Positions 1-64,000 of a stretch of 64,000 bases of DNA are shown here, piece by piece (positions within the stretch are counted from its first letter, which is position 1; each line of letters opens with the position of its first letter). The stretch spans positions 5,106 to 69,105 of the forward strand of contig CAZSVM010000014.1 of NCBI GenBank assembly GCA_964610315.1, given 5' to 3'. A program made the position numbers and the translations under genes. This DNA is from an uncultured Actinomycetota bacterium. GTDB lineage: Bacteria; Actinomycetota; Humimicrobiia; Humimicrobiales; Humimicrobiaceae. Below the pieces are notes generated by a model. The model searched no databases and was not told the DNA's origin. It worked only from the letters and a program-made list of their open reading frames with translations.

Positions 1-418
1 CAATACCTCCCTTGGTTCTTATCAGCACTTCATCAAAAACATTAGCGTATCTGAAGTTATTGCCAAGTATTCCCAGTATGGAGAAAAACAGCAGGAAAAA
101 TCCCCATCCCAGGCTGGAGGGCAGAAGACGGATTCTTTTCAGGAAAAAACTAAAACCCCAGATTATAAGCATAAAAGGGATTAAAAATTTTCCAACTCCA
201 AAAGTGAAAGATAGAAAATTATTAATCGATTTATTTATTAAACCGGCATCCGAAAAGCCGTATACACTAATGAACAATAAAATGGAAAGCATTATTATCA
301 AAACACCATATACTTCGGTTCTTCTTTTGACATATCTTTTTTTAATTTTAGAATTAACTGCCATGGAACTTTTCCCAGCCTTCTTAATTTTTCTTCTTTT
401 ATTCTTTGATCGATTCAT
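1..418 (-). CDS. ftsK: DNA translocase FtsK/SpoIIIE, N-terminal membrane part (partial, runs off the window start)
   Basis: Absent from the ORF track because it has no stop in the window. The minus-strand frame is open from ATG at 418 to position 1 and reads MNRSKNKRRKIKKAGKSS..VYGVLIIMLSILLFISVYGF..GVGKFLIPFMLIIWGFSFF. That is a basic tail plus TM helices, as in FtsK N-termini. The rnj-dapA-ftsK neighbourhood matches Firmicutes. The + ORF 12..440 is its antisense shadow. Confidence 0.5.
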   Translation of the reverse strand, partial: MNRSKNKRRKIKKAGKSSMAVNSKIKKRYVKRRTEVYGVLIIMLSILLFISVYGFSDAGLINKSINNFLSFTFGVGKFLIPFMLIIWGFSFFLKRIRLLPSSLGWGFFLLFFSILGILGNNFRYANVFDEVLIRTKGGI

Positions 419-440
419 TTTTAAGGGATTTAAATTTTAA

Positions 441-2114
441 TTAATGTTTGTAAGAACTTACTACTCTCGTTATTATTATAGGTCTTATTCCTGCTTTTTT
501 AAAAATAAATTTTTCTACCCTGTCATTAATAAAATTCTCTATGGTGGTCCTACCGGTAACATTACCAGAAAAACAGGTTTTTATGGAATCCTTTATAATT
601 TTTATGGATTGATCGATAATTTCTTTTAAATTTTCGATATATATTATTCCCTTCATAGTAAAATCAGGTTCGCATAAGATAACCCTCTTGATATAATCTA
701 CTCCGACCACTATAAATATAATCCCGTTTCTTGACAATGTCCTCCTGTCTTTTAGTACTATATCTTCTATATTTCCCATTCCTATGCCATCTATATAAAT
801 AGTCTGGGGATGTAAATTTCCGGAAACTCTGCATAAATTGGAATTCATCTTAATAATATCTCCATCTTCCGCTATTATAATATTATCTTCGCTCATTCCC
901 ATTGATTTTGCTATTTGTGCATTCTGTACCTTGTGTTTATCTTCTCCATGAATAGGAATAAAATACTTAGGATTGGTTAAATTTATCATAATTTTTATTT
1001 CTTCACGCGCGGCATGACCGGATACATGTACACCGGCTATGGACTCATAAAAAACATCTGCTCCCTGTTTGATTAATCTATTGATAGTATCGGATATAGC
1101 TCTCTCATTTCCGGGAATTGGAGAAGCAGAAATTATTACCATATCCCCTTTCATAATATTGATCCTTTTATGTTCCCCCAAGGCCATTCGATTTAAAGCC
1201 GAAAGAGGTTCACCCTGGCTGCCGGTGGCAAGTATTACTATTTCTTTTATGGGAAAATCATCAATTTTGGTTATAGGGATTATAGTATCCTCAGGAATTT
1301 TTAAGTAACCCAGTTCGGAAGAAACTCTAATAGTTTTTAAAATCGATTTACCGGAGATGGCAACTTTTTTCCCTAATTTACTGGCTACATCCAGTACCTG
1401 CTGTATTCTATGTATATGAGAGGAAAAAGTGGCCACAATAATTCTTTTAGAAGCCTTCTCAAATTTATCGAGCAGTGTTTTACCCACATCACTCTCCGGA
1501 AGAGTAAATCCTATTTCTTCAGCATTGGTGCTGTCACATAAAAGAGCCAGCACACCTTCCTGGCCCGCTTTTGCAATCTTTGAAAATTGAGTAATCCTTT
1601 TATCAATAGGAGTATGATCAAATTTAAAATCCCCGGTATGCACTATAGTACCGATATCTGTTCTTATAATCAGTCCAACCCCATCCGGTACACTATGATT
1701 GACTCTAAAAAACTCTATATGAAACGGTCCGATATTCAGTAGTTTATCAGGGTCTATCTTATTATATTCTACTGGGATTTGGCTCTGTATATTATCGAAC
1801 TTTATTTTGGTTAAACCTATAGTAAGCGGGGTAGCAAATACAGGAACGTTTATCTCTTTGAATAAAAATGGAAGAGCACCAATATGATCTTCATGTCCGT
1901 GGGTAAGTATTATTGCTTTTACCTTACTTTTGTTCTTTTTGACGTATGAAAAATCCGGTATTATAAAATCAACTCCAGGCATATCTTCATTGGGAAACAT
2001 CAATCCGCAGTCGACAACTATAATCTGATTATCCTTTTCAAAGACCATTATATTCTTGCCGATACCGCTTAATCCTCCCAGCGGTATTAATTTTAGACTA
2101 GTTCTCTTTGCCAT
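441..2114 (-). CDS. rnj: Ribonuclease J (metallo-beta-lactamase/beta-CASP RNase)
   Basis: 557 aa. Carries the LTHGHEDHIGALPF zinc motif, an N-terminal IPLGGLSGIGKN and the beta-CASP layout typical of RNase J. Confidence 0.9.
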   Translation of the reverse strand: MAKRTSLKLIPLGGLSGIGKNIMVFEKDNQIIVVDCGLMFPNEDMPGVDFIIPDFSYVKKNKSKVKAIILTHGHEDHIGALPFLFKEINVPVFATPLTIGLTKIKFDNIQSQIPVEYNKIDPDKLLNIGPFHIEFFRVNHSVPDGVGLIIRTDIGTIVHTGDFKFDHTPIDKRITQFSKIAKAGQEGVLALLCDSTNAEEIGFTLPESDVGKTLLDKFEKASKRIIVATFSSHIHRIQQVLDVASKLGKKVAISGKSILKTIRVSSELGYLKIPEDTIIPITKIDDFPIKEIVILATGSQGEPLSALNRMALGEHKRINIMKGDMVIISASPIPGNERAISDTINRLIKQGADVFYESIAGVHVSGHAAREEIKIMINLTNPKYFIPIHGEDKHKVQNAQIAKSMGMSEDNIIIAEDGDIIKMNSNLCRVSGNLHPQTIYIDGIGMGNIEDIVLKDRRTLSRNGIIFIVVGVDYIKRVILCEPDFTMKGIIYIENLKEIIDQSIKIIKDSIKTCFSGNVTGRTTIENFINDRVEKFIFKKAGIRPIIITRVVSSYKH

Positions 2115-2145
2115 AATTCTTTATATGCAAAACTTCACCTTCCAG

Positions 2146-3030
2146 TTAATTAATTATCTTATGTCTTTTTAAAATTTCCTTAAAAGCTGCTAGTTCCTTT
2201 TCTTCCATACTACACAGCGGTAACCTACAGGGACCGACATTAATACCTTTTAGATTTAACGCCTCCTTTATGGGAACGGGATTGGTAGCTATAAAAATAC
2301 CATAGAAAATATCCAGTAGATCCTTATGCATTTCAGCTGCTTTATTAAAATCTCCTCTTTTAAAACTGGTTACCATTTCCTTTATTTCCCTGCATACTAT
2401 GTGGGAAGCCACACTTATTACTCCATACCCACCCATAGATAATATAGGTAATGTATCTCCGTCATTCCCACTGTAAACCAGGAAATCTGCTCCGGTATCT
2501 CTGATTATTTCAGAGATTTGCCTTATATTACTGCTGGCTTCCTTTATACCATTAATATTATCTATTTTTGATAATTCCACACAGGTTCTGGAATTTATGT
2601 TAGATGACGTTCTTGATGGAATATTATATAAAATTATGGGAATTTCGACCTCACCGGCAATTGCTTCGAAATGTTTGAAAAGACCCCACTGTGAAGGTCT
2701 ATTATAATAAGGTGCAACCAGCAGCAAACAGTCCACTCCTATTTTTTCCGCTTCTTTGGATAGCTCTATGGAATGCCTGGTATCATTGGAACCGGTTCCG
2801 GCAATAATTTTAACCTTATCCCCAAAATTATTCTTTACAAATTTAAATAATTCTATCTTTTCCTCATCGCTCAAAGTGGAGGTCTCTCCGGTAGAACCGG
2901 CCAATAGAACTCCGTTACTTCCTTCATTTACAAGATACTTCAATAATTTACTGCAGGATTCAAGATCCAGATTGTAACTTTCATCGAATGGTGTAACCAT
3001 TGCCGTAATTACCTCACCTATATCTAACAT
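2146..3030 (-). CDS. dapA: 4-hydroxy-tetrahydrodipicolinate synthase
   Basis: VTPF..., GSTGE and GIKEAS (Schiff-base Lys) motifs. Start moved to ATG at 3030 (MLDIGEV..), which lies 5 nt after a GGGGGAGG Shine-Dalgarno; the track's TTG at 3045 sits inside that SD. Confidence 0.9.
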   Translation of the reverse strand: MLDIGEVITAMVTPFDESYNLDLESCSKLLKYLVNEGSNGVLLAGSTGETSTLSDEEKIELFKFVKNNFGDKVKIIAGTGSNDTRHSIELSKEAEKIGVDCLLLVAPYYNRPSQWGLFKHFEAIAGEVEIPIILYNIPSRTSSNINSRTCVELSKIDNINGIKEASSNIRQISEIIRDTGADFLVYSGNDGDTLPILSMGGYGVISVASHIVCREIKEMVTSFKRGDFNKAAEMHKDLLDIFYGIFIATNPVPIKEALNLKGINVGPCRLPLCSMEEKELAAFKEILKRHKIIN

Positions 3031-3057
3031 AAAATCCTCCCCCAATAAATAATGTAA

Positions 3058-3855
3058 TTAAATATCTATAAGCTTATCCAGCCCAAAAGTATAAGCTGGA
3101 AGTTTATCCAGATTCTTTATAGCAAGAATAACTCCGGGGTAAAACGATAATCTATCCAGACTGTCATGTCTTATCGATAATGTTTGGCCTTTTGCTCCAA
3201 AAATAATATTTTGATGAGACAACAGTCCCGGTAACCTGACACTATGAATATGAATTCCGTCTACCAGCCCGCCTCTGCAGCCTTCCACAGTTTCAGTTTC
3301 ACTTTCTTTCAACCTTGATTCATTAAAAATTTTACCAAGACCTATCTCCTCGGCCGTAAATATAGAAGTACCCGAAGGAGCATCTCTTTTTTTATCGTGA
3401 TGAAGCTCTATTATTTCACAATTCTCGAAGTATCTTGATATCATTTTAGAAATTTTAATCATGACTACGGCTCCTATGGAGAAATTGGGAACGATAAGTG
3501 TTTTGCTTCTGGACTTTAAAGCTTTGCGTTCTATACCGGTTAAATCCTTCCTGCTCAAGCCGGTGGTCCCTACTATTATATTTATATTGTTGTCAATAGC
3601 CCAATTTATATTTTTCCTGGCCGCATGAGCATTGGTAAAATCAATAATAATATCCGGATTTAATCTTTTAATATCTTCATATGAATCATAAATTCTATAT
3701 CCGGTCTTTTCTCCGGTCAAAAACTGTCCTATATCCGTACCCGCATTTTTTATATCCAGACCTCCCACTAATTCTATCTCATCTTCCTTTATCAATTCTC
3801 CGGAAATGGAAGTTCCCATTTTACCACAAATTCCGAACATCACTATTTTTTTCAT
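3058..3855 (-). CDS. dapB: 4-hydroxy-tetrahydrodipicolinate reductase
   Basis: N-terminal Rossmann GxxGxxG (GICGKMG) and the ELHHDKKRDAPSGT signature. Confidence 0.9.
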   Translation of the reverse strand: MKKIVMFGICGKMGTSISGELIKEDEIELVGGLDIKNAGTDIGQFLTGEKTGYRIYDSYEDIKRLNPDIIIDFTNAHAARKNINWAIDNNINIIVGTTGLSRKDLTGIERKALKSRSKTLIVPNFSIGAVVMIKISKMISRYFENCEIIELHHDKKRDAPSGTSIFTAEEIGLGKIFNESRLKESETETVEGCRGGLVDGIHIHSVRLPGLLSHQNIIFGAKGQTLSIRHDSLDRLSFYPGVILAIKNLDKLPAYTFGLDKLIDI

Positions 3856-3866
3856 ATTAGCCTGCC

Positions 3867-5129
3867 TTAATTTACTTTCCCCATCATTACCAGACTCATT
3901 TTGTCCAAATCAAAATACCTGGCGACAACATCATTTAAATCTTTTCGTTTTACATTATCTATTTTCTTTAATATCTGGTTAATAGTCAAAACTTTTTTAT
4001 CAAATAATATTCCTTTTCCCAACCGGAACATCCTTGAACTTATATCTTCGACACCCAACACAATGTTACCCTTTAAATTCTCTTTAGCCCTTGCCAGTTC
4101 GACTTCTCTTACCCCGTTTTTAATAATATCTTTTATATCATCCTTGATAAGGTTTAAAATTCTATCAATATTCTTAGGTGACGAGGCTGCATATATGATT
4201 ATTATTCCCGTATCCCTGTATTGAATATTACTGCTGAAAATGGAATAAGTTAAACCTTCTTCCTCTCTTATTTTCTGAAATAACCTGCTGCTCATACTGC
4301 CGCCCAATAAATTGGTAAACAGTGAAATTGAATATTTATCTTTACTGTCACGTCTGCATCCTAAACCACCAAAACACATATGAACAGAACTGGTTTTCCT
4401 GCTTGGTATTTTCTTTATGCCTCTTATCTGCTCCGGCTTCCGGCCCTTAAAAATCTCTATTTGTTTTTTATTTCTGCTTTTACTAACGTTTTTTTTAATC
4501 TTATCTATTAAATCTTTATGTTTCACATTCCCTGCAGCAGAAATAACCATTTTACCGATATCAAATTCATCTTTAAAATATTTAAGCACAGTAGACTTTT
4601 TAATTCTTCTAAGTGATTTTTCCGTACCCAGAATTGGCAAGCTCAGAGGATGACCGTCCAGAACCATTTCATAAAAATAATTTACCACACTCTCGGAAGG
4701 GCTGTCCTCTACCATTTTTATTTCTTCAATTACCACCTTCTTTTCTGTCCTTATATGCTCTGTCAGGAAAGAAGGATTCATGAGAATATCAAACAATAAT
4801 TCGGTACAATTATCCAGATAGGTATCAATAAAATCAGCATATATACAGCAATTTTCCTTGTCGGTGAATGCATTGAATTCGGCACCCATTAAATCAAATT
4901 CAATAGCTATATCCTTATAACTTCTCTTATGGGTGCCTTTGAACACAAGATGCTCTATAAGGTGGGTAACTCCATTGATATTTTCACTTTCATTTCTGGA
5001 TCCTGCCGGTATCCAGAAACCTAATGATATGGATCTGAAATGGGGTATATATTCGCTAATTACCTTTATTCCGTTATCTAATTCAGTTATCTCATACTGA
5101 TCAAATTTTATACTGCTTGATGAAACTAT
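3867..5129 (-). CDS. M16-family zinc peptidase (MlpA/YmxG-like)
   Basis: The track ORF starts at GTG 4946. The same frame stays open upstream and encodes ..ITELDNGIKVISEYIPHFRSISLGFWIPAGSRNESENINGVTHLIEHLVFKGT, which contains the M16 HxxEH zinc motif. There is no ATG/GTG/TTG in that stretch; ATA at 5129 lies 10 nt after GAGGT. The stop is firm, the start uncertain. Confidence 0.75.
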   Translation of the reverse strand: MVSSSSIKFDQYEITELDNGIKVISEYIPHFRSISLGFWIPAGSRNESENINGVTHLIEHLVFKGTHKRSYKDIAIEFDLMGAEFNAFTDKENCCIYADFIDTYLDNCTELLFDILMNPSFLTEHIRTEKKVVIEEIKMVEDSPSESVVNYFYEMVLDGHPLSLPILGTEKSLRRIKKSTVLKYFKDEFDIGKMVISAAGNVKHKDLIDKIKKNVSKSRNKKQIEIFKGRKPEQIRGIKKIPSRKTSSVHMCFGGLGCRRDSKDKYSISLFTNLLGGSMSSRLFQKIREEEGLTYSIFSSNIQYRDTGIIIIYAASSPKNIDRILNLIKDDIKDIIKNGVREVELARAKENLKGNIVLGVEDISSRMFRLGKGILFDKKVLTINQILKKIDNVKRKDLNDVVARYFDLDKMSLVMMGKVN

Positions 5130-5157
5130 TTTTTTATTTACCTCGCTAATAAAATAT

Positions 5158-7302
5158 TCAGATATCAGCTCTCTCCAGCCCTATCTTCCTGGTTCTGGGG
5201 TCAACGTTGTCCACTTTAACCAGTATTTTATCACCCATCTTTAAATAGTCTTTGACGTCTTTAATCCTTTTATTTGTAACTTTTGATATGTGAAGAAGCC
5301 CATCTACTCCCGGAATCAAATTCACGAAAGCTCCATAACTGGTTATTCCTACTACAGTTCCCAGAAATTCTTCACCTACTTTTATATCTTCTATACTTTT
5401 TAACATCCCCTCAATTTTTTTCCTGGCCATTTCGATATTATTATCATTAGAGGAAATAATAGAAACCAGACCTTCCCCATTATAATCACTTATATCGATT
5501 TCATCCAAATCAAATTCATCCTTTAAATTTTTAACCGTCTTTCCACCCGGTCCTATGATCTCACCAATTTTTTCCTTGGGAATCTTAAAAGTGGTTATTT
5601 TCGGCGCACATCTGGACAGGTGCTCTCTGGGTTCGGGAATAACTTCCAGCATTTTTTCCAGTATATACAATCTGCCTTCCCGTGCCTTTTCCAGAATTTT
5701 CTTTATAATATCCAGGCTGACTCCTTTTACCTTTATATCCATCTGCAGGGCGGTAATCCCGTTTCTGGTTCCCGCAACCTTAAAGTCCATATCGCCATAA
5801 AAATCCTCTATCCCCTGAATGTCTTTTAATATTACACAATTATCCCCCTCGCCTTTAATCAGCCCCATGGCTATGCCGGAGACCGGATTTAATATGGGAA
5901 CACCGGCATCCATCAAAGCCAGAGTGCTTCCACATACGCTGGCCATGGAAGTGGAACCATTCGATTCCAAAATTTCGGATACCAACCTTAATACATAGGG
6001 AAACTTGTCTTCATCAGGGATCATAGGTCTCAAGGCTTTTTCTGCCAGTGCCCCATGACCGATTTCTCTTCTTCTAGGACCCCGCAGGGGCCATGTTTCG
6101 CCCACACTAAAGGGAGGGAAATTATAGTGATGGATATATCTTTTAAATTCCTCTTTTCCTAAACTATCTATTTTCTGGGCTTCCCTTATCGAACCCAGGG
6201 CCAATATAGTAAGAGCCTGTGTTTTTCCTCTGGTAAAAAGGCCAATTCCATGTGTGGTATCCGGAAACAGGCCTACTTCGCAACTTATATCTCTTATTTC
6301 ATCAGGTTTTCTTCCGTCCGGCCTTATTTCTTTCTCCAGAATCATTTTTCTTACCAGTTCTCTTTCAAGCTCCTTAAAACTTACATCTATACTCTCCTTA
6401 TCTTCGGGAAAATCTTTTTCCAGCTCTTTTTCAATCTCTTCCTTCAAAACTAAAACCCTATCCTGAAAAAAACCTTTCTCAGTGTTATCCAATAAAATTT
6501 TCTTTTCTTTATCTTTTGAATATTCGATAATTTTATTCAGAATTTCCTGAATTTTAACCTCGGCAAGCTTTCTAACCTTCTTCTCAACAACACTATTCAA
6601 TTCAAAATTAACAGTTTCTTTTTTTCCCTTACCGGCTATTTTCCCGAATTCTTTCTGAAAACCGATAATTTTCTTTATTTCATAGTGTGATCTTTCTATG
6701 GCTTCCATTATTACTTCTTCAGTAGATTCCTTACCTCCTGCTTCAACCATTAAAATGGCGTCTTCCGTACCAGCCACCACTATATCCACGATGCTTTCTT
6801 CGATCTCACTATATGACGGATTTATTATCCATTTTTCTCCTATTTTACCCATTCGTACAGCACCTATGGGTTCATCGAATGGTATATCCGATATATATAA
6901 AGCTGTGGAAGCCCCGTTTATTACAGAAATATCATAGGGATTGACCTGATCGAATGAAATCACTGTAGCAATCAATTGAACTTCATTTCTTATATTCTTA
7001 TTGAATAAAGGCCGCAGTGGCCTGTCTGTTAATCTTGCATTAAGAATTGCCTTATCGCTGGCTCTACCTTCTCTTTTAAAAAAACCTCCCGGTATTTTCC
7101 CCGCTGCGTACATTCTTTCCTCAACATCCACAACCAGAGGAAAAAAATCCGTATTCTCCTCCGGTTTTGGATTCATAACCGCGGTAACCAGAACTCCATT
7201 TCCGCCAAATTTAACCAAAACCGAATTAGCCTGTTTTGCCACCTTACCGGTGGAAAATTGCATTTTCTTCCCACCAATTTCAATCTCATAACTTCTTTCC
7301 AT
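5158..7302 (-). CDS. pnp: Polyribonucleotide nucleotidyltransferase (PNPase)
   Basis: 714 aa with two RNase PH domains plus KH and S1 (GTVVGITSYGAFVNL). Classical rpsO-pnp pairing. Confidence 0.95.
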   Translation of the reverse strand: MERSYEIEIGGKKMQFSTGKVAKQANSVLVKFGGNGVLVTAVMNPKPEENTDFFPLVVDVEERMYAAGKIPGGFFKREGRASDKAILNARLTDRPLRPLFNKNIRNEVQLIATVISFDQVNPYDISVINGASTALYISDIPFDEPIGAVRMGKIGEKWIINPSYSEIEESIVDIVVAGTEDAILMVEAGGKESTEEVIMEAIERSHYEIKKIIGFQKEFGKIAGKGKKETVNFELNSVVEKKVRKLAEVKIQEILNKIIEYSKDKEKKILLDNTEKGFFQDRVLVLKEEIEKELEKDFPEDKESIDVSFKELERELVRKMILEKEIRPDGRKPDEIRDISCEVGLFPDTTHGIGLFTRGKTQALTILALGSIREAQKIDSLGKEEFKRYIHHYNFPPFSVGETWPLRGPRRREIGHGALAEKALRPMIPDEDKFPYVLRLVSEILESNGSTSMASVCGSTLALMDAGVPILNPVSGIAMGLIKGEGDNCVILKDIQGIEDFYGDMDFKVAGTRNGITALQMDIKVKGVSLDIIKKILEKAREGRLYILEKMLEVIPEPREHLSRCAPKITTFKIPKEKIGEIIGPGGKTVKNLKDEFDLDEIDISDYNGEGLVSIISSNDNNIEMARKKIEGMLKSIEDIKVGEEFLGTVVGITSYGAFVNLIPGVDGLLHISKVTNKRIKDVKDYLKMGDKILVKVDNVDPRTRKIGLERADI

Positions 7303-7374
7303 TTATATTTTACATACTCCTTTAAACTGCAAAAATAAAAATTTATTTTTCTCAATATACTCTTATTTTTACTT

Positions 7375-7644
7375 TTATTTTCTCAAACCTAATTCTTCTA
7401 TTATTTTTTTATATCTCGTTATATCATTCTTCTTCAAATATCCCAGGAGCCTTTTTCTTTTTCCAACCATAATAACCAGACCCCTTCTGGAATGATGATC
7501 CTTTTTATTTGCCTTCAAATGTTCATTAAGCCTGTTAATTTTTTTCGTAAGAATAGCTATCTGAACTTCGGAGGAACCGGTATCATTCTCATGAATTTTG
7601 AATTTATCAATAACCTTTTTTTTATCCTCTTTTACTAAAGTCAA
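7375..7644 (-). CDS. rpsO: 30S ribosomal protein S15
   Basis: 89 aa, GSSEVQIA...[15 protein letters not shown] signature. Confidence 0.95.
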
Positions 7645-7804
7645 CTTTTCTCACCTCCTAAAATGCCCGTACTATAATTTATCATAACTATATATTAATT
7701 ACAATTTAATCCCACCGCTGCTTCTAGTGCCCACAGGGTAAATAATCTTTAAAACTGCTAAAATCTTCCAACATGGACCCTTATTCAAATCAACTTAAAA
7801 TTCA

Positions 7805-8770
7805 TTAGCTTTTACCGGTATTATTTTTCATTTTAAAATACCTGCCGGCATATTTAAGATCCAGTTTCATCTGGCTGATCAATTTATCCTTACTATCAAA
7901 TACTATCTCATCCCTTAACCTTTCCAGGAAAGTAATTTTTATTTTTCTTTGGTACAGGTTATCTTTGAAATCCAATAAAAAGGCTTCGATCCACTTTTTG
8001 GATTCTTTAAAAGTGGGATTATCGCCTATATTAATTATTGCCGGGAACAATTTATTTTCATTTTCATCGATTACAACCGTACCCAGATAAACTCCATCCT
8101 CCGGAGTTATAAAAACTTCACATACATCTATATTAGCAGTCGGAAATCCAAGCTTCCTTCCTCTACCGGCACCCCTGGTGACCATCCCTTCAATTTGCGG
8201 ATTTCTTCCCAGCAGGCTGGCTATTTTTTTTATCCTACCTTCTGAATAATATTTCCTTATACTGGTACTGGAAACTATCTCGCCCCTTACTTTAACCAAG
8301 GGTACTACATTTACTCTTACATCATGAGGCTTAAAAAATTTTTCTAAAAATGATATATCCCCGGCAGCTTTAAAACCGAAACGAAATCCATTTCCCACGA
8401 AAACTTCTTTTATATGCAATTTTTCTATAAGAACATCCCTGCAGAACCGCTCCGGACTCAGCCTTAAAAAATGGGAATTAATACCGGCAGTAACTATAAA
8501 ATCAACTCCCAGATCATTGATTAATTTAATCTTTTCTTCATAAGAAATTATAAGTTTTTTATGCATTTCACTTTTTATTACATTCAGAGGTGGTTTGTTA
8601 AAGGTTAGAACTATACTAACACTGCTCAATTTTTTTGCTCTTTTAACGCAGGCACTTATTATTTTTCTGTGTCCCAGATGCACCCCGTCAAAAAAACCTA
8701 TTACTGCTACTGGATCTTTGAACTTAAAATAACCTCCATCTATTTTTTTCAACTCCAATAATTCTGACAA
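7805..8770 (-). CDS. ribF: Bifunctional riboflavin kinase / FMN adenylyltransferase
   Basis: GFFDGVHLGHRKII nucleotidyltransferase motif and a C-terminal riboflavin kinase domain (GFPTANI). Confidence 0.9.
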   Translation of the reverse strand: MSELLELKKIDGGYFKFKDPVAVIGFFDGVHLGHRKIISACVKRAKKLSSVSIVLTFNKPPLNVIKSEMHKKLIISYEEKIKLINDLGVDFIVTAGINSHFLRLSPERFCRDVLIEKLHIKEVFVGNGFRFGFKAAGDISFLEKFFKPHDVRVNVVPLVKVRGEIVSSTSIRKYYSEGRIKKIASLLGRNPQIEGMVTRGAGRGRKLGFPTANIDVCEVFITPEDGVYLGTVVIDENENKLFPAIINIGDNPTFKESKKWIEAFLLDFKDNLYQRKIKITFLERLRDEIVFDSKDKLISQMKLDLKYAGRYFKMKNNTGKS

Positions 8771-8833
8771 TTTTACTCCTGACTTCCCATTTAGAATTTT
8801 AAAGAAACAACTTTCATTTAACTTACGTAGCCA

Positions 8834-9816
8834 TTAAAAAATTATAATACTCTTAGTTAATTTTAAATTTTTATCTTTCCGGTCAGAAAATATTCTTTTA
8901 CTCAAAATTTCATGTACCGCTAATAAGTTTTTGTTTCTATCTTTTATTTTTACAAAGCTGCCCTTTTTCAGTAAACCTAAATCTCCAGCCCTGTATGTTT
9001 CCATCATTTCACCAGTGATCGGCCAGCCGTTAATTACATTGGATCTGTATTTATCCTCTATATAAATATCCTGATTCTTATCCAGTAATCTTATTATAGA
9101 TATCATATATGGTACGGACTCTAAATACTCTTTTTCAAATTCCTGTTTAAGAAATTCTCTTATGCCCATACTGTCCCCCAGTTTATAATTGCCGATACCC
9201 ACTCTCCTCAACCCTTTCAATGAAGCCCCGAAGCCCAGTAAATTTCCAATCTCATAAGCCAGAGATCTGATATAGGTACCTGAACTGCAATTTATTCTCA
9301 GGGTAAGCAGATCATCTTTTAGTGAAATAAGCTCCAGACCATGAATATTCACTGTTTTTGGTTTTAAATCTATCTTCTGCCCTTTTCTTGCAAAATTATA
9401 AGATGGCTTTCCCTTATATTTTACAGATGAGTATGCAGGCGGCACTTGTTCGATCTTCCCTTTAAATTTATTCAGAGCTGCCAATACTGTCCGGGTATCG
9501 ATATCCTTAACGTCTCCGGTAATCAAAACTTTTCCGCTAATATCCCAGGTATCGGTAATCACCCCTAATTTTATATCTGCAATATATTCCTTATCTAGAG
9601 TTAGAAAATAACTAAATAATTTAGTAGCCTTATTTATTAAAATAATAAGCAAACCTGCCGCTATCGGATCCAGTGTCCCGGCATGACCGATTTTCTTTAA
9701 AAAAAAACTTTCTTCAATTCTCTTATAACATCATAGGAAGTTATTCCCGGCGGTTTATTTATCAATAAAACACCGTCGAAGTCTCTTAAAAAATCCGATT
9801 TGCTGCTGTTATTCAT
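8834..9816 (-). pseudogene. truB: tRNA pseudouridine(55) synthase TruB, reading frame broken in a 9-nt homopolymer
   Basis: ATG at 9816 gives MNNSSKSDFLRDFDGVLLINKPPGITSYDVIRELKKVFF and then a stop. The -1 frame continues LKKIGHAGTLDPIAAGLLIILINKATK.. into track ORF 8834..9652. The break is at the A9 run 9699-9707 (T9 on the coding strand). One extra T, or a -1 slip, restores an intact TruB. Confidence 0.8.
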
Positions 9817-9820
9817 AGTC

Positions 9821-10810
9821 TCAGTTTATATTATCTTTTACTGATCTTTCCAGATTGTTTATCACTGTTCTCAAACTGCCCTTGTCTGAATAAGCAGAAG
9901 CCATCCGGTGACCGCCGCCATTAAAATTACTGGCAATCTTAAATAAGTCGATTCTATTATCCGAGGTACGTAAACTTATCTTGAAACATCTTCTTTCGGT
10001 CTGCTTTATCAAAGCTGCAATTTTTACTTTTTCCGCACTTCTGAGGAGATTAATCAATCCATCTTGAGCAGAAAAAGGTAAATTTAATTTTTTAAAATCT
10101 CTCTGCAGGACATATGAATACACCAATCCGTAAGAATCTACATATTTTACTCTTTGAAGAACCAGCTGAATCAATTTAAACCTTGCCAGAGGTTCACTTT
10201 CATATATATATTTATGGATTTCCGAAGGATTAAGATCAAACTTTAGCAGCTCACCTACCACTTCATGAACCATATAATTAGTATTGCCATACTGAAAATT
10301 ACCGGTATCGGTTAATATCCCTACATAAATACCCATTGCCATTTCCCTGTCCAGAAGTCCGCCGTAATACTTATATATTAATTCATACAATATTTCCGCA
10401 GTTGCAGATTTTTGTGTATCCACCAAATTTATATGGCCAAAATTATCGTTATTATTATGGTGATCAATATTTATTATGCACTTTACCCTTTCTTTTAATG
10501 CCTTAAAATCCAGGTTCATTCTGTATTCATCTGCACAATCCAGACAAAAACAAACATACTGTTTCCCCAGATTTTCTATTTCATCCGGATTTTTTTTAAT
10601 TTCATCAAAATGAGGTAAAAATTTATACTGATAAGGAAGTTCACTATTGCATACGGCCGCTATATTCTTTTTTAGCAGGACCATCAATCGATATAAGGCT
10701 ACCTGTGATCCTAGTGAGTCGCCATCCGGATAAGCATGGGTTATGATTAGAAAATTATTATTATCATCTATGATTTTTGATATCTGATTATATAAATTGT
10801 TTGTATCCAA
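9821..10810 (-). CDS. nrnA: DHH/DHHA1 phosphoesterase (NrnA-type nanoRNase / pAp phosphatase)
   Basis: DGDSLGS, NIDHHNNN and GGGHRMASA motifs. Confidence 0.8.
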   Translation of the reverse strand: MDTNNLYNQISKIIDDNNNFLIITHAYPDGDSLGSQVALYRLMVLLKKNIAAVCNSELPYQYKFLPHFDEIKKNPDEIENLGKQYVCFCLDCADEYRMNLDFKALKERVKCIINIDHHNNNDNFGHINLVDTQKSATAEILYELIYKYYGGLLDREMAMGIYVGILTDTGNFQYGNTNYMVHEVVGELLKFDLNPSEIHKYIYESEPLARFKLIQLVLQRVKYVDSYGLVYSYVLQRDFKKLNLPFSAQDGLINLLRSAEKVKIAALIKQTERRCFKISLRTSDNRIDLFKIASNFNGGGHRMASAYSDKGSLRTVINNLERSVKDNIN

Positions 10811-10824
10811 TTAAATTACCTTTA

Positions 10825-11169
10825 CTACCGCTTATCTTCATCCAGGGTTTCCAGTATTTTTGATATTCTAATACCATTATTAATAGACTTATCATAAAAA
10901 AATCTTATATTAGGTATATTCTTTAATTTCAACCTCTGCTGTAAATTTTTCTTTATAAAGCCGCGGCAGTTTTTTAAACCCTCGAGGCTGCTTTCTATAT
11001 CATCTTTTTCGCCCATAACGCTGACAAAAACATTCAGCCATTTAAAATCGACAGACAATTTTGTGCCGGTTACAGTTACAAATCCTATTCTGGGGTCATT
11101 TATTTTTGCGTTAATAATAAAACTTATTTCTCTTTTTAAATCTATTTCTGCTTTTCTGGTTCTATCCAT
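10825..11169 (-). CDS. rbfA: Ribosome-binding factor A
   Basis: 114 aa, positioned between infB and nrnA/truB, with RbfA-like KH fold sequence (DPRIGFVTVTGTKLS). Confidence 0.9.
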   Translation of the reverse strand: MDRTRKAEIDLKREISFIINAKINDPRIGFVTVTGTKLSVDFKWLNVFVSVMGEKDDIESSLEGLKNCRGFIKKNLQQRLKLKNIPNIRFFYDKSINNGIRISKILETLDEDKR

Positions 11170-11189
11170 CTCAGCACCACCAATCAGGA

Positions 11190-13610
11190 TTATTTCTCTT
11201 CAAAGAATTCCAGCAGGTCGCCAGCGTTAAAATCCTGAAAATTTTCCAGCCTTATACCGCATTCATATCCTGAAGTAACTTTTTTAACATCTTCTTTAAA
11301 ACGATGCAGGGAGGCAACTTTTCCTTCATGAATTACTTTTTTATCTCTTATTACATTTACCAAATTACCCCTATCAACTTCACCTTCAAGAATATAGGAA
11401 CCGGCAATTTCTCCTACCTTAGGCAATTTGAATATTTCCCTTACCTCGGCTTTACCTTTACTGATCTTCTTTACTTCAGGCTTTAACAACCCCCTGAAGG
11501 CAAGTGTAATATCATCAATTAATTTATAGATAATATCATAAGTCCTTACTTCTATATCTTCTTTTTTGTATAATACATCCGCACTTTTAGTAAGAGTAAC
11601 TCCAAAGCCAATTACAATTGCATTGGAGGCTACGGCAAGCATAATATCACTATCGGTTATGGCTCCTATTGCTTTATGTATTATATCAATTTTTACTTTT
11701 TCCCCTTTTATATTATTTAAAGATTTTTCTACAGCATCCAGTGAACCTTCAGAATCAGCCTTAAGAACTATCTTTAATTTTTTTATCTCATTTTCTTTTG
11801 ATAATTCTGATAATTTTTCTAAAGTCAAACTTCTCCTGGAATCGGCAATTTTTATCATTTTTCTATCGTAATCCTTTCTCTGTAAAAGTTCCTTGGCTGC
11901 CTTTTCATCTTTGACCACAAATAAGCGGTCGCCTGCTTTTGGTACCAGAGGAAATCCGGTAATTTCAACCGGCTGTGATAAAACCGCTACTTCGAGGTTA
12001 TTTCCACTTTCATCTCTTATCGATCTTATCCTACCCAATGAATCACCGGCAATAAAAGAATCGCCCACCTTTAATTTTCCTCTTTTTACTATTACCGTAC
12101 CTACCGGACCCAATCCTTTATTCAATCTTGATTCGATTATAATTCCAGTGCCTTCGGAATTCGGATTACCTTTTATTTCATTTAAATCTGCAACCAGAAG
12201 AACCATTTCCAGAAACTCATCCAGATTGATCTTTTTCTTGGCAGAAATTTCTATACAGATAGTATCTCCACCCCATTCTTCGGGAACCAGATTGTATTCG
12301 GTAAGGCCCTTTTTTATTTTATCCGGATCTGCGTTTGGAAGATCTATTTTATTTATGGCAATAATAATAGGAACACCGGCATCCCTGGCGTGGTCTATAG
12401 CCTCCACCGTTTGAGGCATAATCCCGTCATCTGCAGCTATAACGATCACTGCAATATCGGTTACTTTTGCTCCCCTTGCCCTTATAGAGGTAAATGCTTC
12501 ATGTCCCGGTGTATCTATAAAGGTGATCTTTCTATCTTTATAGACGATCTGGTAAGCACCTATACGCTGGGTTATTCCGCCCTGTTCGTTTATTGCAACA
12601 CTGGTTTCTCTGATAACGTCGAGCAATGTCGTTTTCCCATGATCTACGTGACCCATAATCGTAACAATGGGGGGCCTTGGTTTTAAGTCCTTTTCAGAAT
12701 CTTTATAAACCTCATCCAGCTTCTCTTCAAAACCTATAATGTTGTATTTAAAGTTATACTCATGTGATAAAAATTCTATTAAATCCTTACTTAGAGATTG
12801 ATTTACATTAATAACCTCACCCATATCAAATAATAATTTTACAATCTCATTGGAAGGAACATTTATTTTTTCTGACAATTTTTTTATAGTTGTACCTTCC
12901 GAAATTTCTATTACTTTTTTTATCTCCGGTCTTTTCTTTAATTCCTTCTCTAAACCCCCCTCTTTTTCCTTTAATGCTTCCTTGCCTTTTAATTTCTTTG
13001 CCGGTGTAATTTTCTTCTTCGGGGTCAGTTTTAACCTGAGCCTTCCTTCCTTTTCTTCCTTATCAAGCTCTCGATCAATCACGCTCCTTATGCTCTGTTT
13101 TTTTTCTTCTTCCCAATCTATTCTAGTTTTCTGTACATCTTCAACCTTTAATGATTTCTTTACTCCCGGTTCTTCTTTCGTTTTTACCTTATCCTCTTCG
13201 ACAGCTTCTTTTACAGATGCTTTTTCAGTAGTGCCTTTCGAAATCTTTATACCCTCGGATTTGGTTACAGTTTTACCTTTAGCTTTAACCAGTTTGGCTT
13301 TGCTTACAGACTTTACACCACTCTTTTCCTTTACTTCTTTTCCAGCTTTAACTCCTGCTTTAATTTCTTTCTTCTCCTTACCGGCGGCTTTTAGGCCGGT
13401 TTTTTTACTTACTTTCCGGCTTGTCTTTTTCTCGCTCACAGCTTTAACTTCATTTTTCTTTTTAACCAAAGGCCTGCTAACAGGCTGTAACTTACCTTCA
13501 GATACTACTCTGGCTTTATTCTTCGATTTATTTTCCTTTATTTTTTTTGAACCAGCCTCTATGTTTTTTTTACTTATTTTACTTTTACTATTTTCTTTTT
13601 TTGCTTCCAT
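11190..13610 (-). CDS. infB: Translation initiation factor IF-2
   Basis: [13 protein letters not shown]-domain and DTPGHEAF. A long Lys-rich low-complexity N-terminus. Confidence 0.95.
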
Positions 13611-13618
13611 AATCCTCT

Positions 13619-14677
13619 TTAAACTACATCTTCTCCTTTGCTTTTCAGCCTTTCTTTTCTGGCTTCATCAAGTTCTTCCTCAAATTGTTTTTCGCTCTTT
13701 ATATCAATTTTCCATCCGGTCAGTTTAGCTGCCAATCTAGCGTTCTGCCCTTCTCTTCCTATTGCCAGTGAAAGCTGATCATTGGAAACCACAATCAACG
13801 CAAATTTATTTTCCTCATCGGTAAGCACCTTTAAAACCCTTGCCGGGCTCAGGGCATTCTTAATGAAAGTCACGATATCCTCACTGTATTCTATTATGTC
13901 TATTTTTTCTCCTCCCAGCTCATCGACAACCATTTTAACCCGTGAACCTTTGGGGCCTACACATGCTCCCACAGGATCTACATTTTTTTCATTTGAACTT
14001 ACTGCAATTTTGGTTCTGTAGCCCGCCTCTCTGGCAATACTTTTTATCTCTACAATTCCTTCATAAATTTCAGGTACTTCCAGTTCAAACAGCTTTCTGA
14101 TTAAACCGGTATGTGTTCTGGATACTATTACCTGGGGTCCCTTTGTTGTTTTTCTAACATCGGAAATAAAACATTTTATTCTTTCGCCATGTCTGTACTT
14201 TTCTCTGGGAACCTGTTCATAAGGCGGAAGCAATGCTTCTACTTTACCCAGATCCACCAGGGTAAACCTGGCATCACTTTGCTGGATAATTCCGGTCACC
14301 ATATCTCCCACTCTGTCTTTGAACTCCTCATACATAATTTCGCGCTCTGCTTCTTTAATCCTCTGTTTTATTACCTGTTTAGCCGTTTGGGCTGCAATTC
14401 TTCCAAAATTATCGGGGGTAACTTCCACCTCATTATTCTTATCGGCACTTTCCTCTGATTCAATTTCTTCTCCATTTTTTTGCAAAATCTTAAAAACCTT
14501 TATCTCGCCGGTTTTCATATCAATATCCACCCGGCAATCATAATCTACCTTATAATTTTTTTTATAGGCTGAAACGAAAGCAATTTTAAGAGCTTCTACC
14601 AGTGTATCTAACTTTATGCCTTTCTCTTTTTCCAATTCAACTAATGCCGTTATTAATTTTTTATTCAATCTCATCAC
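13619..14677 (-). CDS. nusA: Transcription termination/antitermination factor NusA
   Basis: S1 plus two KH domains (GACVGPKGSRV, AIGREGQNARLA). Lies directly upstream of infB. Confidence 0.95.
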   Translation of the reverse strand: MMRLNKKLITALVELEKEKGIKLDTLVEALKIAFVSAYKKNYKVDYDCRVDIDMKTGEIKVFKILQKNGEEIESEESADKNNEVEVTPDNFGRIAAQTAKQVIKQRIKEAEREIMYEEFKDRVGDMVTGIIQQSDARFTLVDLGKVEALLPPYEQVPREKYRHGERIKCFISDVRKTTKGPQVIVSRTHTGLIRKLFELEVPEIYEGIVEIKSIAREAGYRTKIAVSSNEKNVDPVGACVGPKGSRVKMVVDELGGEKIDIIEYSEDIVTFIKNALSPARVLKVLTDEENKFALIVVSNDQLSLAIGREGQNARLAAKLTGWKIDIKSEKQFEEELDEARKERLKSKGEDVV

Positions 14678-14700
14678 CTGTTTATAACAGAATTTAAACT

Positions 14701-14731
14701 AAAAAATAGTGGGCCTAACCCACTATTTTTT
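14701..14731 (-). terminator. Bidirectional intrinsic terminator between recD2 and nusA
   Basis: aaaaaATAGTGGGcctaaCCCACTATttttt: an 8-bp stem flanked by an A-run and a T-run, about 180 nt downstream of the recD2 stop. Confidence 0.7.
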
Positions 14732-14910
14732 ATAACTATTCCCATTAAAATTTCTATAAAAGTATACCACAATTTAAAAAAAATACAATCAGCGCTGTTA
14801 GCTGTTTAAGTTTATTTATGCGAAATTTTTGATAAAAAAATTCATACAAATAACCTTCTTTCAGAAAAATAATATAGTATTAAATAGGTGTAATTTAAAA
14901 GGCGGGTACT

Positions 14911-17076
14911 TTAGGAGAGACTTCTTAGCCGGTCTTTTAAATTTGTATATCGTCTTTCAACATTATTTCTATTTACGGCCATACCTATTGCTTTCTTGCT
15001 TCCCACAATTATCACCAGCTCCCTGGCTCTGGTAATTGCAGTATAAAGCAGATTTCTCTGCAGCAGCATATAATGAGAAGTGAGGAGAGGTATTATAACA
15101 CATTTAAATTCAGACCCCTGAGATTTATGAATAGATATGGCATAGGATAGGCTTATTTCATCAAGCTCAAAAAAACCGTAACTAACATTTCTGCCGTCAA
15201 AATTCACCGTTATTTCTTCCGTTTCCATATCTATTCCATTTATAATTCCTATATCCCCGTTATAAATATCCTTTTCGTAATTATTCTTTAACTGTATAAC
15301 CTTATCATTTAACCGGTACTGCATGGGCTCTTTCGGAATTCTTTGACCGTTATAATTTAAAATATTCTGAATTCTGGCATTTAAATTATTTACTCCCACC
15401 ACTCCCTTATTGGTGGGAACCAGAACCTGAATATCGAAAAGAGGATGGTAATTAAAACTTCCCGGTATTCTTTTGGTTAGCAAATCCAATATAAGATTTA
15501 CTACTTCTTCCGGCTCATTTTTTTCAATAAAGAAGAAATCATTATTTTTTGGTTTACCGATAAAGGGAAACTGTCCATCCCTTACTTTATGAGCATTATA
15601 TATGATCAGACTTTCACTTTCCTGCCTGTATATCCTCTTTAGTTCAATTACGGGAACTGTCCCCGAACCGATTATATCACTCAAAACATTCCCCGGCCCT
15701 ACCGAGGGTAACTGATCTATGTCACCTACGAAAATAATTTTGGTTTCCGGCCTTACGGCCAGAAGCAAATTTTTCATCAACCTTATATCAATCATTGAAG
15801 CTTCATCTATTATTATGACATCTGCTTCAACAGGCTCTTTCTCATTCTTAATAAATTTATTTAATTTTGGATTATAATTCAGGAGTCTGTGGATAGTCTT
15901 AGCTTCCCTGCCGGTGGTTTCACTTAATCTTTTTGAGGCTCTTCCCGTGGGAGCACCTAAAAGAAAACTTTTATTCCTTTTTTCGAAAATTTTTATGACA
16001 AAATTAAGTATGGTGCTTTTTCCTGTTCCCGGACTTCCAGTTATAACCAGCATTTTTTCGGTTACTGCCTTCTCAATTGCTTTCATCTGGATCTGGTCCA
16101 GGGTTATTTTATCTTCTGCCGATAGCTCCCTTATTAAATCAGGCAGGTTATCTTTTTTACTCTCTCCTGTTTTTTCTTCATTATATAAAATCTCCATAAT
16201 TTTTTTACCTACATATTCCTCAGCATTATAAATACTGGTAAGATATACTTTATCTTCATCATCTTTCATTACTATTATCTTATTTTCTTTTTCCAGCTCG
16301 ACTAAAGCACTATTTATATTTGCCATTTCCGTACCCAGGAAACTTTCTGCTGCTTCAATAAGCTCCTGATGGGGGTAGTAACAGTGTCCCGCATTTTCGG
16401 CTTCCTCTAATATATAAGTGATCCCTGCCTTGATTCTGAAAAGCGAATCTTTTCCGATACCGGTTCTTAATGCTATTTTATCGGAAGTTTTAAAACCTAT
16501 TCCGAATATATCCTCTGAAAGTCTATAGGGATTTACCTTGATAACATTTATGGAATTATCTCCGTAATTATTATAAATTTTCATTGCATAGGTGCTGCTT
16601 ATTCCCAGCGACTGCAGAAAAATCATAACCTCCCTGATATCTTTATGTTTTTTCCATGACTCCAGAATTAAATTTATTCTTTTTCTGCCGATGCCGCCTA
16701 TTTCCTTTAGTCTTTTTGGCTCTTCATCCAGTATTTTTAAAGTTTCAAGCTTAAAGTGGGATACTATCCTTTCTGCCATTACCGGCCCGATACCTTTTAT
16801 CAAACCCGACCCCAAATAATTTCTGATCCCGGTAATAGTAGCAGGTTCAACAGTTCTGATGCTTTCAATTTCGAATTGCTGTCCATAATTTTTATTCAAA
16901 ACCCATTTCCCCGTTATTTCCAGACTTTCACCGCACTGAAGTTCGAAAGCATTACCGACAATAGTAACCAGACTACTGTCTTCCAATCTTACTTTTGCAA
17001 CTATAAATCCGGTTTCGGAATTCTTAAAAACAATCTTTTCTAAAATTCCTTTTATTTTGCTATTCTGAATTTCCAT
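14911..17076 (-). CDS. recD2: SF1 ATP-dependent RecD2-like DNA helicase
   Basis: GSPGTGKST Walker A, HhH region, C-terminal SIHKSQGSEF. Start set to MEIQNSKIKG (ATG 17076), which matches RecD2 N-termini and avoids a 29-nt overlap with proS. Confidence 0.85.
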   Translation of the reverse strand: MEIQNSKIKGILEKIVFKNSETGFIVAKVRLEDSSLVTIVGNAFELQCGESLEITGKWVLNKNYGQQFEIESIRTVEPATITGIRNYLGSGLIKGIGPVMAERIVSHFKLETLKILDEEPKRLKEIGGIGRKRINLILESWKKHKDIREVMIFLQSLGISSTYAMKIYNNYGDNSINVIKVNPYRLSEDIFGIGFKTSDKIALRTGIGKDSLFRIKAGITYILEEAENAGHCYYPHQELIEAAESFLGTEMANINSALVELEKENKIIVMKDDEDKVYLTSIYNAEEYVGKKIMEILYNEEKTGESKKDNLPDLIRELSAEDKITLDQIQMKAIEKAVTEKMLVITGSPGTGKSTILNFVIKIFEKRNKSFLLGAPTGRASKRLSETTGREAKTIHRLLNYNPKLNKFIKNEKEPVEADVIIIDEASMIDIRLMKNLLLAVRPETKIIFVGDIDQLPSVGPGNVLSDIIGSGTVPVIELKRIYRQESESLIIYNAHKVRDGQFPFIGKPKNNDFFFIEKNEPEEVVNLILDLLTKRIPGSFNYHPLFDIQVLVPTNKGVVGVNNLNARIQNILNYNGQRIPKEPMQYRLNDKVIQLKNNYEKDIYNGDIGIINGIDMETEEITVNFDGRNVSYGFFELDEISLSYAISIHKSQGSEFKCVIIPLLTSHYMLLQRNLLYTAITRARELVIIVGSKKAIGMAVNRNNVERRYTNLKDRLRSLS

Positions 17077-17086
17077 TTTGAGGCAT

Positions 17087-18364
17087 CTAGAGGTTATTGG
17101 CAGATTTAAACTCATTTATGAATCCCGGGATTGAACGGACATTAAGTTCTATTTTTTTTCCGTTTTTTCTGTACTCCACATCTATCAGCTTTTTATCCAG
17201 AAATTTTTTTCCTACAATAAATTTAACCGGTATTCCTATCAAATCGGAATCCTTGAACTTTATTCCGGCATTTATATCCCTGTCGTCATAAAGAACTTCC
17301 ACATCTAATTCTTTCAAAGTTTTATATATTTCATCGCCCGCTTTTGACATTTGCTCATTTTTGGCAGTGGTAACAATAAGATTGACTGTAAAGGGAGCTA
17401 TGGATGCGGGCCATATAATTCCTCTGCTGTCATGCAGCTGCTCTATAGCTGCTGCCATCATCCTGGTGATTCCAATTCCGTAACAACCCATAATCAAAGG
17501 TTTTAACTTCCCATCAGTATCCAGGAATCTGGCATCCAACTTTTCACTGTATTTACAACCCAATTTAAATATATGGCCTATTTCGATTCCCTTTTCATTC
17601 TCTAGCTTTTTTCCGCAATTGATACAGTTATTACCACTGGTTTTGAATGCAGATTCCGATACTTCGAAATTTGCCGAATACCCGCATTCAGGACAAAAAA
17701 CCAGTTTATCCTCACCATTTTCAGCAAGTATTATAAATTCGTGAGAGGAGCTTCCCCCAATCAAACCTGTTTCAGCCTCCACTATCCTGTACCGGAGGCC
17801 AATTCTTTCTAATATCCTGCAATAAGCGCTGTGCATCTTTCTATAAATAATTTCCAGATCATCATCGTTCCTGCAAAAACTATAAGCATCCTTCATAATA
17901 AATTCCCTGGCCCTTAGTAGTCCATATCTCGGCCTTACTTCATCTCTAAACTTAACCTGGATTTGATAAAGATTAAGAGGTAAATCCTTATATGATTTTA
18001 TATCCGAATAAGCCAAATAGGTTATTAACTCTTCGTGAGTAGGTCCCAGACAGAAATCCCTTTTGTTTCTATCCTTCAACCTGAATAGTTCAGGGCCATA
18101 TTCATTCCATCTTCCTGATTTTTTCCATAAATCGGAGGGCTGCATAACCGGTAAAAATAACTCAACGGCGCCGGCATTATTCATTTCTTCCCTGACTATC
18201 TCTTCAATTTTCCTTAACGATTTAAGCCCCAGCGGTAAAAAAGAGTAAATACCGGATGCTACTTTCCGTATAAGCCCGGCTCTCAGGGATAAGGAATGAC
18301 TGGGTATCTCAGCTTCGCTGGGTTCCTCCTTTAATGTGGGGATAAAAAATTCGGAAAACTTCAA
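17087..18364 (-). CDS. proS: Proline--tRNA ligase, bacterial type but lacking the INS editing domain
   Basis: Class II motifs are present (MKDAYSF, GIEIGHIF, GCYGIGITR). It is only 425 aa. A CPEC..x20..CINC knuckle replaces the ~180-aa insertion domain. Confidence 0.9.
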   Translation of the reverse strand: MKFSEFFIPTLKEEPSEAEIPSHSLSLRAGLIRKVASGIYSFLPLGLKSLRKIEEIVREEMNNAGAVELFLPVMQPSDLWKKSGRWNEYGPELFRLKDRNKRDFCLGPTHEELITYLAYSDIKSYKDLPLNLYQIQVKFRDEVRPRYGLLRAREFIMKDAYSFCRNDDDLEIIYRKMHSAYCRILERIGLRYRIVEAETGLIGGSSSHEFIILAENGEDKLVFCPECGYSANFEVSESAFKTSGNNCINCGKKLENEKGIEIGHIFKLGCKYSEKLDARFLDTDGKLKPLIMGCYGIGITRMMAAAIEQLHDSRGIIWPASIAPFTVNLIVTTAKNEQMSKAGDEIYKTLKELDVEVLYDDRDINAGIKFKDSDLIGIPVKFIVGKKFLDKKLIDVEYRKNGKKIELNVRSIPGFINEFKSANNL

Positions 18365-18379
18365 TCTAAACTCCCTCTT

Positions 18380-19444
18380 TTAAATTAATTTTTTAAGTTC
18401 CTTCTTGAAATCTTCTAGTGCAACTTTCTTATCTATTCTGCTTATTACTTTGCCCTTTAAAAAAACAGCTGCTTTCTTCTTACCAAAAGCTATTCCCAGA
18501 TCCGCATCTTTTGCTTCTCCCGGTCCGTTGACAATACAGCCCATCACAGCCAGCCTTAAATTCTTTTTTATACCGGCAGTCAATTTTTCTATTTCATTTA
18601 CAACCTGCAGAAAATCTTCCGGTGTTCTACCGCAAGTAGGGCAGGATATAATATCCACTCCCCCTTTTCTTAAATTCAAGCTTTTAAGAATTATATGTGC
18701 GGCTTTTACTTCATCCAGGGATTTTCCGGTCAGCGAAACTCTTATAGTATCTCCTATTCCCCTGGATAATAAAATACCCATACCCACCGAAGACTTTATA
18801 CTGCCGCTGAATACAGGACCGGCTTCGGTTACACCCAGATGCAGGGGGTAATTAACTTTATCCGATATGGCTTCATATACATTTATAGTATCCAGAACTG
18901 ACGATGCTTTTGCCGATATTTTAAAATTATAGAATTTCAGGTTTTCTAAAAGTCTAACATATTCCAGTGCACTTTCAACCATTGAGTCTACTATATTTCC
19001 TTTATTTTTTTTCAATACCCTTCTATCTATGGAACCAGAATTTATGCCCACCCTTACTGCAACTTTTTTTCTTCCAGCCTTATTTATAATTTTCGCAACC
19101 CGGTCGCTGCTTCCTATATTACCCGGATTTATTCTTATGCCATCCACCCCTATATCCATACAATCCAGTGCCAGCTGGTAATCAAACTGAATATCGGCTA
19201 CCAGTGGAATAGTAAAAATTCTTCGGTCAATTAACTTTTTAAGAAAATATACGGATTCTTTATCCGGTATTGCTATTCTTATGAGTTCGCAGCCGCCGTT
19301 GATTAACTCTTTTATTTCATTTTTAATCCTGTCCGGATTCTCCAGTCTGGATTTAGTCATGGACTGAACGATAATAGAACTGTTTCCTCCTATTTTTATT
19401 TTTCCTACCTGTATCACTCTGGTTTTTCTTCTTTTTATTTCCAT
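18380..19444 (-). CDS. ispG: 4-hydroxy-3-methylbut-2-enyl diphosphate synthase
   Basis: TIM-barrel N-domain and the 4Fe-4S motif SCPTCGR..GCIVNGPGE. Confidence 0.9.
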   Translation of the reverse strand: MEIKRRKTRVIQVGKIKIGGNSSIIVQSMTKSRLENPDRIKNEIKELINGGCELIRIAIPDKESVYFLKKLIDRRIFTIPLVADIQFDYQLALDCMDIGVDGIRINPGNIGSSDRVAKIINKAGRKKVAVRVGINSGSIDRRVLKKNKGNIVDSMVESALEYVRLLENLKFYNFKISAKASSVLDTINVYEAISDKVNYPLHLGVTEAGPVFSGSIKSSVGMGILLSRGIGDTIRVSLTGKSLDEVKAAHIILKSLNLRKGGVDIISCPTCGRTPEDFLQVVNEIEKLTAGIKKNLRLAVMGCIVNGPGEAKDADLGIAFGKKKAAVFLKGKVISRIDKKVALEDFKKELKKLI

Positions 19445-19456
19445 TTTAAAATATGG

Positions 19457-20521
19457 TTACAAATTACTGATATCAAAGGGTTTTATTATATCCAGGACAA
19501 AAGCCAAAACTAATATGGAAATTATAATAAAGATTCCTATGGAACTAGCAATTTCAAGAACTCTTTTGGGAACCGGTTTTCTTCTTATGGATTCGATTAT
19601 AATAAATAGAATGTTCCCTCCATCCAGAGGAAGAATAGGAATTAAGTTTCCATATCCCATCAGAATGGAAACCAGGGCAACAAAAAAAATAAAATCCTGC
19701 ATTCCCATCGATGCCGACTGCTGAAATATGCTTACTATGCCAACCGGTGAAACCGGTCTGGCTTCACTTAAGGGTATTTTACCGGAAAATAACATTCCAA
19801 ATACTTTCACATAGGTAACACTTATATCCCAAGTAATCCTGAAGCTTTCCTTTATAATCCTAAAAAAACTCATCTTTTCCTTTACATACCGGGGACTTAT
19901 TCCCAGATATCCCTGTCCATCCTTATTATCCAGCCTTACATTTAATTCTATTTCCTTATCTCCCCGGATAACCATATAGGTTACTTCTTTCCCAGGATAT
20001 TCTTTGGTTATCGCAGAAAAATCATCCCAGCTGTTTATAGTCTGGTCTCCCAGAGCAACAACTTCATCACCTACTTTAAAACCGCTTATATCGGCAGGTG
20101 ATTGGGGCTGGACATAATCAATGATGTTGGTGGGAGCAAAAACTCCCATGCTTAGATAAATTCCTATCAGCAGCACTGCAAAAATTATATTAAACCCGAT
20201 CCCGCCGATGGAAACCAGCAGTTTTTTATAAAAAGGTTTATTATAAAAAGCTTTGCTCTTCATGTCGGAAGGTATATTTTCCTCCCTGTTCATTCCCAGC
20301 AGTTTGTTATATCCCCCCACCGGTATGGCACTTATACCATAAGTAGTACCTCTCCTGTCTTTTAATTTAAAAAGTTTTGGCCCAAATCCAATAAAGAATT
20401 CTTCAACATATATCCCGCTCAATTTAGCCATTGAGAAGTGCCCTAATTCATGAACTATTACTATCACGGACAGCCCTGCTATGGCCAGGATATACTGCAG
20501 AATAGTGGTTATAGTTTGCAT
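19457..20521 (-). CDS. rseP: RIP metalloprotease RseP (site-2 protease, M50)
   Basis: HELGH motif in TM1, a PDZ segment, and a C-terminal LPxLDGG-like motif (LPLDGG). Confidence 0.85.
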   Translation of the reverse strand: MQTITTILQYILAIAGLSVIVIVHELGHFSMAKLSGIYVEEFFIGFGPKLFKLKDRRGTTYGISAIPVGGYNKLLGMNREENIPSDMKSKAFYNKPFYKKLLVSIGGIGFNIIFAVLLIGIYLSMGVFAPTNIIDYVQPQSPADISGFKVGDEVVALGDQTINSWDDFSAITKEYPGKEVTYMVIRGDKEIELNVRLDNKDGQGYLGISPRYVKEKMSFFRIIKESFRITWDISVTYVKVFGMLFSGKIPLSEARPVSPVGIVSIFQQSASMGMQDFIFFVALVSILMGYGNLIPILPLDGGNILFIIIESIRRKPVPKRVLEIASSIGIFIIISILVLAFVLDIIKPFDISNL

Positions 20522-20527
20522 AAGAGA

Positions 20528-21289
20528 TCACAACCTGCCGAATCTTCTATTTCTTTGCTGATAATAATAAATAGCTCTAAGGAAGTTCTTCCGTTTAAAA
20601 TCGGGCCACAGAGTTTTCACAAAATAAAATTCACTATATGCGATTTGCCACAAAAGAAAATTACTTACTCTATATTCACCGCTGGTTCTGATTAGAAAAT
20701 CCGGATTGGGGCAGCCTCCAGTATATAAAAAATCTGAAAATTTCTTCTCACTTAATTTCTCGATATCTATATTATTTTCGACCGCTTCCTTATGTATTTT
20801 TTTTGCGGCCTCTATAATTTCCTGTCTGGAGCCATAATTGAAGGCAATATTAAATAAAAGCTTATGGTTGCTTTCGGTCTTTTTTTCGGCATTCTCAAAA
20901 GCTTCCAATATATCGAATGGTATTTCTTCCCTGCTGCCGATTAATTTTACTCTTACTCCGTTTCTATCCAGTGAATCCAGCTCTTCTTTCAGTGATTCCA
21001 GGAACAAATTAAGCAGAAAATTAACTTCCTCTTCCGGCCTTTTCCAGTTCTCACTGGAAAATGAATATACGGTTAAAAATTTTATTCCTAATTCTATACA
21101 TACAGCTATTATATCTTTAAGAGCTTCAACACCCGCTTTATGACCGGCGGAACGTGGTAATTTCCTTTTTAGGGCCCATCTACCGTTTCCATCCATGATA
21201 ATGGCTACATGCTGCGGAATGTTATTCCTTTTTAATTCTCTAACGGTCGGATTTTTTAAAGAAGAAAAAAAAGAAGAAATCAAACTCAA
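20528..21289 (-). CDS. uppS: Undecaprenyl diphosphate synthase
   Basis: IIMDGNGRWA and RTSGEYRVSNFLLWQ signatures. Confidence 0.9.
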   Translation of the reverse strand: MSLISSFFSSLKNPTVRELKRNNIPQHVAIIMDGNGRWALKRKLPRSAGHKAGVEALKDIIAVCIELGIKFLTVYSFSSENWKRPEEEVNFLLNLFLESLKEELDSLDRNGVRVKLIGSREEIPFDILEAFENAEKKTESNHKLLFNIAFNYGSRQEIIEAAKKIHKEAVENNIDIEKLSEKKFSDFLYTGGCPNPDFLIRTSGEYRVSNFLLWQIAYSEFYFVKTLWPDFKRKNFLRAIYYYQQRNRRFGRL

Positions 21290-21301
21290 ATTACTTTCTA
21301 C

Positions 21302-21859
21302 CTACACTTCCATAATTTCTTTTTCTTTCTGGGCCAGGGAAACGCTAATCTTTTCTATAAATTCATCAGTAATTTCCTGAACTTCCTTTTGAGAATTTAT
21401 CAAATCGTCTTTGGTTATTTTGCTTTCGCTTTCTAATTTTTTAAATTCGTCATTTATTTCTCTTCGGATATTCCTTATGGCTACCCTTCCGTCTTCCGCA
21501 ATTTTTTTAACTAATTTTACCAGTTCTATTCTTCTCTCCTCATTCAACGGAGGTATATTAAGTCTTATAACTTTTCCGTCATTGGACGGATTGATACCCA
21601 GATCAGATTTAGATATTTGAGTTTCAACCTCCCTTAAGAATTTGGGCTCGTAGGGAGAAATCAAAATAACCCTGGGTTCGGGTATGCTTATATTGGAGAC
21701 AAATTTAAGCAAAGTTTTACTGCCGTAATAATCTATATAAATATTATCCAGTAATGATGCCGATGCCCTTCCGGTTCTGATAGTATTAAATTCATGCTGA
21801 GTTCTTTCCAGAGACTGATTCATTTTTTTTCTGGCATCAACAAGAAGCATGTCTTTCAT
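21302..21859 (-). CDS. frr: Ribosome recycling factor
   Basis: 185 aa; pyrH-frr-uppS order and a typical RRF sequence (IRTGRASASLLD). Confidence 0.95.
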   Translation of the reverse strand: MKDMLLVDARKKMNQSLERTQHEFNTIRTGRASASLLDNIYIDYYGSKTLLKFVSNISIPEPRVILISPYEPKFLREVETQISKSDLGINPSNDGKVIRLNIPPLNEERRIELVKLVKKIAEDGRVAIRNIRREINDEFKKLESESKITKDDLINSQKEVQEITDEFIEKISVSLAQKEKEIMEV

Positions 21860-21862
21860 TTC

Positions 21863-22582
21863 TTACTCCTTTGTAACTATGGTGCCAATTTTTTTACCCA
21901 TTATAACTCCCTTTATATTACCAGGCTTGGTAATATCGAAAACTATAACCGGTAAATTATTTTCCATACATAAAGAAGTAGCCGTGGAATCCAGCACTCT
22001 AAGATTCTTTTTCAGTACATCAAGAAAATTCAATTTTTCGAATTTCCTGGCATCTTTAAACTTTAAAGGATCTTTGTCATATATGCCATCTACCTTTGTA
22101 GCTTTAAATATAATTTCAGCTTCTATCTCCAGCGCCCTTAAGGCGGCAGCCGTGTCAGTAGTAAAATAGGGATTACCGGTTCCTCCAGCAAATATTACTA
22201 CTCTTTTCTTCTCCAGGTGCCTAACTGCTCTTCTCCTAATGAAGGGTTCGGCAATTTCCTGCATGGATATTGCAGTCTGAACCCTGGTAATTATGCCTAT
22301 TCTTTCCAATGAATTCTGAAGGCCCAGGGCGTTCATAATAGTAGCCAGCATTCCGATGTAATCAGCAGTGGTTCTGTCCATTCCGTTTACACTGGCAGAT
22401 ACACCTCGCCAAAAATTTCCTCCGCCTATTACCACCGCCACTTCAACTCCCAGCTCCACTACTTCCTTAATCTGACTGGATATATTGTTTGTAACCCTGG
22501 GGTCTATCCCATAATCCAGATCACCCAGTAATGCTTCCCCGCTAATTTTAAGTAAAACTCTTTTATATCTTGGCTTTTCCAT
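21863..22582 (-). CDS. pyrH: UMP kinase
   Basis: LLKISGEAL and GGGNFWRG motifs. Confidence 0.95.
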
Positions 22583-22628
22583 AAAATTTATTTATTATCT
22601 TTATTCAAAGCAAAAATATTTATAAACT

Positions 22629-23243
22629 TTACTTTTCTTCACCCAGTACATATCTTTCGAATCTTTTAATAACTATGTTTTCACCTAATTTCGCTATATT
22701 ATGCTTTACCAGATCGCCTACTTTGGTATCATTATCTTTTACAAACGGCTGTTCCAGCAGGCAATTTTCTTCATAAAACTTTGTAATTTTTCCTTCGGCA
22801 ATCCGGTCCAGAATTTTTTCCGGTTTTCCTTCATTTAAAGCCTGTTTCCTGTAAAGTTCCTTTTCTTTTTCCACTACTTCTTCGGGAACATCTTCTCTGG
22901 AAACATACAAAGGTGCCGCAGCAGCAATATGAAGAGCAATATCATGCACCAAATTCTTAAACATTTCATTTCTGGCCACAAAATCAGTCTCACAGTTGAC
23001 TTCTACCAGTACTCCTATTCTGGAACCGGGGTGTATGTAACTTTCGATTAAACCTTCCTTGGCAGTTCTGAAAGCTTTCTTGGAAGCCTCCGCCAATCCC
23101 TTTTCCTTTAATATTTCTTCTGCTCTCTTTATATCTCCATTGCTCTCAATAAGGGCTTTTTTACAGTCCATCATTCCGGCATTGCTCTTTTCCCGTAATT
23201 CTTTGACCAGTTCAGCTTTAATTTCCATTATTTGTTCCGACAC
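22629..23243 (-). CDS. tsf: Elongation factor Ts (short form)
   Basis: UBA-like N-terminus [16 protein letters not shown]; rpsB-tsf pair. Confidence 0.9.
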
Positions 23244-23258
23244 CTCCTTAATTGGTAC

Positions 23259-24047
23259 CTAGACCCATACATCATCTCCCGGTAAATCTTCTAAATCATC
23301 TTCGGTTTTTAGCTCTTCCAATTCCTTTGCTTCTTTCCCCTCCGGGCCTTCCTCAATTTTGACTTTCTGTTCCATTCCTTTTTTTACTGCATCGCATATT
23401 ATATTGGTTATTAAATTACAGGAACGGATGGCATCATCATTACCGGGAATAATAAAATCAATAAGATCGGGATCACAATTGGTATCGGTTATAGCTATTA
23501 TAGTTATCCCCAGCTTCCTTGCTTCTTTTACAGCAATTATTTCTTTATTGGGATCGATAATATAAAGAGCATTAGGAAGCTTTTTCATATTTCTGATGCC
23601 CCCGATATTAAAAAGAAGTTTTTCGTACTCTTTTCTTATTCCCAGCACTTCTTTCTTGGGTAACTTCTCAAAAATACCCGATTTCTCCATATCTTCTATC
23701 TCATTAATTCTTTTTGTTCTCTTACTTATGGTCTCGAAATTAGTAAGAGTTCCTCCCAGCCACCTGTTTTTAACATAGGGCATTTCACATTCGGTGGCAT
23801 AGGATTCTATAATATCCTGTATTTGCTTTTTTGTACCCACAAATAATAATGTTCCACCCTCACTAACCATCTTTTTAACATATTCATAAGCCTCTATTAA
23901 CAGCCTCTGGGTTTCCTGCAAATCAATTATATATATACCATTTTTATCCGTATATATATATTTTTTCATTTTTGGATTCCACTTTTTGGTCTGATGACCA
24001 AAATGAACTCCTACTTCCAGGAGTTGCTTAATGGTTACGACGCTCAA
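23259..24047 (-). CDS. rpsB: 30S ribosomal protein S2
   Basis: [15 protein letters not shown] signature. Confidence 0.95.
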
Positions 24048-24217
24048 AATTATACCTCCTCGTTTTTATGGTTTTTCCTCCACCACTTTAACTGTCGTAT
24101 TCTCCACCATTTTACTGTAAGTGGTGTGTGTGATTTCAACGTTCAAGTCTAGCATAATACCTATATTTCATCAAATAATCAATAATAAATTATTATATTG
24201 AGCTGAAGATAAAAACT

Positions 24218-25144
24218 CTATTTTTTATCACTTTTATCTTCCGCTCTAGGGTGAAATTTTTTATAATCTTTTTTCAGTTTCTTAATATTCAGATGCGAAT
24301 ATATTTGGGTTGTAGATATATTCTCATGACCCAAGAGTTCCTGGATCTCTCTTATACCGGCACCCTCCTGAAGCAAATGGGTAGCAAAACTATGTCTTAT
24401 GCTGTGCGGGGTTATATTCTTGTCAATGGCCGCTTTTTTTACATATTTTTTAACTATGGTTCTTATACTTCGTGAAGACAGCCCCCTGCCGAATCTATTT
24501 AGAAAAAAGCGTTTTTCACTTATGTATCTGCTCTTATTTAAATGAACCAGTCTGTTTCTTACCTCAAGGTATCTTTTTATCCAGTATACTGCAGCATTAT
24601 TTAGATAAACAAACCTTTGCTTTCTGCCCTTACCGGTTACCACTACCTCACTATTTTCAAGGTCGATATCTTTGATTTTCAAATTCTCCGCTTCACTTAT
24701 TCTGGATCCGGTAGAATAAAGGAACTCAATTATGGCTCTATCCCTGATTTCCAAATCGCTTACCGGTTTGGAATTATCAAACAGCTTTCTTACTTCATTT
24801 AGGGACATAAACGAATAAAACCGCTGTCGCACCCGGGGGACATTTATAAATTGGGTCAGCTGAAAATCAACATAATCATTTCTTTCCATAAATTTAAAGA
24901 AGTTAATAAGAGAAGAGTATTTTCTGATAATAGTCCTGTTTGAATAATTATAATTATCCAGGGATTTTAAAAAATCCCTGAATATATCCAGATTTAATTG
25001 GTTTGTCCGGGTAAAATTTTTGCTTTTTAAAAAATCTAAAAACTGTAAGTTATCTTTTCTATATGAATTTATGGAATTAAGAGATAAATTTTTTTCATAT
25101 TTTAGATATTTTATATATAATTCCAGACAATTAGATAGATCCAT
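24218..25144 (-). CDS. XerC/XerD-family tyrosine recombinase
   Basis: C-terminal catalytic region RHSFATHLL...LGHENISTTQIYSH (R-H-R-Y set) and an N-terminal SAM-like core-binding domain. Confidence 0.85.
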   Translation of the reverse strand: MDLSNCLELYIKYLKYEKNLSLNSINSYRKDNLQFLDFLKSKNFTRTNQLNLDIFRDFLKSLDNYNYSNRTIIRKYSSLINFFKFMERNDYVDFQLTQFINVPRVRQRFYSFMSLNEVRKLFDNSKPVSDLEIRDRAIIEFLYSTGSRISEAENLKIKDIDLENSEVVVTGKGRKQRFVYLNNAAVYWIKRYLEVRNRLVHLNKSRYISEKRFFLNRFGRGLSSRSIRTIVKKYVKKAAIDKNITPHSIRHSFATHLLQEGAGIREIQELLGHENISTTQIYSHLNIKKLKKDYKKFHPRAEDKSDKK

Positions 25145-25146
25145 AT

Positions 25147-25569
25147 TTATATATAATCACTCTCGATATCCTTCATCTTACTTTTTATAACCTCCCGTAT
25201 TTCCATTATTTCCGTCATTTGAGAAATATCGCAGGCCTTTTCCAATTCGAACGGATCAAAATCATGAGTCTTTGCTTTTTTAAGAATACTCTTGAGTTTA
25301 TTTATCATATCAATAACTATATATCTTATTTTATCGGACCTGTAATCAACTTTTAGCTTCTCTTTGGATAGATCTGCCAGTATACCATCAAATTTATCAG
25401 CAACATTATCTACAATAATACCGGCTCCTCTTGTATTAAGCTTCTTCTTTGCATCTATTCCATCCAGAATCTTCTTTAAATCCTTTTTAAGGATATTATC
25501 GTATTGATATAAAGCCAATCCCAGAGGACTCTTGGGCGTCTCTGCTTTCTTTTTGCCAAATAATGCCAT
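25147..25569 (-). CDS. Hypothetical protein (140 aa, helical)
   Basis: Tightly packed between xer and dprA on the same strand. No motif recognised. Confidence 0.45.
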   Translation of the reverse strand: MALFGKKKAETPKSPLGLALYQYDNILKKDLKKILDGIDAKKKLNTRGAGIIVDNVADKFDGILADLSKEKLKVDYRSDKIRYIVIDMINKLKSILKKAKTHDFDPFELEKACDISQMTEIMEIREVIKSKMKDIESDYI

Positions 25570-25625
25570 ATCTTATACTCCAATAATCATCAATTATAAA
25601 ATATATTATTATTCTAATATAAAAT

Positions 25626-26768
25626 TCAAAATAATCTACTATATTTATTGAAACTATCTTCCTTTATTAGCTGATTTATTTCAAGAGATGTCAGTATTCT
25701 CAAAACATCTTTGACTTCTATTCCCGAATATTTTACTATATCTTCCACACTTTTTGATTTATAACCGATAAATTCATATACCCTGAGTTCATCACCAAAG
25801 AGCTTAATATGACACCTTTTATTTTCTTTTTGGTGATTGCTGCTGTCAAATGTTTTGATCTGTTTAAAAAACTTCTGCCTGTACTGTGAAAATTCCTCCA
25901 GTATATCATCGATATTTTCCACCAGTTTCGCTCCTTCTTTAATTAATCGGTGACATCCTTTATGGGAGGGGCTAAAAATACTCCCCGGAACCGCCAGTAC
26001 TTCCCTGTTCTGCCTTAACGCTGTTTCACAGGTTATTATGGCTCCGCTTTTTTCTCCTGCTTCCACAACCACCACACCGCTGCAGAGTCCACTTATTATT
26101 CTATTCCTGACCGGAAAATTGTATTTAAGCGGAGGGGTACCAGGAAGAAATTCGGTTATTATACTGCCGTTAGCCGGGATATACTCATATAAAAACTTAT
26201 TCTCCGGCGGATAAACAATATCAATTCCACAGCCAAGCACCCCGATACTTCCCCCTTTCCCTTCCAGTGCTGCTTTATGTGCACAACTATCGATCCCCGC
26301 CGCCAGTCCGCTAACGATAGTTATCCCCATTCCGGATAAGTTCTTACTTATATATGCAGCCGCTTCCTTGCCGTAAGCGGTACATTTTCTGCTTCCTACC
26401 ACCGCTACACCGAACTCCATATTTTTTATCTTGTCCCCCTTAAAAAACAGTAAAACAGGGGGCAGGTATATTTGTTTCAAAAGCGGGGGATAATTATTAC
26501 CGCTGATCTCCAGCAGTCCTATTTTATTTTTTAAAATAAAATCGATAATTTTTTGATAAGAACTGCCACCGTCACCATTAAAATTATGGTTCTTCCCCCC
26601 GATTTTATATTCCAGTTCCAAATTTTTATACCTTAAAAAATATTTTAGAGTTTTATTTATATGACCATTATTTTTTCTATATATATCCATAAATCTTGAC
26701 GGTTTGATCTTCTTCTCAACCAGCATATATAATATTTTTTTACCGGTGATACTAATTTTCATAAACAA
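25626..26768 (-). CDS. dprA: DNA processing protein DprA
   Basis: Rossmann-like core GLAAGIDSCAHKAAL..VVVEAGEKSGA and a C-terminal wHTH. Confidence 0.85.
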   Translation of the reverse strand: MFMKISITGKKILYMLVEKKIKPSRFMDIYRKNNGHINKTLKYFLRYKNLELEYKIGGKNHNFNGDGGSSYQKIIDFILKNKIGLLEISGNNYPPLLKQIYLPPVLLFFKGDKIKNMEFGVAVVGSRKCTAYGKEAAAYISKNLSGMGITIVSGLAAGIDSCAHKAALEGKGGSIGVLGCGIDIVYPPENKFLYEYIPANGSIITEFLPGTPPLKYNFPVRNRIISGLCSGVVVVEAGEKSGAIITCETALRQNREVLAVPGSIFSPSHKGCHRLIKEGAKLVENIDDILEEFSQYRQKFFKQIKTFDSSNHQKENKRCHIKLFGDELRVYEFIGYKSKSVEDIVKYSGIEVKDVLRILTSLEINQLIKEDSFNKYSRLF

Positions 26769-27265
26769 TAAATACTGTCATCAAAATTATAATTAAAGCT
26801 GACCCTGTAATTAACCGCTTCCATAATGTGATTTTCCTTTATGGAATCACTACCTTCCAGATCAGCTATAGTCCTGGACACCTTTAATATACTTACCGAA
26901 CCCCTGGCTGTTAAATTATACTTTTTGGAAATGGTATATATCAAATCCCTTATATGTTTATCATCCTTCAGCCACTTATTGATAATATTTATTCCAATTT
27001 CGGAATTATAATTGACATTCTGCTCTCCAAATCGATAATTCTGAACATCCATACATCTAATAATACGGTCTTTGATTCGATCCGAACTTTCACTATACCC
27101 GGTATCTATAAAACTACTTTCCGGAAGCCTGTCTACGGCAACCCTCATATCAATTCTATCCATAATGGGGCCGGACATTTTTTTCCAGAATTTTTTAACC
27201 TCCCTCAAACTGCAGACGCATTTCCTACTATCATTCCCAAAATATCCGCAATAACATTCCTGCAC
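26759..27265 (-). pseudogene. comM: 3' fragment of comM/yifB (Mg-chelatase-like competence ATPase); the 5' two-thirds is missing
   Basis: The translation starts inside the conserved (NPCP)CGY zinc-finger region (QECYCGYFGNDSRKCVCS..SGPIMDRIDMRV..) and runs to the normal C-terminus. There is an in-frame stop 15 nt upstream and no AAA+ domain nearby. Confidence 0.8.
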
Positions 27266-27336
27266 TACCTTACTGCAGGGTTACTTTACGAGCTAAAAAA
27301 CCAATTTCAGTTTCTTACCCTAAAACTCTTAAAACT

Positions 27337-27747
27337 TTGGGTGATCATCTAAGAAAAAGGAGGCTTGACCTAAAGCTTCTTCAGAAAGAGGTTGCCCAGA
27401 CAATTGGAGTTAATGTAACTTCTATTTTTAACTGGGAAAATAACAGAGCATCTCCTTCTATTTACTCTATCCCAAAAATAATTAAGTTTCTTGGTTATAG
27501 TCCTTACGATACTAAAGCAAAAACTATCGGAGAAAAAATAAAAACTTACAGGTTTATTTTTGGTTTTAGCCAAAAACAGCTAGCTATTCTTCTGGACATT
27601 GATGTAAGCACCATTGGCCATTGGGAAAGAGGAAGAAATAAACCTCTAAAAAGACATTTAAAGAAACTTGCTACATTTTATAATACTATTAAACACCATT
27701 ACATCCAAGATCATAAATTGGGTAAAAAATTCCATAATCTTATGTAA
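27337..27747 (+). CDS. XRE-family regulator with two tandem HTH domains
   Basis: LLQKEVAQTIGVNVTSIFNWENNR and FSQKQLAILLDIDVSTIGHWERGR repeats. TTG start. Confidence 0.7.
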   Translation: MGDHLRKRRLDLKLLQKEVAQTIGVNVTSIFNWENNRASPSIYSIPKIIKFLGYSPYDTKAKTIGEKIKTYRFIFGFSQKQLAILLDIDVSTIGHWERGRNKPLKRHLKKLATFYNTIKHHYIQDHKLGKKFHNLM

Positions 27748-27949
27748 AAATCTTCCGTAAATGACTCCAAAAACAAATTATTACAATCTAATAACTAAGT
27801 TCAAAATAAATTTTATTTGTAATCTATATTAAATTTATAATTACCATATGCTAATTCAACTCTTATAAAATATTTATCATCATCACCTTTAAAGGGGGTA
27901 GAACCACTTGTTGTACACCCGTATATTTCTTATAACTTCCCTGCCTACA

Positions 27950-29602
27950 CTATTGCATCCAGACCCGTATCTGCCCTCCCTCGATGGCAAAATGTACGTC
28001 CTCCGCCGGATCAATTACCTGACATTCTATGCCATGCCCAACAGTCCCTTTCGGAGCAGTACTAGCAGCTTGCACGTTCAGACTATAGACCCCATCGCCC
28101 ATCTCCTCTAACGATAGGCCCACATCGTTAGGACTGAGATCCTGGCGGCTAAATGGGATGAGGTGAGATGTCTCTGACCCAGACCAGCTATACAACTTTT
28201 CTCCCGTTTCACGATTGATAGGAATATGATACCAGCCGATAGGCGGTGATCCGCTGGGGTCAAATGCACCTGGGATGACAGGGGGTGGATTCCAGGTTAT
28301 TAGGATGCCAGTTGCTACAACCTCGGCCTGAACGTTGGACGGCGGGTCCACCTCGTAGCCACCGACATAAACGTCACTGGCTACTTCGCCCGGTATAGGC
28401 GTACCTTCAGAATCGAGTGCAATAAACGTGTAGGTTCCCCCAGCCAAGGGCATTCCCTGGATTTGCCCTAAAAAGCTTGGACTCCACTCATAGGCTACTT
28501 CACCGATTGGTAGAACAATAGTTTCTCCATCTGGGAGCCTTATCAAGACCTGTGTCGCATCATTGCCCTGGATACCTCCCATAAGAGCGATTCCAGGGTT
28601 ACGAGAAACCGGGTCGCCGGCTGGACCAATTAAAAAGCTATTAACGTCACACCACAAACTAACCCCTTCGCATGGCCATCTTAATTCTATGGAATTTGTA
28701 TCAGACCCTTCTGAATTTGTAGCATTAGCAGTAAGTATATAAGTCTCATTCGGGTCATAAAGATTAACCTGGGCTATTTTATAACCCCAGGCACTATTGC
28801 TATCATCCTTGCTAAATTCAACTGTAGGCTCTGGATTACCGGTTACTGTTGCTTTTATCCTGTAGTAGCATACGCCATCTGCTACTGAATAAGTAGGACC
28901 TTCATATATTTCTAATCTAATAGTTGGGGTTGTTAGTACTCCCTCAGCTAATTCTATAGTAGCTGTGGTTATTACTTTCTCAGATAAACCATTACTATCA
29001 TCTTTTACAGTTAATGTTACTTCATATTCACCTGCTTCTACATACATATGAATTGGCTTGATTCCACTACCTTGATAACCATCACCAAAATCCCAGATGT
29101 ATTGAGTTATACTGCCATCCGGATCAGATGAAGCCGAACCATCAAAGGTAATTTCCTCGTCAACTGCAGCGGTATATGGCCCGCCCGGATTGGCTATTGG
29201 ATCTTCATTTATATTATTTATAGTAACGGTTAGAGTATCTGTCGATGATACATCTTCAAAGGCAGTAACCTTTAAAGTTACCTCATATGTTCCGGCTTTA
29301 TCATAGGCGTGGGTTATTACTGCATCTTCTGCAGTTTCATCATAGGTACCGTCTCCATCCCAATCCCATGAATAGGTAACTACTGTTTCTTCAGTAACTG
29401 GTGAAACCGTACTTTGAGAAGCATCAAAGGTTAATGGGTCACCTACATTGCTACTTTGATCTTCTCCAGCTTTGGCAATAACTATATATTCGGGTGGTGA
29501 TACAGGTTTGCATCCACTAGCGCTAAATCCTGCCAATAGTGATATACTTATTATTAAAATAAGAACCCATAACAATGGTTTTAATGATTTTTTCATTTTC
29601 AT
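27950..29602 (-). CDS. PKD-repeat lipoprotein
   Basis: Signal peptide with lipobox LLAGFSASGC and two PKD signatures (YSWDWDGDGTYD, YIWDFGDGYQG). Visibly G+C-richer than its flanks. Confidence 0.8.
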   Translation of the reverse strand: MKMKKSLKPLLWVLILIISISLLAGFSASGCKPVSPPEYIVIAKAGEDQSSNVGDPLTFDASQSTVSPVTEETVVTYSWDWDGDGTYDETAEDAVITHAYDKAGTYEVTLKVTAFEDVSSTDTLTVTINNINEDPIANPGGPYTAAVDEEITFDGSASSDPDGSITQYIWDFGDGYQGSGIKPIHMYVEAGEYEVTLTVKDDSNGLSEKVITTATIELAEGVLTTPTIRLEIYEGPTYSVADGVCYYRIKATVTGNPEPTVEFSKDDSNSAWGYKIAQVNLYDPNETYILTANATNSEGSDTNSIELRWPCEGVSLWCDVNSFLIGPAGDPVSRNPGIALMGGIQGNDATQVLIRLPDGETIVLPIGEVAYEWSPSFLGQIQGMPLAGGTYTFIALDSEGTPIPGEVASDVYVGGYEVDPPSNVQAEVVATGILITWNPPPVIPGAFDPSGSPPIGWYHIPINRETGEKLYSWSGSETSHLIPFSRQDLSPNDVGLSLEEMGDGVYSLNVQAASTAPKGTVGHGIECQVIDPAEDVHFAIEGGQIRVWMQ

Positions 29603-29740
29603 CTTTCATAAATAACGTTTTATTTTATTGTAACTATTATATTATACTAATCTAATATTTTCTATTTAACGTATTAATTTTGTCTTTAATTTTTTCATCT
29701 ATCCTGTTCGGAAATTTTTGGTATTAAAAAGTAATTTATA

Positions 29741-29882
29741 AAAAACTTACTGGTTTATCCTTGGGCTCAGTCAAAAAAAATTAGCTATTCTTCTGGATGT
29801 TGATGTGGGTACAGTTGACCATTGGGAAAGAGGAAAAAAACAAACCCCTAAAAAGATATTTAAAAAAACTTGCTACCTTTTC
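29741..29882 (+). pseudogene. Degenerate duplicate of the 3' half of the XRE gene (second HTH)
   Basis: About 140 nt aligns by eye at roughly 80% identity with 27539-27678 (..agctattcttctggaYRttgatgt..ccattgggaaagagga..cttgctac..), in direct orientation and with the frame broken. Confidence 0.6.
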
Positions 29883-31924
29883 TAATTCTTTTTCCTCAGA
29901 CGCCTGAGAGCCTGAAGAATAACCTGGCCTACAGCCTCGCGTTTCGCTTTCTTCTCTGTTTCTCCAACCGGCTGGTATCTTACCTTTACCTTGTAACCTT
30001 TTACCCTTTCCTCTTTGCCTTTTCCAGAAGCTGCTTCTTCCTCCAGGTATGAAAAAAGCTCTTCTGGCTGAAAAAATAAAACCTTCTCTTTATCAGACTC
30101 TTTTAATTTTTGCATGGCCAGTGTCTTAATCTTATCTAAGTTCCTTTTTTCTGGTGAGCATAAAAGTATCTTTCCATAACCAGCCAGTATGCACTTTTCG
30201 ATATTTGAAAACTCCTGCTTATCGGTCGAAGTCAATGAAACCTCGCAGGCAATCCTCTTCCCATCTCTTTCAAGACCCACATCAACTCTTCCCAGGCCAT
30301 CAGGGGTTGGCTGCTCCACTATAGCCCGGTAGCCTTTTTCTTCAGCCATCTGTTTAATTAAGCTCTGTAGATATTTGTGTTGACGCTCGTCTTTTTCTTT
30401 AGATAAGTAAACTTCTTCTTTTATTCCAGCCTTCTCTGATGAAATAACTACTTCTTCCCTAACCAATTTTTTTGTCTCTTCTAAAGGAGGCTTATAAGAT
30501 ACAGGTACCGGCTTTCTCTTTTCCAATCTCTTTCTAATTTCCTCTTTTAAAAGGCTATAACTTTGATCTAGCAGATTGGAAAGTTTCTTTCTAGAAATCA
30601 AATAATTTCTACCTAAGGGAAGATTTTTTACAAATTCCAAATATTCACTTTCTTTCATTCCTAAAACTTCCCAGGCAGGTTCAATCTCAACTGTCCGAAG
30701 TGGAATAATTCCGCCTTCAACCTTGTGCTTTACATAGCACACTCTAGGAAGTAGGCTTTGTAGTTCCTCTATCTTATGCTCCCATTCCTCACTGTAGCTC
30801 CAGAAGATAGGACGAAGATTACTTACCGTCTTTACTTCATATCCAGAATATTCAAATCCCTCTTTTGCAAGTAACTGGGCATCGTGGCGGTTAAGTCTAA
30901 AATAAACCTGGATCCCGGTGTTGCCCAATATCAAGTTTTTTAGTTCATCCGGTAGCTGGGATAAGGTCTGATGAGCCATGATAAGGAAAAGCCCGTATTT
31001 TCTGGCCTCAGACAGTATAACCAAGAAAGATTCTGTAGCAAAGTTTTGAAACTCGTCAATATAAAGGTAAAAGGGAGTCCGCTTTTCCTGGGGAATATCC
31101 GACCTGGAAAAGACAGCCATCTGAATCTTTGCCATAAAAAGTGAACCTAAAAGGTCAGCTGAGCCTTTTAGCTTTCCTTTGTCCAGTTTTATAATAAGGT
31201 ACTTCCTCTTTTCTATTATCTCTAATATGTTAAAAGAACTTTTTTTAAAAGAGAAAATCTGTCTTATTCTATCATCAGAAAAGAAGGCGTTTATCTTATT
31301 CATAACTGGTTCAATCCAGGTAACCTTTCCTCTATCTGTTAAGGTATCAAACCTTTTAAAGTACTCCTTGGCTACGGGACTGCTAACTTTCTCCAAAACT
31401 ATTTCCCTAAAAGCCCTTTCAGTTAAAAACAGAGAAAGCTCAGCCAAGGTAAACTCGGCCTCACCCAGAGAAATTAAGGAGTTCCTTAAAAGGTCCTCCA
31501 TCCTTACTCCCCAAGAGTCAGACCATATTTTCTTAAAGGCACCTACAAGCTCGTTTACATGCTCTGATATTAAAACACCGGGTATTTTCTCCAAAGGATT
31601 AAAAGTTACAGTAAAGTTAGGGTCAGTAGGATCAATCAAGACCACTTTATCTGAAATTTCCTTTTTATCTCCATAGTCTTTATAGCGACAGGCTAAAAAG
31701 CCTTTAATGTCCTCAGCCAAATCCCCGTGGGGGTCAATAACTCCAAAGCCATTTTCATTTTCAATATCCTGCCTGATTAAAAACTCTAAAAACTTTGTCT
31801 TTCCCGTGCCAGTAGCTCCAATCACATAGAAGTGAGTAGCCCTATCTTTCTGGGCAATTTTTGCCATCTGGTATTCTTCTTTATTTTCCGACCAATACCA
31901 ACCGAGATCTAAGGTATCTATCAC
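29882..31924 (-). CDS. VirD4/TraD/HerA-FtsK-like P-loop ATPase with a C-terminal restriction-endonuclease-like domain
   Basis: Walker A VIGATGTGKTKF, GVIDPHGDL, Walker B LYIDEFQNF and ARKYGLFLIMAHQTLSQL. The C-terminal ~110 aa (..PDGLGRVDVGLERDGKRIACEVSLTS..) resembles a PD-(D/E)xK fold; that part is tentative. Confidence 0.7.
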   Translation of the reverse strand: MIDTLDLGWYWSENKEEYQMAKIAQKDRATHFYVIGATGTGKTKFLEFLIRQDIENENGFGVIDPHGDLAEDIKGFLACRYKDYGDKKEISDKVVLIDPTDPNFTVTFNPLEKIPGVLISEHVNELVGAFKKIWSDSWGVRMEDLLRNSLISLGEAEFTLAELSLFLTERAFREIVLEKVSSPVAKEYFKRFDTLTDRGKVTWIEPVMNKINAFFSDDRIRQIFSFKKSSFNILEIIEKRKYLIIKLDKGKLKGSADLLGSLFMAKIQMAVFSRSDIPQEKRTPFYLYIDEFQNFATESFLVILSEARKYGLFLIMAHQTLSQLPDELKNLILGNTGIQVYFRLNRHDAQLLAKEGFEYSGYEVKTVSNLRPIFWSYSEEWEHKIEELQSLLPRVCYVKHKVEGGIIPLRTVEIEPAWEVLGMKESEYLEFVKNLPLGRNYLISRKKLSNLLDQSYSLLKEEIRKRLEKRKPVPVSYKPPLEETKKLVREEVVISSEKAGIKEEVYLSKEKDERQHKYLQSLIKQMAEEKGYRAIVEQPTPDGLGRVDVGLERDGKRIACEVSLTSTDKQEFSNIEKCILAGYGKILLCSPEKRNLDKIKTLAMQKLKESDKEKVLFFQPEELFSYLEEEAASGKGKEERVKGYKVKVRYQPVGETEKKAKREAVGQVILQALRRLRKKN

Positions 31925-31999
31925 CAGTAAACCTTTCTCTTCAGATATAAGATTGGATTAATTAATACTACAATCAGTTCCAAAAGTAAGCTCCTCCCC

Positions 32000-32713
32000 C
32001 TAGGAAATACATAAAAACCCTCTTGATTTTCTCTCTATCTTTGAGGGATCCTGATGCAGTTCAACAATAAGCTTTTCTACAGCCTCAAGCAGGCAGTGGT
32101 GGGCATTAGTAACATAAGCCCTCAAATCCTGTTCATCGAAAAGGTCAAGATCGAGAAGACCCGAACTTCCTGCCCTTATAAGCCTTATAATAAGGTAGAA
32201 TGGAAGTATAAAAAAGTTAATAAAAGGGATAAATAAAAGTATAACTACCGCTTTTCCCCAGAAGGATAGCTGATAGACTAAATACCATGATACCTGTAGA
32301 TTATTTCCATAATCTCTGGCATTAATGTACATCTGATACAATTTAAGGTGATAGCTTGTATCATTGTAGATAAGTAAAAATGACCTTTTCCCACCCAAAA
32401 ACCCCCGCAATGCACCAGGGGCAACATCCTGTCTCTCCATCTTTATGTCTGGCGCCTTAGTGGCATCAACAAGCTTCTGGGTACTATCAAAGATACTGTC
32501 AGCCTTACCCTGGCCACCCCCAATTAAAACATCCCATTGGTCTACCACATTTTCTTTTTCTATAATGGGAATAGCAATGCGCCTTATAATCAGGACAAAA
32601 AGCCAGATAAATAAAAGAGCTATTCCTAAAAAAAATATAAACCAGAAAAATCCCCTTCTGGTTACTAACCATCCAAAAAAACCAATGATTAACAAAATAT
32701 AACTTGCCAGCAA
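32000..32713 (-). CDS. Membrane protein (2 N-terminal + 2 central TM helices), co-directional partner of the ATPase
   Basis: Hydrophobic segments ILLIIGFFGWLV, FWFIFFLGIALLFIWLFVLII and AVVILLFIPFINFFILPFYLII. No family recognised. Confidence 0.5.
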   Translation of the reverse strand: MLASYILLIIGFFGWLVTRRGFFWFIFFLGIALLFIWLFVLIIRRIAIPIIEKENVVDQWDVLIGGGQGKADSIFDSTQKLVDATKAPDIKMERQDVAPGALRGFLGGKRSFLLIYNDTSYHLKLYQMYINARDYGNNLQVSWYLVYQLSFWGKAVVILLFIPFINFFILPFYLIIRLIRAGSSGLLDLDLFDEQDLRAYVTNAHHCLLEAVEKLIVELHQDPSKIERKSRGFLCIS

Positions 32714-32939
32714 AAGCTTGGGGTGTTGCCTTAACCAGTTTTTAAATTCAGACCGATTAGATTCTATTTTTGAATTCCTTTCTAAATGTAAACGATAGTA
32801 CAGTTTTTCTGAAAATCAAATGTAATTTACTACATACTAAAAATACTGTCAATTACTAGATTGCGAGGCAAGTAATTCGTATTCTTTACAGTTACACAAA
32901 AAGATTTATAATCAATAAAAAAATATTAAGAAGATTAAT

Positions 32940-34424
32940 ATGAAATTTAATAGAAACATAAAATACTCCTTCATATTTCTAATATTAATATTGACAATTA
33001 GTTTATTGCTTTACGGGTGTAAAGAAGAAAAACCAAAAATTGAAGAGTCTGAAAAGAAAGTAACTGAATTAGAAGAAGTAGAAGACGAAGTAGCTACAGA
33101 TGAATTTGAATGGTTTCAGACAGGAAATACACTGTCCATAACCAAGCTTAAGACTAAGCAATCAAATGAGCTTGAAGATAATAGGATTGGTATTCATTTT
33201 AGTGGTCTGTGGATTCTAGAGCCGGAAGTCTTCCCCAACGCAGTCTTAGATGCAAGTCACATTCTCGAAGAAGGTGTGAAGCGGGCTCGCTTTGCGATTA
33301 ACGACTTAGATTCGGGCAAAGTACACTGGAGTAAATCTGAACTCTCCATCGACCAAAGCCACGATGACTTCATAACAAGCTTAGCGGACAACGGTGTAAC
33401 GATTACATACGTGCTTTCTTTTTGGGACAAAGAATACAAGGCCAAGGGCGGCGAAATATCTATCCCAAGGTTCAAAACAGAAGACGAGATACAACGTTAC
33501 CTCGACTTTGTCCAATTCATCGTTCATCATTTTAAGGATCGCATCAATTACTATGAAATATGGAATGAGCCTAATATCATAGATACCGTTCAATGGATAG
33601 AAGTGGAGGACTACGTAAACCTTGTCAAGCAGGCTATTCCCATTATCCGTGAAGAGTATCCAGAGGCGAAAATAGTGGTTGGTGGCACCAGCTCTTTGAT
33701 TGATACAGAATCCCAGGCTTACTTGTTTAGCATCCTCAGATCTGACCTAATGCCTTTGGTGGATGTTGTTTCTTGGCACCCTATGTATGGATCTTCACCA
33801 GAATATGATTGGCATAGGCAGTATTACTATGAATATCCGTTCATTGTAAAAGATATTAAGAATGTGGCTTCTGCCCATGGTTTTACAGGAGAATACGTAG
33901 CTGATGAGATACATTGGTGTACACTAGAAACACCAGAGCCACCTTGGCCAACGTATAGCGAAACTAAGAGTGCAAAGTACTATGGCCGAGGCATCTTGAT
34001 GCATTTGGGCATGGGTGTTACTGTATCACAATTCTACCCTGTAATTTCAGCCCAAGAACATCCAGTACAAATAGTCCACACCATTCAAAACCTTTGCACC
34101 ATCATGGCCGGGGCTGAGCCAACAGATTTTCCAATAGGAATACAAAGCGAGGCAACAAACATTAAAAATTATAGTTTTTCTCTGACAAATGGCGATAATC
34201 TGATAGCTCTTTGGAAAGATGGTGTGGCTATAGAGGAAGAACCTGGTGTGGAAGCTAACTTAACCATCCACGGTATTACTTCTGAAGATGTAATAGGAAT
34301 TGATGTCCTGGAGGGCTTTCAACAACCTATAATAACAGGCAACAAAAATGGGAACCTTGTTATTCAAAATTTAATAGTCAGAGACTACCCATTGATACTT
34401 TACATCACAAAATCCAACCAATAG
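32940..34424 (+). CDS. Glycoside hydrolase lipoprotein (clan GH-A TIM barrel, GH5/GH39-like)
   Basis: Lipobox LLLYGC; YYEIWNEPN acid/base motif. The central part is G+C-richer than the surroundings. Confidence 0.65.
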   Translation: MKFNRNIKYSFIFLILILTISLLLYGCKEEKPKIEESEKKVTELEEVEDEVATDEFEWFQTGNTLSITKLKTKQSNELEDNRIGIHFSGLWILEPEVFPNAVLDASHILEEGVKRARFAINDLDSGKVHWSKSELSIDQSHDDFITSLADNGVTITYVLSFWDKEYKAKGGEISIPRFKTEDEIQRYLDFVQFIVHHFKDRINYYEIWNEPNIIDTVQWIEVEDYVNLVKQAIPIIREEYPEAKIVVGGTSSLIDTESQAYLFSILRSDLMPLVDVVSWHPMYGSSPEYDWHRQYYYEYPFIVKDIKNVASAHGFTGEYVADEIHWCTLETPEPPWPTYSETKSAKYYGRGILMHLGMGVTVSQFYPVISAQEHPVQIVHTIQNLCTIMAGAEPTDFPIGIQSEATNIKNYSFSLTNGDNLIALWKDGVAIEEEPGVEANLTIHGITSEDVIGIDVLEGFQQPIITGNKNGNLVIQNLIVRDYPLILYITKSNQ

Positions 34425-34492
34425 TTTGTAGATAAATTAGTCAATGATTCTAATTTTTGAAGAATAATAGTTTTTTTACATACTAATTCCTT

Positions 34493-34990
34493 TTAACCTC
34501 TTATCATAGCCATTATCCCTAAAGATACTGCATCAAACATATTTTGATGATATCGCTCCTTCCAGGACCTGTCTTGGGTAAGGTAAACTTTAAGTTCGGG
34601 ATATTTTGAAGTGACTACTGTTGCTACCTCCTTTTTACTTGCCCAGCCATTACCACAGATAAACTTTTTAACCGTACCTGGAGCGTAGCTTATAAACCTT
34701 AGCTTCTTTCTTCTGCCTATAGCTTTTATTTCATCAAAAAACACATTTAAAAGAGCAAGATTTCGGTTCCTAGCAAAAAACGCCTTCTCTACCACCAATA
34801 CTTTGGGTTTAAAATCTTTTATCAGCCTCAATATTATCCTTCTTCCTTCTTTTAAGGTTTCATGAGGTGATTTTCTTTTCTTTATAACCTTAACCCCGCA
34901 GTAGATAAGTTTTCCTTTTTCTAAAAATGCAATACCTATATTTTTTGTGCCGGGATCGATGGCTAAGATTTTTAATTTATTTTTTGACAT
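34493..34990 (-). CDS. RuvC-like (RNase H fold) resolvase paralogue 1
   Basis: ILAIDPGTKNIGIAF (Asp1), VLVVEKAF (Glu), YAPGTVKKFICGNGWASKKEV and MFDAVSLG (C-terminal Asp). Confidence 0.65.
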   Translation of the reverse strand: MSKNKLKILAIDPGTKNIGIAFLEKGKLIYCGVKVIKKRKSPHETLKEGRRIILRLIKDFKPKVLVVEKAFFARNRNLALLNVFFDEIKAIGRRKKLRFISYAPGTVKKFICGNGWASKKEVATVVTSKYPELKVYLTQDRSWKERYHQNMFDAVSLGIMAMIRG

Positions 34991-35017
34991 ATTAAAAGAA
35001 GGGATTTTAATCCTCTA

Positions 35018-35515
35018 CTAATTTCTATCTAATCTACAGGAGCAAACTAAGCCTAGGGCTACTGCTTCAAACATTCTTATGTAATAGGAATTTCTATTAC
35101 TATTCTCTTTTCTGAGTTCATGGCATAGGTCAGGATAGGCTTTGGTAACCATTTCTGCCATCTTCTTTTTACTTATCTTACCTTTTGGAGAAAAAAATGC
35201 CTCCAGATCATCCAGTGTATATTGGTAAACTACTAAACCTCTAACCCTGGCGAGGTTTTTTATTTTGATAGAAAGTCTTTTAAGATTCGAGGAACTCCGG
35301 CAGGGATTGAGCTTTTTTATTGCAAAAATATCAGGCTCATGCTCATTAATAAGATTTAAGATGATCCTGTTTATTTTACTTACTTTTTCTTTTGACCACT
35401 TGCCTTCAATCACCTTTACTCCCCAGTCCCTTAAATCAGCTCCTCTAAATATAGCTATTCCAAAATATCTTGTTCCTGGATTAATTGCCAATATTCTTAT
35501 AGGCTTTCTTATCAT
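35018..35515 (-). CDS. RuvC-like (RNase H fold) resolvase paralogue 2
   Basis: ILAINPGTRYFGIAIF, DIFAIKKL, MFEAVALG. Start moved to MIRKPIRIL (ATG 35515) to reduce overlap with the upstream gene. Confidence 0.6.
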   Translation of the reverse strand: MIRKPIRILAINPGTRYFGIAIFRGADLRDWGVKVIEGKWSKEKVSKINRIILNLINEHEPDIFAIKKLNPCRSSSNLKRLSIKIKNLARVRGLVVYQYTLDDLEAFFSPKGKISKKKMAEMVTKAYPDLCHELRKENSNRNSYYIRMFEAVALGLVCSCRLDRN

Positions 35516-36176
35516 ATTTTTTAACAAGGTAATTAAATAGAGCACCTTTACTTTTCTTAATTTCCACAAGTGGTACTTCCTTTACTTCTCCCAAAATCTT
35601 TCTTAGGAACGACTCAGGGTATTTTTTAGAATAAGTAAGATATAAAGGCAGACCCTGAAGATCATTAAGAGATTCAGCTAAATCTAAGGCTAATAGTTCC
35701 CGTCTGTTTTTTAGTCTAAAACTCTTAGGAGTACCTGAATTAAAATTTAAAAAATTTTTATTTTCGATATCGATATTGTTATTAATTCTTGTTAGCTTAT
35801 TATTGTTAGTGTTCACCTGGTTTACATCTGAGTTTCGCCTGCTTGACATCTGAGTTTCACCGGCTTTACCTCTGACCTTTAGCAGTTTATAAACACAATG
35901 GTATCTGGACCTTTTATCTTTTCTGATTAACCTATTTTTTTCTAAAAGTTTAAGAGTCTTATTTACAGTGGCCCTTGAATAGCCAAGAGAATCGGCAATA
36001 TACTTTTGGGAAGGAAAACAGCCCTGACTCCTGTCGGCTAAAGAAGCTAAGAAACTATAGACAGCTATACCTACTGCTCCTACTTTTGAAGTAAAGTTCT
36101 TAATTACCACTTTGTCTATCCAGTACCAATTCCCATTTCTTAGATCCCTTATCTCATTTTTTTTATTCTCTTCCAT
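35481..36176 (-). CDS. wHTH DNA-binding protein, replication-initiator-like
   Basis: SQKYIADSLGYSRATVNKTLKLLEKNRLIRK winged helix followed by an Asn-rich linker. Its position next to an XRE repressor suggests a plasmid/phage Rep-type protein. Confidence 0.5.
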   Translation of the reverse strand: MEENKKNEIRDLRNGNWYWIDKVVIKNFTSKVGAVGIAVYSFLASLADRSQGCFPSQKYIADSLGYSRATVNKTLKLLEKNRLIRKDKRSRYHCVYKLLKVRGKAGETQMSSRRNSDVNQVNTNNNKLTRINNNIDIENKNFLNFNSGTPKSFRLKNRRELLALDLAESLNDLQGLPLYLTYSKKYPESFLRKILGEVKEVPLVEIKKSKGALFNYLVKKYDKKAYKNIGN

Positions 36177-36462
36177 AATTGCCCCTTATTTTATTTCTTA
36201 AAATCTCCTCTTCTCTTTTATACAGGTTACCTTTTAGTTCTCTTAACTGGTCAATAAACAAAGCATCCACCATCGTCCGGTAGATGAGAGCTAATTTAAA
36301 AATATTTAGTAGGCTAGGCAGACAAATTCCTTTTTCCCAGCGAGAAATTATACTGCTGCTTTTTAGCCCTATTATCTCTGCTACTTCACTTTGCTTAAAA
36401 CCCCTGGACTTTCTATATTTTCTAAGGCAGTTATGTATACCTTTTTGGCTAACATTTTTCAT
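36163..36462 (-). CDS. XRE-family HTH repressor
   Basis: GFKQSEVAEIIGLKSSSIISRWEKG. Confidence 0.7.
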   Translation of the reverse strand: MKNVSQKGIHNCLRKYRKSRGFKQSEVAEIIGLKSSSIISRWEKGICLPSLLNIFKLALIYRTMVDALFIDQLRELKGNLYKREEEILRNKIRGNYGRE

Positions 36463-36582
36463 ATCCCTCCTAATGAAAAATTAGTATATGTTTTTAGAGT
36501 ATCTAGAGGGTTAAATTGAAACAAGAAGGGGGAAATTGCCTTTTTAGGTGAACTAATAGTAATTCTGGGGAAAAACTGTAGA

Positions 36583-36613
36583 TAAAATAAAAAAAACCAC
36601 CTGTAAGGGTGGT
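36583..36613 (-). terminator. Intrinsic terminator after the 109-aa gene
   Basis: The minus strand reads ACCACCcttacaGGTGGTtttttttatttt. Confidence 0.65.
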
Positions 36614-36792
36614 AAAAGTTTCTCTATAATAACTGATTCCTAGTCTATAGAACTAGACATATTTTATATTTAAATTTAATTTTTATTGGCTTGCATGGAG
36701 ACAAAGAATAGACTACTAGTCAGAGTCAGATAAAAAATAGAGTTTACACCATTTTTTTTAATCTCCTAGTATAAATACTCTATTTAAAATTG

Positions 36793-37122
36793 CTATAGTC
36801 CTCTTTTAATAACTTCAGCTACTATTGTGCTAATCCCTTTTATAACTACATCCCTACCAAGGGTTTTAGTAAAATCAACAATCGACTTAAGAGCACTTTT
36901 TATTTTTGATTCATTGGTTTTTTGATCAGCCGTAGCTAATAAATTAGCATTTTTCAAAAGTATGTTTTTCTTTGACTCATTTATAACATTGGAATTAATC
37001 AAGTTTGTTAAAGTCTGGATATCCATTTCTAATGGTAAATGCTGTGCAATTTTCATACTCCCATTATCATACATTTCCACATTACCGTGTATTGTTACAT
37101 TTCCATTAAATATAATAGGCAT
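36793..37122 (-). CDS. Hypothetical protein (109 aa)
   Basis: Clean ORF with a terminator downstream. No motif recognised. Confidence 0.4.
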   Translation of the reverse strand: MPIIFNGNVTIHGNVEMYDNGSMKIAQHLPLEMDIQTLTNLINSNVINESKKNILLKNANLLATADQKTNESKIKSALKSIVDFTKTLGRDVVIKGISTIVAEVIKRGL

Positions 37123-37205
37123 AATTTCTCCTTTGAATTAATTTTTAAGACTCTTATTATCTAATTAAATTTTTCCTAACTTAGGCCAAATTTTGATTTC
37201 CCCAT

Positions 37206-37541
37206 TTATTTCTTTTTCGCAATTTCGAATAGTTTTATATATTCCCTACTATACGGTTTCCAAATAACTGGCTCACCCTCAACGTCCCACGGAAATCCCT
37301 TTTTATAAAATTTACATGGAAATTCGTCGCAATAAAAACAATATTTTATTTTTCTTTCTTTTGCACATTTTACAATTTTACATTCATTAAGTGCCCAACA
37401 TCCAGAACATTTCTTTTTCTTATATTTTCCCCTATATAAAGGGCAAAGAGAACAAGCTATTCCACAATAACTAATTAATAATTTTTTCTTTTCAGATCTA
37501 TTTTTCATATTGTTAATTCTCTTCCCTCCAGTGAAATGCAT
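37206..37541 (-). CDS. Cys-rich DUF3795-like protein
   Basis: YCGIACSLCPLY..CSGC..CKIVKC..CFYCDEFPC pattern. Confidence 0.55.
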   Translation of the reverse strand: MHFTGGKRINNMKNRSEKKKLLISYCGIACSLCPLYRGKYKKKKCSGCWALNECKIVKCAKERKIKYCFYCDEFPCKFYKKGFPWDVEGEPVIWKPYSREYIKLFEIAKKK

Positions 37542-37614
37542 CTTCTACTACTGAGTCTCTACCTTTTATCTTATTCTACTAATTTTTTGCCGTCCAATTA
37601 GATTCTATAATGAT

Positions 37615-38484
37615 TTATTTTAATTTTATAACCCCAGCTCTCTCCCAAGAAATAATCACATCGACCATAAAATTTAAAGTGTCCTGAGCGTCTTTTTTAC
37701 TCATCTTCTTCTTTGTTACAATATCCTTGATTTTTAAAAATCCCATTTTTTGAGATAATGTTAAAAAATGAAGTGAGGTAGAAATTAAACAAAGTTGGTT
37801 TAAAGCCCGCCCTACTTCCACAGCTAATCGATTCTTTGGATAAATTTTTTCAATATAATCTTTGTGAATTAAATTTATTAATTCTTTCCCGGCTCCAAAA
37901 AGTGCTGAAAGTTCACCACCACGAAACCCTACATCAGCGGGTTCCTCCCATGTAATAAATGAAAAAACCTCCCAGCACAAAGAAATAGAATTTTTATACT
38001 TCTTTTTCCTTACTAACTCTTCAGCTTTTAAAAATCCTTCGTGAATTTGTCTGTTCTTAATTAAAGAAACGAAAGATAATTCATCATAATTAATCTCAAA
38101 ATAATCCTTTAAAACCTTTTCAATAAACCCCTTAGTAAAGAATCCATATCTTTCTATATCTTCGGAAGAAGGAACATTAGCATGATGTTGAATCTTATTT
38201 CTTAAATCATGTAAACCTAAAATCTCATCTTTGAAGGGTAAAATTTTTTTACTTTCCCCTTCAATTTTTGTACACAACTCATAAAATGAGATGTACCTTT
38301 TTTCTTTTGATAAGAAAATATTAATTTCTAATTGTAATGCCACAGACCTTAAAAGCCATTCGATAGCATTGTCGAAATTATGAATAGCAATCATTCTATC
38401 TACTGAAAAGCCACTCAGTGTATGCTGCTTCCCGTGCTCAAAGAGGAATTTTATTAAAATTAATCTATTTTCTTTAATTTTCAT
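37615..38484 (-). CDS. HEPN-motif protein (289 aa)
   Basis: R-x4-H motif in LHDLRNKIQHH within a helical context. Confidence 0.45.
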   Translation of the reverse strand: MKIKENRLILIKFLFEHGKQHTLSGFSVDRMIAIHNFDNAIEWLLRSVALQLEINIFLSKEKRYISFYELCTKIEGESKKILPFKDEILGLHDLRNKIQHHANVPSSEDIERYGFFTKGFIEKVLKDYFEINYDELSFVSLIKNRQIHEGFLKAEELVRKKKYKNSISLCWEVFSFITWEEPADVGFRGGELSALFGAGKELINLIHKDYIEKIYPKNRLAVEVGRALNQLCLISTSLHFLTLSQKMGFLKIKDIVTKKKMSKKDAQDTLNFMVDVIISWERAGVIKLK

Positions 38485-38511
38485 TTTTTTATTTTTAGTT
38501 TGACAAATTAT

Positions 38512-39084
38512 TTATTTCTCTAAACTTCGGGCTAAATTTTGTATTTTATCTCTGGGAACTTCACGGTTCCAATCTGGACAAAGAAGGATTTGCAATTCCT
38601 TCTCTATATCAGGTTCAGGATAAAAATAGATTAATACTATACTTCCTTTTTCAAGCGTTTTAAATAACAATCGGTTTACATAAAAAGTCGTCATTCTTTT
38701 AAAACTCGGTGCAAGGTATTGCCGCAAACGATCTGCAATTGTGCCGCTTGCCCGACCTATATATTTGTATTCTATGTTATTACCTTTCATTGATACGAAA
38801 GCATAAATTCCAGGCAATCGCCAGACATTTCTGAGATTCCTTGTATCATAATATTTTCGATTTAATTTCGTACGTAAATGGTTAGGAAGTCTCGTAATTA
38901 ATTCGGGTTCACCACTATTTGTTAGCTCTGTTTGAATACTTAACAAGTAGCTTATCTCATCTTGATTTTCTTCCCTACAAATAATTGGCTTCCCTCTTTC
39001 ATCTTTTTCAACCTCAAACTTTCCTAGATACTGCAAATCTAAAGTTTTACTTTGGAATTTTACTTTTAAATCGGGATATTTCAT
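38512..39084 (-). CDS. GIY-YIG-like nuclease domain protein
   Basis: PGIYAFVSMKGNNIEYKYIGRASGTIADRLRQY, followed by downstream E and N (EKELQIL..DWNRE) in GIY-YIG order. Confidence 0.5.
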   Translation of the reverse strand: MKYPDLKVKFQSKTLDLQYLGKFEVEKDERGKPIICREENQDEISYLLSIQTELTNSGEPELITRLPNHLRTKLNRKYYDTRNLRNVWRLPGIYAFVSMKGNNIEYKYIGRASGTIADRLRQYLAPSFKRMTTFYVNRLLFKTLEKGSIVLIYFYPEPDIEKELQILLCPDWNREVPRDKIQNLARSLEK

Positions 39085-39520
39085 TTCACTAATTCCTCTT
39101 GAAACACTTTATTTAAAATTGACTGTTTGGGTTCGTTTAGCTCTCCTGATTGTTTTTGGAGTTGCTCTAATTCTCCCACTTTTCCTTTCAAATTGCCAAG
39201 ACAAGCCACAATCCTTTTGTCCAGAAATAGGTGTAAGAGTATTTTTTTACTGACCAAACATTTATTATAAGTATTTTAGCTATTTCTTTAATTATAAGAA
39301 GCTTGTCTAGCTAATTCTTTTACTACCTTATACTACACATAAAGGGAAAGGTCCAACATCTGTTCAAAAACATCCTCTTTTGTGAGCACTGCAGGATAAT
39401 AAGATTATAAAGTATCTGAGTTACTGCTAACTCGGACTTATTTTTGGCTTTGTTAAGCAATATTTCCCTTCTTTTGGAATATTTCTGCAATTTTTAAGCT
39501 AGAAATAGGATAATCACTTA

Positions 39521-39748
39521 ATGAAATATTCCTATATAAACCGGAATAATTATTTTTTTATGGCAAAGCAGAAAAACGATAATATTAAGGTTCAATTACT
39601 ATACAAGTCCTGCCCTGAAACTAATTTTAGATTAAGCAAAGCTCTTTCAATGCTTGTAAACGAACAGGATATTTTTAATTATTTCCAAAAGTCTTCAATA
39701 AAAGATAAAACAACTGAATATAAAATAGTAACCAACCAAAACAATTAG
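39521..39748 (+). CDS. Possible small protein upstream of the recombinase (75 aa)
   Basis: ORF only. No SD or motif recognised. Confidence 0.2.
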   Translation: MKYSYINRNNYFFMAKQKNDNIKVQLLYKSCPETNFRLSKALSMLVNEQDIFNYFQKSSIKDKTTEYKIVTNQNN

Positions 39749-39789
39749 AACTTGACACATCTTTATATTGTGCAACTATAAAATTAGAT

Positions 39790-39840
39790 AGCAGTAGGCT
39801 CACTTATCTGCCCGCTATGAGCCTACTGCTTAAGGCGGGC
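39790..39840 (+). promoter_or_regulatory. Inverted-repeat site immediately upstream of the recombinase start
   Basis: Perfect 13-bp arms AGCAGTAGGCTCA (39790-39802) and TGAGCCTACTGCT (39818-39830) with a 15-nt spacer. A second dyad GCCCGC (39809-14) / GCGGGC (39835-40) interlocks with it. TTGACA lies at 39752-57 upstream. Confidence 0.5.
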
Positions 39841-39855
39841 TTTAATTAGAAAATC

Positions 39856-41496
39856 ATGAAAAAAGCAGCCATTTATTGCCGTGTTTCAACAGCGCTCCAA
39901 GAACAAGAAAAAACAATTGATTCTCAGCTAGCAGAATTAAGAGAAACTTGTAAGGATTTACAGATTTTTAAAGAGTATATAGATAACGGATGGAGCGGAG
40001 AAACGCTTGATCGTCCGGCACTAGACCAGTTAAGAAACGATGCCAAAGAAGGTTTATTTGATGTCGTCTATATTCATTCGGTTGACAGATTGTCAAGAAA
40101 CCTTTATCAGCAAGGTATTTTGGTTGAAGAATTGAAGAAAAGAGGAGTGGAAATCCTTATTAGTGGCAAACCAATAGCAGATACTCCCGAGGGAAGATTC
40201 ATGTTCAATGTTCTCGGTGCTGCAGCAGAATTTGAAAAAGAAAAGATTCTGGAAAGGACAAAAAGGGGAAGGCTTTTTAAGGCTAAGCAGAAAGGGATTG
40301 TAGGTACACTGCCTCCATTCGGTTATAACTATATTAAGAAAGATGCATTAAGAGAAGGCTATTATAAAGTAAGTAAAAAAGAGGCAGAAATTGTAAGTCT
40401 AATATTTGATCTCTATATTGAACATTGTAGTTTAAAAAAAGTTATAAAAGAACTAGCTTTAATGAAAATCAGAACAAGAAAGAGAAGAGAGATTTGGGGA
40501 ACTAGTGTAGTAGCAAAAATTTTAAGAAGAGAAGACTACATAGGAATAGGTTATTATAGAAAAACTTATAGCGTTGAAATAAACAATGGAAAAAGATATA
40601 GAAAAGTAGTTAAAGAAGGACGAAGATTAAGAGACAGGAAAGAATGGATTCCTATCAAGTTTCCACCAATTATAGATCAAGAAAAGTTTAGATTTGTCCA
40701 GGAGATACTGTCAAAAAAATATAAGCCTTTTGGAAACAGCAAGCACTTTTATTTATTAAGTGGATTAGTAAAATGCGCTAATTGCAACTCACCTTTAGCA
40801 GGAGATACAACCATGGGCCATTCTTATTACAGATGTAATAACAGGCATAGAAATTTTCCTTTTCCTAGAGATTGTAACGCAAAAATGGTAAAGAAAGATA
40901 AATTAGAGAACGCAATTTGGAGCACATTTGTGAAAGCCATAAGCAATCCTCAGATAATTATTAGACATGTTTTGGATTCGTATTACAAAACAAATAAAAA
41001 TAGACCGGAATTAAGCAAAGAAAAAAAGATTCTATTAAGAAAAAAAGAAAATTTGGATGGAAAAACAGACAGACTGCTAGAAATTTATACTGATGGCATT
41101 ATTAGTAAGAAACAATTTTCTGAAAAAAGCATTAAATTTGAACAGATAAAGATAGAGATAGATAAAAGATTAAAAGAGATTGATGAACAATTAAATAAAT
41201 CCACCAGCAGACCACTAATCACCAAGGATATTAAATATTTTTGTAATTTAGCGAAGACAAGATTAAATACCCTTAAACTTAAAGAGAGACAAATATTCTT
41301 AAGGTATTTAATAAAAAAGATATTATTTGATTCAAATAAAAAATCTGCCAAAGTAATTGGGCAGATCCCCGTTGAGATTTCGGATATACAACAAATATTT
41401 CCTCCCTATAATGTTGGGACACTTTCCTTACTTTCTCAAAATTATGGAATGTGTCCCAGAAAATATATTAGATTTCAACTAGAGGTGACAGTTTAG
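39856..41496 (+). CDS. Large serine recombinase (resolvase catalytic domain + recombinase domain + zinc ribbon/coiled coil)
   Basis: AAIYCRVSTALQ (catalytic Ser), VDRLSRN, C-x2-C..C zinc ribbon (CANCNSPL..YYRCNN) and a Lys/Glu-rich coiled coil. Confidence 0.9.
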   Translation: MKKAAIYCRVSTALQEQEKTIDSQLAELRETCKDLQIFKEYIDNGWSGETLDRPALDQLRNDAKEGLFDVVYIHSVDRLSRNLYQQGILVEELKKRGVEILISGKPIADTPEGRFMFNVLGAAAEFEKEKILERTKRGRLFKAKQKGIVGTLPPFGYNYIKKDALREGYYKVSKKEAEIVSLIFDLYIEHCSLKKVIKELALMKIRTRKRREIWGTSVVAKILRREDYIGIGYYRKTYSVEINNGKRYRKVVKEGRRLRDRKEWIPIKFPPIIDQEKFRFVQEILSKKYKPFGNSKHFYLLSGLVKCANCNSPLAGDTTMGHSYYRCNNRHRNFPFPRDCNAKMVKKDKLENAIWSTFVKAISNPQIIIRHVLDSYYKTNKNRPELSKEKKILLRKKENLDGKTDRLLEIYTDGIISKKQFSEKSIKFEQIKIEIDKRLKEIDEQLNKSTSRPLITKDIKYFCNLAKTRLNTLKLKERQIFLRYLIKKILFDSNKKSAKVIGQIPVEISDIQQIFPPYNVGTLSLLSQNYGMCPRKYIRFQLEVTV

Positions 41497-41537
41497 TAAA
41501 AAAATCCCCCCGTGAAGGGGACTTCTGGTTTGGCTCG
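41435..41537 (+). repeat. Array repeat R1 (= 3' end of recombinase CDS + terminator hairpin)
   Basis: ctcaaaattatggaatgtgtcccagaaaatatattagatttcaactagaggtgacagtttag + a7-TCCCC-ccgtgaa-GGGGA-cttctggtttggc. Confidence 0.85.
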
Positions 41538-41630
41538 CTCTGGTGGACAATTTTAGAACCTTAAAGTGGGAGGAAGTGTTTAAATATCCAACAGTATCTC
41601 TTCAACAAGCCAAACAATTACTTGCTATAA

Positions 41631-42164
41631 CTAACTTAAAAATCCTCTTACTTGTCCATCGGACACTATATTTTTTAGTTCAGTTAGATATTGTTGACAC
41701 AAAGTAGGGATATCTTCGGTCCCGGACCAATCATCAAATTTATATTTATGAGTTACTTCGGGCGGTATTTCTTCTTTAATTTTTGGTGGTTCGGGCCCTG
41801 ATTGACATTCCTCAATTATATTACCATTTTTATCTCTCTTTATAATTTTTATAGATTCAGATACTCTCAATGTTTCTCTTATTAGGATATTTACATCTTT
41901 TCTTACTTTAACAGGCTCTGTATGTATATTTAGGTCTCTTTTATCTTTAAAAAATGATACTACAGTGCTATCTCTAATTACTGAATCATACCATTGCCTA
42001 CCATTTGATTTATTTTTGGCTTCTTTTAGCGCGAACTGTAAAACGGAACGTGCAGCAGCTAGAAAAGCGCTCAAATTATATTTAAAAACATTTGAATTCT
42101 CTTCGGTTTTCAGCATTTGATTATAAAAGTATTCAGCCTCTTTAATTTTTTCTATCTCATGCAT
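41631..42164 (-). CDS. HEPN-motif protein (177 aa)
   Basis: R-x4-H in KDKRDLNIHTEP; helical N-half. Confidence 0.4.
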   Translation of the reverse strand: MHEIEKIKEAEYFYNQMLKTEENSNVFKYNLSAFLAAARSVLQFALKEAKNKSNGRQWYDSVIRDSTVVSFFKDKRDLNIHTEPVKVRKDVNILIRETLRVSESIKIIKRDKNGNIIEECQSGPEPPKIKEEIPPEVTHKYKFDDWSGTEDIPTLCQQYLTELKNIVSDGQVRGFLS

Positions 42165-42263
42165 TTTTTAATTTTTTGCCTCCTTAGCAAAGCTTATTAT
42201 AATTCTGGAGAATAGAGATTATATAGCAATTATGAAGGAGAGATTATTGGGAATTAAAGAAGC

Positions 42264-42914
42264 CTATAAAGCCCTAAGATTGACTTCTATAACTGTATCT
42301 TTTATCCTATTAACAATTTCTATGATTAGTTCTCTCCAATCTTCAATCTGATGAAAATTAACTGGTAGTTTATCACCGATTTGAGCTATTGAATTTTCGC
42401 CCCTTGCATCCTTAAAAGCTTCCAACCAAAGTATATCAACCTTTGAATTGTTGTGAATAAAGCAATTTCTAGTTTCCTTCGCCAACTTCAATTCTTTAAT
42501 TTTATCTTCGGTCATTTTAGTTTGAAAATTTTGGTAGGGGCTCTCCCCTAAAAGAAATTTTTTTAGATTTTCAAATTTATCTGCTCTTATTTCTTGTCCG
42601 CTACATACAATAGGGCATAATTCAGCTACCAATTCTTCAAGCAACGAAAAAAGTGTTTGTAAATAGCCTAATGTAAATTCATTATCTTTTGATTTAAGAA
42701 TCTCGCAAAGTTTTTGAGGTGTGTATTCTTGAAACCCCCTCTTTGAAGCAGGTAAACCGAGTTTTAATGGTTTGTTCCATAAATTAGTGTTTTTGAATTT
42801 TGGTTCAAGCCAATAGAAAACACACCCCCACGATGCCATATAGAGTGCTTTCCATTCATCTTCACTTTCTAGTATTCTCTGTATTATATTATTAACTTTT
42901 TCTGGAATTTCCAT
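42264..42914 (-). CDS. HEPN-motif protein (216 aa)
   Basis: R-x4-H in AKETRNCFIHNNS near the C-terminal third. Confidence 0.45.
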   Translation of the reverse strand: MEIPEKVNNIIQRILESEDEWKALYMASWGCVFYWLEPKFKNTNLWNKPLKLGLPASKRGFQEYTPQKLCEILKSKDNEFTLGYLQTLFSLLEELVAELCPIVCSGQEIRADKFENLKKFLLGESPYQNFQTKMTEDKIKELKLAKETRNCFIHNNSKVDILWLEAFKDARGENSIAQIGDKLPVNFHQIEDWRELIIEIVNRIKDTVIEVNLRAL

Positions 42915-42938
42915 AATTGTCCAGCGATGGGCTTTTTC

Positions 42939-43547
42939 CTAATTTTTTTGTTTCATAATTATATCGCCTAATTTCCATAATATAAAATCAAGCATTTTTA
43001 CATCAACAATATCCACTTTCAACCTTTCTTTAAAATCTTTAATAATCTTTTTTACCTCTTGGTCTTTAAGAATCTTACTAAACCTCTCTTTAAGTAAATT
43101 ATATTGTACTAATCTATCATCTATTTTTTCTTTGATACCTTTAATATTATAATTTAATTTAATATTAAAAATTTTAGCTATTCTACTGTCATAAATAGGT
43201 TTATTATTATCCACTGTATGAATTAACTTAGAGGCGAAACTTAATAATATTGCCGGTTTCCCATTCAGTCTTGGAATTTCAGATAATTCAACGAGAATAT
43301 TTTTCAGATTTGTTTCTCTTTTTTGCAACAATTCAAAATATCTATCAATTAGTCTTTGTCCAAGACCCCCTGCGTTTAAGACGTAAAATCTTCTATAAGT
43401 TCTTTTAAACTCTTCATTATTTACTACGTTATTAACAGTTTTAAACTCGGTTGAAAGATAACTATAATCTTCAAAGGACTTTTTATCTTCAGATAACTTA
43501 TTAAAAATCTCTTCTCTATATTCTTTAATTAAATTTATTACTTCCAT
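42939..43547 (-). CDS. Hypothetical protein (202 aa)
   Basis: Co-directional and 24 nt upstream of the HEPN gene. No motif recognised. Confidence 0.4.
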   Translation of the reverse strand: MEVINLIKEYREEIFNKLSEDKKSFEDYSYLSTEFKTVNNVVNNEEFKRTYRRFYVLNAGGLGQRLIDRYFELLQKRETNLKNILVELSEIPRLNGKPAILLSFASKLIHTVDNNKPIYDSRIAKIFNIKLNYNIKGIKEKIDDRLVQYNLLKERFSKILKDQEVKKIIKDFKERLKVDIVDVKMLDFILWKLGDIIMKQKN

Positions 43548-43636
43548 CTAAATATTCTGTCTAAAATTAATTATTTTAATATAGACTAAAATAGAATTGT
43601 AATTATTGCTTATTTAAAACTTAAGGGGAAACTAGA

Positions 43637-43975
43637 TCAGATTCTTTTTATTTTTATGTAATTTTTGATTCTGTTACGATCTTCACTCTCTTTTTCGCCC
43701 TTAAAATATAATTGTATAAACTCAATCATATGCTTACTTTCACAATAAGCATAAATAATTCGCATTGAAGAGCCTTTTAAATAACGACAAAAAAGACGGC
43801 CTTTTATAATTTTGACCGTTTCTTTTGCTATTAGGACTACAAAATGTTTGCTAATGCCAAGTGGAAATTTTGAAACAACTTTTTTAAATTCAAGTAAATC
43901 ATCAGCTAATGACTTATACTTCTTTGACAATCGTTTGAAATCTTTGGAGAAGTCGTCGGTCTCATTAAAGTTCAT
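43637..43975 (-). CDS. RelE/ParE-superfamily (Gp49/HigB-like) toxin
   Basis: 112 aa. DFKRLSKKYKSL..KIIKGRLF..GSSMRIIYAY..IEFIQLYFKGEKE pattern. Overlaps the antitoxin stop by 11 nt. Confidence 0.6.
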   Translation of the reverse strand: MNFNETDDFSKDFKRLSKKYKSLADDLLEFKKVVSKFPLGISKHFVVLIAKETVKIIKGRLFCRYLKGSSMRIIYAYCESKHMIEFIQLYFKGEKESEDRNRIKNYIKIKRI

Positions 43976-44753
43976 CTTCGTAATCTCTTACAGAATGATC
44001 CGTGTCGCGGTAAAATACGCTTTCATAGCTGATAATCTCACCATATTTATGAACTCGCCACGGTACATCGCTGTGAGAATATTCTGTTAATTCATTGGCA
44101 TTTTTATCTGAAAGACGAGCAAGTACATCATCTACGTGCTTCACTTCTCGTGCAGACAATCTTCTTAAATCAGATTCTCGGCGTGGTAGATATTTTTTTT
44201 GATCATACTGAAAATATTTGCTTTTAACTCTCTCTATTTCACCTTTATCTTCCATCTCCTCAACAATTTTTTTAAATTCCACCGGTGTTGGCCCGTAATG
44301 ATTTTTAACATACCGCGCGCCAGTTAGTTGTTCTTCAAACTTCTCATAAAAGTCGAAATCTATAAAATAAAGTAGTTTATATAAAGCAGTTTCCCCAATA
44401 TTTGGTTTTGCCCCCACTTTTTCTAAAATATACAACAAAACTTCCTTGAATTTTATAATATCAGCACGTGGAATAATAACACGGATTCCTGTCTTTTTTG
44501 ATCTTTTTTGTATCTTTTCTTTTTCTAAAATAATCTTTGCCTCTGAAGCTTTTTCCGGCAATAAAAGATTCTCCAGCCGCATACTAAAAATACTCGCAAG
44601 TTTTTTTGCCTCAGATATAGTTAATTCTCGTTCTCCTTTTTCTATCTGCATGTAGGTAGGTCTGGACATTCCTAATTCTTTAGCGATGTATTCCTGTGAA
44701 AAGCTGTTTTCCTTCCTCAACAGTTTAATTTTTTTATATAAATCTTTAACCAT
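43965..44753 (-). CDS. XRE-HTH + DUF4065 (Panacea/SocA-like) antitoxin
   Basis: N-terminal FSQEYIAKELGMSRPTYMQIEKGER. The central LYKLLYFIDFDFYEKFEEQLTGARYVKNHYGPTP matches the PanA/DUF4065 signature. Confidence 0.7.
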   Translation of the reverse strand: MVKDLYKKIKLLRKENSFSQEYIAKELGMSRPTYMQIEKGERELTISEAKKLASIFSMRLENLLLPEKASEAKIILEKEKIQKRSKKTGIRVIIPRADIIKFKEVLLYILEKVGAKPNIGETALYKLLYFIDFDFYEKFEEQLTGARYVKNHYGPTPVEFKKIVEEMEDKGEIERVKSKYFQYDQKKYLPRRESDLRRLSAREVKHVDDVLARLSDKNANELTEYSHSDVPWRVHKYGEIISYESVFYRDTDHSVRDYEDEL

Positions 44754-44761
44754 TTGTTTTA

Positions 44762-44789
44762 ATTATAGTATGTAAAAAAATCTTGTCAA
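44762..44789 (-). promoter_or_regulatory. Sigma70-type promoter of the antitoxin-toxin operon (near-leaderless)
   Basis: Minus strand: TTGACA - 16 nt - TATAAT, then only 8 nt to the ATG at 44753. Confidence 0.6.
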
Positions 44790-44807
44790 GTGGATAAGTA
44801 GAAATAC

Positions 44808-44835
44808 TTGACATAATAATGCATTTTGTTACAAT
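44808..44835 (+). promoter_or_regulatory. Divergent sigma70-type promoter toward the DUF2188-like gene
   Basis: TTGACA - 16 nt - TACAAT. Its -35 is the right arm of the 8-bp dyad TGTCAAGT/ACTTGACA (44784-91 / 44806-13). Confidence 0.5.
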
Positions 44836-44972
44836 GTCTATGGAGCTCAAATACAAAACGGGGCCTCGTCGAACCCCATTTGTAAATGTGCCAAGTTAAT
44901 ATTCTAAACATATTAACCTTTAATTACAAAACAACACATTCTAAGTTTATAGGTTAAAAACAATAAAACACT

Positions 44973-45218
44973 ATGAATAAGCTAACAAAATATACTTTAG
45001 GGTATAACGAACATAAGGAAAAATGGGTGCTTAAGAAGGACAAAACTAATCAAACCATTAAGACCTTTGACACTAAAGAACAAGCAACAGCTGGTGGTGT
45101 ATTAAAAAAGGTTCTTGGGGAAAATGGTGGATCAGTAAAAATTAAAAAACTTAACGAGAAATACCAGGAAGAACGCACCTATCCCCGTAAAAAGGACCCA
45201 AAAAAATCCAAAGGATAA
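44973..45218 (+). CDS. DUF2188-like small protein
   Basis: 81 aa; ..KWVLKKDKTNQTIKTFDTKEQA.. pattern and a basic C-tail. Confidence 0.45.
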   Translation: MNKLTKYTLGYNEHKEKWVLKKDKTNQTIKTFDTKEQATAGGVLKKVLGENGGSVKIKKLNEKYQEERTYPRKKDPKKSKG

Positions 45219-45234
45219 TTAGATTGCAAAAAAA

Positions 45235-45262
45235 ATGGAAAGGATTTACTTTCCATTTTTAT
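45235..45262 (+). terminator. Intrinsic terminator
   Basis: ATGGAAAGgatttaCTTTCCATttttt. Confidence 0.8.
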
Positions 45263-45390
45263 TTTTAACCAAACATACCAATTATTTAATTGTCTATGAG
45301 TTTTTACCTTGCCCTAAAGTCGTATGGTATTGAACAAAGTTAGAACCTAGATTACAAATACAAAAGAGCACCTTGGGATACCGGTCTTAA

Positions 45391-45500
45391 CTCAAAATCA
45401 TGGAATGTGTCCCAGATATTACTTGGAATTTCAGCTAGAAGTGAAGGTTTAATAAAAATAAAAACTCCCCCGACAGGGGGGGGGGGCTTTGTTTGGCCCC
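45391..45500 (+). repeat. Array repeat R2
   Basis: ctcaaaatcatggaatgtgtcccagatattacttggaatttcagctagaagtgaaggtttaa, then a C5/G11 hairpin and ctttgtttggc. A partial extra unit follows at 45508-45580. Confidence 0.85.
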
Positions 45501-45609
45501 ATATTCGCATTGAATAAAGGCCGAAACTAGATTATAAGCGCAAAAGGGGATTTTGAGATGACGTTTTTAACTCAGCTTTAAGTTACACCCAACTTGCTAC
45601 TCATTATTT

Positions 45610-48600
45610 CTAATAGAAATTTAACCCAATTGTATCTAGACCTTTAATCTTACTGTAACTGTTTTTAATTTTGTTTAGTTTATTATTGTCTACTCTGGCA
45701 TTATTAATAACAAGCAAAATCCCATAGTCAACACTAAACCCCTTCATATATCTCTGGAGACTTTTAAAAGATCCTTTGTTTTCCAAATTATTTCCTTTTA
45801 AATCTGGATGACTTGATAATTTTAGCTCAAGGAGTATCTGTCCAATAAATCCATAATTTATTAAAAAATCCACCCTTTTGCTATCTAACTTTTGTGGTTC
45901 TCTGTAGATCTGAAAATCGAGTCCTCGTTTGAGGAATTTATTCTCTAAAGCAAGTTGAATATTAGGTTGGATCTCAGGCTCCTTTTTATTTCTGATTATT
46001 TTGCTTCCCCCCTCGTTTTCAATCCAGTTCTTTAAGTCTTCATTTATGATTTTTTTAACATTATCAAACAGCTCTTCTGGAGTACCTATCGAAAGGTATT
46101 GTCTTGATTTTGTTTCATTGAAGGATTTTATGGCACTATTAATATTACTTGGTCTACCAATATAAACAAGATAAGAACGTTTCAGTTGTTTTAATTCTCC
46201 TTTAAACCAATTAGAATAATCTGAATGTATATTATTCTGTAAAAAATTTTCGAGTTGTTTAATCGCTTCATACGATCTTGTGTATTTTAAACCATCGAAG
46301 TATTTAAACACGATTCGCCATAAGTATTGAACGTAATTCCAATATCGTTCATTCTTATTTATCTTTTTAAAAGAAAAATCAATGAGATCAAGAAATTTCT
46401 TTATATAAGACATATCTTTTAGCTCCATCAATGAATTTGCAAATCTCTTCTCGTGTAATTCATTCTCTTGAGGACCAACTGAATGTACGCCTATTGGTTC
46501 TTCGAATTCAAAGATCCGTTTCTTTAATTGAGTAAATCGCCAGCTGATCGCTTTTTCATCTTTATAATTTTCAATCAACAGTTGATTTGCAGTTTCTGAA
46601 AGCTGGAAAGATTCATCTTTTCTTTTTTTATATTCTTTAAAAATTTTCTCTAATAATTTTTTATCAGGTTTTAACGATTCCATCAGTTTCAAACTTTCTA
46701 TTCGATTATAAACAGACAGTGTTTCCTCTTTTACAAATTCCTCAATAATACGAAGCGTTTCTTCCAGTTCGTATTCTTTAACGAATTCAATGAAACTTTC
46801 CGGTTGGAATAATCTTAGATCTGAATTGCTCTTGTATATAGCTAAGACATATTTTAATTCTTCCGTTTTTACATTTTTAATCAGTTTAAAAATGGCTTTA
46901 CGCTCTTCATAATATGCAAATGGAATAAAATTAATAATCTTTTGTCTATATTTTGAAATATCTATCTTTAATAAGGAGGCTAGCTTTATACAATCTGCAA
47001 AAATTGGATTCCAAGAATGCCAGGTAAAACTTGTATTATTACTATCTCTTCTGTTTATCTTGAATATTTTATATCCATCCTTGGGATCGAATTTCTCAAA
47101 AATTGATCTGGTCATTAAATTAATGATTCTCTTTCTCTCTATCTCTGTGATTTTTTTCTCAAGAATTTCTTTATTATCAATATAAAATCTAAATATACCT
47201 GGATCATATTTTCCTTTTCCGGGCTCCAGTCTTAATTGAAATTCCTTATAGACTGTTTCTTCTTTGGATTCGGATTGCTGTAATCTTTCTTTCCGAGCAA
47301 ATTTCTCAGATTCTTCATATTCTCTCCTTAAATACTTTCTCCCCTCTTCGTAAATTTCTTCTTTCAGTTTTCTATTAGAAAATTTAATTTGTTGAAGAGT
47401 CCATAAAGCTAATCTCTTACTTCTTTGGGTTTCTGATAATTCATTTATAAATCTCTCGACTTGATTCTTCTCAAGAACTGCCGCAAATACATTTTGGAAA
47501 CTAAAAATACTAGTTTTAAGCTCATCTGAACTCTTAATTCTTGAAATTAAGTTAAAAAGAAAGTTTGAGTCATACTCTTTAAGTAAAAGAGTCAACCTTT
47601 CGATGAAATTTGATCTCTCAACATAGTATGAATATTTTGATTCAAAAGCCTTTATTAGAATGTCAAAAGCAAGTTTGGCAATTTCTTCATCTAAAACAAC
47701 TTTGATATTCTGATTAATTTTTTCGTCTTTTTCTCTAAAAATGCTTTCCTTATCAAGAAAATGTTGAAGGAATAAGGTATCATTTTTTAAGGAATTTAAG
47801 AGCCTTTTTATTCCTTCTTTATTGTTAATTTCCCATATCCCATAGCGAGCTTCAAGGAAATCCCGTTTAGTACCCTCAACAAAATATTTTATCGATGGTT
47901 CACAGTTAGGATCTATTCTATAACAAAATCTCAAAAAAGCTCTTTGAACAAGTTCATCTTTATGTCTCCAAGTATTTTCTACTTTTTTAATCAATAGAGG
48001 GTCTTTAAACTCGCTCAGAGCATATAAGGAGAGTCTTTGGAGCACACCATTTTCATTTTCACTATTAGCAAACCTAATGAGTTTCTTTTTCCAATATTGT
48101 TGATCGTCTACAGCTAAGCTTTTGTTTTTTAGTAAGAAATGAACAATTAATGCCATATTTCCTTCTTTTACAAACAATCTCTGTCCATTTTCCCTGGTAT
48201 CAACCCATGACTTAAGAAAATCCGAAAGCGTATTATCATAAAAATAACTCAGTCCTTCTGCTATATCCCAATCTAGCCATAGTTCTTCTCTCACTTGATA
48301 GTGGGTTAGAATTTCTTTAAATATTGTTATTCTTGTTTCCTTATTTACTTTCTCATAATTTAATTTGAGTAATAGCTTGCTATATTCATCATCAATTACT
48401 AACTTAGTCTTTTTAAATCCAAAACGTAAAATTTTATCTAACAAATCTGGCTTTTGCTCTAATAAAAAGCTCAATGTGTTAAACCAACTCGGATGTATTT
48501 CTTGAAGTTCCTTATCTACCACAATATCATAGAGGGTTTTTTCTAATCTCCCCATGCGTAGAAGCTCTTTTGACGCTAAATATTCCTGAAACTCTGGATT

Positions 48601-49611
48601 TTCGAATGAAATAGTTTGAATATTGTCTTTGATAAGACTTTTATCATAAAAAGCTTCTATAGTCGTCTGGGCCAACAAACTCGGGATTAAATTTGACTTT
48701 GCATTATCGAAAAAAGTCATCAGTTCATCCTTGTCTATTTCGTTAGCCTGATAAATTTCCATTATAAGAGCTAATTTTTCTAAAACTCGTTTAATGATAT
48801 CTCGTTTTTGTCTATCTAAGACTCTGTCCTCTTTTTCTAATTTTTTGTAAATAAAATATTCAAACAACTCCCCTCTATTAATTTGAGAAATATCTGCAAC
48901 CGGATTGCTATGAATATACTCAATCAACAAAGATAAATAACGGGGAATTTGTATAATAAGCTGTCTATTTTGAAATCTAAGTTTCTTAAATATCAATTCT
49001 ATTTTTTCTTTTGGTATTTTACTCTTTTCTAAATACTCTTGTGTATCTTTAAGGGAAAAGGGGTATAGCATAACGATTTTAAATTTTTTTCCCTCAAATA
49101 CGGGAAATTTTTGATAATAGTTCAAACGGCAAGATAACAATAAAGAAATATTTTTATATTCATTTAAAAAATCTTTAATTTTTTCTATCGCCTCAGAAAA
49201 GATATCCTGACGAATTTCATCTAGTCCATCAAGACAAATTACAATACTATTTAAGTTTTTCAATTTAAACTTCTTTGTCCTGATAGCATCTGGTAAAGCC
49301 AATTGTCGGTTAATTATCTTTGGAATTGTATCACCACCGGCAAAACTCTTTAATTCAACAAAAATTGCTTCCTTTGAAGCTCGTAGTGTTATAAGTTTAA
49401 CAATTTCCCGCAAAAGATATGTTTTCCCGGACCCCGGTTCACCCACAACTAAAGACAAACGATGATCTAGTAAGCTTTTTAAATTTATTTTTTGAAATTC
49501 ATCTGGTAAAAGAGAAATTCTATATTCCTCTTTAAGTTTTTGAAAATCCTCTAGACCATCAAATATCCTAATATTTGGAGTAACAAAAATATCTTTTTTT
49601 AAATTAACCAT
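45610..49611 (-). CDS. NACHT/STAND NTPase with helical-repeat sensor region and C-terminal PD-(D/E)xK-like module
   Basis: Walker A VVGEPGSGKTYLL; Walker B IVICLDGLDEI; about 900 aa of helical repeats; C-terminal RVDFLINYGFIGQILLELK (D..ExK). Start set to ATG 49611 (MVNLKKD..) because 49612-49701 belongs to a leader shared with an unrelated gene. Confidence 0.8.
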   Translation of the reverse strand: MVNLKKDIFVTPNIRIFDGLEDFQKLKEEYRISLLPDEFQKINLKSLLDHRLSLVVGEPGSGKTYLLREIVKLITLRASKEAIFVELKSFAGGDTIPKIINRQLALPDAIRTKKFKLKNLNSIVICLDGLDEIRQDIFSEAIEKIKDFLNEYKNISLLLSCRLNYYQKFPVFEGKKFKIVMLYPFSLKDTQEYLEKSKIPKEKIELIFKKLRFQNRQLIIQIPRYLSLLIEYIHSNPVADISQINRGELFEYFIYKKLEKEDRVLDRQKRDIIKRVLEKLALIMEIYQANEIDKDELMTFFDNAKSNLIPSLLAQTTIEAFYDKSLIKDNIQTISFENPEFQEYLASKELLRMGRLEKTLYDIVVDKELQEIHPSWFNTLSFLLEQKPDLLDKILRFGFKKTKLVIDDEYSKLLLKLNYEKVNKETRITIFKEILTHYQVREELWLDWDIAEGLSYFYDNTLSDFLKSWVDTRENGQRLFVKEGNMALIVHFLLKNKSLAVDDQQYWKKKLIRFANSENENGVLQRLSLYALSEFKDPLLIKKVENTWRHKDELVQRAFLRFCYRIDPNCEPSIKYFVEGTKRDFLEARYGIWEINNKEGIKRLLNSLKNDTLFLQHFLDKESIFREKDEKINQNIKVVLDEEIAKLAFDILIKAFESKYSYYVERSNFIERLTLLLKEYDSNFLFNLISRIKSSDELKTSIFSFQNVFAAVLEKNQVERFINELSETQRSKRLALWTLQQIKFSNRKLKEEIYEEGRKYLRREYEESEKFARKERLQQSESKEETVYKEFQLRLEPGKGKYDPGIFRFYIDNKEILEKKITEIERKRIINLMTRSIFEKFDPKDGYKIFKINRRDSNNTSFTWHSWNPIFADCIKLASLLKIDISKYRQKIINFIPFAYYEERKAIFKLIKNVKTEELKYVLAIYKSNSDLRLFQPESFIEFVKEYELEETLRIIEEFVKEETLSVYNRIESLKLMESLKPDKKLLEKIFKEYKKRKDESFQLSETANQLLIENYKDEKAISWRFTQLKKRIFEFEEPIGVHSVGPQENELHEKRFANSLMELKDMSYIKKFLDLIDFSFKKINKNERYWNYVQYLWRIVFKYFDGLKYTRSYEAIKQLENFLQNNIHSDYSNWFKGELKQLKRSYLVYIGRPSNINSAIKSFNETKSRQYLSIGTPEELFDNVKKIINEDLKNWIENEGGSKIIRNKKEPEIQPNIQLALENKFLKRGLDFQIYREPQKLDSKRVDFLINYGFIGQILLELKLSSHPDLKGNNLENKGSFKSLQRYMKGFSVDYGILLVINNARVDNNKLNKIKNSYSKIKGLDTIGLNFY

Positions 49612-49790
49612 GTTTCCGTTTTCTTTTTTTATCGCTTGAATTCTCTTTAAAAAATTCTTTATTCTCCTTAACCAGAAAAACATAAAAGTAATCTTTTCCA
49701 TTTATCTTTTATAATCCTATTTAATTATAACAATAGATTAGGCAAATAAAAATCGCCCAGTGATGGGCCTTTTGTTTAGAAATACTCTAC
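49612..49790 (-). promoter_or_regulatory. Conserved promoter/leader module, copy A (upstream of the NACHT gene)
   Basis: About 180 nt aligns with 61195-61385. It includes the extended -10 TGTTATAAT (complement of 49724-32) and the GCCCA-gtga-TGGGC hairpin (49755-68). Confidence 0.55.
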
Positions 49791-49853
49791 TAAGAGTATA
49801 AAATTTATTAGAAATTAAAGGATTTTATGTAAAACTTGGGTATTCTTTGATAT

Positions 49854-49914
49854 TCAAAGTCATGGAATGTGTCCCAAAAATTACATTAAATTTCAGTTGG
49901 AAGTGAGGGTTTAA
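49854..49914 (+). repeat. Array repeat R3 (core only, no strong hairpin)
   Basis: tcaaagtcatggaatgtgtcccaaaaattacattaaatttcagttggaagtgagggtttaa. Confidence 0.85.
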
Positions 49915-50004
49915 TTTAAAAATAAAGGAAATTGCCTTTAAAGACAAATTCTTCCTCTATAAACGGGAATAACATTATAGTATACTTAGTTTAGAGGTTT
50001 AATA

Positions 50005-51099
50005 ATGTCTAAAATCACCAATACAATTTGGGCAATAGAGCCTCATACTGAAGCAAAGCATGCTATTTTAAGAAAGTATCTAAACGCATGGTTGCCTATA
50101 ATCACTCGGTGGAATGGTCGTGTCCTTTATATTGATGGGTTTGCTGGTCCCGGAGAATATACTAATGGTGAAGATGGTTCTCCGATCATAGCTATAAAGT
50201 CAGTCTTGGAACACAGAGCGAATATTAAAGCAGAAATCATAATGCTATTTATTGAAGCGGATAAAAAAAGATGTGAATTTTTAAAAAATAAACTAGATAA
50301 TTATAAATTGCCTCTTAATATTAAAATAGAATGTATTTGTGCTAAATTTGAAGAAACTTTAAAAGAAATTTTAGATTATGTTGAAGATCAAAAAAAGAGG
50401 CTCGCTCCTGCTTTTGTCTTTATAGATCCTTTTGGCTTCACTGGGATACCCTTTTCAGTAATAAAAAAAATTATGGGAAATGAGAAATGCGAAGTTTTGA
50501 TTACATTTATGTATGAGGAAATCAATCGATTTATAACAGATAAAAGGCTTTGGGGAGGTCTTAATGAAACATTTGGAATAGATAAATGGCGAAAAGTAAT
50601 TTCTGAAAGTAATTCACAAAAGCGTGAAATATTACTACATAATATTTACAAAGAACAGCTAGAACAAGAAGCAAATATAAAATTTGTACACTCATTTAAA
50701 ATGACCAATAAAATCAATAAAACTGACTACTTTTTATTTTTTGGAACCAATAATATCGTTGGACTAAAGAAGATGAAAGGAGCTATGTGGAAAGTTGATG
50801 AAAGTGGGGCATTTCAATTTTCAGATGCAACCTATAACCCAGATCAGCCAATGTTATTTCAGATAGAACCCAATTATGATCAACTTAGGAAAATAATTCT
50901 AGAGAATTTCAAAAAGAAATCTGTTAGTGTAGAGGAACTTGAAAATTTTATAATCACACAAACGCCTTTTAGAGAGACTCATTATAAAAGACAAATCTTA
51001 GCACCAATGGAGAAAGTAAAGAAAATAAAGGTTAAATGTCTAAAACCCAAAAGGAGAAAAATGACTTATTCGAATGATTGTATGATAGAATTTCTTTAA
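50005..51099 (+). CDS. TcmP-like protein (three-Cys-motif partner protein family)
   Basis: EPHTEAKHAILRKYLNAWLPI.., DGFAGPGEY and FIDPFG motifs. Adjacent to a three-Cys rSAM-like gene. The assignment is from memory of the TIGRFAM family definition, not a search. Confidence 0.65.
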   Translation: MSKITNTIWAIEPHTEAKHAILRKYLNAWLPIITRWNGRVLYIDGFAGPGEYTNGEDGSPIIAIKSVLEHRANIKAEIIMLFIEADKKRCEFLKNKLDNYKLPLNIKIECICAKFEETLKEILDYVEDQKKRLAPAFVFIDPFGFTGIPFSVIKKIMGNEKCEVLITFMYEEINRFITDKRLWGGLNETFGIDKWRKVISESNSQKREILLHNIYKEQLEQEANIKFVHSFKMTNKINKTDYFLFFGTNNIVGLKKMKGAMWKVDESGAFQFSDATYNPDQPMLFQIEPNYDQLRKIILENFKKKSVSVEELENFIITQTPFRETHYKRQILAPMEKVKKIKVKCLKPKRRKMTYSNDCMIEFL

Positions 51100-51135
51100 T
51101 TTTATAATTTTTAAAATAACGATAGAATAAATATT

Positions 51136-51981
51136 ATGAAAAGTATAATACGAAAAACACTTCTATATAAAAGTAGGGTAGAATATGCTGATTATTGTAT
51201 TAATCACGTTGAAGGATGCGCTCATGGTTGCAGGTTTCCTTGCTATGCAATGATGATGAAAAAAAGATGTGGAATTATAAAAAACTATAAAGAGTGGATA
51301 GAACCTAAAATCGTAGCTAATGCCCTGGAGTTATTAAATAAGGAACTTCCTAAATATAAACACAAGATAAATTTTGTTCATTTATGTTTTTCTACTGACC
51401 CTTTTATGTACAAGTATCCAGAAGTGGTAGATTTGACTTTAAAAATAATTGAGAGATTAAATAAAGACAATATTCGTTGCGTTGTTTTAACTAAAGGAAT
51501 CTATCCTAAGGTTCTATCTGACACTAAAAGATATGGCATAAATAATGAATATGGCATTACTCTCATTTCTTTAAGTAATAGTTTTAAGGAAAGATTTGAA
51601 CCATATTCGGCTCCATATAAAAAAAGAATTGAATCCCTAAAATATTTACAAAAGAGGGGCTTAAAAACTTGGGTTAGTATGGAACCATATCCCACACCAA
51701 ATCTAATAAAACAAGATTTAATAAGTGTTTTAAAATCAATCTCTTTTGTGGATAAAATTATATTTGGAAAAATAAATTATAATACCAATTCAAATCAATT
51801 TGAAAAAAATAACAACTCATTTTATAGAAAATGTTCTGATATTGTAATAGACTTTTGCGAGAAAAACAAAATCGAATACCATATAAAACACGGGACACAG
51901 AAAAAAAATAATAAAAAAACAGAAAAGATCTTTAAAAAAGGAGAGATAATAGAGATTGAAACCTTGCCTTTACCTATCTAG
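51136..51981 (+). CDS. Three-Cys-motif radical-SAM-like protein (SplB/COG1533-like fold)
   Basis: INHVEGCAHGCRFPCYAMM: C-x3-C-x3-C instead of C-x3-C-x2-C. TIM-barrel-like remainder. Confidence 0.65.
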   Translation: MKSIIRKTLLYKSRVEYADYCINHVEGCAHGCRFPCYAMMMKKRCGIIKNYKEWIEPKIVANALELLNKELPKYKHKINFVHLCFSTDPFMYKYPEVVDLTLKIIERLNKDNIRCVVLTKGIYPKVLSDTKRYGINNEYGITLISLSNSFKERFEPYSAPYKKRIESLKYLQKRGLKTWVSMEPYPTPNLIKQDLISVLKSISFVDKIIFGKINYNTNSNQFEKNNNSFYRKCSDIVIDFCEKNKIEYHIKHGTQKKNNKKTEKIFKKGEIIEIETLPLPI

Positions 51982-52014
51982 AGTTTAATATATAATAAGT
52001 TTAAAATAAAAACA

Positions 52015-52034
52015 GCCCAGAAATGGGCTTTTTT
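52015..52034 (+). terminator. Intrinsic terminator with GNRA loop
   Basis: GCCCA-gaaa-TGGGC-tttttt, 34 nt after the rSAM stop. Confidence 0.75.
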
Positions 52035-52087
52035 GATTAAATTTTCCTTAGCTTCAGGTTAAATTTCGATGTAATACAAAATTAATC

Positions 52088-52519
52088 TTATTTATCATTA
52101 TGTTTATATTTTATCTTGACCTTATATTTAAAAAAATTAATACAACTTCCATACCTTCTTCTTCCTTTAGGAGACCCTTCATAACCCTTACAGGACTCGC
52201 TTCCCTCTTTTTCTGTTTCTTTGTTTCTAACCATTCCACGCAATACCCCGCCTATAGAAAACCCACCACCATAACACAATGGATTACTACAATCTATATA
52301 TTCGCCAGGTGGATTTTTTATTGAATAATAATGTGAATTCTCATTACTAAAAACAGAACCAAGGTGACCAGTTTCTTTACATTCAATTTCTAAATCGACA
52401 ATTTCTGGGAATGCTTCCTTAAATGGAACTTTTCTGCTAAATAAAAATTCCGATTCCCGGAAAATATCAGATGCTTTTTTATGATCTCTCATACTTATTT
52501 GAATATTAATATTTATCAA
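52088..52519 (-). CDS. Hypothetical Cys/Gly-containing protein (143 aa)
   Basis: ORF with a 16-nt gap to the upstream wHTH gene. No motif recognised. Confidence 0.4.
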   Translation of the reverse strand: MININIQISMRDHKKASDIFRESEFLFSRKVPFKEAFPEIVDLEIECKETGHLGSVFSNENSHYYSIKNPPGEYIDCSNPLCYGGGFSIGGVLRGMVRNKETEKEGSESCKGYEGSPKGRRRYGSCINFFKYKVKIKYKHNDK

Positions 52520-52535
52520 TTAATTCTTTGAGTCC

Positions 52536-52859
52536 TTATTCGTTCTGACCTATCTCTTGTAGGGCCTTCTGGACTCCTTCAGGGTCAAGCACTTTATAAT
52601 AAGCTCTTCTTCCACCGCGACTTCGATCTTTTACTTGTAAAATCCCGTAACTTACAAGTACACGTAAATTGGGGAACCATTGAATCCCTCTTTTTTTGGC
52701 TGTCTCTAATACCCAAGCCCCGGCGAAATCGCCATTGGTTCGCTTCTCCTCTTCGAGACATGCTTCCACAATTGGAAGCCAATTGGTGCGTTCCCGTGCG
52801 AGTCTTTTCACTGCATAATAACCCGAAGAGGGTTTATTATTTTTCTTTATTTCGGTCAT
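52536..52859 (-). CDS. Small winged-helix protein (107 aa)
   Basis: ..LRVLVSYGILQVKDRSRGGRRAYYKVLDPEG.. has a wHTH wing pattern. Confidence 0.45.
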   Translation of the reverse strand: MTEIKKNNKPSSGYYAVKRLARERTNWLPIVEACLEEEKRTNGDFAGAWVLETAKKRGIQWFPNLRVLVSYGILQVKDRSRGGRRAYYKVLDPEGVQKALQEIGQNE

Positions 52860-52901
52860 GTAATCGCATCATAAAGCACCAAAATGATACTTGTCAAGTA
52901 T

Positions 52902-53001
52902 TTCAAAGTCATGGAATATGTCCCAGAAAATATGTTAGGTTTCAGTTGGAAGTGACGGTTTAGTAAAAAAATCCCCCTATAAAGGGGATTTCCGGTTTAG
53001 C
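52902..53001 (+). repeat. Array repeat R4
   Basis: ttcaaagtcatggaatatgtcccagaaaatatgttaggtttcagttggaagtgacggtttag + a7-ATCCCC-ctataaa-GGGGAT-ttccggtttagc. Confidence 0.85.
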
Positions 53002-53103
53002 TACATGTGTGTAGTGAATAGAGTTCGAATCTAGTCCGGGTAATTCATATGATTTTTATTTACTTTGTTAAGATAAAATATCTTGCATTAAGTTGGTGGA
53101 AAA

Positions 53104-53610
53104 TCACTTATCAACCCCATAATCTGCCTCTCCTTCCTCGATCCCTCTCCGTGCCTTTGAATATGCCCATTTTGGGATCTGTGGTGATTTCAGATTAAGC
53201 CCATCTTTCTCTTGATTTAAAATTTTTAGCTGCTGCACAATATCATTATCGTCAGTTATTGTATCAATATCAATCTCACAGAAAATTCGAGATTTATTTC
53301 TTAAACTATTGTACTTATTTCCCGATTTGTGATGTAACATCGCTTTTTCATTTGGATTCAAAAAAGTTGATACAGCTGTAAGCGAGGTTACTATAATAGC
53401 TAAAATACCAGCAAGAATGTTATGATTGTCGAAATGTGAAAGAGCAGAAGCACCAGAAATAGCAGCTAGAATTGCTGTAGGGATACCTATCCATAGACGA
53501 AGATTTGTCCAAAATTGTGCAGTATAAAAATGGCCCTTTGCAGAGTAAAGACAATCTTCTTCTATGCGTCTAGCTTCCCTTATAATTTTTACCCTGGTTT
53601 CTTTTCCCAT
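53104..53610 (-). CDS. SLATT-domain two-TM effector
   Basis: CLYSAKGHFYTAQFWTNLRLWIGIPTAILAAISGASAL plus a second TM LAGILAIIVTSLTAVSTFLNP. Start set to MGKETRV (53610), 4 nt after the upstream stop. Confidence 0.7.
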   Translation of the reverse strand: MGKETRVKIIREARRIEEDCLYSAKGHFYTAQFWTNLRLWIGIPTAILAAISGASALSHFDNHNILAGILAIIVTSLTAVSTFLNPNEKAMLHHKSGNKYNSLRNKSRIFCEIDIDTITDDNDIVQQLKILNQEKDGLNLKSPQIPKWAYSKARRGIEEGEADYGVDK

Positions 53611-53614
53611 AAAC

Positions 53615-54481
53615 TTAACTTCCATAAGCCGGAAATTTTTCACCAAAAATTTGTCGCCATATTGCGATAGCTCTCTCGTGTTCGCTTCTCCCATTATGTG
53701 TAAGGTACCAGGCATCTCGAGCCTTATCTCTGGCAGTTTTTAGTCTTTCCAGAGCTAATATTCTATTTCCTGCATTAAGGTACTTATCTACGTAGCCAAG
53801 TTCGTACCATAGAGATGAAGATACTAATTTAACTGCTTCATCAAAGTACTTAAACACATTCCACGGATAATCTGCTAATTTGCTATTAAATATTTTAAGC
53901 GCCATTACCTCTATATGGAAAGACTGAAGAAAATTGCTATGTTGATGATTCCACCATTTTATCATCTTAATAATACGTTTGAAAGCATCCCCACATTCTT
54001 TATTTCTCTGACTTAATAAGTCTGAGTGTTTTCTAGGTCTTGATGGTAACCAACTTTCCGTATTCATATCGGGAACATTATAATAATCTACTGATCCATT
54101 GTCATTAACAATTCTCGAAACAGGTACAATATCAACATTAGGCCACGTATTGTAATAAAGTGTAACTGCTTGTCCATTTCTTCTAACATTAGTTTTGTAT
54201 TCAGCTAAGCAATCTCTTACTACTTGCAGAACTTGTGACGGTTTCTTCCCTTTTATGTGTTTGCCATAATGAAACACAACAATGATATCTAAATCAGCGT
54301 ATTCTTTTAGAGCCGTAAAACGTGGAATTGAGCCAGAAGGGAAAGCATCAATTATCTCAAACTCATCCTCTAAAAGCGAAACAAGGTGATCTTTACGCTT
54401 ACTAGCAGTTTCTCTATAATCTCCAGAAAGCTCAATGTTTTCCCTAAATTTATCAAAAGAAACGTGTACAGTGTAAGGCAT
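53615..54481 (-). CDS. SMODS/CD-NTase-like nucleotidyltransferase
   Basis: Pol-beta NTase signature FPSGSIPRFTALKEYADLDIIVVF (GS..DxD), a third acidic residue in NVDIVPV, and a helical C-domain. Confidence 0.7.
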   Translation of the reverse strand: MPYTVHVSFDKFRENIELSGDYRETASKRKDHLVSLLEDEFEIIDAFPSGSIPRFTALKEYADLDIIVVFHYGKHIKGKKPSQVLQVVRDCLAEYKTNVRRNGQAVTLYYNTWPNVDIVPVSRIVNDNGSVDYYNVPDMNTESWLPSRPRKHSDLLSQRNKECGDAFKRIIKMIKWWNHQHSNFLQSFHIEVMALKIFNSKLADYPWNVFKYFDEAVKLVSSSLWYELGYVDKYLNAGNRILALERLKTARDKARDAWYLTHNGRSEHERAIAIWRQIFGEKFPAYGS

Positions 54482-54593
54482 GCTATCAGATTAACTGGAT
54501 CCCTTGTTCCAGTCAATCAATTTTTTTTGTTTATTCTTATTAAAAACATCTCCCCAAATGTAGTATATCTGGGTATAAACTAATCAACTATAA

Positions 54594-56360
54594 CTAGGAT
54601 CTGAAAATATTTATTGTATCCTCTTTACTATACGGCGTTCCAAATTTTATGTGATATTTGATATTGTTTCTCTCACAAAACTCCATTACCTTCTTTGCCA
54701 TTCTCCTATAAAAATCTTCACTGTTCTCCCACCCTGGAGGACAATTGTTACCATAATAAGTCAGCCTTCGATAATTTAACTTACCAAAAATAATTTTCTT
54801 AACAAACTTAATTTTTTCTAAAACTTTCTCAATATTTTCTGCATTCGGGTCATATTCTGGTATAGGATAAGGCTCCATGCTTATCCAAGTTTTTAAACCA
54901 GCTTTGGCGAGCCTCTTGAGAGATTCTATCCTTTTCTTGTAAGGTGCTGAGAATGGTTCAAATTTTTGTTTAAATTTATCATCTAAAGATACAAGCGTAA
55001 TTCCATATTCATTATTTTGTAAAAATCTTTTTCTATTTAAGATTTCTTCAGGGTAAAAACCTTTTGTTAAGGTTGTTACTCTTATTTCTTCTTTATTCAG
55101 TGTCTCAATAATCTTAAGGGTTAGCTCTTTTATTTCAGGAATCAAATCTCCTTCCTCAAAATCATACATAAAAGGATCTGACATAAAACAAAGGTGAACA
55201 AAATCTATCTCGTTTTTGTATTTAGGTATCTCTGTTTCTAAAAGTTGTAAAGCATTTCTTGCAACCCTAGGTCTTCTCCAGTCAGAATAGTTTTTAACCC
55301 ATCCAAATTTCTGAGCCATTCTAAATGCGTAGCAAGGGAAATTACAACCGTGCATGCACCCTATGATGTGGTTTATTGTCCAATCGCCGTACTCTACTTT
55401 GGTTTTATAGAGAAGTGATTTTCTATAAATTCTCTTAATCTTAGATGGAATAAATAAAATATTTTGTAAATAAAACTCTCTACCAAACAAGGTGGGACCT
55501 AGAGTATTTTCTTTCTCCTCAGCGTAAATACCTTTTACTATCTTATCTGTAAATGTCTCATTTTTTGAGGCAAATAAAAGATAGTAAATGATATCTCTCC
55601 TAGCTGGATACTGCATATCAAAACCTGCTACATTATATCCGTTTTTGACAAATAAAGTTTTTATATAATCACTAAGTAAACCTAAATCTTTTTTTGTTTT
55701 ATAATCTACATCTTTACCTAGAAATTCTTCTAAGGTACTGACTGTTTTTATCTCTTTCGGTATTGAAGACTCTTTTACTGCTATTCCCCGTGTTCTAGTT
55801 TCACCTTCCTTACTGTAATTAAAAAAAATGTCAATGGGATTATTCAGGTTTAGATAGCTTTTAATGGTTTTTTTATGAATATTAATACCCCAAGGATCAA
55901 TACAAAGAAATATTGGGTGTTTTGGAGTATTTTGTATCTCTTTGAGTATTCCTGGACTTACTTTATTACAATCCTCATTTAAAAATTTAACTTTAACAAT
56001 ATCCTCTATTTCAGGATGATTTTTTATAAGCTGAGAAGCTTCCTTCTCTAACTCAATTTTGTATTTTTTGGCAATCTCAATAAAAAATAATTTAATTTTA
56101 ACATTATTTTTCTTTAATTTTCCTTCTTGTTTTATAATCTCCTCAAGAAAAATAAGAGGCGAACCACTGACTTTTTTCTTTTCATCTTTGTACCATCCTC
56201 TACCAGCGAATAAATCTAAGACGTACCATTCTTTACTAACCCACTTTTGTTGATTAGGCCCATTCCATATAGTAAGCCATATATCAAAAATCTTCCGAAG
56301 CATTCGAAGCTTGGTTCTAGTATGCGGTCTTTTTACAATATCCCATGCATCTTTAATCAT
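54594..56360 (-). CDS. Fusion protein: TcmP-like N-half + three-Cys radical-SAM-like C-half
   Basis: The N-half carries HTRTKLRMLRKIFDIWLTI, LFAGRGWY and CIDPWG. The C-half carries INHIIGCMHGCNFPCYAF and NNEYGITLVSL..FEPFSAPYKKRIESLKRLAKAGLKTWISMEPYP, closely matching ORFs 50005-51099 and 51136-51981. Confidence 0.75.
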   Translation of the reverse strand: MIKDAWDIVKRPHTRTKLRMLRKIFDIWLTIWNGPNQQKWVSKEWYVLDLFAGRGWYKDEKKKVSGSPLIFLEEIIKQEGKLKKNNVKIKLFFIEIAKKYKIELEKEASQLIKNHPEIEDIVKVKFLNEDCNKVSPGILKEIQNTPKHPIFLCIDPWGINIHKKTIKSYLNLNNPIDIFFNYSKEGETRTRGIAVKESSIPKEIKTVSTLEEFLGKDVDYKTKKDLGLLSDYIKTLFVKNGYNVAGFDMQYPARRDIIYYLLFASKNETFTDKIVKGIYAEEKENTLGPTLFGREFYLQNILFIPSKIKRIYRKSLLYKTKVEYGDWTINHIIGCMHGCNFPCYAFRMAQKFGWVKNYSDWRRPRVARNALQLLETEIPKYKNEIDFVHLCFMSDPFMYDFEEGDLIPEIKELTLKIIETLNKEEIRVTTLTKGFYPEEILNRKRFLQNNEYGITLVSLDDKFKQKFEPFSAPYKKRIESLKRLAKAGLKTWISMEPYPIPEYDPNAENIEKVLEKIKFVKKIIFGKLNYRRLTYYGNNCPPGWENSEDFYRRMAKKVMEFCERNNIKYHIKFGTPYSKEDTINIFRS

Positions 56361-56547
56361 AATTTTAATGTTTTATTTCAGTATACAATTTTTCTCTTCG
56401 TTTTATTTATTCTAACAAAGAATCGCTTTAGTGGCGATAAATAAAAACCACCCAGCGATGGGCTTTTTATTTATAGATACTATACCAGAACTATAAAATT
56501 TATCAGAAATTAAAAGGTTTTACTTAAACTTTGGGTATTCTTTGATA

Positions 56548-56649
56548 TTCAAACTCATGGAATGTGTCCCAGAAAATATATTAGATTTCAATTGGAAGTT
56601 ACGGTGTAGCAAAAAAATCCCCCCATAAAGGGGATTTCTGGTTTGGCTC
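56548..56649 (+). repeat. Array repeat R5
   Basis: ttcaaactcatggaatgtgtcccagaaaatatattagatttcaattggaagttacggtgtag + a7-ATCCCC-ccataaa-GGGGAT-ttctggtttggc. Confidence 0.85.
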
Positions 56650-56654
56650 AGAAT

Positions 56655-57203
56655 TTAATATTCGATCTGTAATTTCTCAATTTTATTTTTGTAGGTTATG
56701 TATTTATGTGAAAATCCTTTTTTACTAATTCTGAACTTCATCTTCCTTGCAAAATCCGGGAATCTTCTAATGCCACCTAACAAATCAAAGTAGGTTAAAA
56801 AATAAGCCAGAGCAGCTTCACAATCATATGTATTTAAACTGGTTGCTAATATAATTACTCCTGGTGACTTAGATAAGGGAAATTTTCTGTCGTTCCAGAA
56901 GTCATTGTCGTTGGTCAAGATTAAGTAATTCTTTCTTGAACAATAATCATAGATATCAGAATCTTCACGAGACGAATATTTAATTTCTTCAAAGGCTTTA
57001 AACTTAGGGAAATCAATTAACTCATTTTTCAACATCTGTGATAGATTCCTATCTAAAAAAATTCCAACCTTGCGTTTTGGAGGATTCCATGCAATCCAAT
57101 TTTTTTTAAACCATTTATCAAACCCTGGATCTTCTTTTCTGAGAGAATTTAAATATTCATTAAACTTCATTACTTCACTTAATATTAGGTAATCACCACT
57201 CAC
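56655..57203 (-). CDS. PIN-like (DUF5615/Mut7-C-type) domain protein
   Basis: IFLDRNLSQML..DSDIYDYCSRKNYLILTNDNDFWN..SPGVIILA follows the DUF5615 pattern. GTG start; an alternative ATG lies at 57170. Confidence 0.45.
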   Translation of the reverse strand: MSGDYLILSEVMKFNEYLNSLRKEDPGFDKWFKKNWIAWNPPKRKVGIFLDRNLSQMLKNELIDFPKFKAFEEIKYSSREDSDIYDYCSRKNYLILTNDNDFWNDRKFPLSKSPGVIILATSLNTYDCEAALAYFLTYFDLLGGIRRFPDFARKMKFRISKKGFSHKYITYKNKIEKLQIEY

Positions 57204-57318
57204 CGATGGGGGCTAAGAATTCAAAACATATTACACGGCCATCAACCGCCTCTCTTATTAATTCCTTACTTTGCTTCTTTAGGTCTGATTTCTCATTATC
57301 CTCACGAAGCTTTCCCAT
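57193..57318 (-). CDS. Possible 41-aa partner ORF of the PIN-like gene
   Basis: AAGGAG lies 10 nt before the ATG. It reads MGKLREDNEKSDLKKQSKELIREAVDGRVICFEFLAPIGEW and overlaps the PIN start by 11 nt. It is too short for the ORF track. Confidence 0.25.
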   Translation of the reverse strand: MGKLREDNEKSDLKKQSKELIREAVDGRVICFEFLAPIGEW

Positions 57319-57357
57319 AAATTTTATTGCTCCTTAGAAAATCTAAATTTCGTGATT

Positions 57358-58023
57358 TTAAAGGATTACTAATTCATTCAGCATTTCGGACTCTTCATCC
57401 TTCCAAATTCCAGACCATATAATTTTAAACTTCCCACTAATTTTTTCTGCGTTTTTACTGTAAATTACTACTTCAATTTGATATTTCCCTGGAATTAAGC
57501 AATCCCATTGTGCATAAAATCGTTCTGGAAGCTCAAAGAAAAATTTATTTTCCCTTTTTTCCTCTTCACTTATACCTTTATATACAGACCCTTGCTCATG
57601 GTTCGGATGGTGAATTCGGCCTATATCGCAAAAAATTTCTCTACCCGGCTGTATCGTAAGATATTTTAGCATTTGAGTACCGGACCATTTAAGTGAAACT
57701 GGTGAAAATCCAGTAAATTCCTTAAATTTCCCAGCACTATTTTCCTTCCAAATTTTTTCAAGCACAGCCTCGCATTGTTCGGCTTGAACCTTACCATTGT
57801 TTACAACTTTAAACCTAAAATAATAAACAGGGAAGTACACTCCTGCTTCCCTCATTTGTGTAATATGACAGTACGGAGGTGTATGATAAAACTTAAAAGC
57901 TAATTTTGCTGAATAAAATCTATATTTCCATCTTTCAATAACATAAGGTGCCAAAAAAGCTACGCTGGCCAAAAGAAGCGTTGTGCCAATTAAAACCCAT
58001 TCGCTAATTTGCATTTCTTGCAT
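57358..58023 (-). CDS. Membrane-anchored hypothetical protein (221 aa)
   Basis: One N-terminal TM helix (WVLIGTTLLLASVAFLAPYVI). No motif recognised. Confidence 0.4.
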   Translation of the reverse strand: MQEMQISEWVLIGTTLLLASVAFLAPYVIERWKYRFYSAKLAFKFYHTPPYCHITQMREAGVYFPVYYFRFKVVNNGKVQAEQCEAVLEKIWKENSAGKFKEFTGFSPVSLKWSGTQMLKYLTIQPGREIFCDIGRIHHPNHEQGSVYKGISEEEKRENKFFFELPERFYAQWDCLIPGKYQIEVVIYSKNAEKISGKFKIIWSGIWKDEESEMLNELVIL

Positions 58024-58113
58024 ATTTTTATTCTTTATTAAAATCTTCTACAATTTTAATCTCTCCAGTTTAAGCCTTTGAGGTTTATAAACTAATGATT
58101 TCCTTATCGCCGA

Positions 58114-61100
58114 CTAAATTAATTCCTTCTCAATTTTAGGATATATTTTATCTATTTCTCTTTGTAAATAAATGGTCCAATTTAAAACAGTGGTAACTTT
58201 TAGAAAATGATTGACTTCATCATTAGATAAAACCATATTAGTTCTATCTTTTAACCATTTATCTAAGACTTGATAGCCGCCTATATAATAATTCCAAACA
58301 TCGGGCGCTACTGTACCAAAATACTGCCTCTCATTGATATAAATCCGTCCTGCATTTTCCCTATATCCTCGTTGTCTAACTCTATTATCGCCAACAACTG
58401 GATATGTCACCCTAGTATCTTCTAATTTGTCTGATTTTAATAAATGGAGGTTTACTAATTCACTGCCTAACCCCGCTATTTTGTTGAAAAGATTAATATT
58501 CTTAATAAATGGTACTCTTGGAAAATCAATCTTTAAAAATTCATCATATTTTTCGCGATAAATATTAGAGTACAAAATTGCATAAATATAATTAAAAATT
58601 TTCCATGGATCAATCGTTTCAATAAAACCTCCTTTTATCTTTTTCCAAAACTCTGGAGAAAAATTTTCTTGTTGAATATTGCTTTTACCAAACAAATTAT
58701 TTTCATTATCCAAATAAAGAAAGAGTGGGAAAATATATGCACTTTCTTTTGTTTGTAATGATAATAAGCAAATATCCGACGCGAACTGGGAAATAAAGCT
58801 GTGTTTAAATGAAAATGTTGAGAGCTGTTTAGTTGTAATAAGTGCTAAGTTATCTTCGCTTAATTTCCAGATATTTTCGTTACGTGATCTTTCTATTAAG
58901 CTTTTATCATAATAAATCCAACGTACATCAAACGGTCTATAATAGTATTTTTTAAATAATTCATCTTTAATTTCATTTCTTTTAAATTTTTCTCGAGCTT
59001 CGCGCATTTTCCAAGTACTAGTATCTTTTAAATTATAAGTTGATGTTAGTGTTTGATCATCTAGATTATCATCGCTGAACATCATTAATTTTCTTTTTAA
59101 TCCTTCTTTTGAATAATCTAAAATAAAATTATCTCTGTGGGTTTTTACTCCGCTTGAAAACTCTTTAAAAATATCTTTGAAAGAAATAAATTTATCATAT
59201 ACTTTTTCACCTTTTGTATCTTTCAGAATAAAGAAATAATTTGGTTCTCTTAATTTCAACTTCTCCCACTTTGTATTTTGAATATTATGTTCCTCGAGAA
59301 ATTTATACTTTTCGTCTCTTAAGCCGTAAAGATCAGCATATCTTATTACTTGTTGTTTTTTCTCTCCTGTTTTTACTAACAAAATAATTCCCACGCCCTG
59401 CTGAATATCAAAAACGTTTTCATCTTTTCCTCCCGTTGGCGTCTTTTCTTTTCTTTTGTAGTTTCCGTGTAGATTTAAAATATAGATTTCATCAAAGTCT
59501 TTAGTCAATTTTTGACGCATATCTCTATGGATTAAACCATCAAGATAAGAATTATTTGTAATCATTCCCACGATCCCCTGGCCGGTTTGTTTTATTTTCC
59601 AATGGGCAAAGGCAATAAATTTAATATAGTCATCAGAAAGAGGTTGAATATTTCTTTCTTCTTTTCTAACTTTTTCTTTATAGCTTTCATAGAGGTCATT
59701 AAAATCTGATCCTTCTTTTATAATATTCGAAGAACTAACAGAGTACGGCGGATTTCCCATAACTACTAAAATCGGCACATCTTTTTTAACCTTCATTGCT
59801 TTTCGTGCTTCTTCAGAAAGGCTAGCAACATATGGTAGTGTTGCCTGCTCTATATCTGATAAATCAAGCGTATTAGTTAGATAAAGGGGAAACCTATCAC
59901 TGTTCTCTAAGTCATAACCCAAATCCTCTAAAAGTAAGGAAACTTTAAGATGACCAATGATATAGGGAGCCATTAGAAGTTCAAAGGCATAATAATCCTT
60001 AAGAACGTGATTTTTGACAACTTGAAGCCAAGAGCCAGCATTAGGACTTCTATCTATTTCCTCTTTAGCAATCAAAATGGACTTTGCCGGGAAAGTTAGA
60101 GTGCCGGAAGCAGGATCTAAAATGATCACATTTTTATCAGCAAAGCCAGCCTTTCTGCCGAATTTTTCTTTAAGTAAAATATTGACTGAACGAGTAATAT
60201 AAGAAACAACAGGCAAGGGAGTATAAAAAATACCCCTATGTTTTTTCTCTTTGGGGTTATATTCCTTCAAAAAGGTTTCATAAAAATGAATCAAAGGATC
60301 ATCTCCACCTGTCCTTTTATGTAACTCCTCTTTGATTTTCTCGATGTCAGCGTAAGCTAAAATTGTTGCAATATCGTCAACAGCCCAACTAATTGATTCA
60401 GGTAAATTGGAGCCAGAAATTAAAGAGAAGGTATCCTTTAAAATCTGGATGTTCTTAGGAATATATTTCTGGGCTAAAAAACGATCAAATCCTTTTTCTT
60501 TATGGCGAAGTCTCGCCATAAATAATCCATAGGTAATTGTTTGAGCATAAATGTCAGCAAAATCTTTTTTGGTCAAGTCTGTAATTAAGTACTTTTTAAA
60601 TGCTTTATATATTCTGTCTATCTCAGTTTCAACATTATTATTTAATTCTCCGACAATACATGCAGGTATTAATTTCGCTCTAGAAGCAAGCTCAATAGCT
60701 AAAGTCTTAGCACTTTTCCTTTCAGGGATATTAAAATTTAAAAACACCTCTATTAAATTGAGAAAATCTCTTTCGTTTTTTAAAGGCGGTAATTGATTCG
60801 CTTTAAGAAAATTTAACTCTCCAACACTTATTCTGGTCTTAAGAATCCATTTTTTCTCACTTTTCCTCCAAAGCCAAAAGTCAAAATAATTAGTTAGAAT
60901 AAAATTATCGAAATCCTTTTTATATCTCTCAATCTGAAGAGTATGTTCAAAAAGCCCTAAATCTTTCCCAATGTCTTTTGCCTCTATATAACCAACTAAC
61001 TCTTTACTTCTTCGAATGGTAAAATCAGGCACTCCAGCCTCTATACGTTTTGGCTGAATGGTAATATTAGTAGTAATTCCTTTTGATCTAGAAAATTCTT

Positions 61101-61194
61101 CAATAAGATTTTTAAGATCAGGATAAAAACTGGGCTCGGTAGTATCGCCAGTTTTAAAAGTTTTTAATATATTTTTAAAATACTTATTGAGCAT
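58114..61194 (-). CDS. Single-chain Type IIG/IIL (MmeI-like) restriction endonuclease / N6-adenine DNA methyltransferase
   Basis: N-terminal PD..ExK (VPDFTIRRSKELVGYIEAKD). Gamma-class MTase motifs GIFYTP, ILDPASGTLTF and MGNPPYS. The C-terminal ..IGGYQVLDKWLKDR.. resembles Type ISP/YeeA specificity domains. Confidence 0.8.
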   Translation of the reverse strand: MLNKYFKNILKTFKTGDTTEPSFYPDLKNLIEEFSRSKGITTNITIQPKRIEAGVPDFTIRRSKELVGYIEAKDIGKDLGLFEHTLQIERYKKDFDNFILTNYFDFWLWRKSEKKWILKTRISVGELNFLKANQLPPLKNERDFLNLIEVFLNFNIPERKSAKTLAIELASRAKLIPACIVGELNNNVETEIDRIYKAFKKYLITDLTKKDFADIYAQTITYGLFMARLRHKEKGFDRFLAQKYIPKNIQILKDTFSLISGSNLPESISWAVDDIATILAYADIEKIKEELHKRTGGDDPLIHFYETFLKEYNPKEKKHRGIFYTPLPVVSYITRSVNILLKEKFGRKAGFADKNVIILDPASGTLTFPAKSILIAKEEIDRSPNAGSWLQVVKNHVLKDYYAFELLMAPYIIGHLKVSLLLEDLGYDLENSDRFPLYLTNTLDLSDIEQATLPYVASLSEEARKAMKVKKDVPILVVMGNPPYSVSSSNIIKEGSDFNDLYESYKEKVRKEERNIQPLSDDYIKFIAFAHWKIKQTGQGIVGMITNNSYLDGLIHRDMRQKLTKDFDEIYILNLHGNYKRKEKTPTGGKDENVFDIQQGVGIILLVKTGEKKQQVIRYADLYGLRDEKYKFLEEHNIQNTKWEKLKLREPNYFFILKDTKGEKVYDKFISFKDIFKEFSSGVKTHRDNFILDYSKEGLKRKLMMFSDDNLDDQTLTSTYNLKDTSTWKMREAREKFKRNEIKDELFKKYYYRPFDVRWIYYDKSLIERSRNENIWKLSEDNLALITTKQLSTFSFKHSFISQFASDICLLSLQTKESAYIFPLFLYLDNENNLFGKSNIQQENFSPEFWKKIKGGFIETIDPWKIFNYIYAILYSNIYREKYDEFLKIDFPRVPFIKNINLFNKIAGLGSELVNLHLLKSDKLEDTRVTYPVVGDNRVRQRGYRENAGRIYINERQYFGTVAPDVWNYYIGGYQVLDKWLKDRTNMVLSNDEVNHFLKVTTVLNWTIYLQREIDKIYPKIEKELI

Positions 61195-61385
61195 ATTTAT
61201 TTTTTTCTGTTTAGTCTTTTTATCATTTGAATTCTCTTTTTAAAATTTATTATTCTCTCCAATCAAGAAAACATAAAAGTAATCTTTCTATGTTCTATCT
61301 TTTATAATACTTTTCAATTATAACAAGAGATTGATTAAATAAAAATTGCCCCGCGAAGGGCTTGTTTTTTTCTTATACTGTAGCA
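61195..61385 (-). promoter_or_regulatory. Conserved promoter/leader module, copy B (upstream of the RM gene)
   Basis: Aligns with 49612-49790. TGTTATAAT is the complement of 61317-25; the GCCC-cgcgaa-GGGC hairpin lies at 61348-61. Confidence 0.55.
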
Positions 61386-61563
61386 ATGATTTAAAGTAAA
61401 ATAGCTGGAGTCCTTCTTTTAAAAATTATTTATAATTTGATAAAAGGATATACTAATATCGTTTCTCCTCTCACTGGATAAAATTCGAATATAGATTATG
61501 AGTAATATGGTAGATTTTTTTATGTCTCCATTCAAGAATTACGTAGGATTTCTTAGATAAAAG

Positions 61564-61587
61564 AGCTAACCGCTTTTTTAGTTGGCT
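61564..61587 (-). terminator. Hairpin terminator after the TM-GAF gene
   Basis: AGCTAAC-cgctttttta-GTTGGCT with T-rich flanks on both strands. Confidence 0.45.
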
Positions 61588-61634
61588 TGTTTTGATCTTA
61601 TGAAAGGGATATGATATTCAGCTATTTGCGGACT

Positions 61635-62648
61635 CTAACCTATTTTCCTTAAATTCGGATAGCAGGTCTCTAGTTCCAAGACAAATGTTAGAATAGTTCT
61701 AAAAGGATTTAGTATATTTCCAAGGAAAGCTTGGAAGAATCGCTGCTCAAGAAAATACCTTTCACGGTTAGTATCAATAACCAAGACTCCAAGACATTGT
61801 CTTGTGGGTTGGCCCCGTATTCCGCTAACGATTGGCACACAAACCATCGACTCATACTCTTCAGCTTGGTTTTCTCTTAGATTTGCCCACCTTTTTTCTT
61901 CGCGTGGTTTTTTATTCTCGTGTTTTATATTCTCAATAACAACGATGTTTTGCTCCAGAAAAGCCAATACGTGGGCAGCTCGTGAGTGATGTTTAATATC
62001 TACAACGCTGGTGAGTGGGCTAGGCTCAATTCCTTCGGGATAGGCAAAAAATGTACGCCGTAGAGTTGATGCAGTGAGTGGTGGTGCTGGCACTGGTTCA
62101 AATAGCGCAACCTTGAAAAAATTATGTGGCCAAGTTGTGGTATCGACACCGCGGGTATCTCCTTCAAATACGGACCGAATATCTTGGCAAACATATCTGA
62201 GCATGCGGTTCTTAAGAAAGATAAAATCTTCGGTACTTGATACTCTCCTTTTATGAACAACTTTTGCGTATCCTCGTAACTCGTCAGTTACACTCCTCAA
62301 GCTTTTCGTGGCGTAACTTATTGCGCGATCCATCATATTCATAGATGCGTCTTTCAGCTCAGCATCCACCCTTTTTTGAAGAGTTTTGATTACTGTGTCG
62401 TTCTGCTTTTGAATCTCCTCAGCTTGCATTGTTACCGCTAATCTTTCCTCGCGAAAAAGAATTAGGAGATTAATCACAATTATCAAGACTACCGCAACAC
62501 TTACAGCGACCCAGTTCGAAACATTTGGCAACGTGATTAGATAACTCACAATGCCAAAACCAAAACCGCTTATAATGATCAGCAAGAACTCAAACTTTGC
62601 TTTTGTCAAAACCCAAATTCGTTCCTTAAAACCTCTTTTATAGGCCAC
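61635..62648 (-). CDS. Two-TM, coiled-coil, GAF-like domain protein
   Basis: TM helices FLLIIISGFGFGIVSYLI and VAVSVAVVLIIVINLLILF. The C-terminal ..MVCVPIVSG..CLGVLVIDTNRERYFLEQRFFQAFLGNIL.. looks GAF-like. Stop and start are 1 nt from the deaminase gene. Confidence 0.5.
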   Translation of the reverse strand: MAYKRGFKERIWVLTKAKFEFLLIIISGFGFGIVSYLITLPNVSNWVAVSVAVVLIIVINLLILFREERLAVTMQAEEIQKQNDTVIKTLQKRVDAELKDASMNMMDRAISYATKSLRSVTDELRGYAKVVHKRRVSSTEDFIFLKNRMLRYVCQDIRSVFEGDTRGVDTTTWPHNFFKVALFEPVPAPPLTASTLRRTFFAYPEGIEPSPLTSVVDIKHHSRAAHVLAFLEQNIVVIENIKHENKKPREEKRWANLRENQAEEYESMVCVPIVSGIRGQPTRQCLGVLVIDTNRERYFLEQRFFQAFLGNILNPFRTILTFVLELETCYPNLRKIG

Positions 62649-62649
62649 T

Positions 62650-63744
62650 TTAGCTTCTCCTTAATTCTCTATGTAGTCTCAAATCTATCATTTTCTTTGT
62701 TTTTTCATCTGCAAAGGATGCAACTAAGGCCGAAAAGGTAAGTTTGACCAAGTCAGTCTCAGTCAGACTAAAAGATCGTGCCATCTTGAACAACTCTTCA
62801 CTTAGGTATGATTTGTTACGTGCAGGATTATCAGAACACACTACTAAACGAATCCCGTATTCTTCTAGTTTCTTGTAGTATAATTCATCAGTTCTAGATA
62901 CCAGCCCGAGGATTTCGTTACTCGTCGGGCAGAGTTCCATTGTTATTTTATTTTCAGCGATGGTCGAAAGAAGTTTTGGATCCTTGCTAGCTGCTAGACC
63001 ATGACCAATTCTTGATGCTCCAAGCTCTTTGATGGCGTATTCAACATTACTTGCAGGACCACATTCTCCAGCATGGATTGTGACACCCAGACCTTTTTCC
63101 AACGCAATTTTGAAGAAAAACCTGAACATTTCACCCGTTGCAGCCGCCTCATCACCGTTCAGGTCGACGCCCACGAATATATTAGGATAAAAGGGAGTTA
63201 TAGTCGATATTATGCGTGCAAACATCTTGTTCCTTGTTTGTGACGCAATTCTTCCGAACACATGCCGTGGGATTCCCAAAATACATCTTACGGTTATGCC
63301 AAACTTGGCTTCAGCGTCCAGTATGCTTGTTGCGATAGTATGCACAAACTCCCCAAATGTATATGGCTCATTGCCGAGAAAACCATGTGGGCCTGTTCGC
63401 AATTCAAGATAAATAATGTTATCTTCCACAGCCTTTCTAATAACTTCACTGATAATGTCGCGAATCACCTCACCTGAGACAAAGAATCTATGCAAAATTG
63501 ACCACGAAGAAAAATATTCATTCAAACTGCTGACTCTTCGAGGCCCAGAGAGTATTTCTTCCAATTCTGATGTAATATAGCTAGGAAGCTCTATCCCATA
63601 TTTAGCCGCAACCTTGACAGCTATTGCAGCATCGATGGAGCCAGTTAAGTGGCGATGCAAATCTATTTTGGGCATAGATAAAATTCGCTGCATTAACTCA
63701 GCATCTTTTGTGATCTCAAATAATGCTTTTTGATTAACTTTCAT
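62650..63744 (-). CDS. Adenosine-deaminase-family amidohydrolase (divergent)
   Basis: IDLHRHLTGS, RIGHG, IHAGE and CSDNPA motifs. Canonical ADA has DD at the last site; here it is DN. Confidence 0.75.
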   Translation of the reverse strand: MKVNQKALFEITKDAELMQRILSMPKIDLHRHLTGSIDAAIAVKVAAKYGIELPSYITSELEEILSGPRRVSSLNEYFSSWSILHRFFVSGEVIRDIISEVIRKAVEDNIIYLELRTGPHGFLGNEPYTFGEFVHTIATSILDAEAKFGITVRCILGIPRHVFGRIASQTRNKMFARIISTITPFYPNIFVGVDLNGDEAAATGEMFRFFFKIALEKGLGVTIHAGECGPASNVEYAIKELGASRIGHGLAASKDPKLLSTIAENKITMELCPTSNEILGLVSRTDELYYKKLEEYGIRLVVCSDNPARNKSYLSEELFKMARSFSLTETDLVKLTFSALVASFADEKTKKMIDLRLHRELRRS

Positions 63745-64000
63745 TGATTTTTGTTACACGTTAAAATTTCCCCGCCTCCTATATTCACAAATACACCTCA
63801 CATCTAATTTAAAGAGAGCCAATAAGTAATATTATCTGAAGCAGTCCCTTTCTACTTTTAAGAAAAACGCACAGTCCTCTATCTGGCCGACTACCAACCT
63901 TTTGCCTCAACAGCAAACATTATACATTATACTATCTATGATTGAGGGGCTCAATAGGTTAACTTCAAACCCTCATTTCTGGGTATAAGATAATGGTTCT

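Follow-up and report, generated by a model that had tools for sequence, protein, structure and literature searches.

Tandem cassettes bordered by repeated copies of a large serine recombinase gene's own 3' end, candidate half-sites of that recombinase

The recombinase gene and its surroundings

The window analysed here is a 64-kb stretch of DNA from an uncultured Actinomycetota bacterium. It holds a large serine recombinase (LSR) gene with an attP-type core in its 3' end. The following features lie at and to the left of this gene.

26759..27265, minus: comM C-terminal fragment, Mg-chelatase-like (Pfam Mg_chelatase and Mg_chelatase_C; tblastn with the comM halves of relative L166)
34935..36621, minus: element backbone, with a second RuvC-like gene, an HTH_36 replication-initiator-like gene and an HTH_3 regulator
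39521..39748, plus: small ORF, 75 aa, conserved directly upstream of the LSR in relatives
39856..41496, plus: LSR, 546 aa, with Resolvase, Recombinase and Zn-ribbon domains (Pfam), a long coiled coil and a C-terminal extension of ~50 aa
41415..41458, plus: attP-type core in the LSR 3' end, TGGGACAC-13-TC-13-GTGTCCCA, with TC at 41436-41437 (direct reading, inverted-repeat scan)

The LSR is intact and all of its domains are present. Among annotated proteins, integrases of phage WO and of the SPbeta type come closest to it (28-32% identity). Its sequence matches in the PDB, the TP901-1 and A118 integrases, stop near residue 495, and the ~50-aa C-terminal extension is family-specific. In an AlphaFold model, residues 519-532 are disordered and coincide with the att core, and residues 537-545 form a confident terminal strand. 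According to this model, the attP DNA encodes a disordered linker, and a nine-residue terminal beta-strand comes next. This strand is under protein selection. The first-pass annotation had pointed to an imperfect dyad, CCAGAAAAT..ATTTCAATTGG; the relevant dyad is instead that at 41415-41458.

The 75-aa ORF shares 77%, 68%, 55% and 40% aa identity with its equivalents in the related elements L250, L163, L165 and L166, respectively. It had no match in Pfam or PHROGs and is a candidate directionality factor or regulator. The backbone is 84.5% identical to positions 1-1676 of L250 at the nucleotide level and 76-85% at the amino acid level (Pfam; PHROGs replication initiator). Between the backbone and the LSR lies a second cargo region (36622-39400), whose breakpoints are identical in three elements and which is flanked by conserved terminators; it has no obvious att site.

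The comM fragment forms the left edge of an island of low or odd GC content (GC profile). Its start lies ~33 codons 3' of the position that serves a related LSR as attB, and the N-terminal part of comM is not present within the window. The junction between island and comM (27265) is offset by ~33 codons from the expected attB, and it faces the wrong way for the window's LSR. Therefore, this LSR cannot account for the island's own chromosomal insertion.

Five copies of the recombinase tail and the cassettes between them

The last 19 codons of the LSR gene and the terminator behind them occur in five direct copies (R1 to R5), starting at 41436, 45392, 49854, 52903 and 56549. The copies and the intervals between them are as follows; X and P' denote the sequences to the left and right of the TC.

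41436..41540, plus: R1, right half-site P'1, with the 19-codon tail, stop, bidirectional terminator and TTCTGGTTTGGCTC
41541..45391, minus: cassette 1 cargo and right end, with an HTH-Panacea (SocA-like) protein, a 112-aa partner and three unknown proteins (Pfam); X2 arm at ~45367-45391
45392..45503, plus: R2, X2|TC|P'2 junction, orphan tail QNHGMCPRYYLEFQLEVKV, terminator with a poly-G run
45504..49853, minus: cassette 2, NACHT/STAND NTPase (Pfam, PADLOC), real start ~49611
49661-49853: cassette 2 right-end module, conserved, with a promoter-like stretch, a hairpin and the X3 arm TTGGGTATTCTTTGATAT
49854..49950, plus: R3, orphan tail QSHGMCPKNYIKFQLEVRV, 3' region unrelated to the downstream regions of the other copies
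49951..52902, plus: cassette 3, PDC-M30A-like protein (GMT-wHTH) and radical-SAM partner (PADLOC 8e-72; Pfam), with two small minus-strand genes
52903..53007, plus: R4, orphan tail QSHGICPRKYVRFQLEVTV, terminator, conserved 14-mer
53008..56548, minus: cassette 4, CBASS-type cyclase and 2TM/SLATT effector, and a fused PDC-M30A-like::radical-SAM protein of 588 aa (PADLOC 2e-101 and 6e-65)
56398-56548: cassette 4 right-end module, including the X5 arm
56549..56653, plus: R5, orphan tail QTHGMCPRKYIRFQLEVTV, terminator
56654..61457, minus: distal segment, DUF5615 protein, unknown protein and type IIG / Type ISP restriction-modification enzyme (Pfam, PADLOC)

A repeat search, MAFFT alignment, pattern searches (chance expectation of 0 and 0.25 matches) and an nhmmer profile all agreed on exactly five copies, as the first-pass annotation had counted them, each with an in-frame stop; re-translation also reproduced its five tail peptides. 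The repeat, pattern and nhmmer searches found no further copy of the tail-terminator unit elsewhere in the 64-kb window. The 19-codon open frame and the identically placed stop are retained in all five. R1 is the present real C-terminus of the LSR, and the copy nearest to it at the protein level is R5. Divergence among the tails is 13-23% and star-like; an 84%-identical LSR (P0002) has a tail that matches R2 at 15/19 positions and R1 at 12/19. Behind R1, R2, R4 and R5, an A-run is followed by a G+C hairpin and a T-rich stretch, and R3 has only a weak A/T hairpin. Other parts of the island also have hairpin terminators built in a similar way (repeat families D5 and D8).

Those scattered hairpins would suit a generic repeat, either REP/MITE-like or a reused terminator, with no connection to the recombinase. 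We give this idea practically no weight: the unit reads 57 nt of the LSR gene in the proper frame up to the stop, and neither the remaining ~43 kb of the window nor IMG/VR has a copy. The window itself contradicts it, since the copies are confined to the region downstream of the LSR and share one orientation.

It had been proposed that the copies diverged under coding constraint, and a formal comparison of synonymous and non-synonymous change bears this out. Across the five copies, pN/pS was 0.30 in the coding frame, and the two wrong frames gave 0.87 and 1.45; the variable columns in the last 10 codons fell 3/2/9 by codon position. The orphan tails show protein-level constraint. This constraint may have acted wholly in donor elements, prior to array assembly.

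The cassettes are 3-4.5 kb long and mostly transcribed convergently from their own promoters; the X4 arm has a TTGACA-18-TATGAT promoter match directed into cassette 3 (promoter scan). Recognisable defence genes occur in four of the five intervals (NACHT, PDC-M30-like, CBASS and type IIG restriction-modification). The view that every interval carries an immunity-type module is only loosely applicable to cassette 1, which has the HTH-Panacea antitoxin-like protein and unknowns, with weak PADLOC matches only. The absence of recombinase genes from the intervals was confirmed: Pfam found no recombinase, and tblastn with 120 LSR homologues matched residues 528-546 only and found no LSR fragment to the left of any orphan copy.

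The right-end module occurs three times (49661-49853, 56398-56548 and 61204-61404). The NACHT and Type ISP genes lack this module where they occur in other contexts; the gene-only NACHT homology ends at 49661 (to L262) and at 49600 (to L261). The distal segment, one gene of which has an ortholog in L250, ends in a truncated copy of the module that runs from 61204 to ~61457 (repeats D3 and D6; by-eye alignment). The distal array end (61405-61457) lacks an X arm as well as a sixth tail.

An attachment site inside the recombinase gene and its possible use

All four orphan copies have the TC dinucleotide as their exact left boundary; in R1 this TC lies at the middle of a perfect dyad (8+8, half-spacers of 13 nt). 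In none of the five copies does the TC or the right arm (GTCCCA, equal spacing) vary. The left arms are more varied. The similarity of ~30 nt noticed earlier upstream of each core resolves into a half-site motif, TTGGG(A/T), that X2, X3 and X5 carry 3-4 nt nearer the TC than R1 does and that X4 lacks. In X3 and X5 the TTGGGT is out of the LSR reading frame, so its conservation is that of a DNA motif and not of former coding sequence. X5 and X3 match at 34/40 positions and, when ~110 nt upstream are included, show 82-85% identity. P'3 and P'5 resemble each other no more than other pairs do, and the sequences that follow them are unrelated. In this mosaic, sequences left and right of the TC assort independently and have different histories. 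A further ~30-nt motif had been listed at several places; a convincing pair flanks R2 (45331-45367 and 45510-45546), and the other copies are weak.

The same position marks a crossover in related elements. In three assemblies (L166, L167 and L168), a 59%-identical LSR lies at the end of a ~6.8-kb element that splits comM. There, comM sequence has replaced the LSR tail and the canonical tail sits at the opposite element end. attL and attR have TGGAAAG in common, and joining the LSR body to the left-end sequence regenerates ...SWKDHIQWSTNYLKFELEVKV. The crossover falls at the same codon position as the boundary of the window's orphan copies. A dyad with the same spacing of 30 nt (34 nt in L002) and with arms that co-vary is found in at least seven relatives (L163, L249, L252, L001, L251, L161 and L002), its centre 56-66 nt upstream of the stop codon; L250 and L082 have looser forms. 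The canonical tail is present in 54 of 120 LSR homologues. Most remaining full-length homologues diverge or end near a conserved GxxS motif just 5' of the crossover, about half of the 120 diverge at the crossover point, and at least 13 of the divergent ones fit patterns expected for comM read out of frame. The comM-split relative with its swapped tail shows that the dyad, ~45 bp long, within the gene and centred ~60 nt before the stop, is the attP of this LSR family, through which whole elements normally integrate into comM.

Extra heterologous tails lie 3' of the LSR gene at only two of ~12 related loci, in L163 (after an AbiV cassette) and in L165. Such arrays are uncommon, because nine other related elements have a single tail (up to 10 kb downstream of the LSR sampled, often less). 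The NACHT and Type ISP genes have close homologues elsewhere whose flanks hold no such sites. In the contigs that were available, no circular junction, deletion variant or strain polymorphism came to light.

We propose, with a probability of roughly 0.6, that LSR-less circular cassettes were inserted by the LSR into its own attP, the tail being restored each time. The repeats would then be recombination half-sites of the LSR itself. In the relatives, recombination with attB in comM replaces the last ~20 codons of the LSR and leaves the canonical tail at the far end. In the window, the attP would serve as a docking site for recombinase-free circular DNAs as well. Each circle would carry a hybrid site, X-TC-P', in which X is a weak left arm keeping only the TTGGG motif and P' supplies a full right arm, a spare tail and a terminator. 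Recombination of X-TC-P' with the P-TC-P' of the LSR would give LSR-P-TC-P'(new) - cargo - X-TC-P'(old). An intact tail would always return to the LSR, the old tail would be displaced downstream, and the array would grow at its LSR-proximal end. The products would have the same form as the substrates; since all copies share the TC and the direct orientation, any two could undergo a further round of recombination that frees one or more cassettes in circular form, in the manner of Ccr recombinases on tandem SCC elements. The core of the original interpretation, recombinase-less cassettes with replacement tails at the LSR 3' end, is retained, with boundaries at the TC of the att core. The site does lie in the recombinase gene, as first suggested, but the target is not simply that gene; it is the embedded attP of the family. 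Such a reaction, (P-O-P') x (X-O-P'), differs from canonical attP x attB and is not performed by well-studied serine integrases (PMC3783163).

The place at which the copies stop also bears on homologous recombination, in which the tail and terminator (60-105 nt) would be a left flank common to a cargo hotspot and would have been duplicated when circular or transformed DNA with the same flank recombined by a single crossover. Donor homology should then run leftward into the LSR, and yet all four copies stop at the dyad centre, the very base of the independently mapped crossover. A length of 62-105 nt at 77-87% identity is also a poor substrate. We consider this route highly improbable, even with the upstream cargo region (36622-39400), whose identical breakpoints fit flank-homology exchange, and the NACHT and Type ISP genes, which move between contexts as single-gene modules.

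Alternatively, complete sibling elements with their own LSRs may have integrated serially at one place and later lost their backbones and LSRs, leaving attL-like scars (X-TC-P') that are perhaps still recombined, perhaps not. Such CIME-like decay is unlikely in our judgement. It would require four independent deletions that end within ~25 nt of the crossover and erase all LSR coding sequence, and it predicts that every cargo has an LSR on its right, where none is found. The X arms hold an out-of-frame DNA motif rather than decayed codons, and cassettes 2 and 4 and the distal segment have a common right-end module that is not LSR-derived. To its credit, the family is truly integrative, tails end at element left ends, the star-like divergence of 13-23% is as expected from different donor elements, and the heterologous tails in L163 and L165 resemble relics of replaced LSRs.

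Finally, the sites may stem from true past LSR recombination in an array that is now static, the LSR serving whole-element integration and excision or nothing. X4 without its half-site motif, the lost terminator of R3, the truncated distal end and the rearranged comM junction of the island would all agree with this. Set against an LSR with all domains intact, a TC and right arms (GTCCCA) invariant in 5/5 copies and tails that are still open, we regard it as improbable. If the LSR does insert the cassettes into its own attP, the mostly anti-phage cargo would make the array an exchangeable defence library tied to one recombinase.

Comparison with known systems

No published description of this architecture was found in the literature searched, and its novelty stands provisionally. 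The likeness to SCC and integron arrays drawn at the outset applies to a recombinase with tandem recombinase-less cassettes, but not to the site. Tandem SCC and SCC-like defence cassettes sit downstream of rlmH and are mobilised by Ccr large serine recombinases (PMC11470126). Both systems combine a large-serine-type recombinase with direct-repeat att sites that overlap a gene's 3' end, so that each insertion regenerates the gene end, and both have tandem cassettes, most of them recombinase-less and enriched in anti-phage defence (PMC11470126). In both, excision singly or combined would be expected, with a recombinase needed in one unit only. However, the SCC docking gene is the housekeeping rlmH rather than the recombinase's own gene, Ccr att repeats are ~15-20 bp compared with a 60-105-nt tail and terminator, and the window's LSR is not a Ccr and has its family-specific C-terminal extension.

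Integrons likewise have one recombinase gene beside a growing array of promoter-proximal recombinase-less cassettes, and chromosomal integrons have been described as defence libraries (10.1101/2024.07.02.601686). Each cassette has one recombination site and is excisable as a circle, and defence cargo is common. In contrast, the integron recombinase IntI belongs to the tyrosine family and acts on attC as a folded single strand, whereas the window's site is double-stranded and dyad-symmetric. attI lies upstream of intI, outside the gene, and the window's site is inside coding sequence. Integron cassettes are usually promoterless and depend on Pc; those of the window are mostly convergent with their own promoters.

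CIMEs are also recombinase-less, att-bounded segments that lie in tandem beside an autonomous element and can be mobilised in trans, and they have been described as ICE/IME decay products at chromosomal attB, mostly with tyrosine recombinases (PMC5704250). The window's array differs in having no trace of decayed recombinase genes and in sharing a site within the recombinase gene. Among annotated sequences, the sr1 serine recombinases of phage WO are closest to the LSR (32% identity); their integration target is the magnesium chelatase gene of Wolbachia (PMC9203015). Their target gene family (Mg-chelatase/comM) is that of the integrated relatives, and the LSR core aligns to ~residue 490; however, they do not have the ~50-aa C-terminal extension, an attP in the gene is not reported, and no tail arrays are known.

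In Mx8, attP lies within the integrase gene (intP) and integration gives int a new 3' end (PMC6070905). A similar rewriting of the C-terminus is seen for the window's LSR family in the comM-integrated relative. SSV-type archaeal integrases likewise have attP within their own coding sequence, and integration rewrites the C-terminus. We know of no cassette arrays or spare-tail copies for Mx8 or SSV-type integrases, which are tyrosine recombinases, unlike the large serine recombinase of the window. Overall, the closest analogues appear to be tandem SCC defence cassettes, integrons and the Mx8 intP/attP arrangement.

Tail copies and the dyad site of the recombinase gene

The gene of the large serine recombinase (LSR) ends in a 19-codon tail. 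Direct copies of these codons, with the stop and the downstream region, occur exactly five times, a count on which the repeat search, MAFFT, mismatch-tolerant pattern searches and an nhmmer profile agreed:

39856-41496 (+), LSR gene, 546 aa
41436, start of R1, the LSR's own tail
45392, start of R2
49854, start of R3
52903, start of R4
56549, start of R5

All copies are directly oriented and lie within 15 kb downstream of the LSR. No further copy was found in the 64-kb window, where about zero is expected by chance, and the exact core pattern had no match in IMG/VR. The first-pass annotation had described this direct recurrence of the LSR 3' end in five copies, each with an in-frame stop, and both points are confirmed, as all five tails are in frame and end in a stop. 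It had also placed a terminator hairpin behind each tail; this stands for four of the five copies and fails for one. The hairpin scores as a strong terminator on the minus strand and as a weaker one on the plus strand. A REP- or MITE-like dispersed repeat, scattered in both orientations away from any recombinase, had been named as the observation that would count against this picture. No such scatter was seen within the window, and we rejected this candidate.

R1 contains a perfect dyad, TGGGACAC-13 nt-TC-13 nt-GTGTCCCA (41415-41458), with TC (41436-41437) at its exact centre. This matches the architecture of a serine-integrase att site (~40-50 bp, dyad-symmetric, with a central crossover dinucleotide) and marks the dyad as a putative one, with arms P and P' on either side of TC. 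TC is also the left boundary common to the copies, and 4/4 orphan copies start there. To its right, the arm GTCCCA at equal spacing, the tail and the stop are kept. To its left, the orphan copies lose similarity to the LSR gene; X2, X3 and X5, the left arms of R2, R3 and R5, keep only TTGGG(A/T), shifted 3-4 nt towards the centre. The motif of X3 and X5 does not lie in the LSR reading frame and is therefore conserved as DNA, not as decayed codons. X4 is without the motif and holds a near-consensus promoter that reads into cassette 3, the interval that follows R3. The 5-bp shift of the A118 attB (PMC3783163) offers an analogy for X arms of attB type. We rejected this idea because a relative that integrates into comM, a Mg-chelatase-like gene, has an attP of its own with a 22-nt rather than a 30-nt spacing.

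X3 and X5, together with about 110 nt upstream, are 82-85% identical. The right arms with their tails, P'3 and P'5, resemble each other no more than they do the other tails, and the sequences beyond them are unrelated. Thus, the two sides of TC differ in genealogy, as joining by site-specific exchange would predict. Recombination between homologous flanks could also have built the array, but it leaves the uniform boundary at the dyad centre unexplained, and we rank it lower.

The copies had been proposed to diverge under coding constraint, and a formal test of synonymous and non-synonymous change bore this out: pN/pS was 0.30 in frame versus 0.87 and 1.45 in the other frames. Variation among the five copies was 2/2/2 over the codon positions in the first nine tail codons, which form the right arm, and 3/2/9, mainly at third positions, in the last ten. 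In the AlphaFold model of the LSR (42 homologues; mean pLDDT, 79.5), residues 519-532, encoded by much of the att core, are disordered, and a terminal beta-strand is predicted with confidence for residues 537-545 (IRFQLEVTV), behind strands at 486-505. The substitution pattern fits this disorder and terminal strand. It suggests that every orphan tail evolved as a working LSR C-terminus, in the array or earlier in donor elements.

Several smaller features were noted around the tails. The terminator behind R2 holds a run of 11 G (45465-45486), a possible hotspot of strand slippage or assembly error. A direct repeat of ~37 nt, TTGAAyAAAG..GAAmCTAGATTAyAA..CAAAAG, brackets R2 (45331-45367 and 45510-45546); weaker copies follow R1 (41549-41566) and R4 (53013-53035) and lie at the right end of the island (61472-61500). 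Some copies carry GTTCGAATC / ATTCGAAT, which recalls a tRNA T-loop. In related loci, the sequence behind the tail is GGGTTCGAGTC...CCACCA (L250) or GGGATTCGAATCC (L163). A tRNA remnant behind the tails, considered for the GTTCGAATC-like loops and the CCACCA after the L250 tail, was rejected, as neither ARAGORN nor Rfam made a call.

The recombinase and the attachment site of its family

Pfam assigned Resolvase, Recombinase and Zn-ribbon domains to the LSR. Residues 4-145 match PF00239 (E=1.8e-35), the resolvase catalytic domain with the serine nucleophile motif, whose residues Y7, R9, V10 and S11 are invariant in an alignment of 42 sequences. In PDB sequence comparison, this domain matches TP901-1 integrase and gamma-delta resolvase, and residues 269-495 align to the C-terminal domain of A118 integrase. 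PF07508 and PF13408 represent the recombinase and zinc-ribbon domains with an inserted coiled coil, and AlphaFold predicts long helices at residues 383-472. The nearest annotated relatives are the phage WO sr1 recombinases (32% identity), with SPbeta-type LSRs also within 28-32%. Alignments to the WO sr1 recombinases and to solved LSR structures end near residue 490-495, indicating that the last ~50 residues are a family-specific extension. The closest homologues, up to 84% identical, are metagenomic. LSR profile searches of genome, metagenome and viral contigs, run with generic back-translated patterns, returned mostly distant LSRs (25-35% identity), and only L001, L002, L012, L081 and L082 were useful loci.

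The canonical C-terminus, ...GQxPNxxLKFELEVKV, is present in 54/120 LSR homologues. Most of the remaining full-length homologues diverge or stop near a conserved GxxS just upstream of the crossover. In three independent assemblies (L166, L167 and L168), a 59%-identical LSR lies at the right end of a ~6.8 kb element that splits comM. There the LSR has the non-canonical end ...SMSWKV*, and the canonical tail sits at the left end of the element. TGGAAAG is common to both comM junctions, and ...SWKDHIQWSTNYLKFELEVKV is regained when the left-end sequence is fused to the LSR body. This puts the crossover at the codon position equivalent to TC of the window. Both attP and attB can be reconstructed from these junctions, and attP x attB integration is seen for this 59%-identical relative only. 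Together, the L166 reconstruction and the canonical versus divergent ends place attP within the integrase ORF, with integration altering the C-terminus.

Other non-canonical ends (WKV*, WNL* and ...NLCANQLKKAKLQF) correspond to the conserved comM motif LESLRQPIEEGKITI read one base out of frame, as judged from homologue C-termini and genetic-code reasoning. Integration into comM thus seems common in the LSR family, to judge by these ends. The phage WO sr1 recombinases likewise target a Mg-chelatase gene (PMC9203015).

A dyad with a 30-nt spacer (34 nt in L002) was found in L163, L249, L252, L001, L251, L161 and L002, centred 56-66 nt before the stop. Its arms vary between LSR subfamilies yet stay mutually complementary, that is, they covary. 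Together with the comM junctions of L166-L168, this comparison marks the window dyad as the attP of the LSR family.

Cassette cargo, island and related elements

The R copies bound four intervals, termed cassettes 1-4, and a distal segment follows R5:

Cassette 1, 41.5-45.4 kb: HTH-Panacea antitoxin-like protein, 112-aa partner and three unknowns
Cassette 2: 1333-aa NACHT/STAND NTPase
Cassette 3: PDC-M30A-like protein, radical-SAM partner and two small genes
Cassette 4: CBASS-type cyclase and 2TM effector, with a fused version of the cassette-3 pair (radical-SAM half 55% identical)
Distal segment: DUF5615 protein, unknown protein and type IIG/ISP restriction-modification enzyme

No recombinase, transposase or LSR fragment was found in the four bounded intervals or the distal segment. 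In tblastn with 120 LSRs, only residues 528-546 matched outside the LSR gene. The earlier description of 3-5 kb intervals devoid of a recombinase is borne out by this search and by Pfam domain content. The cassettes also hold no backbone homologues. Decayed tandem elements might have left such an array, but this would need four near-identical deletions and is ranked lower.

A right-end module closes cassettes 2 and 4, and a truncated copy closes the distal segment. In full, it comprises a promoter-like stretch, a hairpin, some 80 nt and the X arm. For the NACHT gene, close homologues in L261 and L262 (79-85% nt identity) diverge within 10-50 nt of the ORF, as does the close homologue of the Type ISP gene in L250 (78%). 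Since similarity is lost so near the ORF ends, the module is not part of the defence genes. The NACHT homologues in L261 and L262 sit in other islands and have no R-like flanks, and the LSR adjoining the L261 homologue is unrelated (27% identity).

Further observations concern the cargo itself. Cassettes 3 and 4 hold paralogous PDC-M30A-like/radical-SAM systems, built as two genes (50005-51981) and as a fused 588-aa gene (54594-56360), respectively; their N-terminal halves are 27% identical, as against 55% for the radical-SAM halves. The type IIG/ISP gene (58117-61248) has its 78%-identical orthologue at L250 5928-9054, where it lies upstream of the LSR, whereas the window copy lies downstream; their homology stops within about 50 nt of the ORF. 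In a protein-cluster look-up, a second contig, from Logan and 9,825 nt long, also encoded an identical NACHT protein (P0121). Three contigs each carry the cassette-3, cassette-4 and adenosine-deaminase proteins, against a single one for the exact LSR sequence; breaks in assembly at the repeats, or strain variation, may account for this. P0249 and P0250, at least 90% identical to the cassette-3 protein, are encoded on contigs of 3.6-3.9 kb, and P0242, which shares a 90% cluster with P0002, the LSR of 84% identity, on a JGI contig of 12,583 nt.

The window is chromosomal, with genes for IF-2, PNPase, RNase J, RecD2, DprA, rpsB, ispG and a class II tRNA synthetase. Its PNPase homologues point to a host in an uncultivated Actinomycetota lineage close to Ca. 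Hydromicrobium, and a Patescibacteria host, considered at first, was rejected on this ground. The G+C content of the host lineage is about 35%, and an island of deviating composition spans ~27.3-61.5 kb (0.39-0.41 at 28-32 kb; 0.29-0.33 at 36-62 kb). At its left edge lies a C-terminal fragment of comM (26759-27265, minus strand) that starts about 33 codons downstream of the expected attB; no N-terminal part lies in the window. Between this fragment and the LSR, which is on the opposite strand and has an intact attP, are 12.6 kb. Given this offset and orientation, the LSR as now arranged does not explain the insertion of the island itself, which was probably rearranged or inserted by something else. 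The distal end of the array has neither an X arm nor a sixth tail.

The window and L250 have a common backbone of two RuvC-like genes, a replication-initiator-like HTH_36 protein, an HTH_3 regulator and the 75-aa ORF directly upstream of the LSR. Their backbone proteins are 76-85% identical, whereas the LSRs are only 52% identical. Nucleotide similarity covers the first ~170 LSR codons and then ends, indicating that the DNA-binding half of the LSR, the att site and everything downstream were exchanged as a block. Cargo downstream of the LSR varies between related elements, and in two of them a second tail of another LSR subfamily is present. In L163, a degenerate P0047-type tail (13150-13185) follows a 1.5-kb segment with a 160-aa protein and HEPN/AbiV. 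In L165, the stop is followed 14 nt later by a complete P0097-type dyad and tail (11721-11807). The LSR has a tail of its own in both loci. Each of the nine remaining elements that were examined shows one tail, so the five-copy array is unusual.

Cargo also varies in another region, upstream of the LSR (window 36622-39400; L250 1677-9551; L163 100-9549), whose pair of breakpoints is shared by these three elements. The region is flanked by conserved hairpin terminators, with no obvious att site. The window has small unknown genes there; L250 has RelA_SpoT and a Type ISP enzyme, and L163 has ResIII, a methyltransferase and an SMC-like ATPase. A TrwB/TraG-like coupling-protein gene (window island 29882-31924, minus strand; L250 20442+; L251 17631-18851; L261 7400-8752; 37-40% aa identity) hints that the elements may be mobilisable or conjugative.

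Related elements also encode a tyrosine integrase (L252-L257, the P0082 element; L161 13648-14646; L164 20082-20972). In L161 this gene borders host housekeeping genes, and the canonical LSR tail is retained, so that an enzyme other than the LSR may have inserted some relatives. Six near-identical P0082-type contigs of ~21.5 kb from different samples all break inside the tyrosine integrase gene, again with a canonical LSR tail. The retained tail suggests that the tyrosine enzyme handles chromosomal integration in the L161, L164 and P0082-type elements. These contigs were rejected as circular episomes, as they break in the tyrosine integrase gene and the related full-length L164 has no terminal overlap.

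A model of cassette capture and comparison with known systems

The most economical explanation of the array would be the docking of circular, LSR-less cassettes carrying X-TC-P' at the LSR's own attP. Each insertion would re-supply the terminal strand and push the earlier tail downstream, and the equivalent sites would let cassettes excise later. The analysis shows how the site is built, where the family crosses over, the constraint on the tails, mosaicism at TC, defence cargo and no LSR relics. We infer catalysis by the window's LSR, circular intermediates, the order of arrival and present-day activity; that the array is now a fossil is ranked lower. Pairing of the form (P-O-P') x (X-O-P') follows from the array and departs from the attP x attB rule. 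Studied serine integrases pair attP x attB, or attL x attR with a directionality factor, and the canonical ones do not pair P-O-P' with X-O-P' (PMC3783163).

We give a probability of roughly 40% to a broader reading, a serine-recombinase counterpart of the integron, in which a single in-gene attP both integrates elements into comM and captures and releases recombinase-less defence cassettes with a spare terminal beta-strand. The attP would be embedded in DNA encoding a disordered C-terminal linker. Whole replicating elements would enter comM and switch the C-terminus of the enzyme, and the spare strand would repair it at each cassette capture. The tail swap would then be a built-in sensor of state (episomal or cassette-loaded versus chromosomally integrated). 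By MAG labels only, the LSR family would range over uncultivated subsurface Actinomycetota, apparently Patescibacteria and possibly archaea.

If the LSR truly recombines these sites, the array would be a third independently evolved design of exchangeable cassette array, after integrons and SCC, and one made with a one-protein, double-strand, cofactor-free recombinase. A serine integrase using site pairing beyond attP x attB would bear on how directionality is enforced and on LSR engineering for repeated 'stacking' at one landing pad. An attP in the recombinase's own frame with a selectable terminal strand would provide a simple natural read-out of recombination state, and a testable example of dual coding, in which one set of bases is constrained both as protein and as DNA site. 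It would also offer a route for defence-system movement in poorly known lineages.

The array resembles an integron in having recombinase-less cassettes beside a recombinase gene. However, the integron enzyme is the tyrosine recombinase IntI, whereas the adjacent enzyme here is a serine recombinase; the window's one tyrosine recombinase (24218-25144) is Xer-like, lies 15 kb away and adjoins rpsB. In integrons, attI lies upstream of intI and the attC sites are hairpins. Here the site is inside the 3' coding end of the recombinase gene, and the cassette sites, unlike attC, are the right half of the LSR site plus the tail. Likeness to SCC lies in tandem cassettes and direct repeats that regenerate the end of the target gene, here as five in-frame tails with stops. 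Tandem SCC defence cassettes are mobilised by Ccr (PMC11470126). SCC integrates at the 3' end of rlmH, which is not adjacent here; the site is within the LSR's own 3' end, which agrees with the initial proposal that the recombinase gene itself is the docking site. The window LSR is set apart from Ccr by its best annotated relatives only (phage WO and SPbeta-type, 28-32%). In a CIME, parental remnants are expected between att sites, whereas no recombinase pseudogene or backbone was found here. As in Mx8 intP (PMC6070905), attP is inside the integrase ORF; the Mx8 enzyme is a tyrosine recombinase and that of the window a serine recombinase, so this likeness is an analogy and not membership. A full-text literature search found no report of an LSR with attP in its own 3' end or of tail-bearing cassette arrays. 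The window array is thus a variant, without a description found in the literature, of a known kind, the site-specific-recombinase cassette arrays. By analogy, it would be functionally like tandem SCC defence cassettes and integrons, yet a member of neither.

Follow-up and report, generated by a model that had tools for sequence, protein, structure and literature searches.

Split and fused sequence variants of the candidate defence pair PDC-M30 in one mobile genomic island

The closest described systems to the locus studied here are PDC-M30 and PDC-M41, two PADLOC candidates made of a TcmP and a DUF5131 protein (Payne et al., bioRxiv 10.1101/2024.01.29.577857). The PDC candidates were predicted from their embedding in defence operons (RM/BREX/DISARM), and embedded cassettes, which have many non-embedded homologues, were regarded as independent candidates for defence systems (10.1101/2024.01.29.577857). 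An anti-phage role of TcmP pairs had thus already been suspected. Moreover, a TcmP gene adjoins the gene of the Hna defence helicase in S. meliloti (PMC12445080). In the literature we found neither an experiment on any member of the TcmP/radical-SAM module, PDC-M30 and PDC-M41 included, nor a paper on its function. Judged by sequence, the pair described here is a variant of PDC-M30, with a partner enzyme and a fused architecture that lie outside the existing PADLOC PDC models.

We analysed a stretch of 64,000 nucleotides from an uncultured Actinomycetota bacterium (the window), in which a mobile defence island carries split and fused versions of a two-part enzyme. The features are the following:

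39856..41496, + strand: large serine recombinase (Resolvase, Recombinase and Zn_ribbon_recom matches)
45610..49701, - strand: NACHT/STAND ATPase (1363 aa), divergent from A1
50005..51099, + strand: A1, TcmP of the split version (364 aa; TIGR04474, PDC-M30A)
51136..51981, + strand: B1, radical-SAM partner of the split version (281 aa; PF04055)
51217..51243, + strand: codons of the B1 triad, Cys28-x3-Cys32-x3-Cys36 (GCAHGCRFPCYA)
52014..52029, strand given as ".": bidirectional terminator-like hairpin that closes the A1-B1 operon
53104..54481, - strand: CBASS pair between the two cassettes (Pfam SMODS + SLATT_4)
53104-53715, - strand: SLATT 2TM effector of this pair (PADLOC Effector 2TM, E=6e-65)
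53615-54481, - strand: SMODS cyclase of this pair (PADLOC Cyclase, E=2e-101)
54553..54573, - strand: weak terminator-like hairpin just 3' of the fusion stop codon
54594..56360, - strand: fused TcmP-radical-SAM protein (588 aa; TIGR04474 + PF04055)
55332..55358, - strand: codons of the fusion triad, Cys335-x3-Cys339-x3-Cys343 (GCMHGCNFPCYA)
56619..56634, - strand: terminator-like hairpin between the upstream DUF5615 gene and the fusion
58114..61194, - strand: Type ISP-like N6-adenine methylase/specificity protein (1026 aa; Type_ISP_C E=8e-81; N6_Mtase and Eco57I matches)

The three open reading frames of the module have the coordinates, strands and lengths given in the first-pass annotation, and all the peptide strings quoted there occur in their translations. 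The two cassettes had also been described as adjacent; instead, they are convergent and lie 2.6 kb apart, with the SMODS and SLATT pair and two small ORFs between them. B1 starts 36 bp downstream of A1, and a gap of 294 bp lies upstream of the fusion start. The hairpin between the DUF5615 gene and the fusion suggests that the latter has its own promoter and, given the terminator-like hairpins, A1-B1 and the fusion look like separate transcription units. The Type ISP-like methylase is encoded two genes upstream of the fusion on the same strand. The island (~36-61 kb) has a GC content of 0.29-0.33, compared with 0.35-0.41 in its flanks, and the serine recombinase is located near its left edge. 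Congruently with the defence-island neighbourhood that had been proposed, Pfam and PADLOC profiles identified the NACHT ATPase, the CBASS pair, the Type ISP-like methylase and a Panacea antitoxin.

Both N-terminal proteins proved to be TcmPs, as claimed from the letters, since A1 (232 bits) and the fusion (109 bits) exceed the curated TIGR04474 cut-off of 53 bits. The PDC-M30A model aligned with the whole of A1 (E=8e-72) and also matched the N-half of the fusion. A1 consists of a class-I SAM-methyltransferase fold (~residues 10-265) and a C-terminal winged helix (PF22560 GMT-wHTH, residues 275-343, E=1.5e-7), and the fusion of a TcmP half without wHTH (~residues 1-290) and a radical-SAM half (~residues 305-588); the wHTH is found on split TcmPs and on none of the fusions. 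The methyltransferase-like fold that had been suggested was recovered in AlphaFold (AF2) models of A1 (pLDDT 81) and the fusion (pLDDT 85.9, pTM 0.73). With the A1 model, Foldseek returned 75 PDB matches at E<=1e-3, and the 50 listed were SAM methyltransferases or close relatives throughout; the best by TM-score was RlmJ (6qe5, TMt 0.52), which the fusion N-half also matched (Foldseek E about 1e-5). Across four divergent subfamilies the motifs for SAM binding (I, II and IV) are invariant, the residues in question being D44-x-F-A-G-x-G50, G58-S-P60, E84 and D141-P-x-G144 (A1 numbering), with the third residue of the motif-IV-like D-P-x-G varying between F, W, Y and T. RlmJ/DUF519, the 23S rRNA m6A2030 methyltransferase (4blu, 6qe5, 2oo3; TMt 0.40-0.52), shares with TcmP the class-I fold, the glycine-rich SAM loop, the acidic residue after strand 2 and a D-P-containing motif IV. 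However, it has the DPPY-type motif of amino-methyltransferases instead of D-P-x-G, and TcmP adds a long N-terminal helix with an invariant Lys and either the wHTH or the fused radical-SAM domain. RlmJ was not found by sequence from A1 alone or from the TcmP profile (identity 9-13%), and the latter retrieved no solved structure by sequence, so the link to RlmJ holds at the fold level only (TM 0.4-0.5). The models make it very probable that TcmP is a class-I SAM-methyltransferase-fold protein, a confidence that covers jointly its identity and that of its partner.

That partner is a radical-SAM enzyme, in agreement with the initial reading: B1 (47.2 bits) and the fusion (41.5 bits) score above the gathering score of Radical_SAM (PF04055, 29.5), and the fold matches spore photoproduct lyase (SPL) and other radical-SAM enzymes. 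Against DUF5131 (gathering score 28.9) B1 reached 23.5 bits, and the match (PF07505 E=4e-5) indicates homology at the superfamily level, but the Cys spacing differs and B1 is nearer to PA0069/Rv2578c/COG1533-like enzymes. The definition of TIGR04474 by adjacency to three-Cys proteins holds for DUF5131 proteins (CX6CX2C), but the window partner belongs to a different subfamily, below the DUF5131 threshold. PDC-M30 and PDC-M41 follow the same two-gene logic, a TcmP plus an SPL-clade radical-SAM enzyme, and show the same embedding in RM-type operons; their B component, however, is DUF5131 (CX6CX2C), and whereas true partners match at E about 1e-105 to 1e-113, the fusion C-half matches PDC-M41B at 1e-5 only. 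B1 gave weak matches to the PA0069, Rv2578c and rSAM_mob_pairB models, and scores for the SPL, PA0069 and Rv2578c equivalog models were far below their cut-offs. Within the same joint confidence, the partner very probably belongs to the SPL/DUF5131/PA0069 clade. DUF5131, SPL and MJ0683-like proteins are grouped in Megacluster-5 by RadicalSAM.org (PMC9477430).

The B1-type family comprises 130 representatives at E<=1e-30 and 728 at E<=1e-10. CX3CX3C is present in 81 of the 149 representatives checked, and 23 further clear relatives carry GCxHGCxYCYA, that is, CX3CX2C, at the same position; in 56 fused sequences G334, C335, H337, G338, C339, P342, C343 and Y344 are invariant. The extra triad residue noted in the first-pass annotation is indeed present, but it does not argue against radical-SAM chemistry: since relatives have the canonical motif at the same position, CX3CX3C represents a genuine cluster motif into which one proline has been inserted. 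That the three cysteines form a structural zinc site in a protein inactive as a radical-SAM enzyme is exceedingly unlikely. While the non-canonical spacing and the CX6CX2C of DUF5131 relatives would suit such a site, the relatives with CX3CX2C came from the same search, the Pfam Radical_SAM model aligns from its first position, where the triad sits, and the fold is that of SPL and other radical-SAM enzymes.

The best Foldseek match of the fusion C-half was SPL (4fhc, E=8e-8, TMt 0.54-0.57), which belongs to the same radical-SAM megacluster but has 14% sequence identity and another Cys spacing, and acts in a sporulation/UV-repair context instead of one of RM and defence with a methyltransferase-fold partner. 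To our knowledge, the sole characterised member of the SPL clade acts on flipped DNA nucleotides; as SPL works on a flipped-out DNA lesion, we propose DNA as the substrate of the module. A viperin-like activity, in which the radical-SAM enzyme would modify a free nucleotide into a chain terminator or signal with TcmP as nucleotide-binding helper, is very unlikely. Nucleotide-acting radical-SAM defence systems do exist (viperins, Ophion), and a relative with the canonical motif, P0249, weakly matched PADLOC pVip models (E=2e-4), but B1 matched no PADLOC model, pVip included, the best fold match is the DNA-acting SPL and not viperin or MoaA, and the TcmP wHTH and the RM linkage described below point to DNA. 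Among DNA, RNA or a nucleotide as substrate, and damage or a mark as outcome, we tentatively favour damage to DNA.

The 588-aa ORF had been read as a fusion of A1 and B1 paralogues, which alignment confirmed (A1 to N-half, 27% identity over 158 aa, E=5e-9; B1 to C-half, 55% over 268 aa, E=2e-103). A1 has homologues elsewhere with up to 89% identity, and the closest fused homologue of the window fusion is 83% identical. Being less alike than this, the window copies appear to be separately acquired, and the comparison indicates that split and fused copies are two old, independently acquired and widespread subfamilies. More than 120 full-length fused homologues (56-83% identity) occur in many phyla, and one locus (L024) encodes a split version of the fused-type subfamily. 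Split TcmP and radical-SAM genes are always adjacent, and a B1-type enzyme comes after every A1-like TcmP (at least 57% identity) for which the contig includes the downstream flank; with the fused family conserved and the split genes always neighbours, the Rosetta-stone argument stands. TcmP partners are three different SPL-clade enzymes, namely the B1 type, DUF5131 (CX6CX2C) and SPL-like pairs. The module is distributed patchily across phyla, Nanoarchaeota and Patescibacteria included, and extends to phages and IMG/VR contigs. A local fusion or duplication of the neighbouring A1-B1 was considered and rejected (outside homologues 89% / 83% versus 27% / 55% between the window copies).

The strongest contextual signal, which the earlier reading had missed, was linkage to N6-adenine RM systems at the level of operons. 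Of 38 informative non-redundant loci, at least 14 have the module within or at the end of an RM operon, be it Type I, Type III or Eco57I-type helicase/methylase, and in 11 loci an RM gene is immediately upstream (gaps -29 to +32 bp). RM-panel matches were found for 25 of 205 ORFs at positions 1-3 versus 8 of 234 at positions >=4 (odds ratio 3.9, p=8e-4). Four loci (L001, L005, L013, L016) have a PLD-SNF2 helicase, an Eco57I-type methylase and then the fusion, with junctions of -29 to +4 bp. The Type III orders are Mod-fusion-Res (L007, L019), Res-fusion-Mod (L008) and Mod-Res-TcmP-rSAM (L045, L048); the Type I orders are HsdM-HsdS-x-HsdR-TcmP-rSAM in Collinsella and HsdM-HsdS-TcmP-rSAM, with no HsdR, in L056/58/59. 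The closest homologue (83% identity) follows an MmeI/Eco57I-type methylase on a conjugative element, with a relaxase adjoining; the window Type ISP-like methylase resembles that methylase in the core motifs only. More than half of the informative loci have no RM neighbour, in L003, L014, L024 and L054 the module lies among housekeeping genes, and both window copies lie outside RM operons. Because the module is repeatedly found inside RM operons elsewhere, it is a credible candidate for an anti-phage module acting on DNA, and genomic association makes a defence role somewhat probable. RM embedding can, nevertheless, reflect a safe harbour rather than functional coupling.

This habit resembles that of PrrC and other Type I-embedded cassettes, in which hsd or mod/res operons harbour or are extended by an additional gene, and PrrC is the textbook precedent for a guard or back-up effector, silent while the RM complex is intact and firing upon an anti-restriction protein or SAM depletion to damage nucleic acid and abort infection. 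The position of the module in Type I and Type III operons, between mod and res included, fits such a role, and both halves are predicted to bind SAM, which phage SAM lyases destroy. We nonetheless consider it quite improbable. PrrC, an anticodon nuclease, is unrelated and needs its RM host, but the module often stands alone; many copies, both window copies included, have no RM partner in their operon; and specific protein-protein guarding is hard to reconcile with RM partners of three unrelated types.

The RM linkage also bears on a housekeeping RNA-modification or DNA-repair enzyme that entered the island by chance. Such an origin would agree with the fold matches, since RlmJ modifies rRNA and SPL repairs UV lesions, and with the loci among housekeeping genes. 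It is highly unlikely in view of the significant RM adjacency, the patchy cross-phylum distribution, the presence in phages and conjugative elements, the two divergent copies within one low-GC island with a recombinase, and the SPL, PA0069 and Rv2578c equivalog scores far below cut-offs.

Our best explanation as a whole, offered tentatively and at somewhat less than even chances, is that both window loci encode the same obligate two-part enzyme, and that the pair is a horizontally mobile conflict module of defence islands, temperate phage and N6-adenine RM operons with an RM-like logic. Our best guess is that it is self-contained, DNA-directed, SAM-dependent and restriction-like. The CX3CX3C cysteines would hold a 4Fe-4S cluster, and SAM would be cleaved to a 5'-deoxyadenosyl radical. 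In the split form TcmP may dock on DNA via its own wHTH; the fused form would probably do so via a co-translated RM methylase/specificity subunit. The methyltransferase-like pocket of TcmP would hold a flipped-out nucleotide, from which the radical-SAM half would take a hydrogen. The logic we favour is that of a minimal RM system: self DNA would be marked or read by TcmP, and the radical-SAM half would break unmarked (foreign) DNA or place a lesion in it that blocks replication, with the fusion as a one-polypeptide equivalent, as in Type IIG enzymes. This specific RM-like radical mechanism is rather doubtful. Elp3, which acts on tRNA U34, likewise joins a radical-SAM domain to a second small-molecule-cofactor transferase fold, and by analogy a two-cofactor attack on one nucleotide seems plausible. 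However, its partner is a GNAT domain using acetyl-CoA and not a class-I methyltransferase fold with SAM, domain order, substrate and biology also differ, and there is no homology to the fusion beyond the radical-SAM core.

The two SAM-binding parts could instead write rather than damage, and jointly give a DNA base a new carbon-linked mark. Either this base or the second SAM, held by TcmP, would be activated by the 5'-dA radical (cf. Elp3, class C radical-SAM methylases, RlmN/Cfr), and the mark would add to the m6A of the adjacent RM system or shield mobile-element DNA from restriction. We regard such hypermodification as unlikely. In its favour, the SAM-binding motifs of TcmP are intact, the overlap or direct contact of the module with RM methylase genes suggests translational coupling, the module occurs in phages, IMG/VR contigs and on a conjugative element adjoining the relaxase, and a modification-only enzyme would be harmless when standing alone. 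On the other hand, the linked RM operons already encode their own methylase, stand-alone pairs have no dedicated reader or nuclease alongside, and HsdM-HsdS-TcmP-rSAM without HsdR looks more like the replacement of a restriction subunit. The temperate Gordonia phage ThankyouJordi also speaks against a writer: its TcmP gene (gp42), which with an adjoining DUF5131 gene also counts among the signals of a defence role, begins 4 bp downstream of the immunity repressor in the same orientation, and is therefore probably expressed in lysogeny and not part of lytic DNA metabolism.

Three open reading frames were found at the coordinates, on the strands and with the lengths that the first-pass annotation had assigned to them. 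They lie within a low-GC stretch of the window (about 36-61 kb, GC 0.29-0.33) that contains all of its defence genes, and the relevant features are as follows:

39856-41496, + strand, large serine recombinase at the edge of the low-GC block
50005-51099, + strand, A1, the split TcmP protein (364 aa)
51136-51981, + strand, B1, the radical-SAM partner of A1 (281 aa)
52014-52029, terminator-like hairpin after B1
54573-54553, terminator-like hairpin flanking the fusion
54594-56360, - strand, the TcmP-radical-SAM fusion (588 aa)
56634-56619, terminator-like hairpin flanking the fusion

Given the hairpins after B1 and on both sides of the fusion, the two versions of the module look like self-contained transcription units, and the low-GC defence block with its edge recombinase suggests an integrated mobile island. 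The two versions had been described as adjacent cassettes, but they are convergent and separated by 2.6 kb that contain a CBASS cyclase/2TM pair and two small ORFs. Nor are they a split and fused pair of local origin. Residues 9-144 of A1 are only 27% identical to residues 6-158 of the fusion (BLASTP, E=5e-9) and residues 1-254 of B1 are 55% identical to residues 308-575 (E=2e-103), whereas relatives elsewhere reach 89% identity to A1 and 83% to the fusion. Since each copy is far nearer to relatives outside the window, a local duplication or fusion was ruled out, and the island must have taken up two different subfamilies of the same module. With these two corrections, the outline of the first reading was correct and the finding is real and non-trivial.

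Both N-terminal components are TcmPs, as had been claimed: A1 (232.2 bits) and the N-half of the fusion (109.1 bits) score above the curated 53-bit cut-off of TIGR04474, a family whose members, as we understand its definition, adjoin three-Cys-motif proteins from DUF5131/PF07505. Their predicted structures agree with the class I methyltransferase-like fold suggested for them. The AlphaFold model of A1 (pLDDT 81) had 75 PDB matches at E<=1e-3 in Foldseek, and 50 of 50 among the matches listed were SAM methyltransferases or close relatives; the top match by TM-score was the rRNA N6-adenine methylase RlmJ (TMt 0.52, rmsd 5.1). In the fusion model (pLDDT 85.9, pTM 0.73), the N-half matched RlmJ and DUF519 relatives with E about 1e-5 (Foldseek). 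Because PDB sequence searches with A1 or with a 30-sequence TcmP profile gave no meaningful match, the likeness to RlmJ is one of fold level only, that is, of a predicted Rossmann-like class-I methyltransferase fold. A PDB sequence search with B1 gave no meaningful match either, so the structural claims for both components rest on AlphaFold models and Foldseek.

Next, we studied the conservation of TcmP in an alignment of 30 sequences from four divergent subfamilies (the A1, Collinsella, L045 and fused types). Residues D44, G50, D141 and P142 are invariant, and F46, A47, G48, E84 and G144 are near-invariant (90% or more). Motif I is D44-x-F-A-G-x-G50, motif II is the E84 that follows strand 2, and D141-P-x-G144 is a motif IV-like element; together with G58-S-P60, these are the SAM-binding positions of class-I methyltransferases. 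K18, R175 and Y242 are invariant as well. The split TcmPs carry a C-terminal winged helix (wHTH; PF22560, E=1.5e-7 in A1, with a weak, sub-threshold match in the L045 type), and in the fusions, which lack it, the radical-SAM domain stands in its place.

The identification of the three-Cys partner as a radical-SAM protein is supported by profile and fold alike. B1 (47.2 bits) and the C-half of the fusion (41.5 bits) pass the PF04055 gathering score of 29.5, and the best structural match of the radical-SAM half of the fusion model is the spore photoproduct lyase (SPL) 4fhc (Foldseek, E=8e-8, TMt 0.54), with SuiB, MqnE, SkfB, NifB and HydE among the other matches. The modelled partner has a partial TIM-barrel fold like that of solved radical-SAM enzymes, so that, judged from the models, the module contains two SAM-binding folds. 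Membership in DUF5131 was ruled out by the PF07505 scores of B1 and the fusion C-half (23.5 and 20.9 bits, just under the threshold of 28.9) and by the cysteine spacing, which is CX6CX2C in the true DUF5131 partners of more distant TcmPs (e.g. 'GCTKVSPGCKNCYAE'). The best sequence-family matches, PA0069, Rv2578c and 'mobile pair B', are all far under their cut-offs. As the NCBIfam equivalog models of PA0069/Rv2578c score 36-42 bits against cut-offs of 360-430 and those of SPL do not match the window radical-SAM proteins, equivalog identity with either was rejected. The radical-SAM half belongs to the SPL clade; RadicalSAM.org groups DUF5131, SPL and MJ0683-like proteins in Megacluster-5 (PMC9477430).

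The cysteine triad had been noted to hold one residue more than the canonical CX3CX2C. The spacing is indeed CX3CX3C, and the triad 'GC[AS]HGCx[FY]PCYA' is invariant in 56 fusions. The B1 family is moderate in size: clustered at 50% identity, it has 130 representatives at E<=1e-30 and 728 at E<=1e-10. Among the representatives listed and checked, the CX3CX3C triad is present in 81 of 149. Another 23 clear relatives, recovered by the same family search, keep the canonical spacing ('GCxHGCxYCYA') at the homologous position. The odd spacing is therefore a single proline inserted into what is probably a genuine cluster-binding motif. It is against these relatives and the PF04055 scores that the rival reading of the triad, a structural zinc site instead of a cluster, has to be weighed. 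B1-type domains were also found at residues 746-998 of a 1002-aa protein (P0243) and at the N-terminus of a 509-aa protein (P0276), followed there by a sigma-70 region-4 HTH.

The fused architecture is conserved in more than 120 full-length homologues (56-83% identity), found in MAGs and genomes of Pirellulales, Stahlbacteria, Gammaproteobacteria, Smithella, Bacteroidetes, Ignavibacteria, Patescibacteria, Nanoarchaeota and Caldimicrobium thiodismutans. At one homologous locus, L024, the fused type occurs in split form. Wherever the contig includes the downstream flank, a B1-type enzyme follows every A1-like TcmP of at least 57% identity. Below about 55% identity to A1, the partner is mostly DUF5131 and its orientation is variable. 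A third set of TcmPs adjoins two SPL-like radical-SAM proteins (TIGR04070 matches of about 1e-21 to 1e-22). At three IMG/VR loci (L060, L061 and L064, whose TcmPs are about 39% identical to A1) and at L158, the TcmP stands beside two convergent CX3CX2C proteins of ~321 and ~355-370 aa; the L060 pair has a weak match to the spore-photoproduct-lyase model (about 1e-21 to 1e-22) and none to a PADLOC model. Such SPL-like proteins are the third kind of radical-SAM partner. As TcmP pairs with B1-type, DUF5131 and SPL-like proteins alike, it is a partner of SPL-clade radical-SAM enzymes in general. The Rosetta-stone argument made from the window copies is thus sound, given the conserved fusions and the SPL-clade genes beside split TcmPs, and the pairing of the two components is obligate. 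The idea that the module is followed by a small third gene that is conserved was rejected, as short ORFs are common there but unrelated between lineages. At locus L027 (297-7748), an Eco57I-type methylase, a Piwi-domain (short pAgo-like) protein and a SIR2-domain protein precede a 334-aa B1-type radical-SAM protein, beside which no TcmP was recognisable.

Related pairs are already listed in PADLOC-DB as phage-defence candidates: PDC-M30 consists of a TcmP with wHTH (A) and a DUF5131 protein (B), and PDC-M41 of a short TcmP (A) and a DUF5131 protein (B). Residues 1-362 of A1 match component A of PDC-M30 (PDLC04567, E=8.3e-72), but B1 is not its component B: B1 matched no PADLOC model at E<=0.01 and its relatives match the PADLOC DUF5131 models at E=6e-5 or weaker, whereas true DUF5131 partners match M30B at about 1e-105 to 1e-109. 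As PADLOC defines its systems, presumably neither window copy would be called. The window module is a variant of an already listed candidate, from which it differs in the subfamily of its partner and in having a fused version, and not a categorically new system; since current PADLOC models miss the variants found here, the family is undercounted in defence-system censuses. Our literature searches found no experimental test of M30/M41, no functional paper on TcmP or DUF5131, and no functional data under GMT-wHTH, COG4422/PF07505 or radical SAM with RM or SPL.

We then surveyed the loci of homologues from GTDB genomes, metagenomes, IMG/VR and exact-protein look-ups, and found repeated linkage to restriction-modification (RM) genes. 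In Caldimicrobium (L001), in a Bdellovibrio MAG (L005) and at L013 and L016, a PLD-SNF2 helicase, an Eco57I-type N6 methylase and the fusion make up an operon in this order (junctions of -29 to +4 bp, overlapping or nearly abutting); at L012 and L015 it follows a methylase fragment at the contig start. Type III genes accompany the fusion in the order Mod-fusion-Res (L007, L019) or Res-fusion-Mod (L008). Split pairs follow Type III Mod-Res (L045, L048), Type I HsdM-HsdS-x-HsdR in Collinsella, and an Eco57I-type methylase with a T5orf172/ResIII helicase (an A1-type pair, L095), and at L056, L058 and L059 an A1-type pair (73% identity to A1) comes directly after HsdM-HsdS, without HsdR. The closest fused homologue (83% identity) starts 7 bp after an MmeI/Eco57I-type methylase, on a contig that also has a relaxase and a TraG-like gene. 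We searched 48 dereplicated loci by BLAST with a panel of RM proteins that was kept conservative on purpose. Counted from the module, 25 of 205 ORFs at positions 1-3 matched, compared with 8 of 234 at greater distance (odds ratio 3.9, p=8e-4). A same-strand RM gene lay within three ORFs in 14 of 38 informative loci, and in 11 loci an RM gene was immediately upstream (gaps of -29 to +32 bp). Our results show operon-level linkage of the module to N6-adenine RM systems; they independently reproduce the basis of the PDC-M30/M41 prediction and widen it to cover Type III and Eco57I-type systems, another radical-SAM partner and the fused architecture. A rival explanation for such operons, that the module guards RM systems as PrrC does, has to be weighed with the copies that stand alone.

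The module is also mobile. Stand-alone copies lie in defence-like or prophage-like regions (L053, L055), while others lie among housekeeping genes (L003, L014, L024, L054); a housekeeping RNA-modification or DNA-repair role is the alternative to be judged on these latter copies, with the RM linkage on the other side. In the temperate Gordonia phage ThankyouJordi, a TcmP homologue (gp42, annotated 'methyltransferase') starts 4 bp past the immunity repressor, with a convergent DUF5131 gene and an integrase nearby. In actinobacteriophages, defence genes expressed from the prophage occupy this slot. The gene of the Hna defence helicase in S. meliloti has a TcmP gene beside it (PMC12445080).

The SPL-clade membership of the radical-SAM half and the DNA-binding wHTH of the split forms point to DNA as the probable substrate. 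To our knowledge, the known radical-SAM defences (viperins, Ophion, HXS) target nucleotides or peptides, not DNA, and viperin-like nucleotide chemistry is the alternative that such precedent would offer. If DNA is the substrate, TcmP would present a nucleotide in the flipped state, in the way that RlmJ and SPL present theirs, and the radical-SAM half would abstract a hydrogen from it. We favour a minimal RM-like logic, in which TcmP would mark or read DNA and the radical enzyme would lesion unmarked DNA. This logic would explain why the methyltransferase motifs are intact, why stand-alone pairs are viable, why the parts can be fused as in Type IIG enzymes, why HsdR is absent from the HsdM-HsdS-TcmP-radical-SAM order, and why the phage copy lies in the lysogeny module; its nearest rival is a writer of a new carbon-linked DNA mark. 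There is an apparent pattern in which wHTH-less fusions are often coupled to an RM methylase and wHTH-bearing pairs are often alone, which suggests two sources of DNA targeting, the wHTH of TcmP itself or an RM partner. The full reading is possible, if improbable in our estimate: the pair would be a new kind of RM-like system that restricts DNA, or places a carbon-linked base mark, by radical-SAM chemistry on a nucleotide flipped by its methyltransferase-fold partner, with no hydrolytic nuclease, and that can couple to the specificity subunits of Type I, Type III or Type IIG systems and even take the place of HsdR. Action on DNA by radical chemistry, if confirmed, would be new enzymology for prokaryotic immunity and would give a first function to the large orphan DUF5131/PA0069/Rv2578c branch of Megacluster-5; the natural fusion, the split pair and the Type I-, III- and IIG-coupled variants are ready-made test constructs.

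Finally, we returned to the neighbourhood of the module in the window. As had been reported, both copies lie among defence genes. Their neighbours encode a Panacea-domain antitoxin, a NACHT ATPase, the CBASS (SMODS-SLATT) pair, a Type ISP-like N6-adenine methylase/specificity protein and a DUF5615 protein. Neither copy is embedded in an RM operon here; both are separate and hairpin-bounded, and no RM gene is closer than the one that lies two genes upstream of the fusion. The Type ISP-like methylase shares only core motifs (E=1e-4) with the methylase of the closest fused homologue, so we rejected it as an orthologue and, with it, the idea of a disrupted methylase-fusion operon. Between this methylase and the fusion (56655-58023, - strand) lie the DUF5615 (PIN-like) gene, followed by a strong terminator-like hairpin, and a gene for a 221-aa protein with no Pfam or PADLOC match. 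Directly downstream of the SMODS-SLATT pair, two small ORFs (52088-52859, - strand; 107 aa, and 143 aa and Cys-rich) likewise had no Pfam or PADLOC match, and the CBASS and two-ORF arrangement recurs on the independent contigs L166 and L167. An adenosine deaminase gene (62650-63744, - strand; PF00962, E=7e-66) abuts that of a 337-aa predicted membrane protein with no Pfam match (61635-62648), and together these genes, at the island's right edge, may be a two-gene unit. The island also contains a small DUF2188 gene (44973-45218, + strand); at L053, a DUF2188 gene (7417-7659) lies two genes upstream of the A1-type pair, beside LexA-like S24 peptidase genes.
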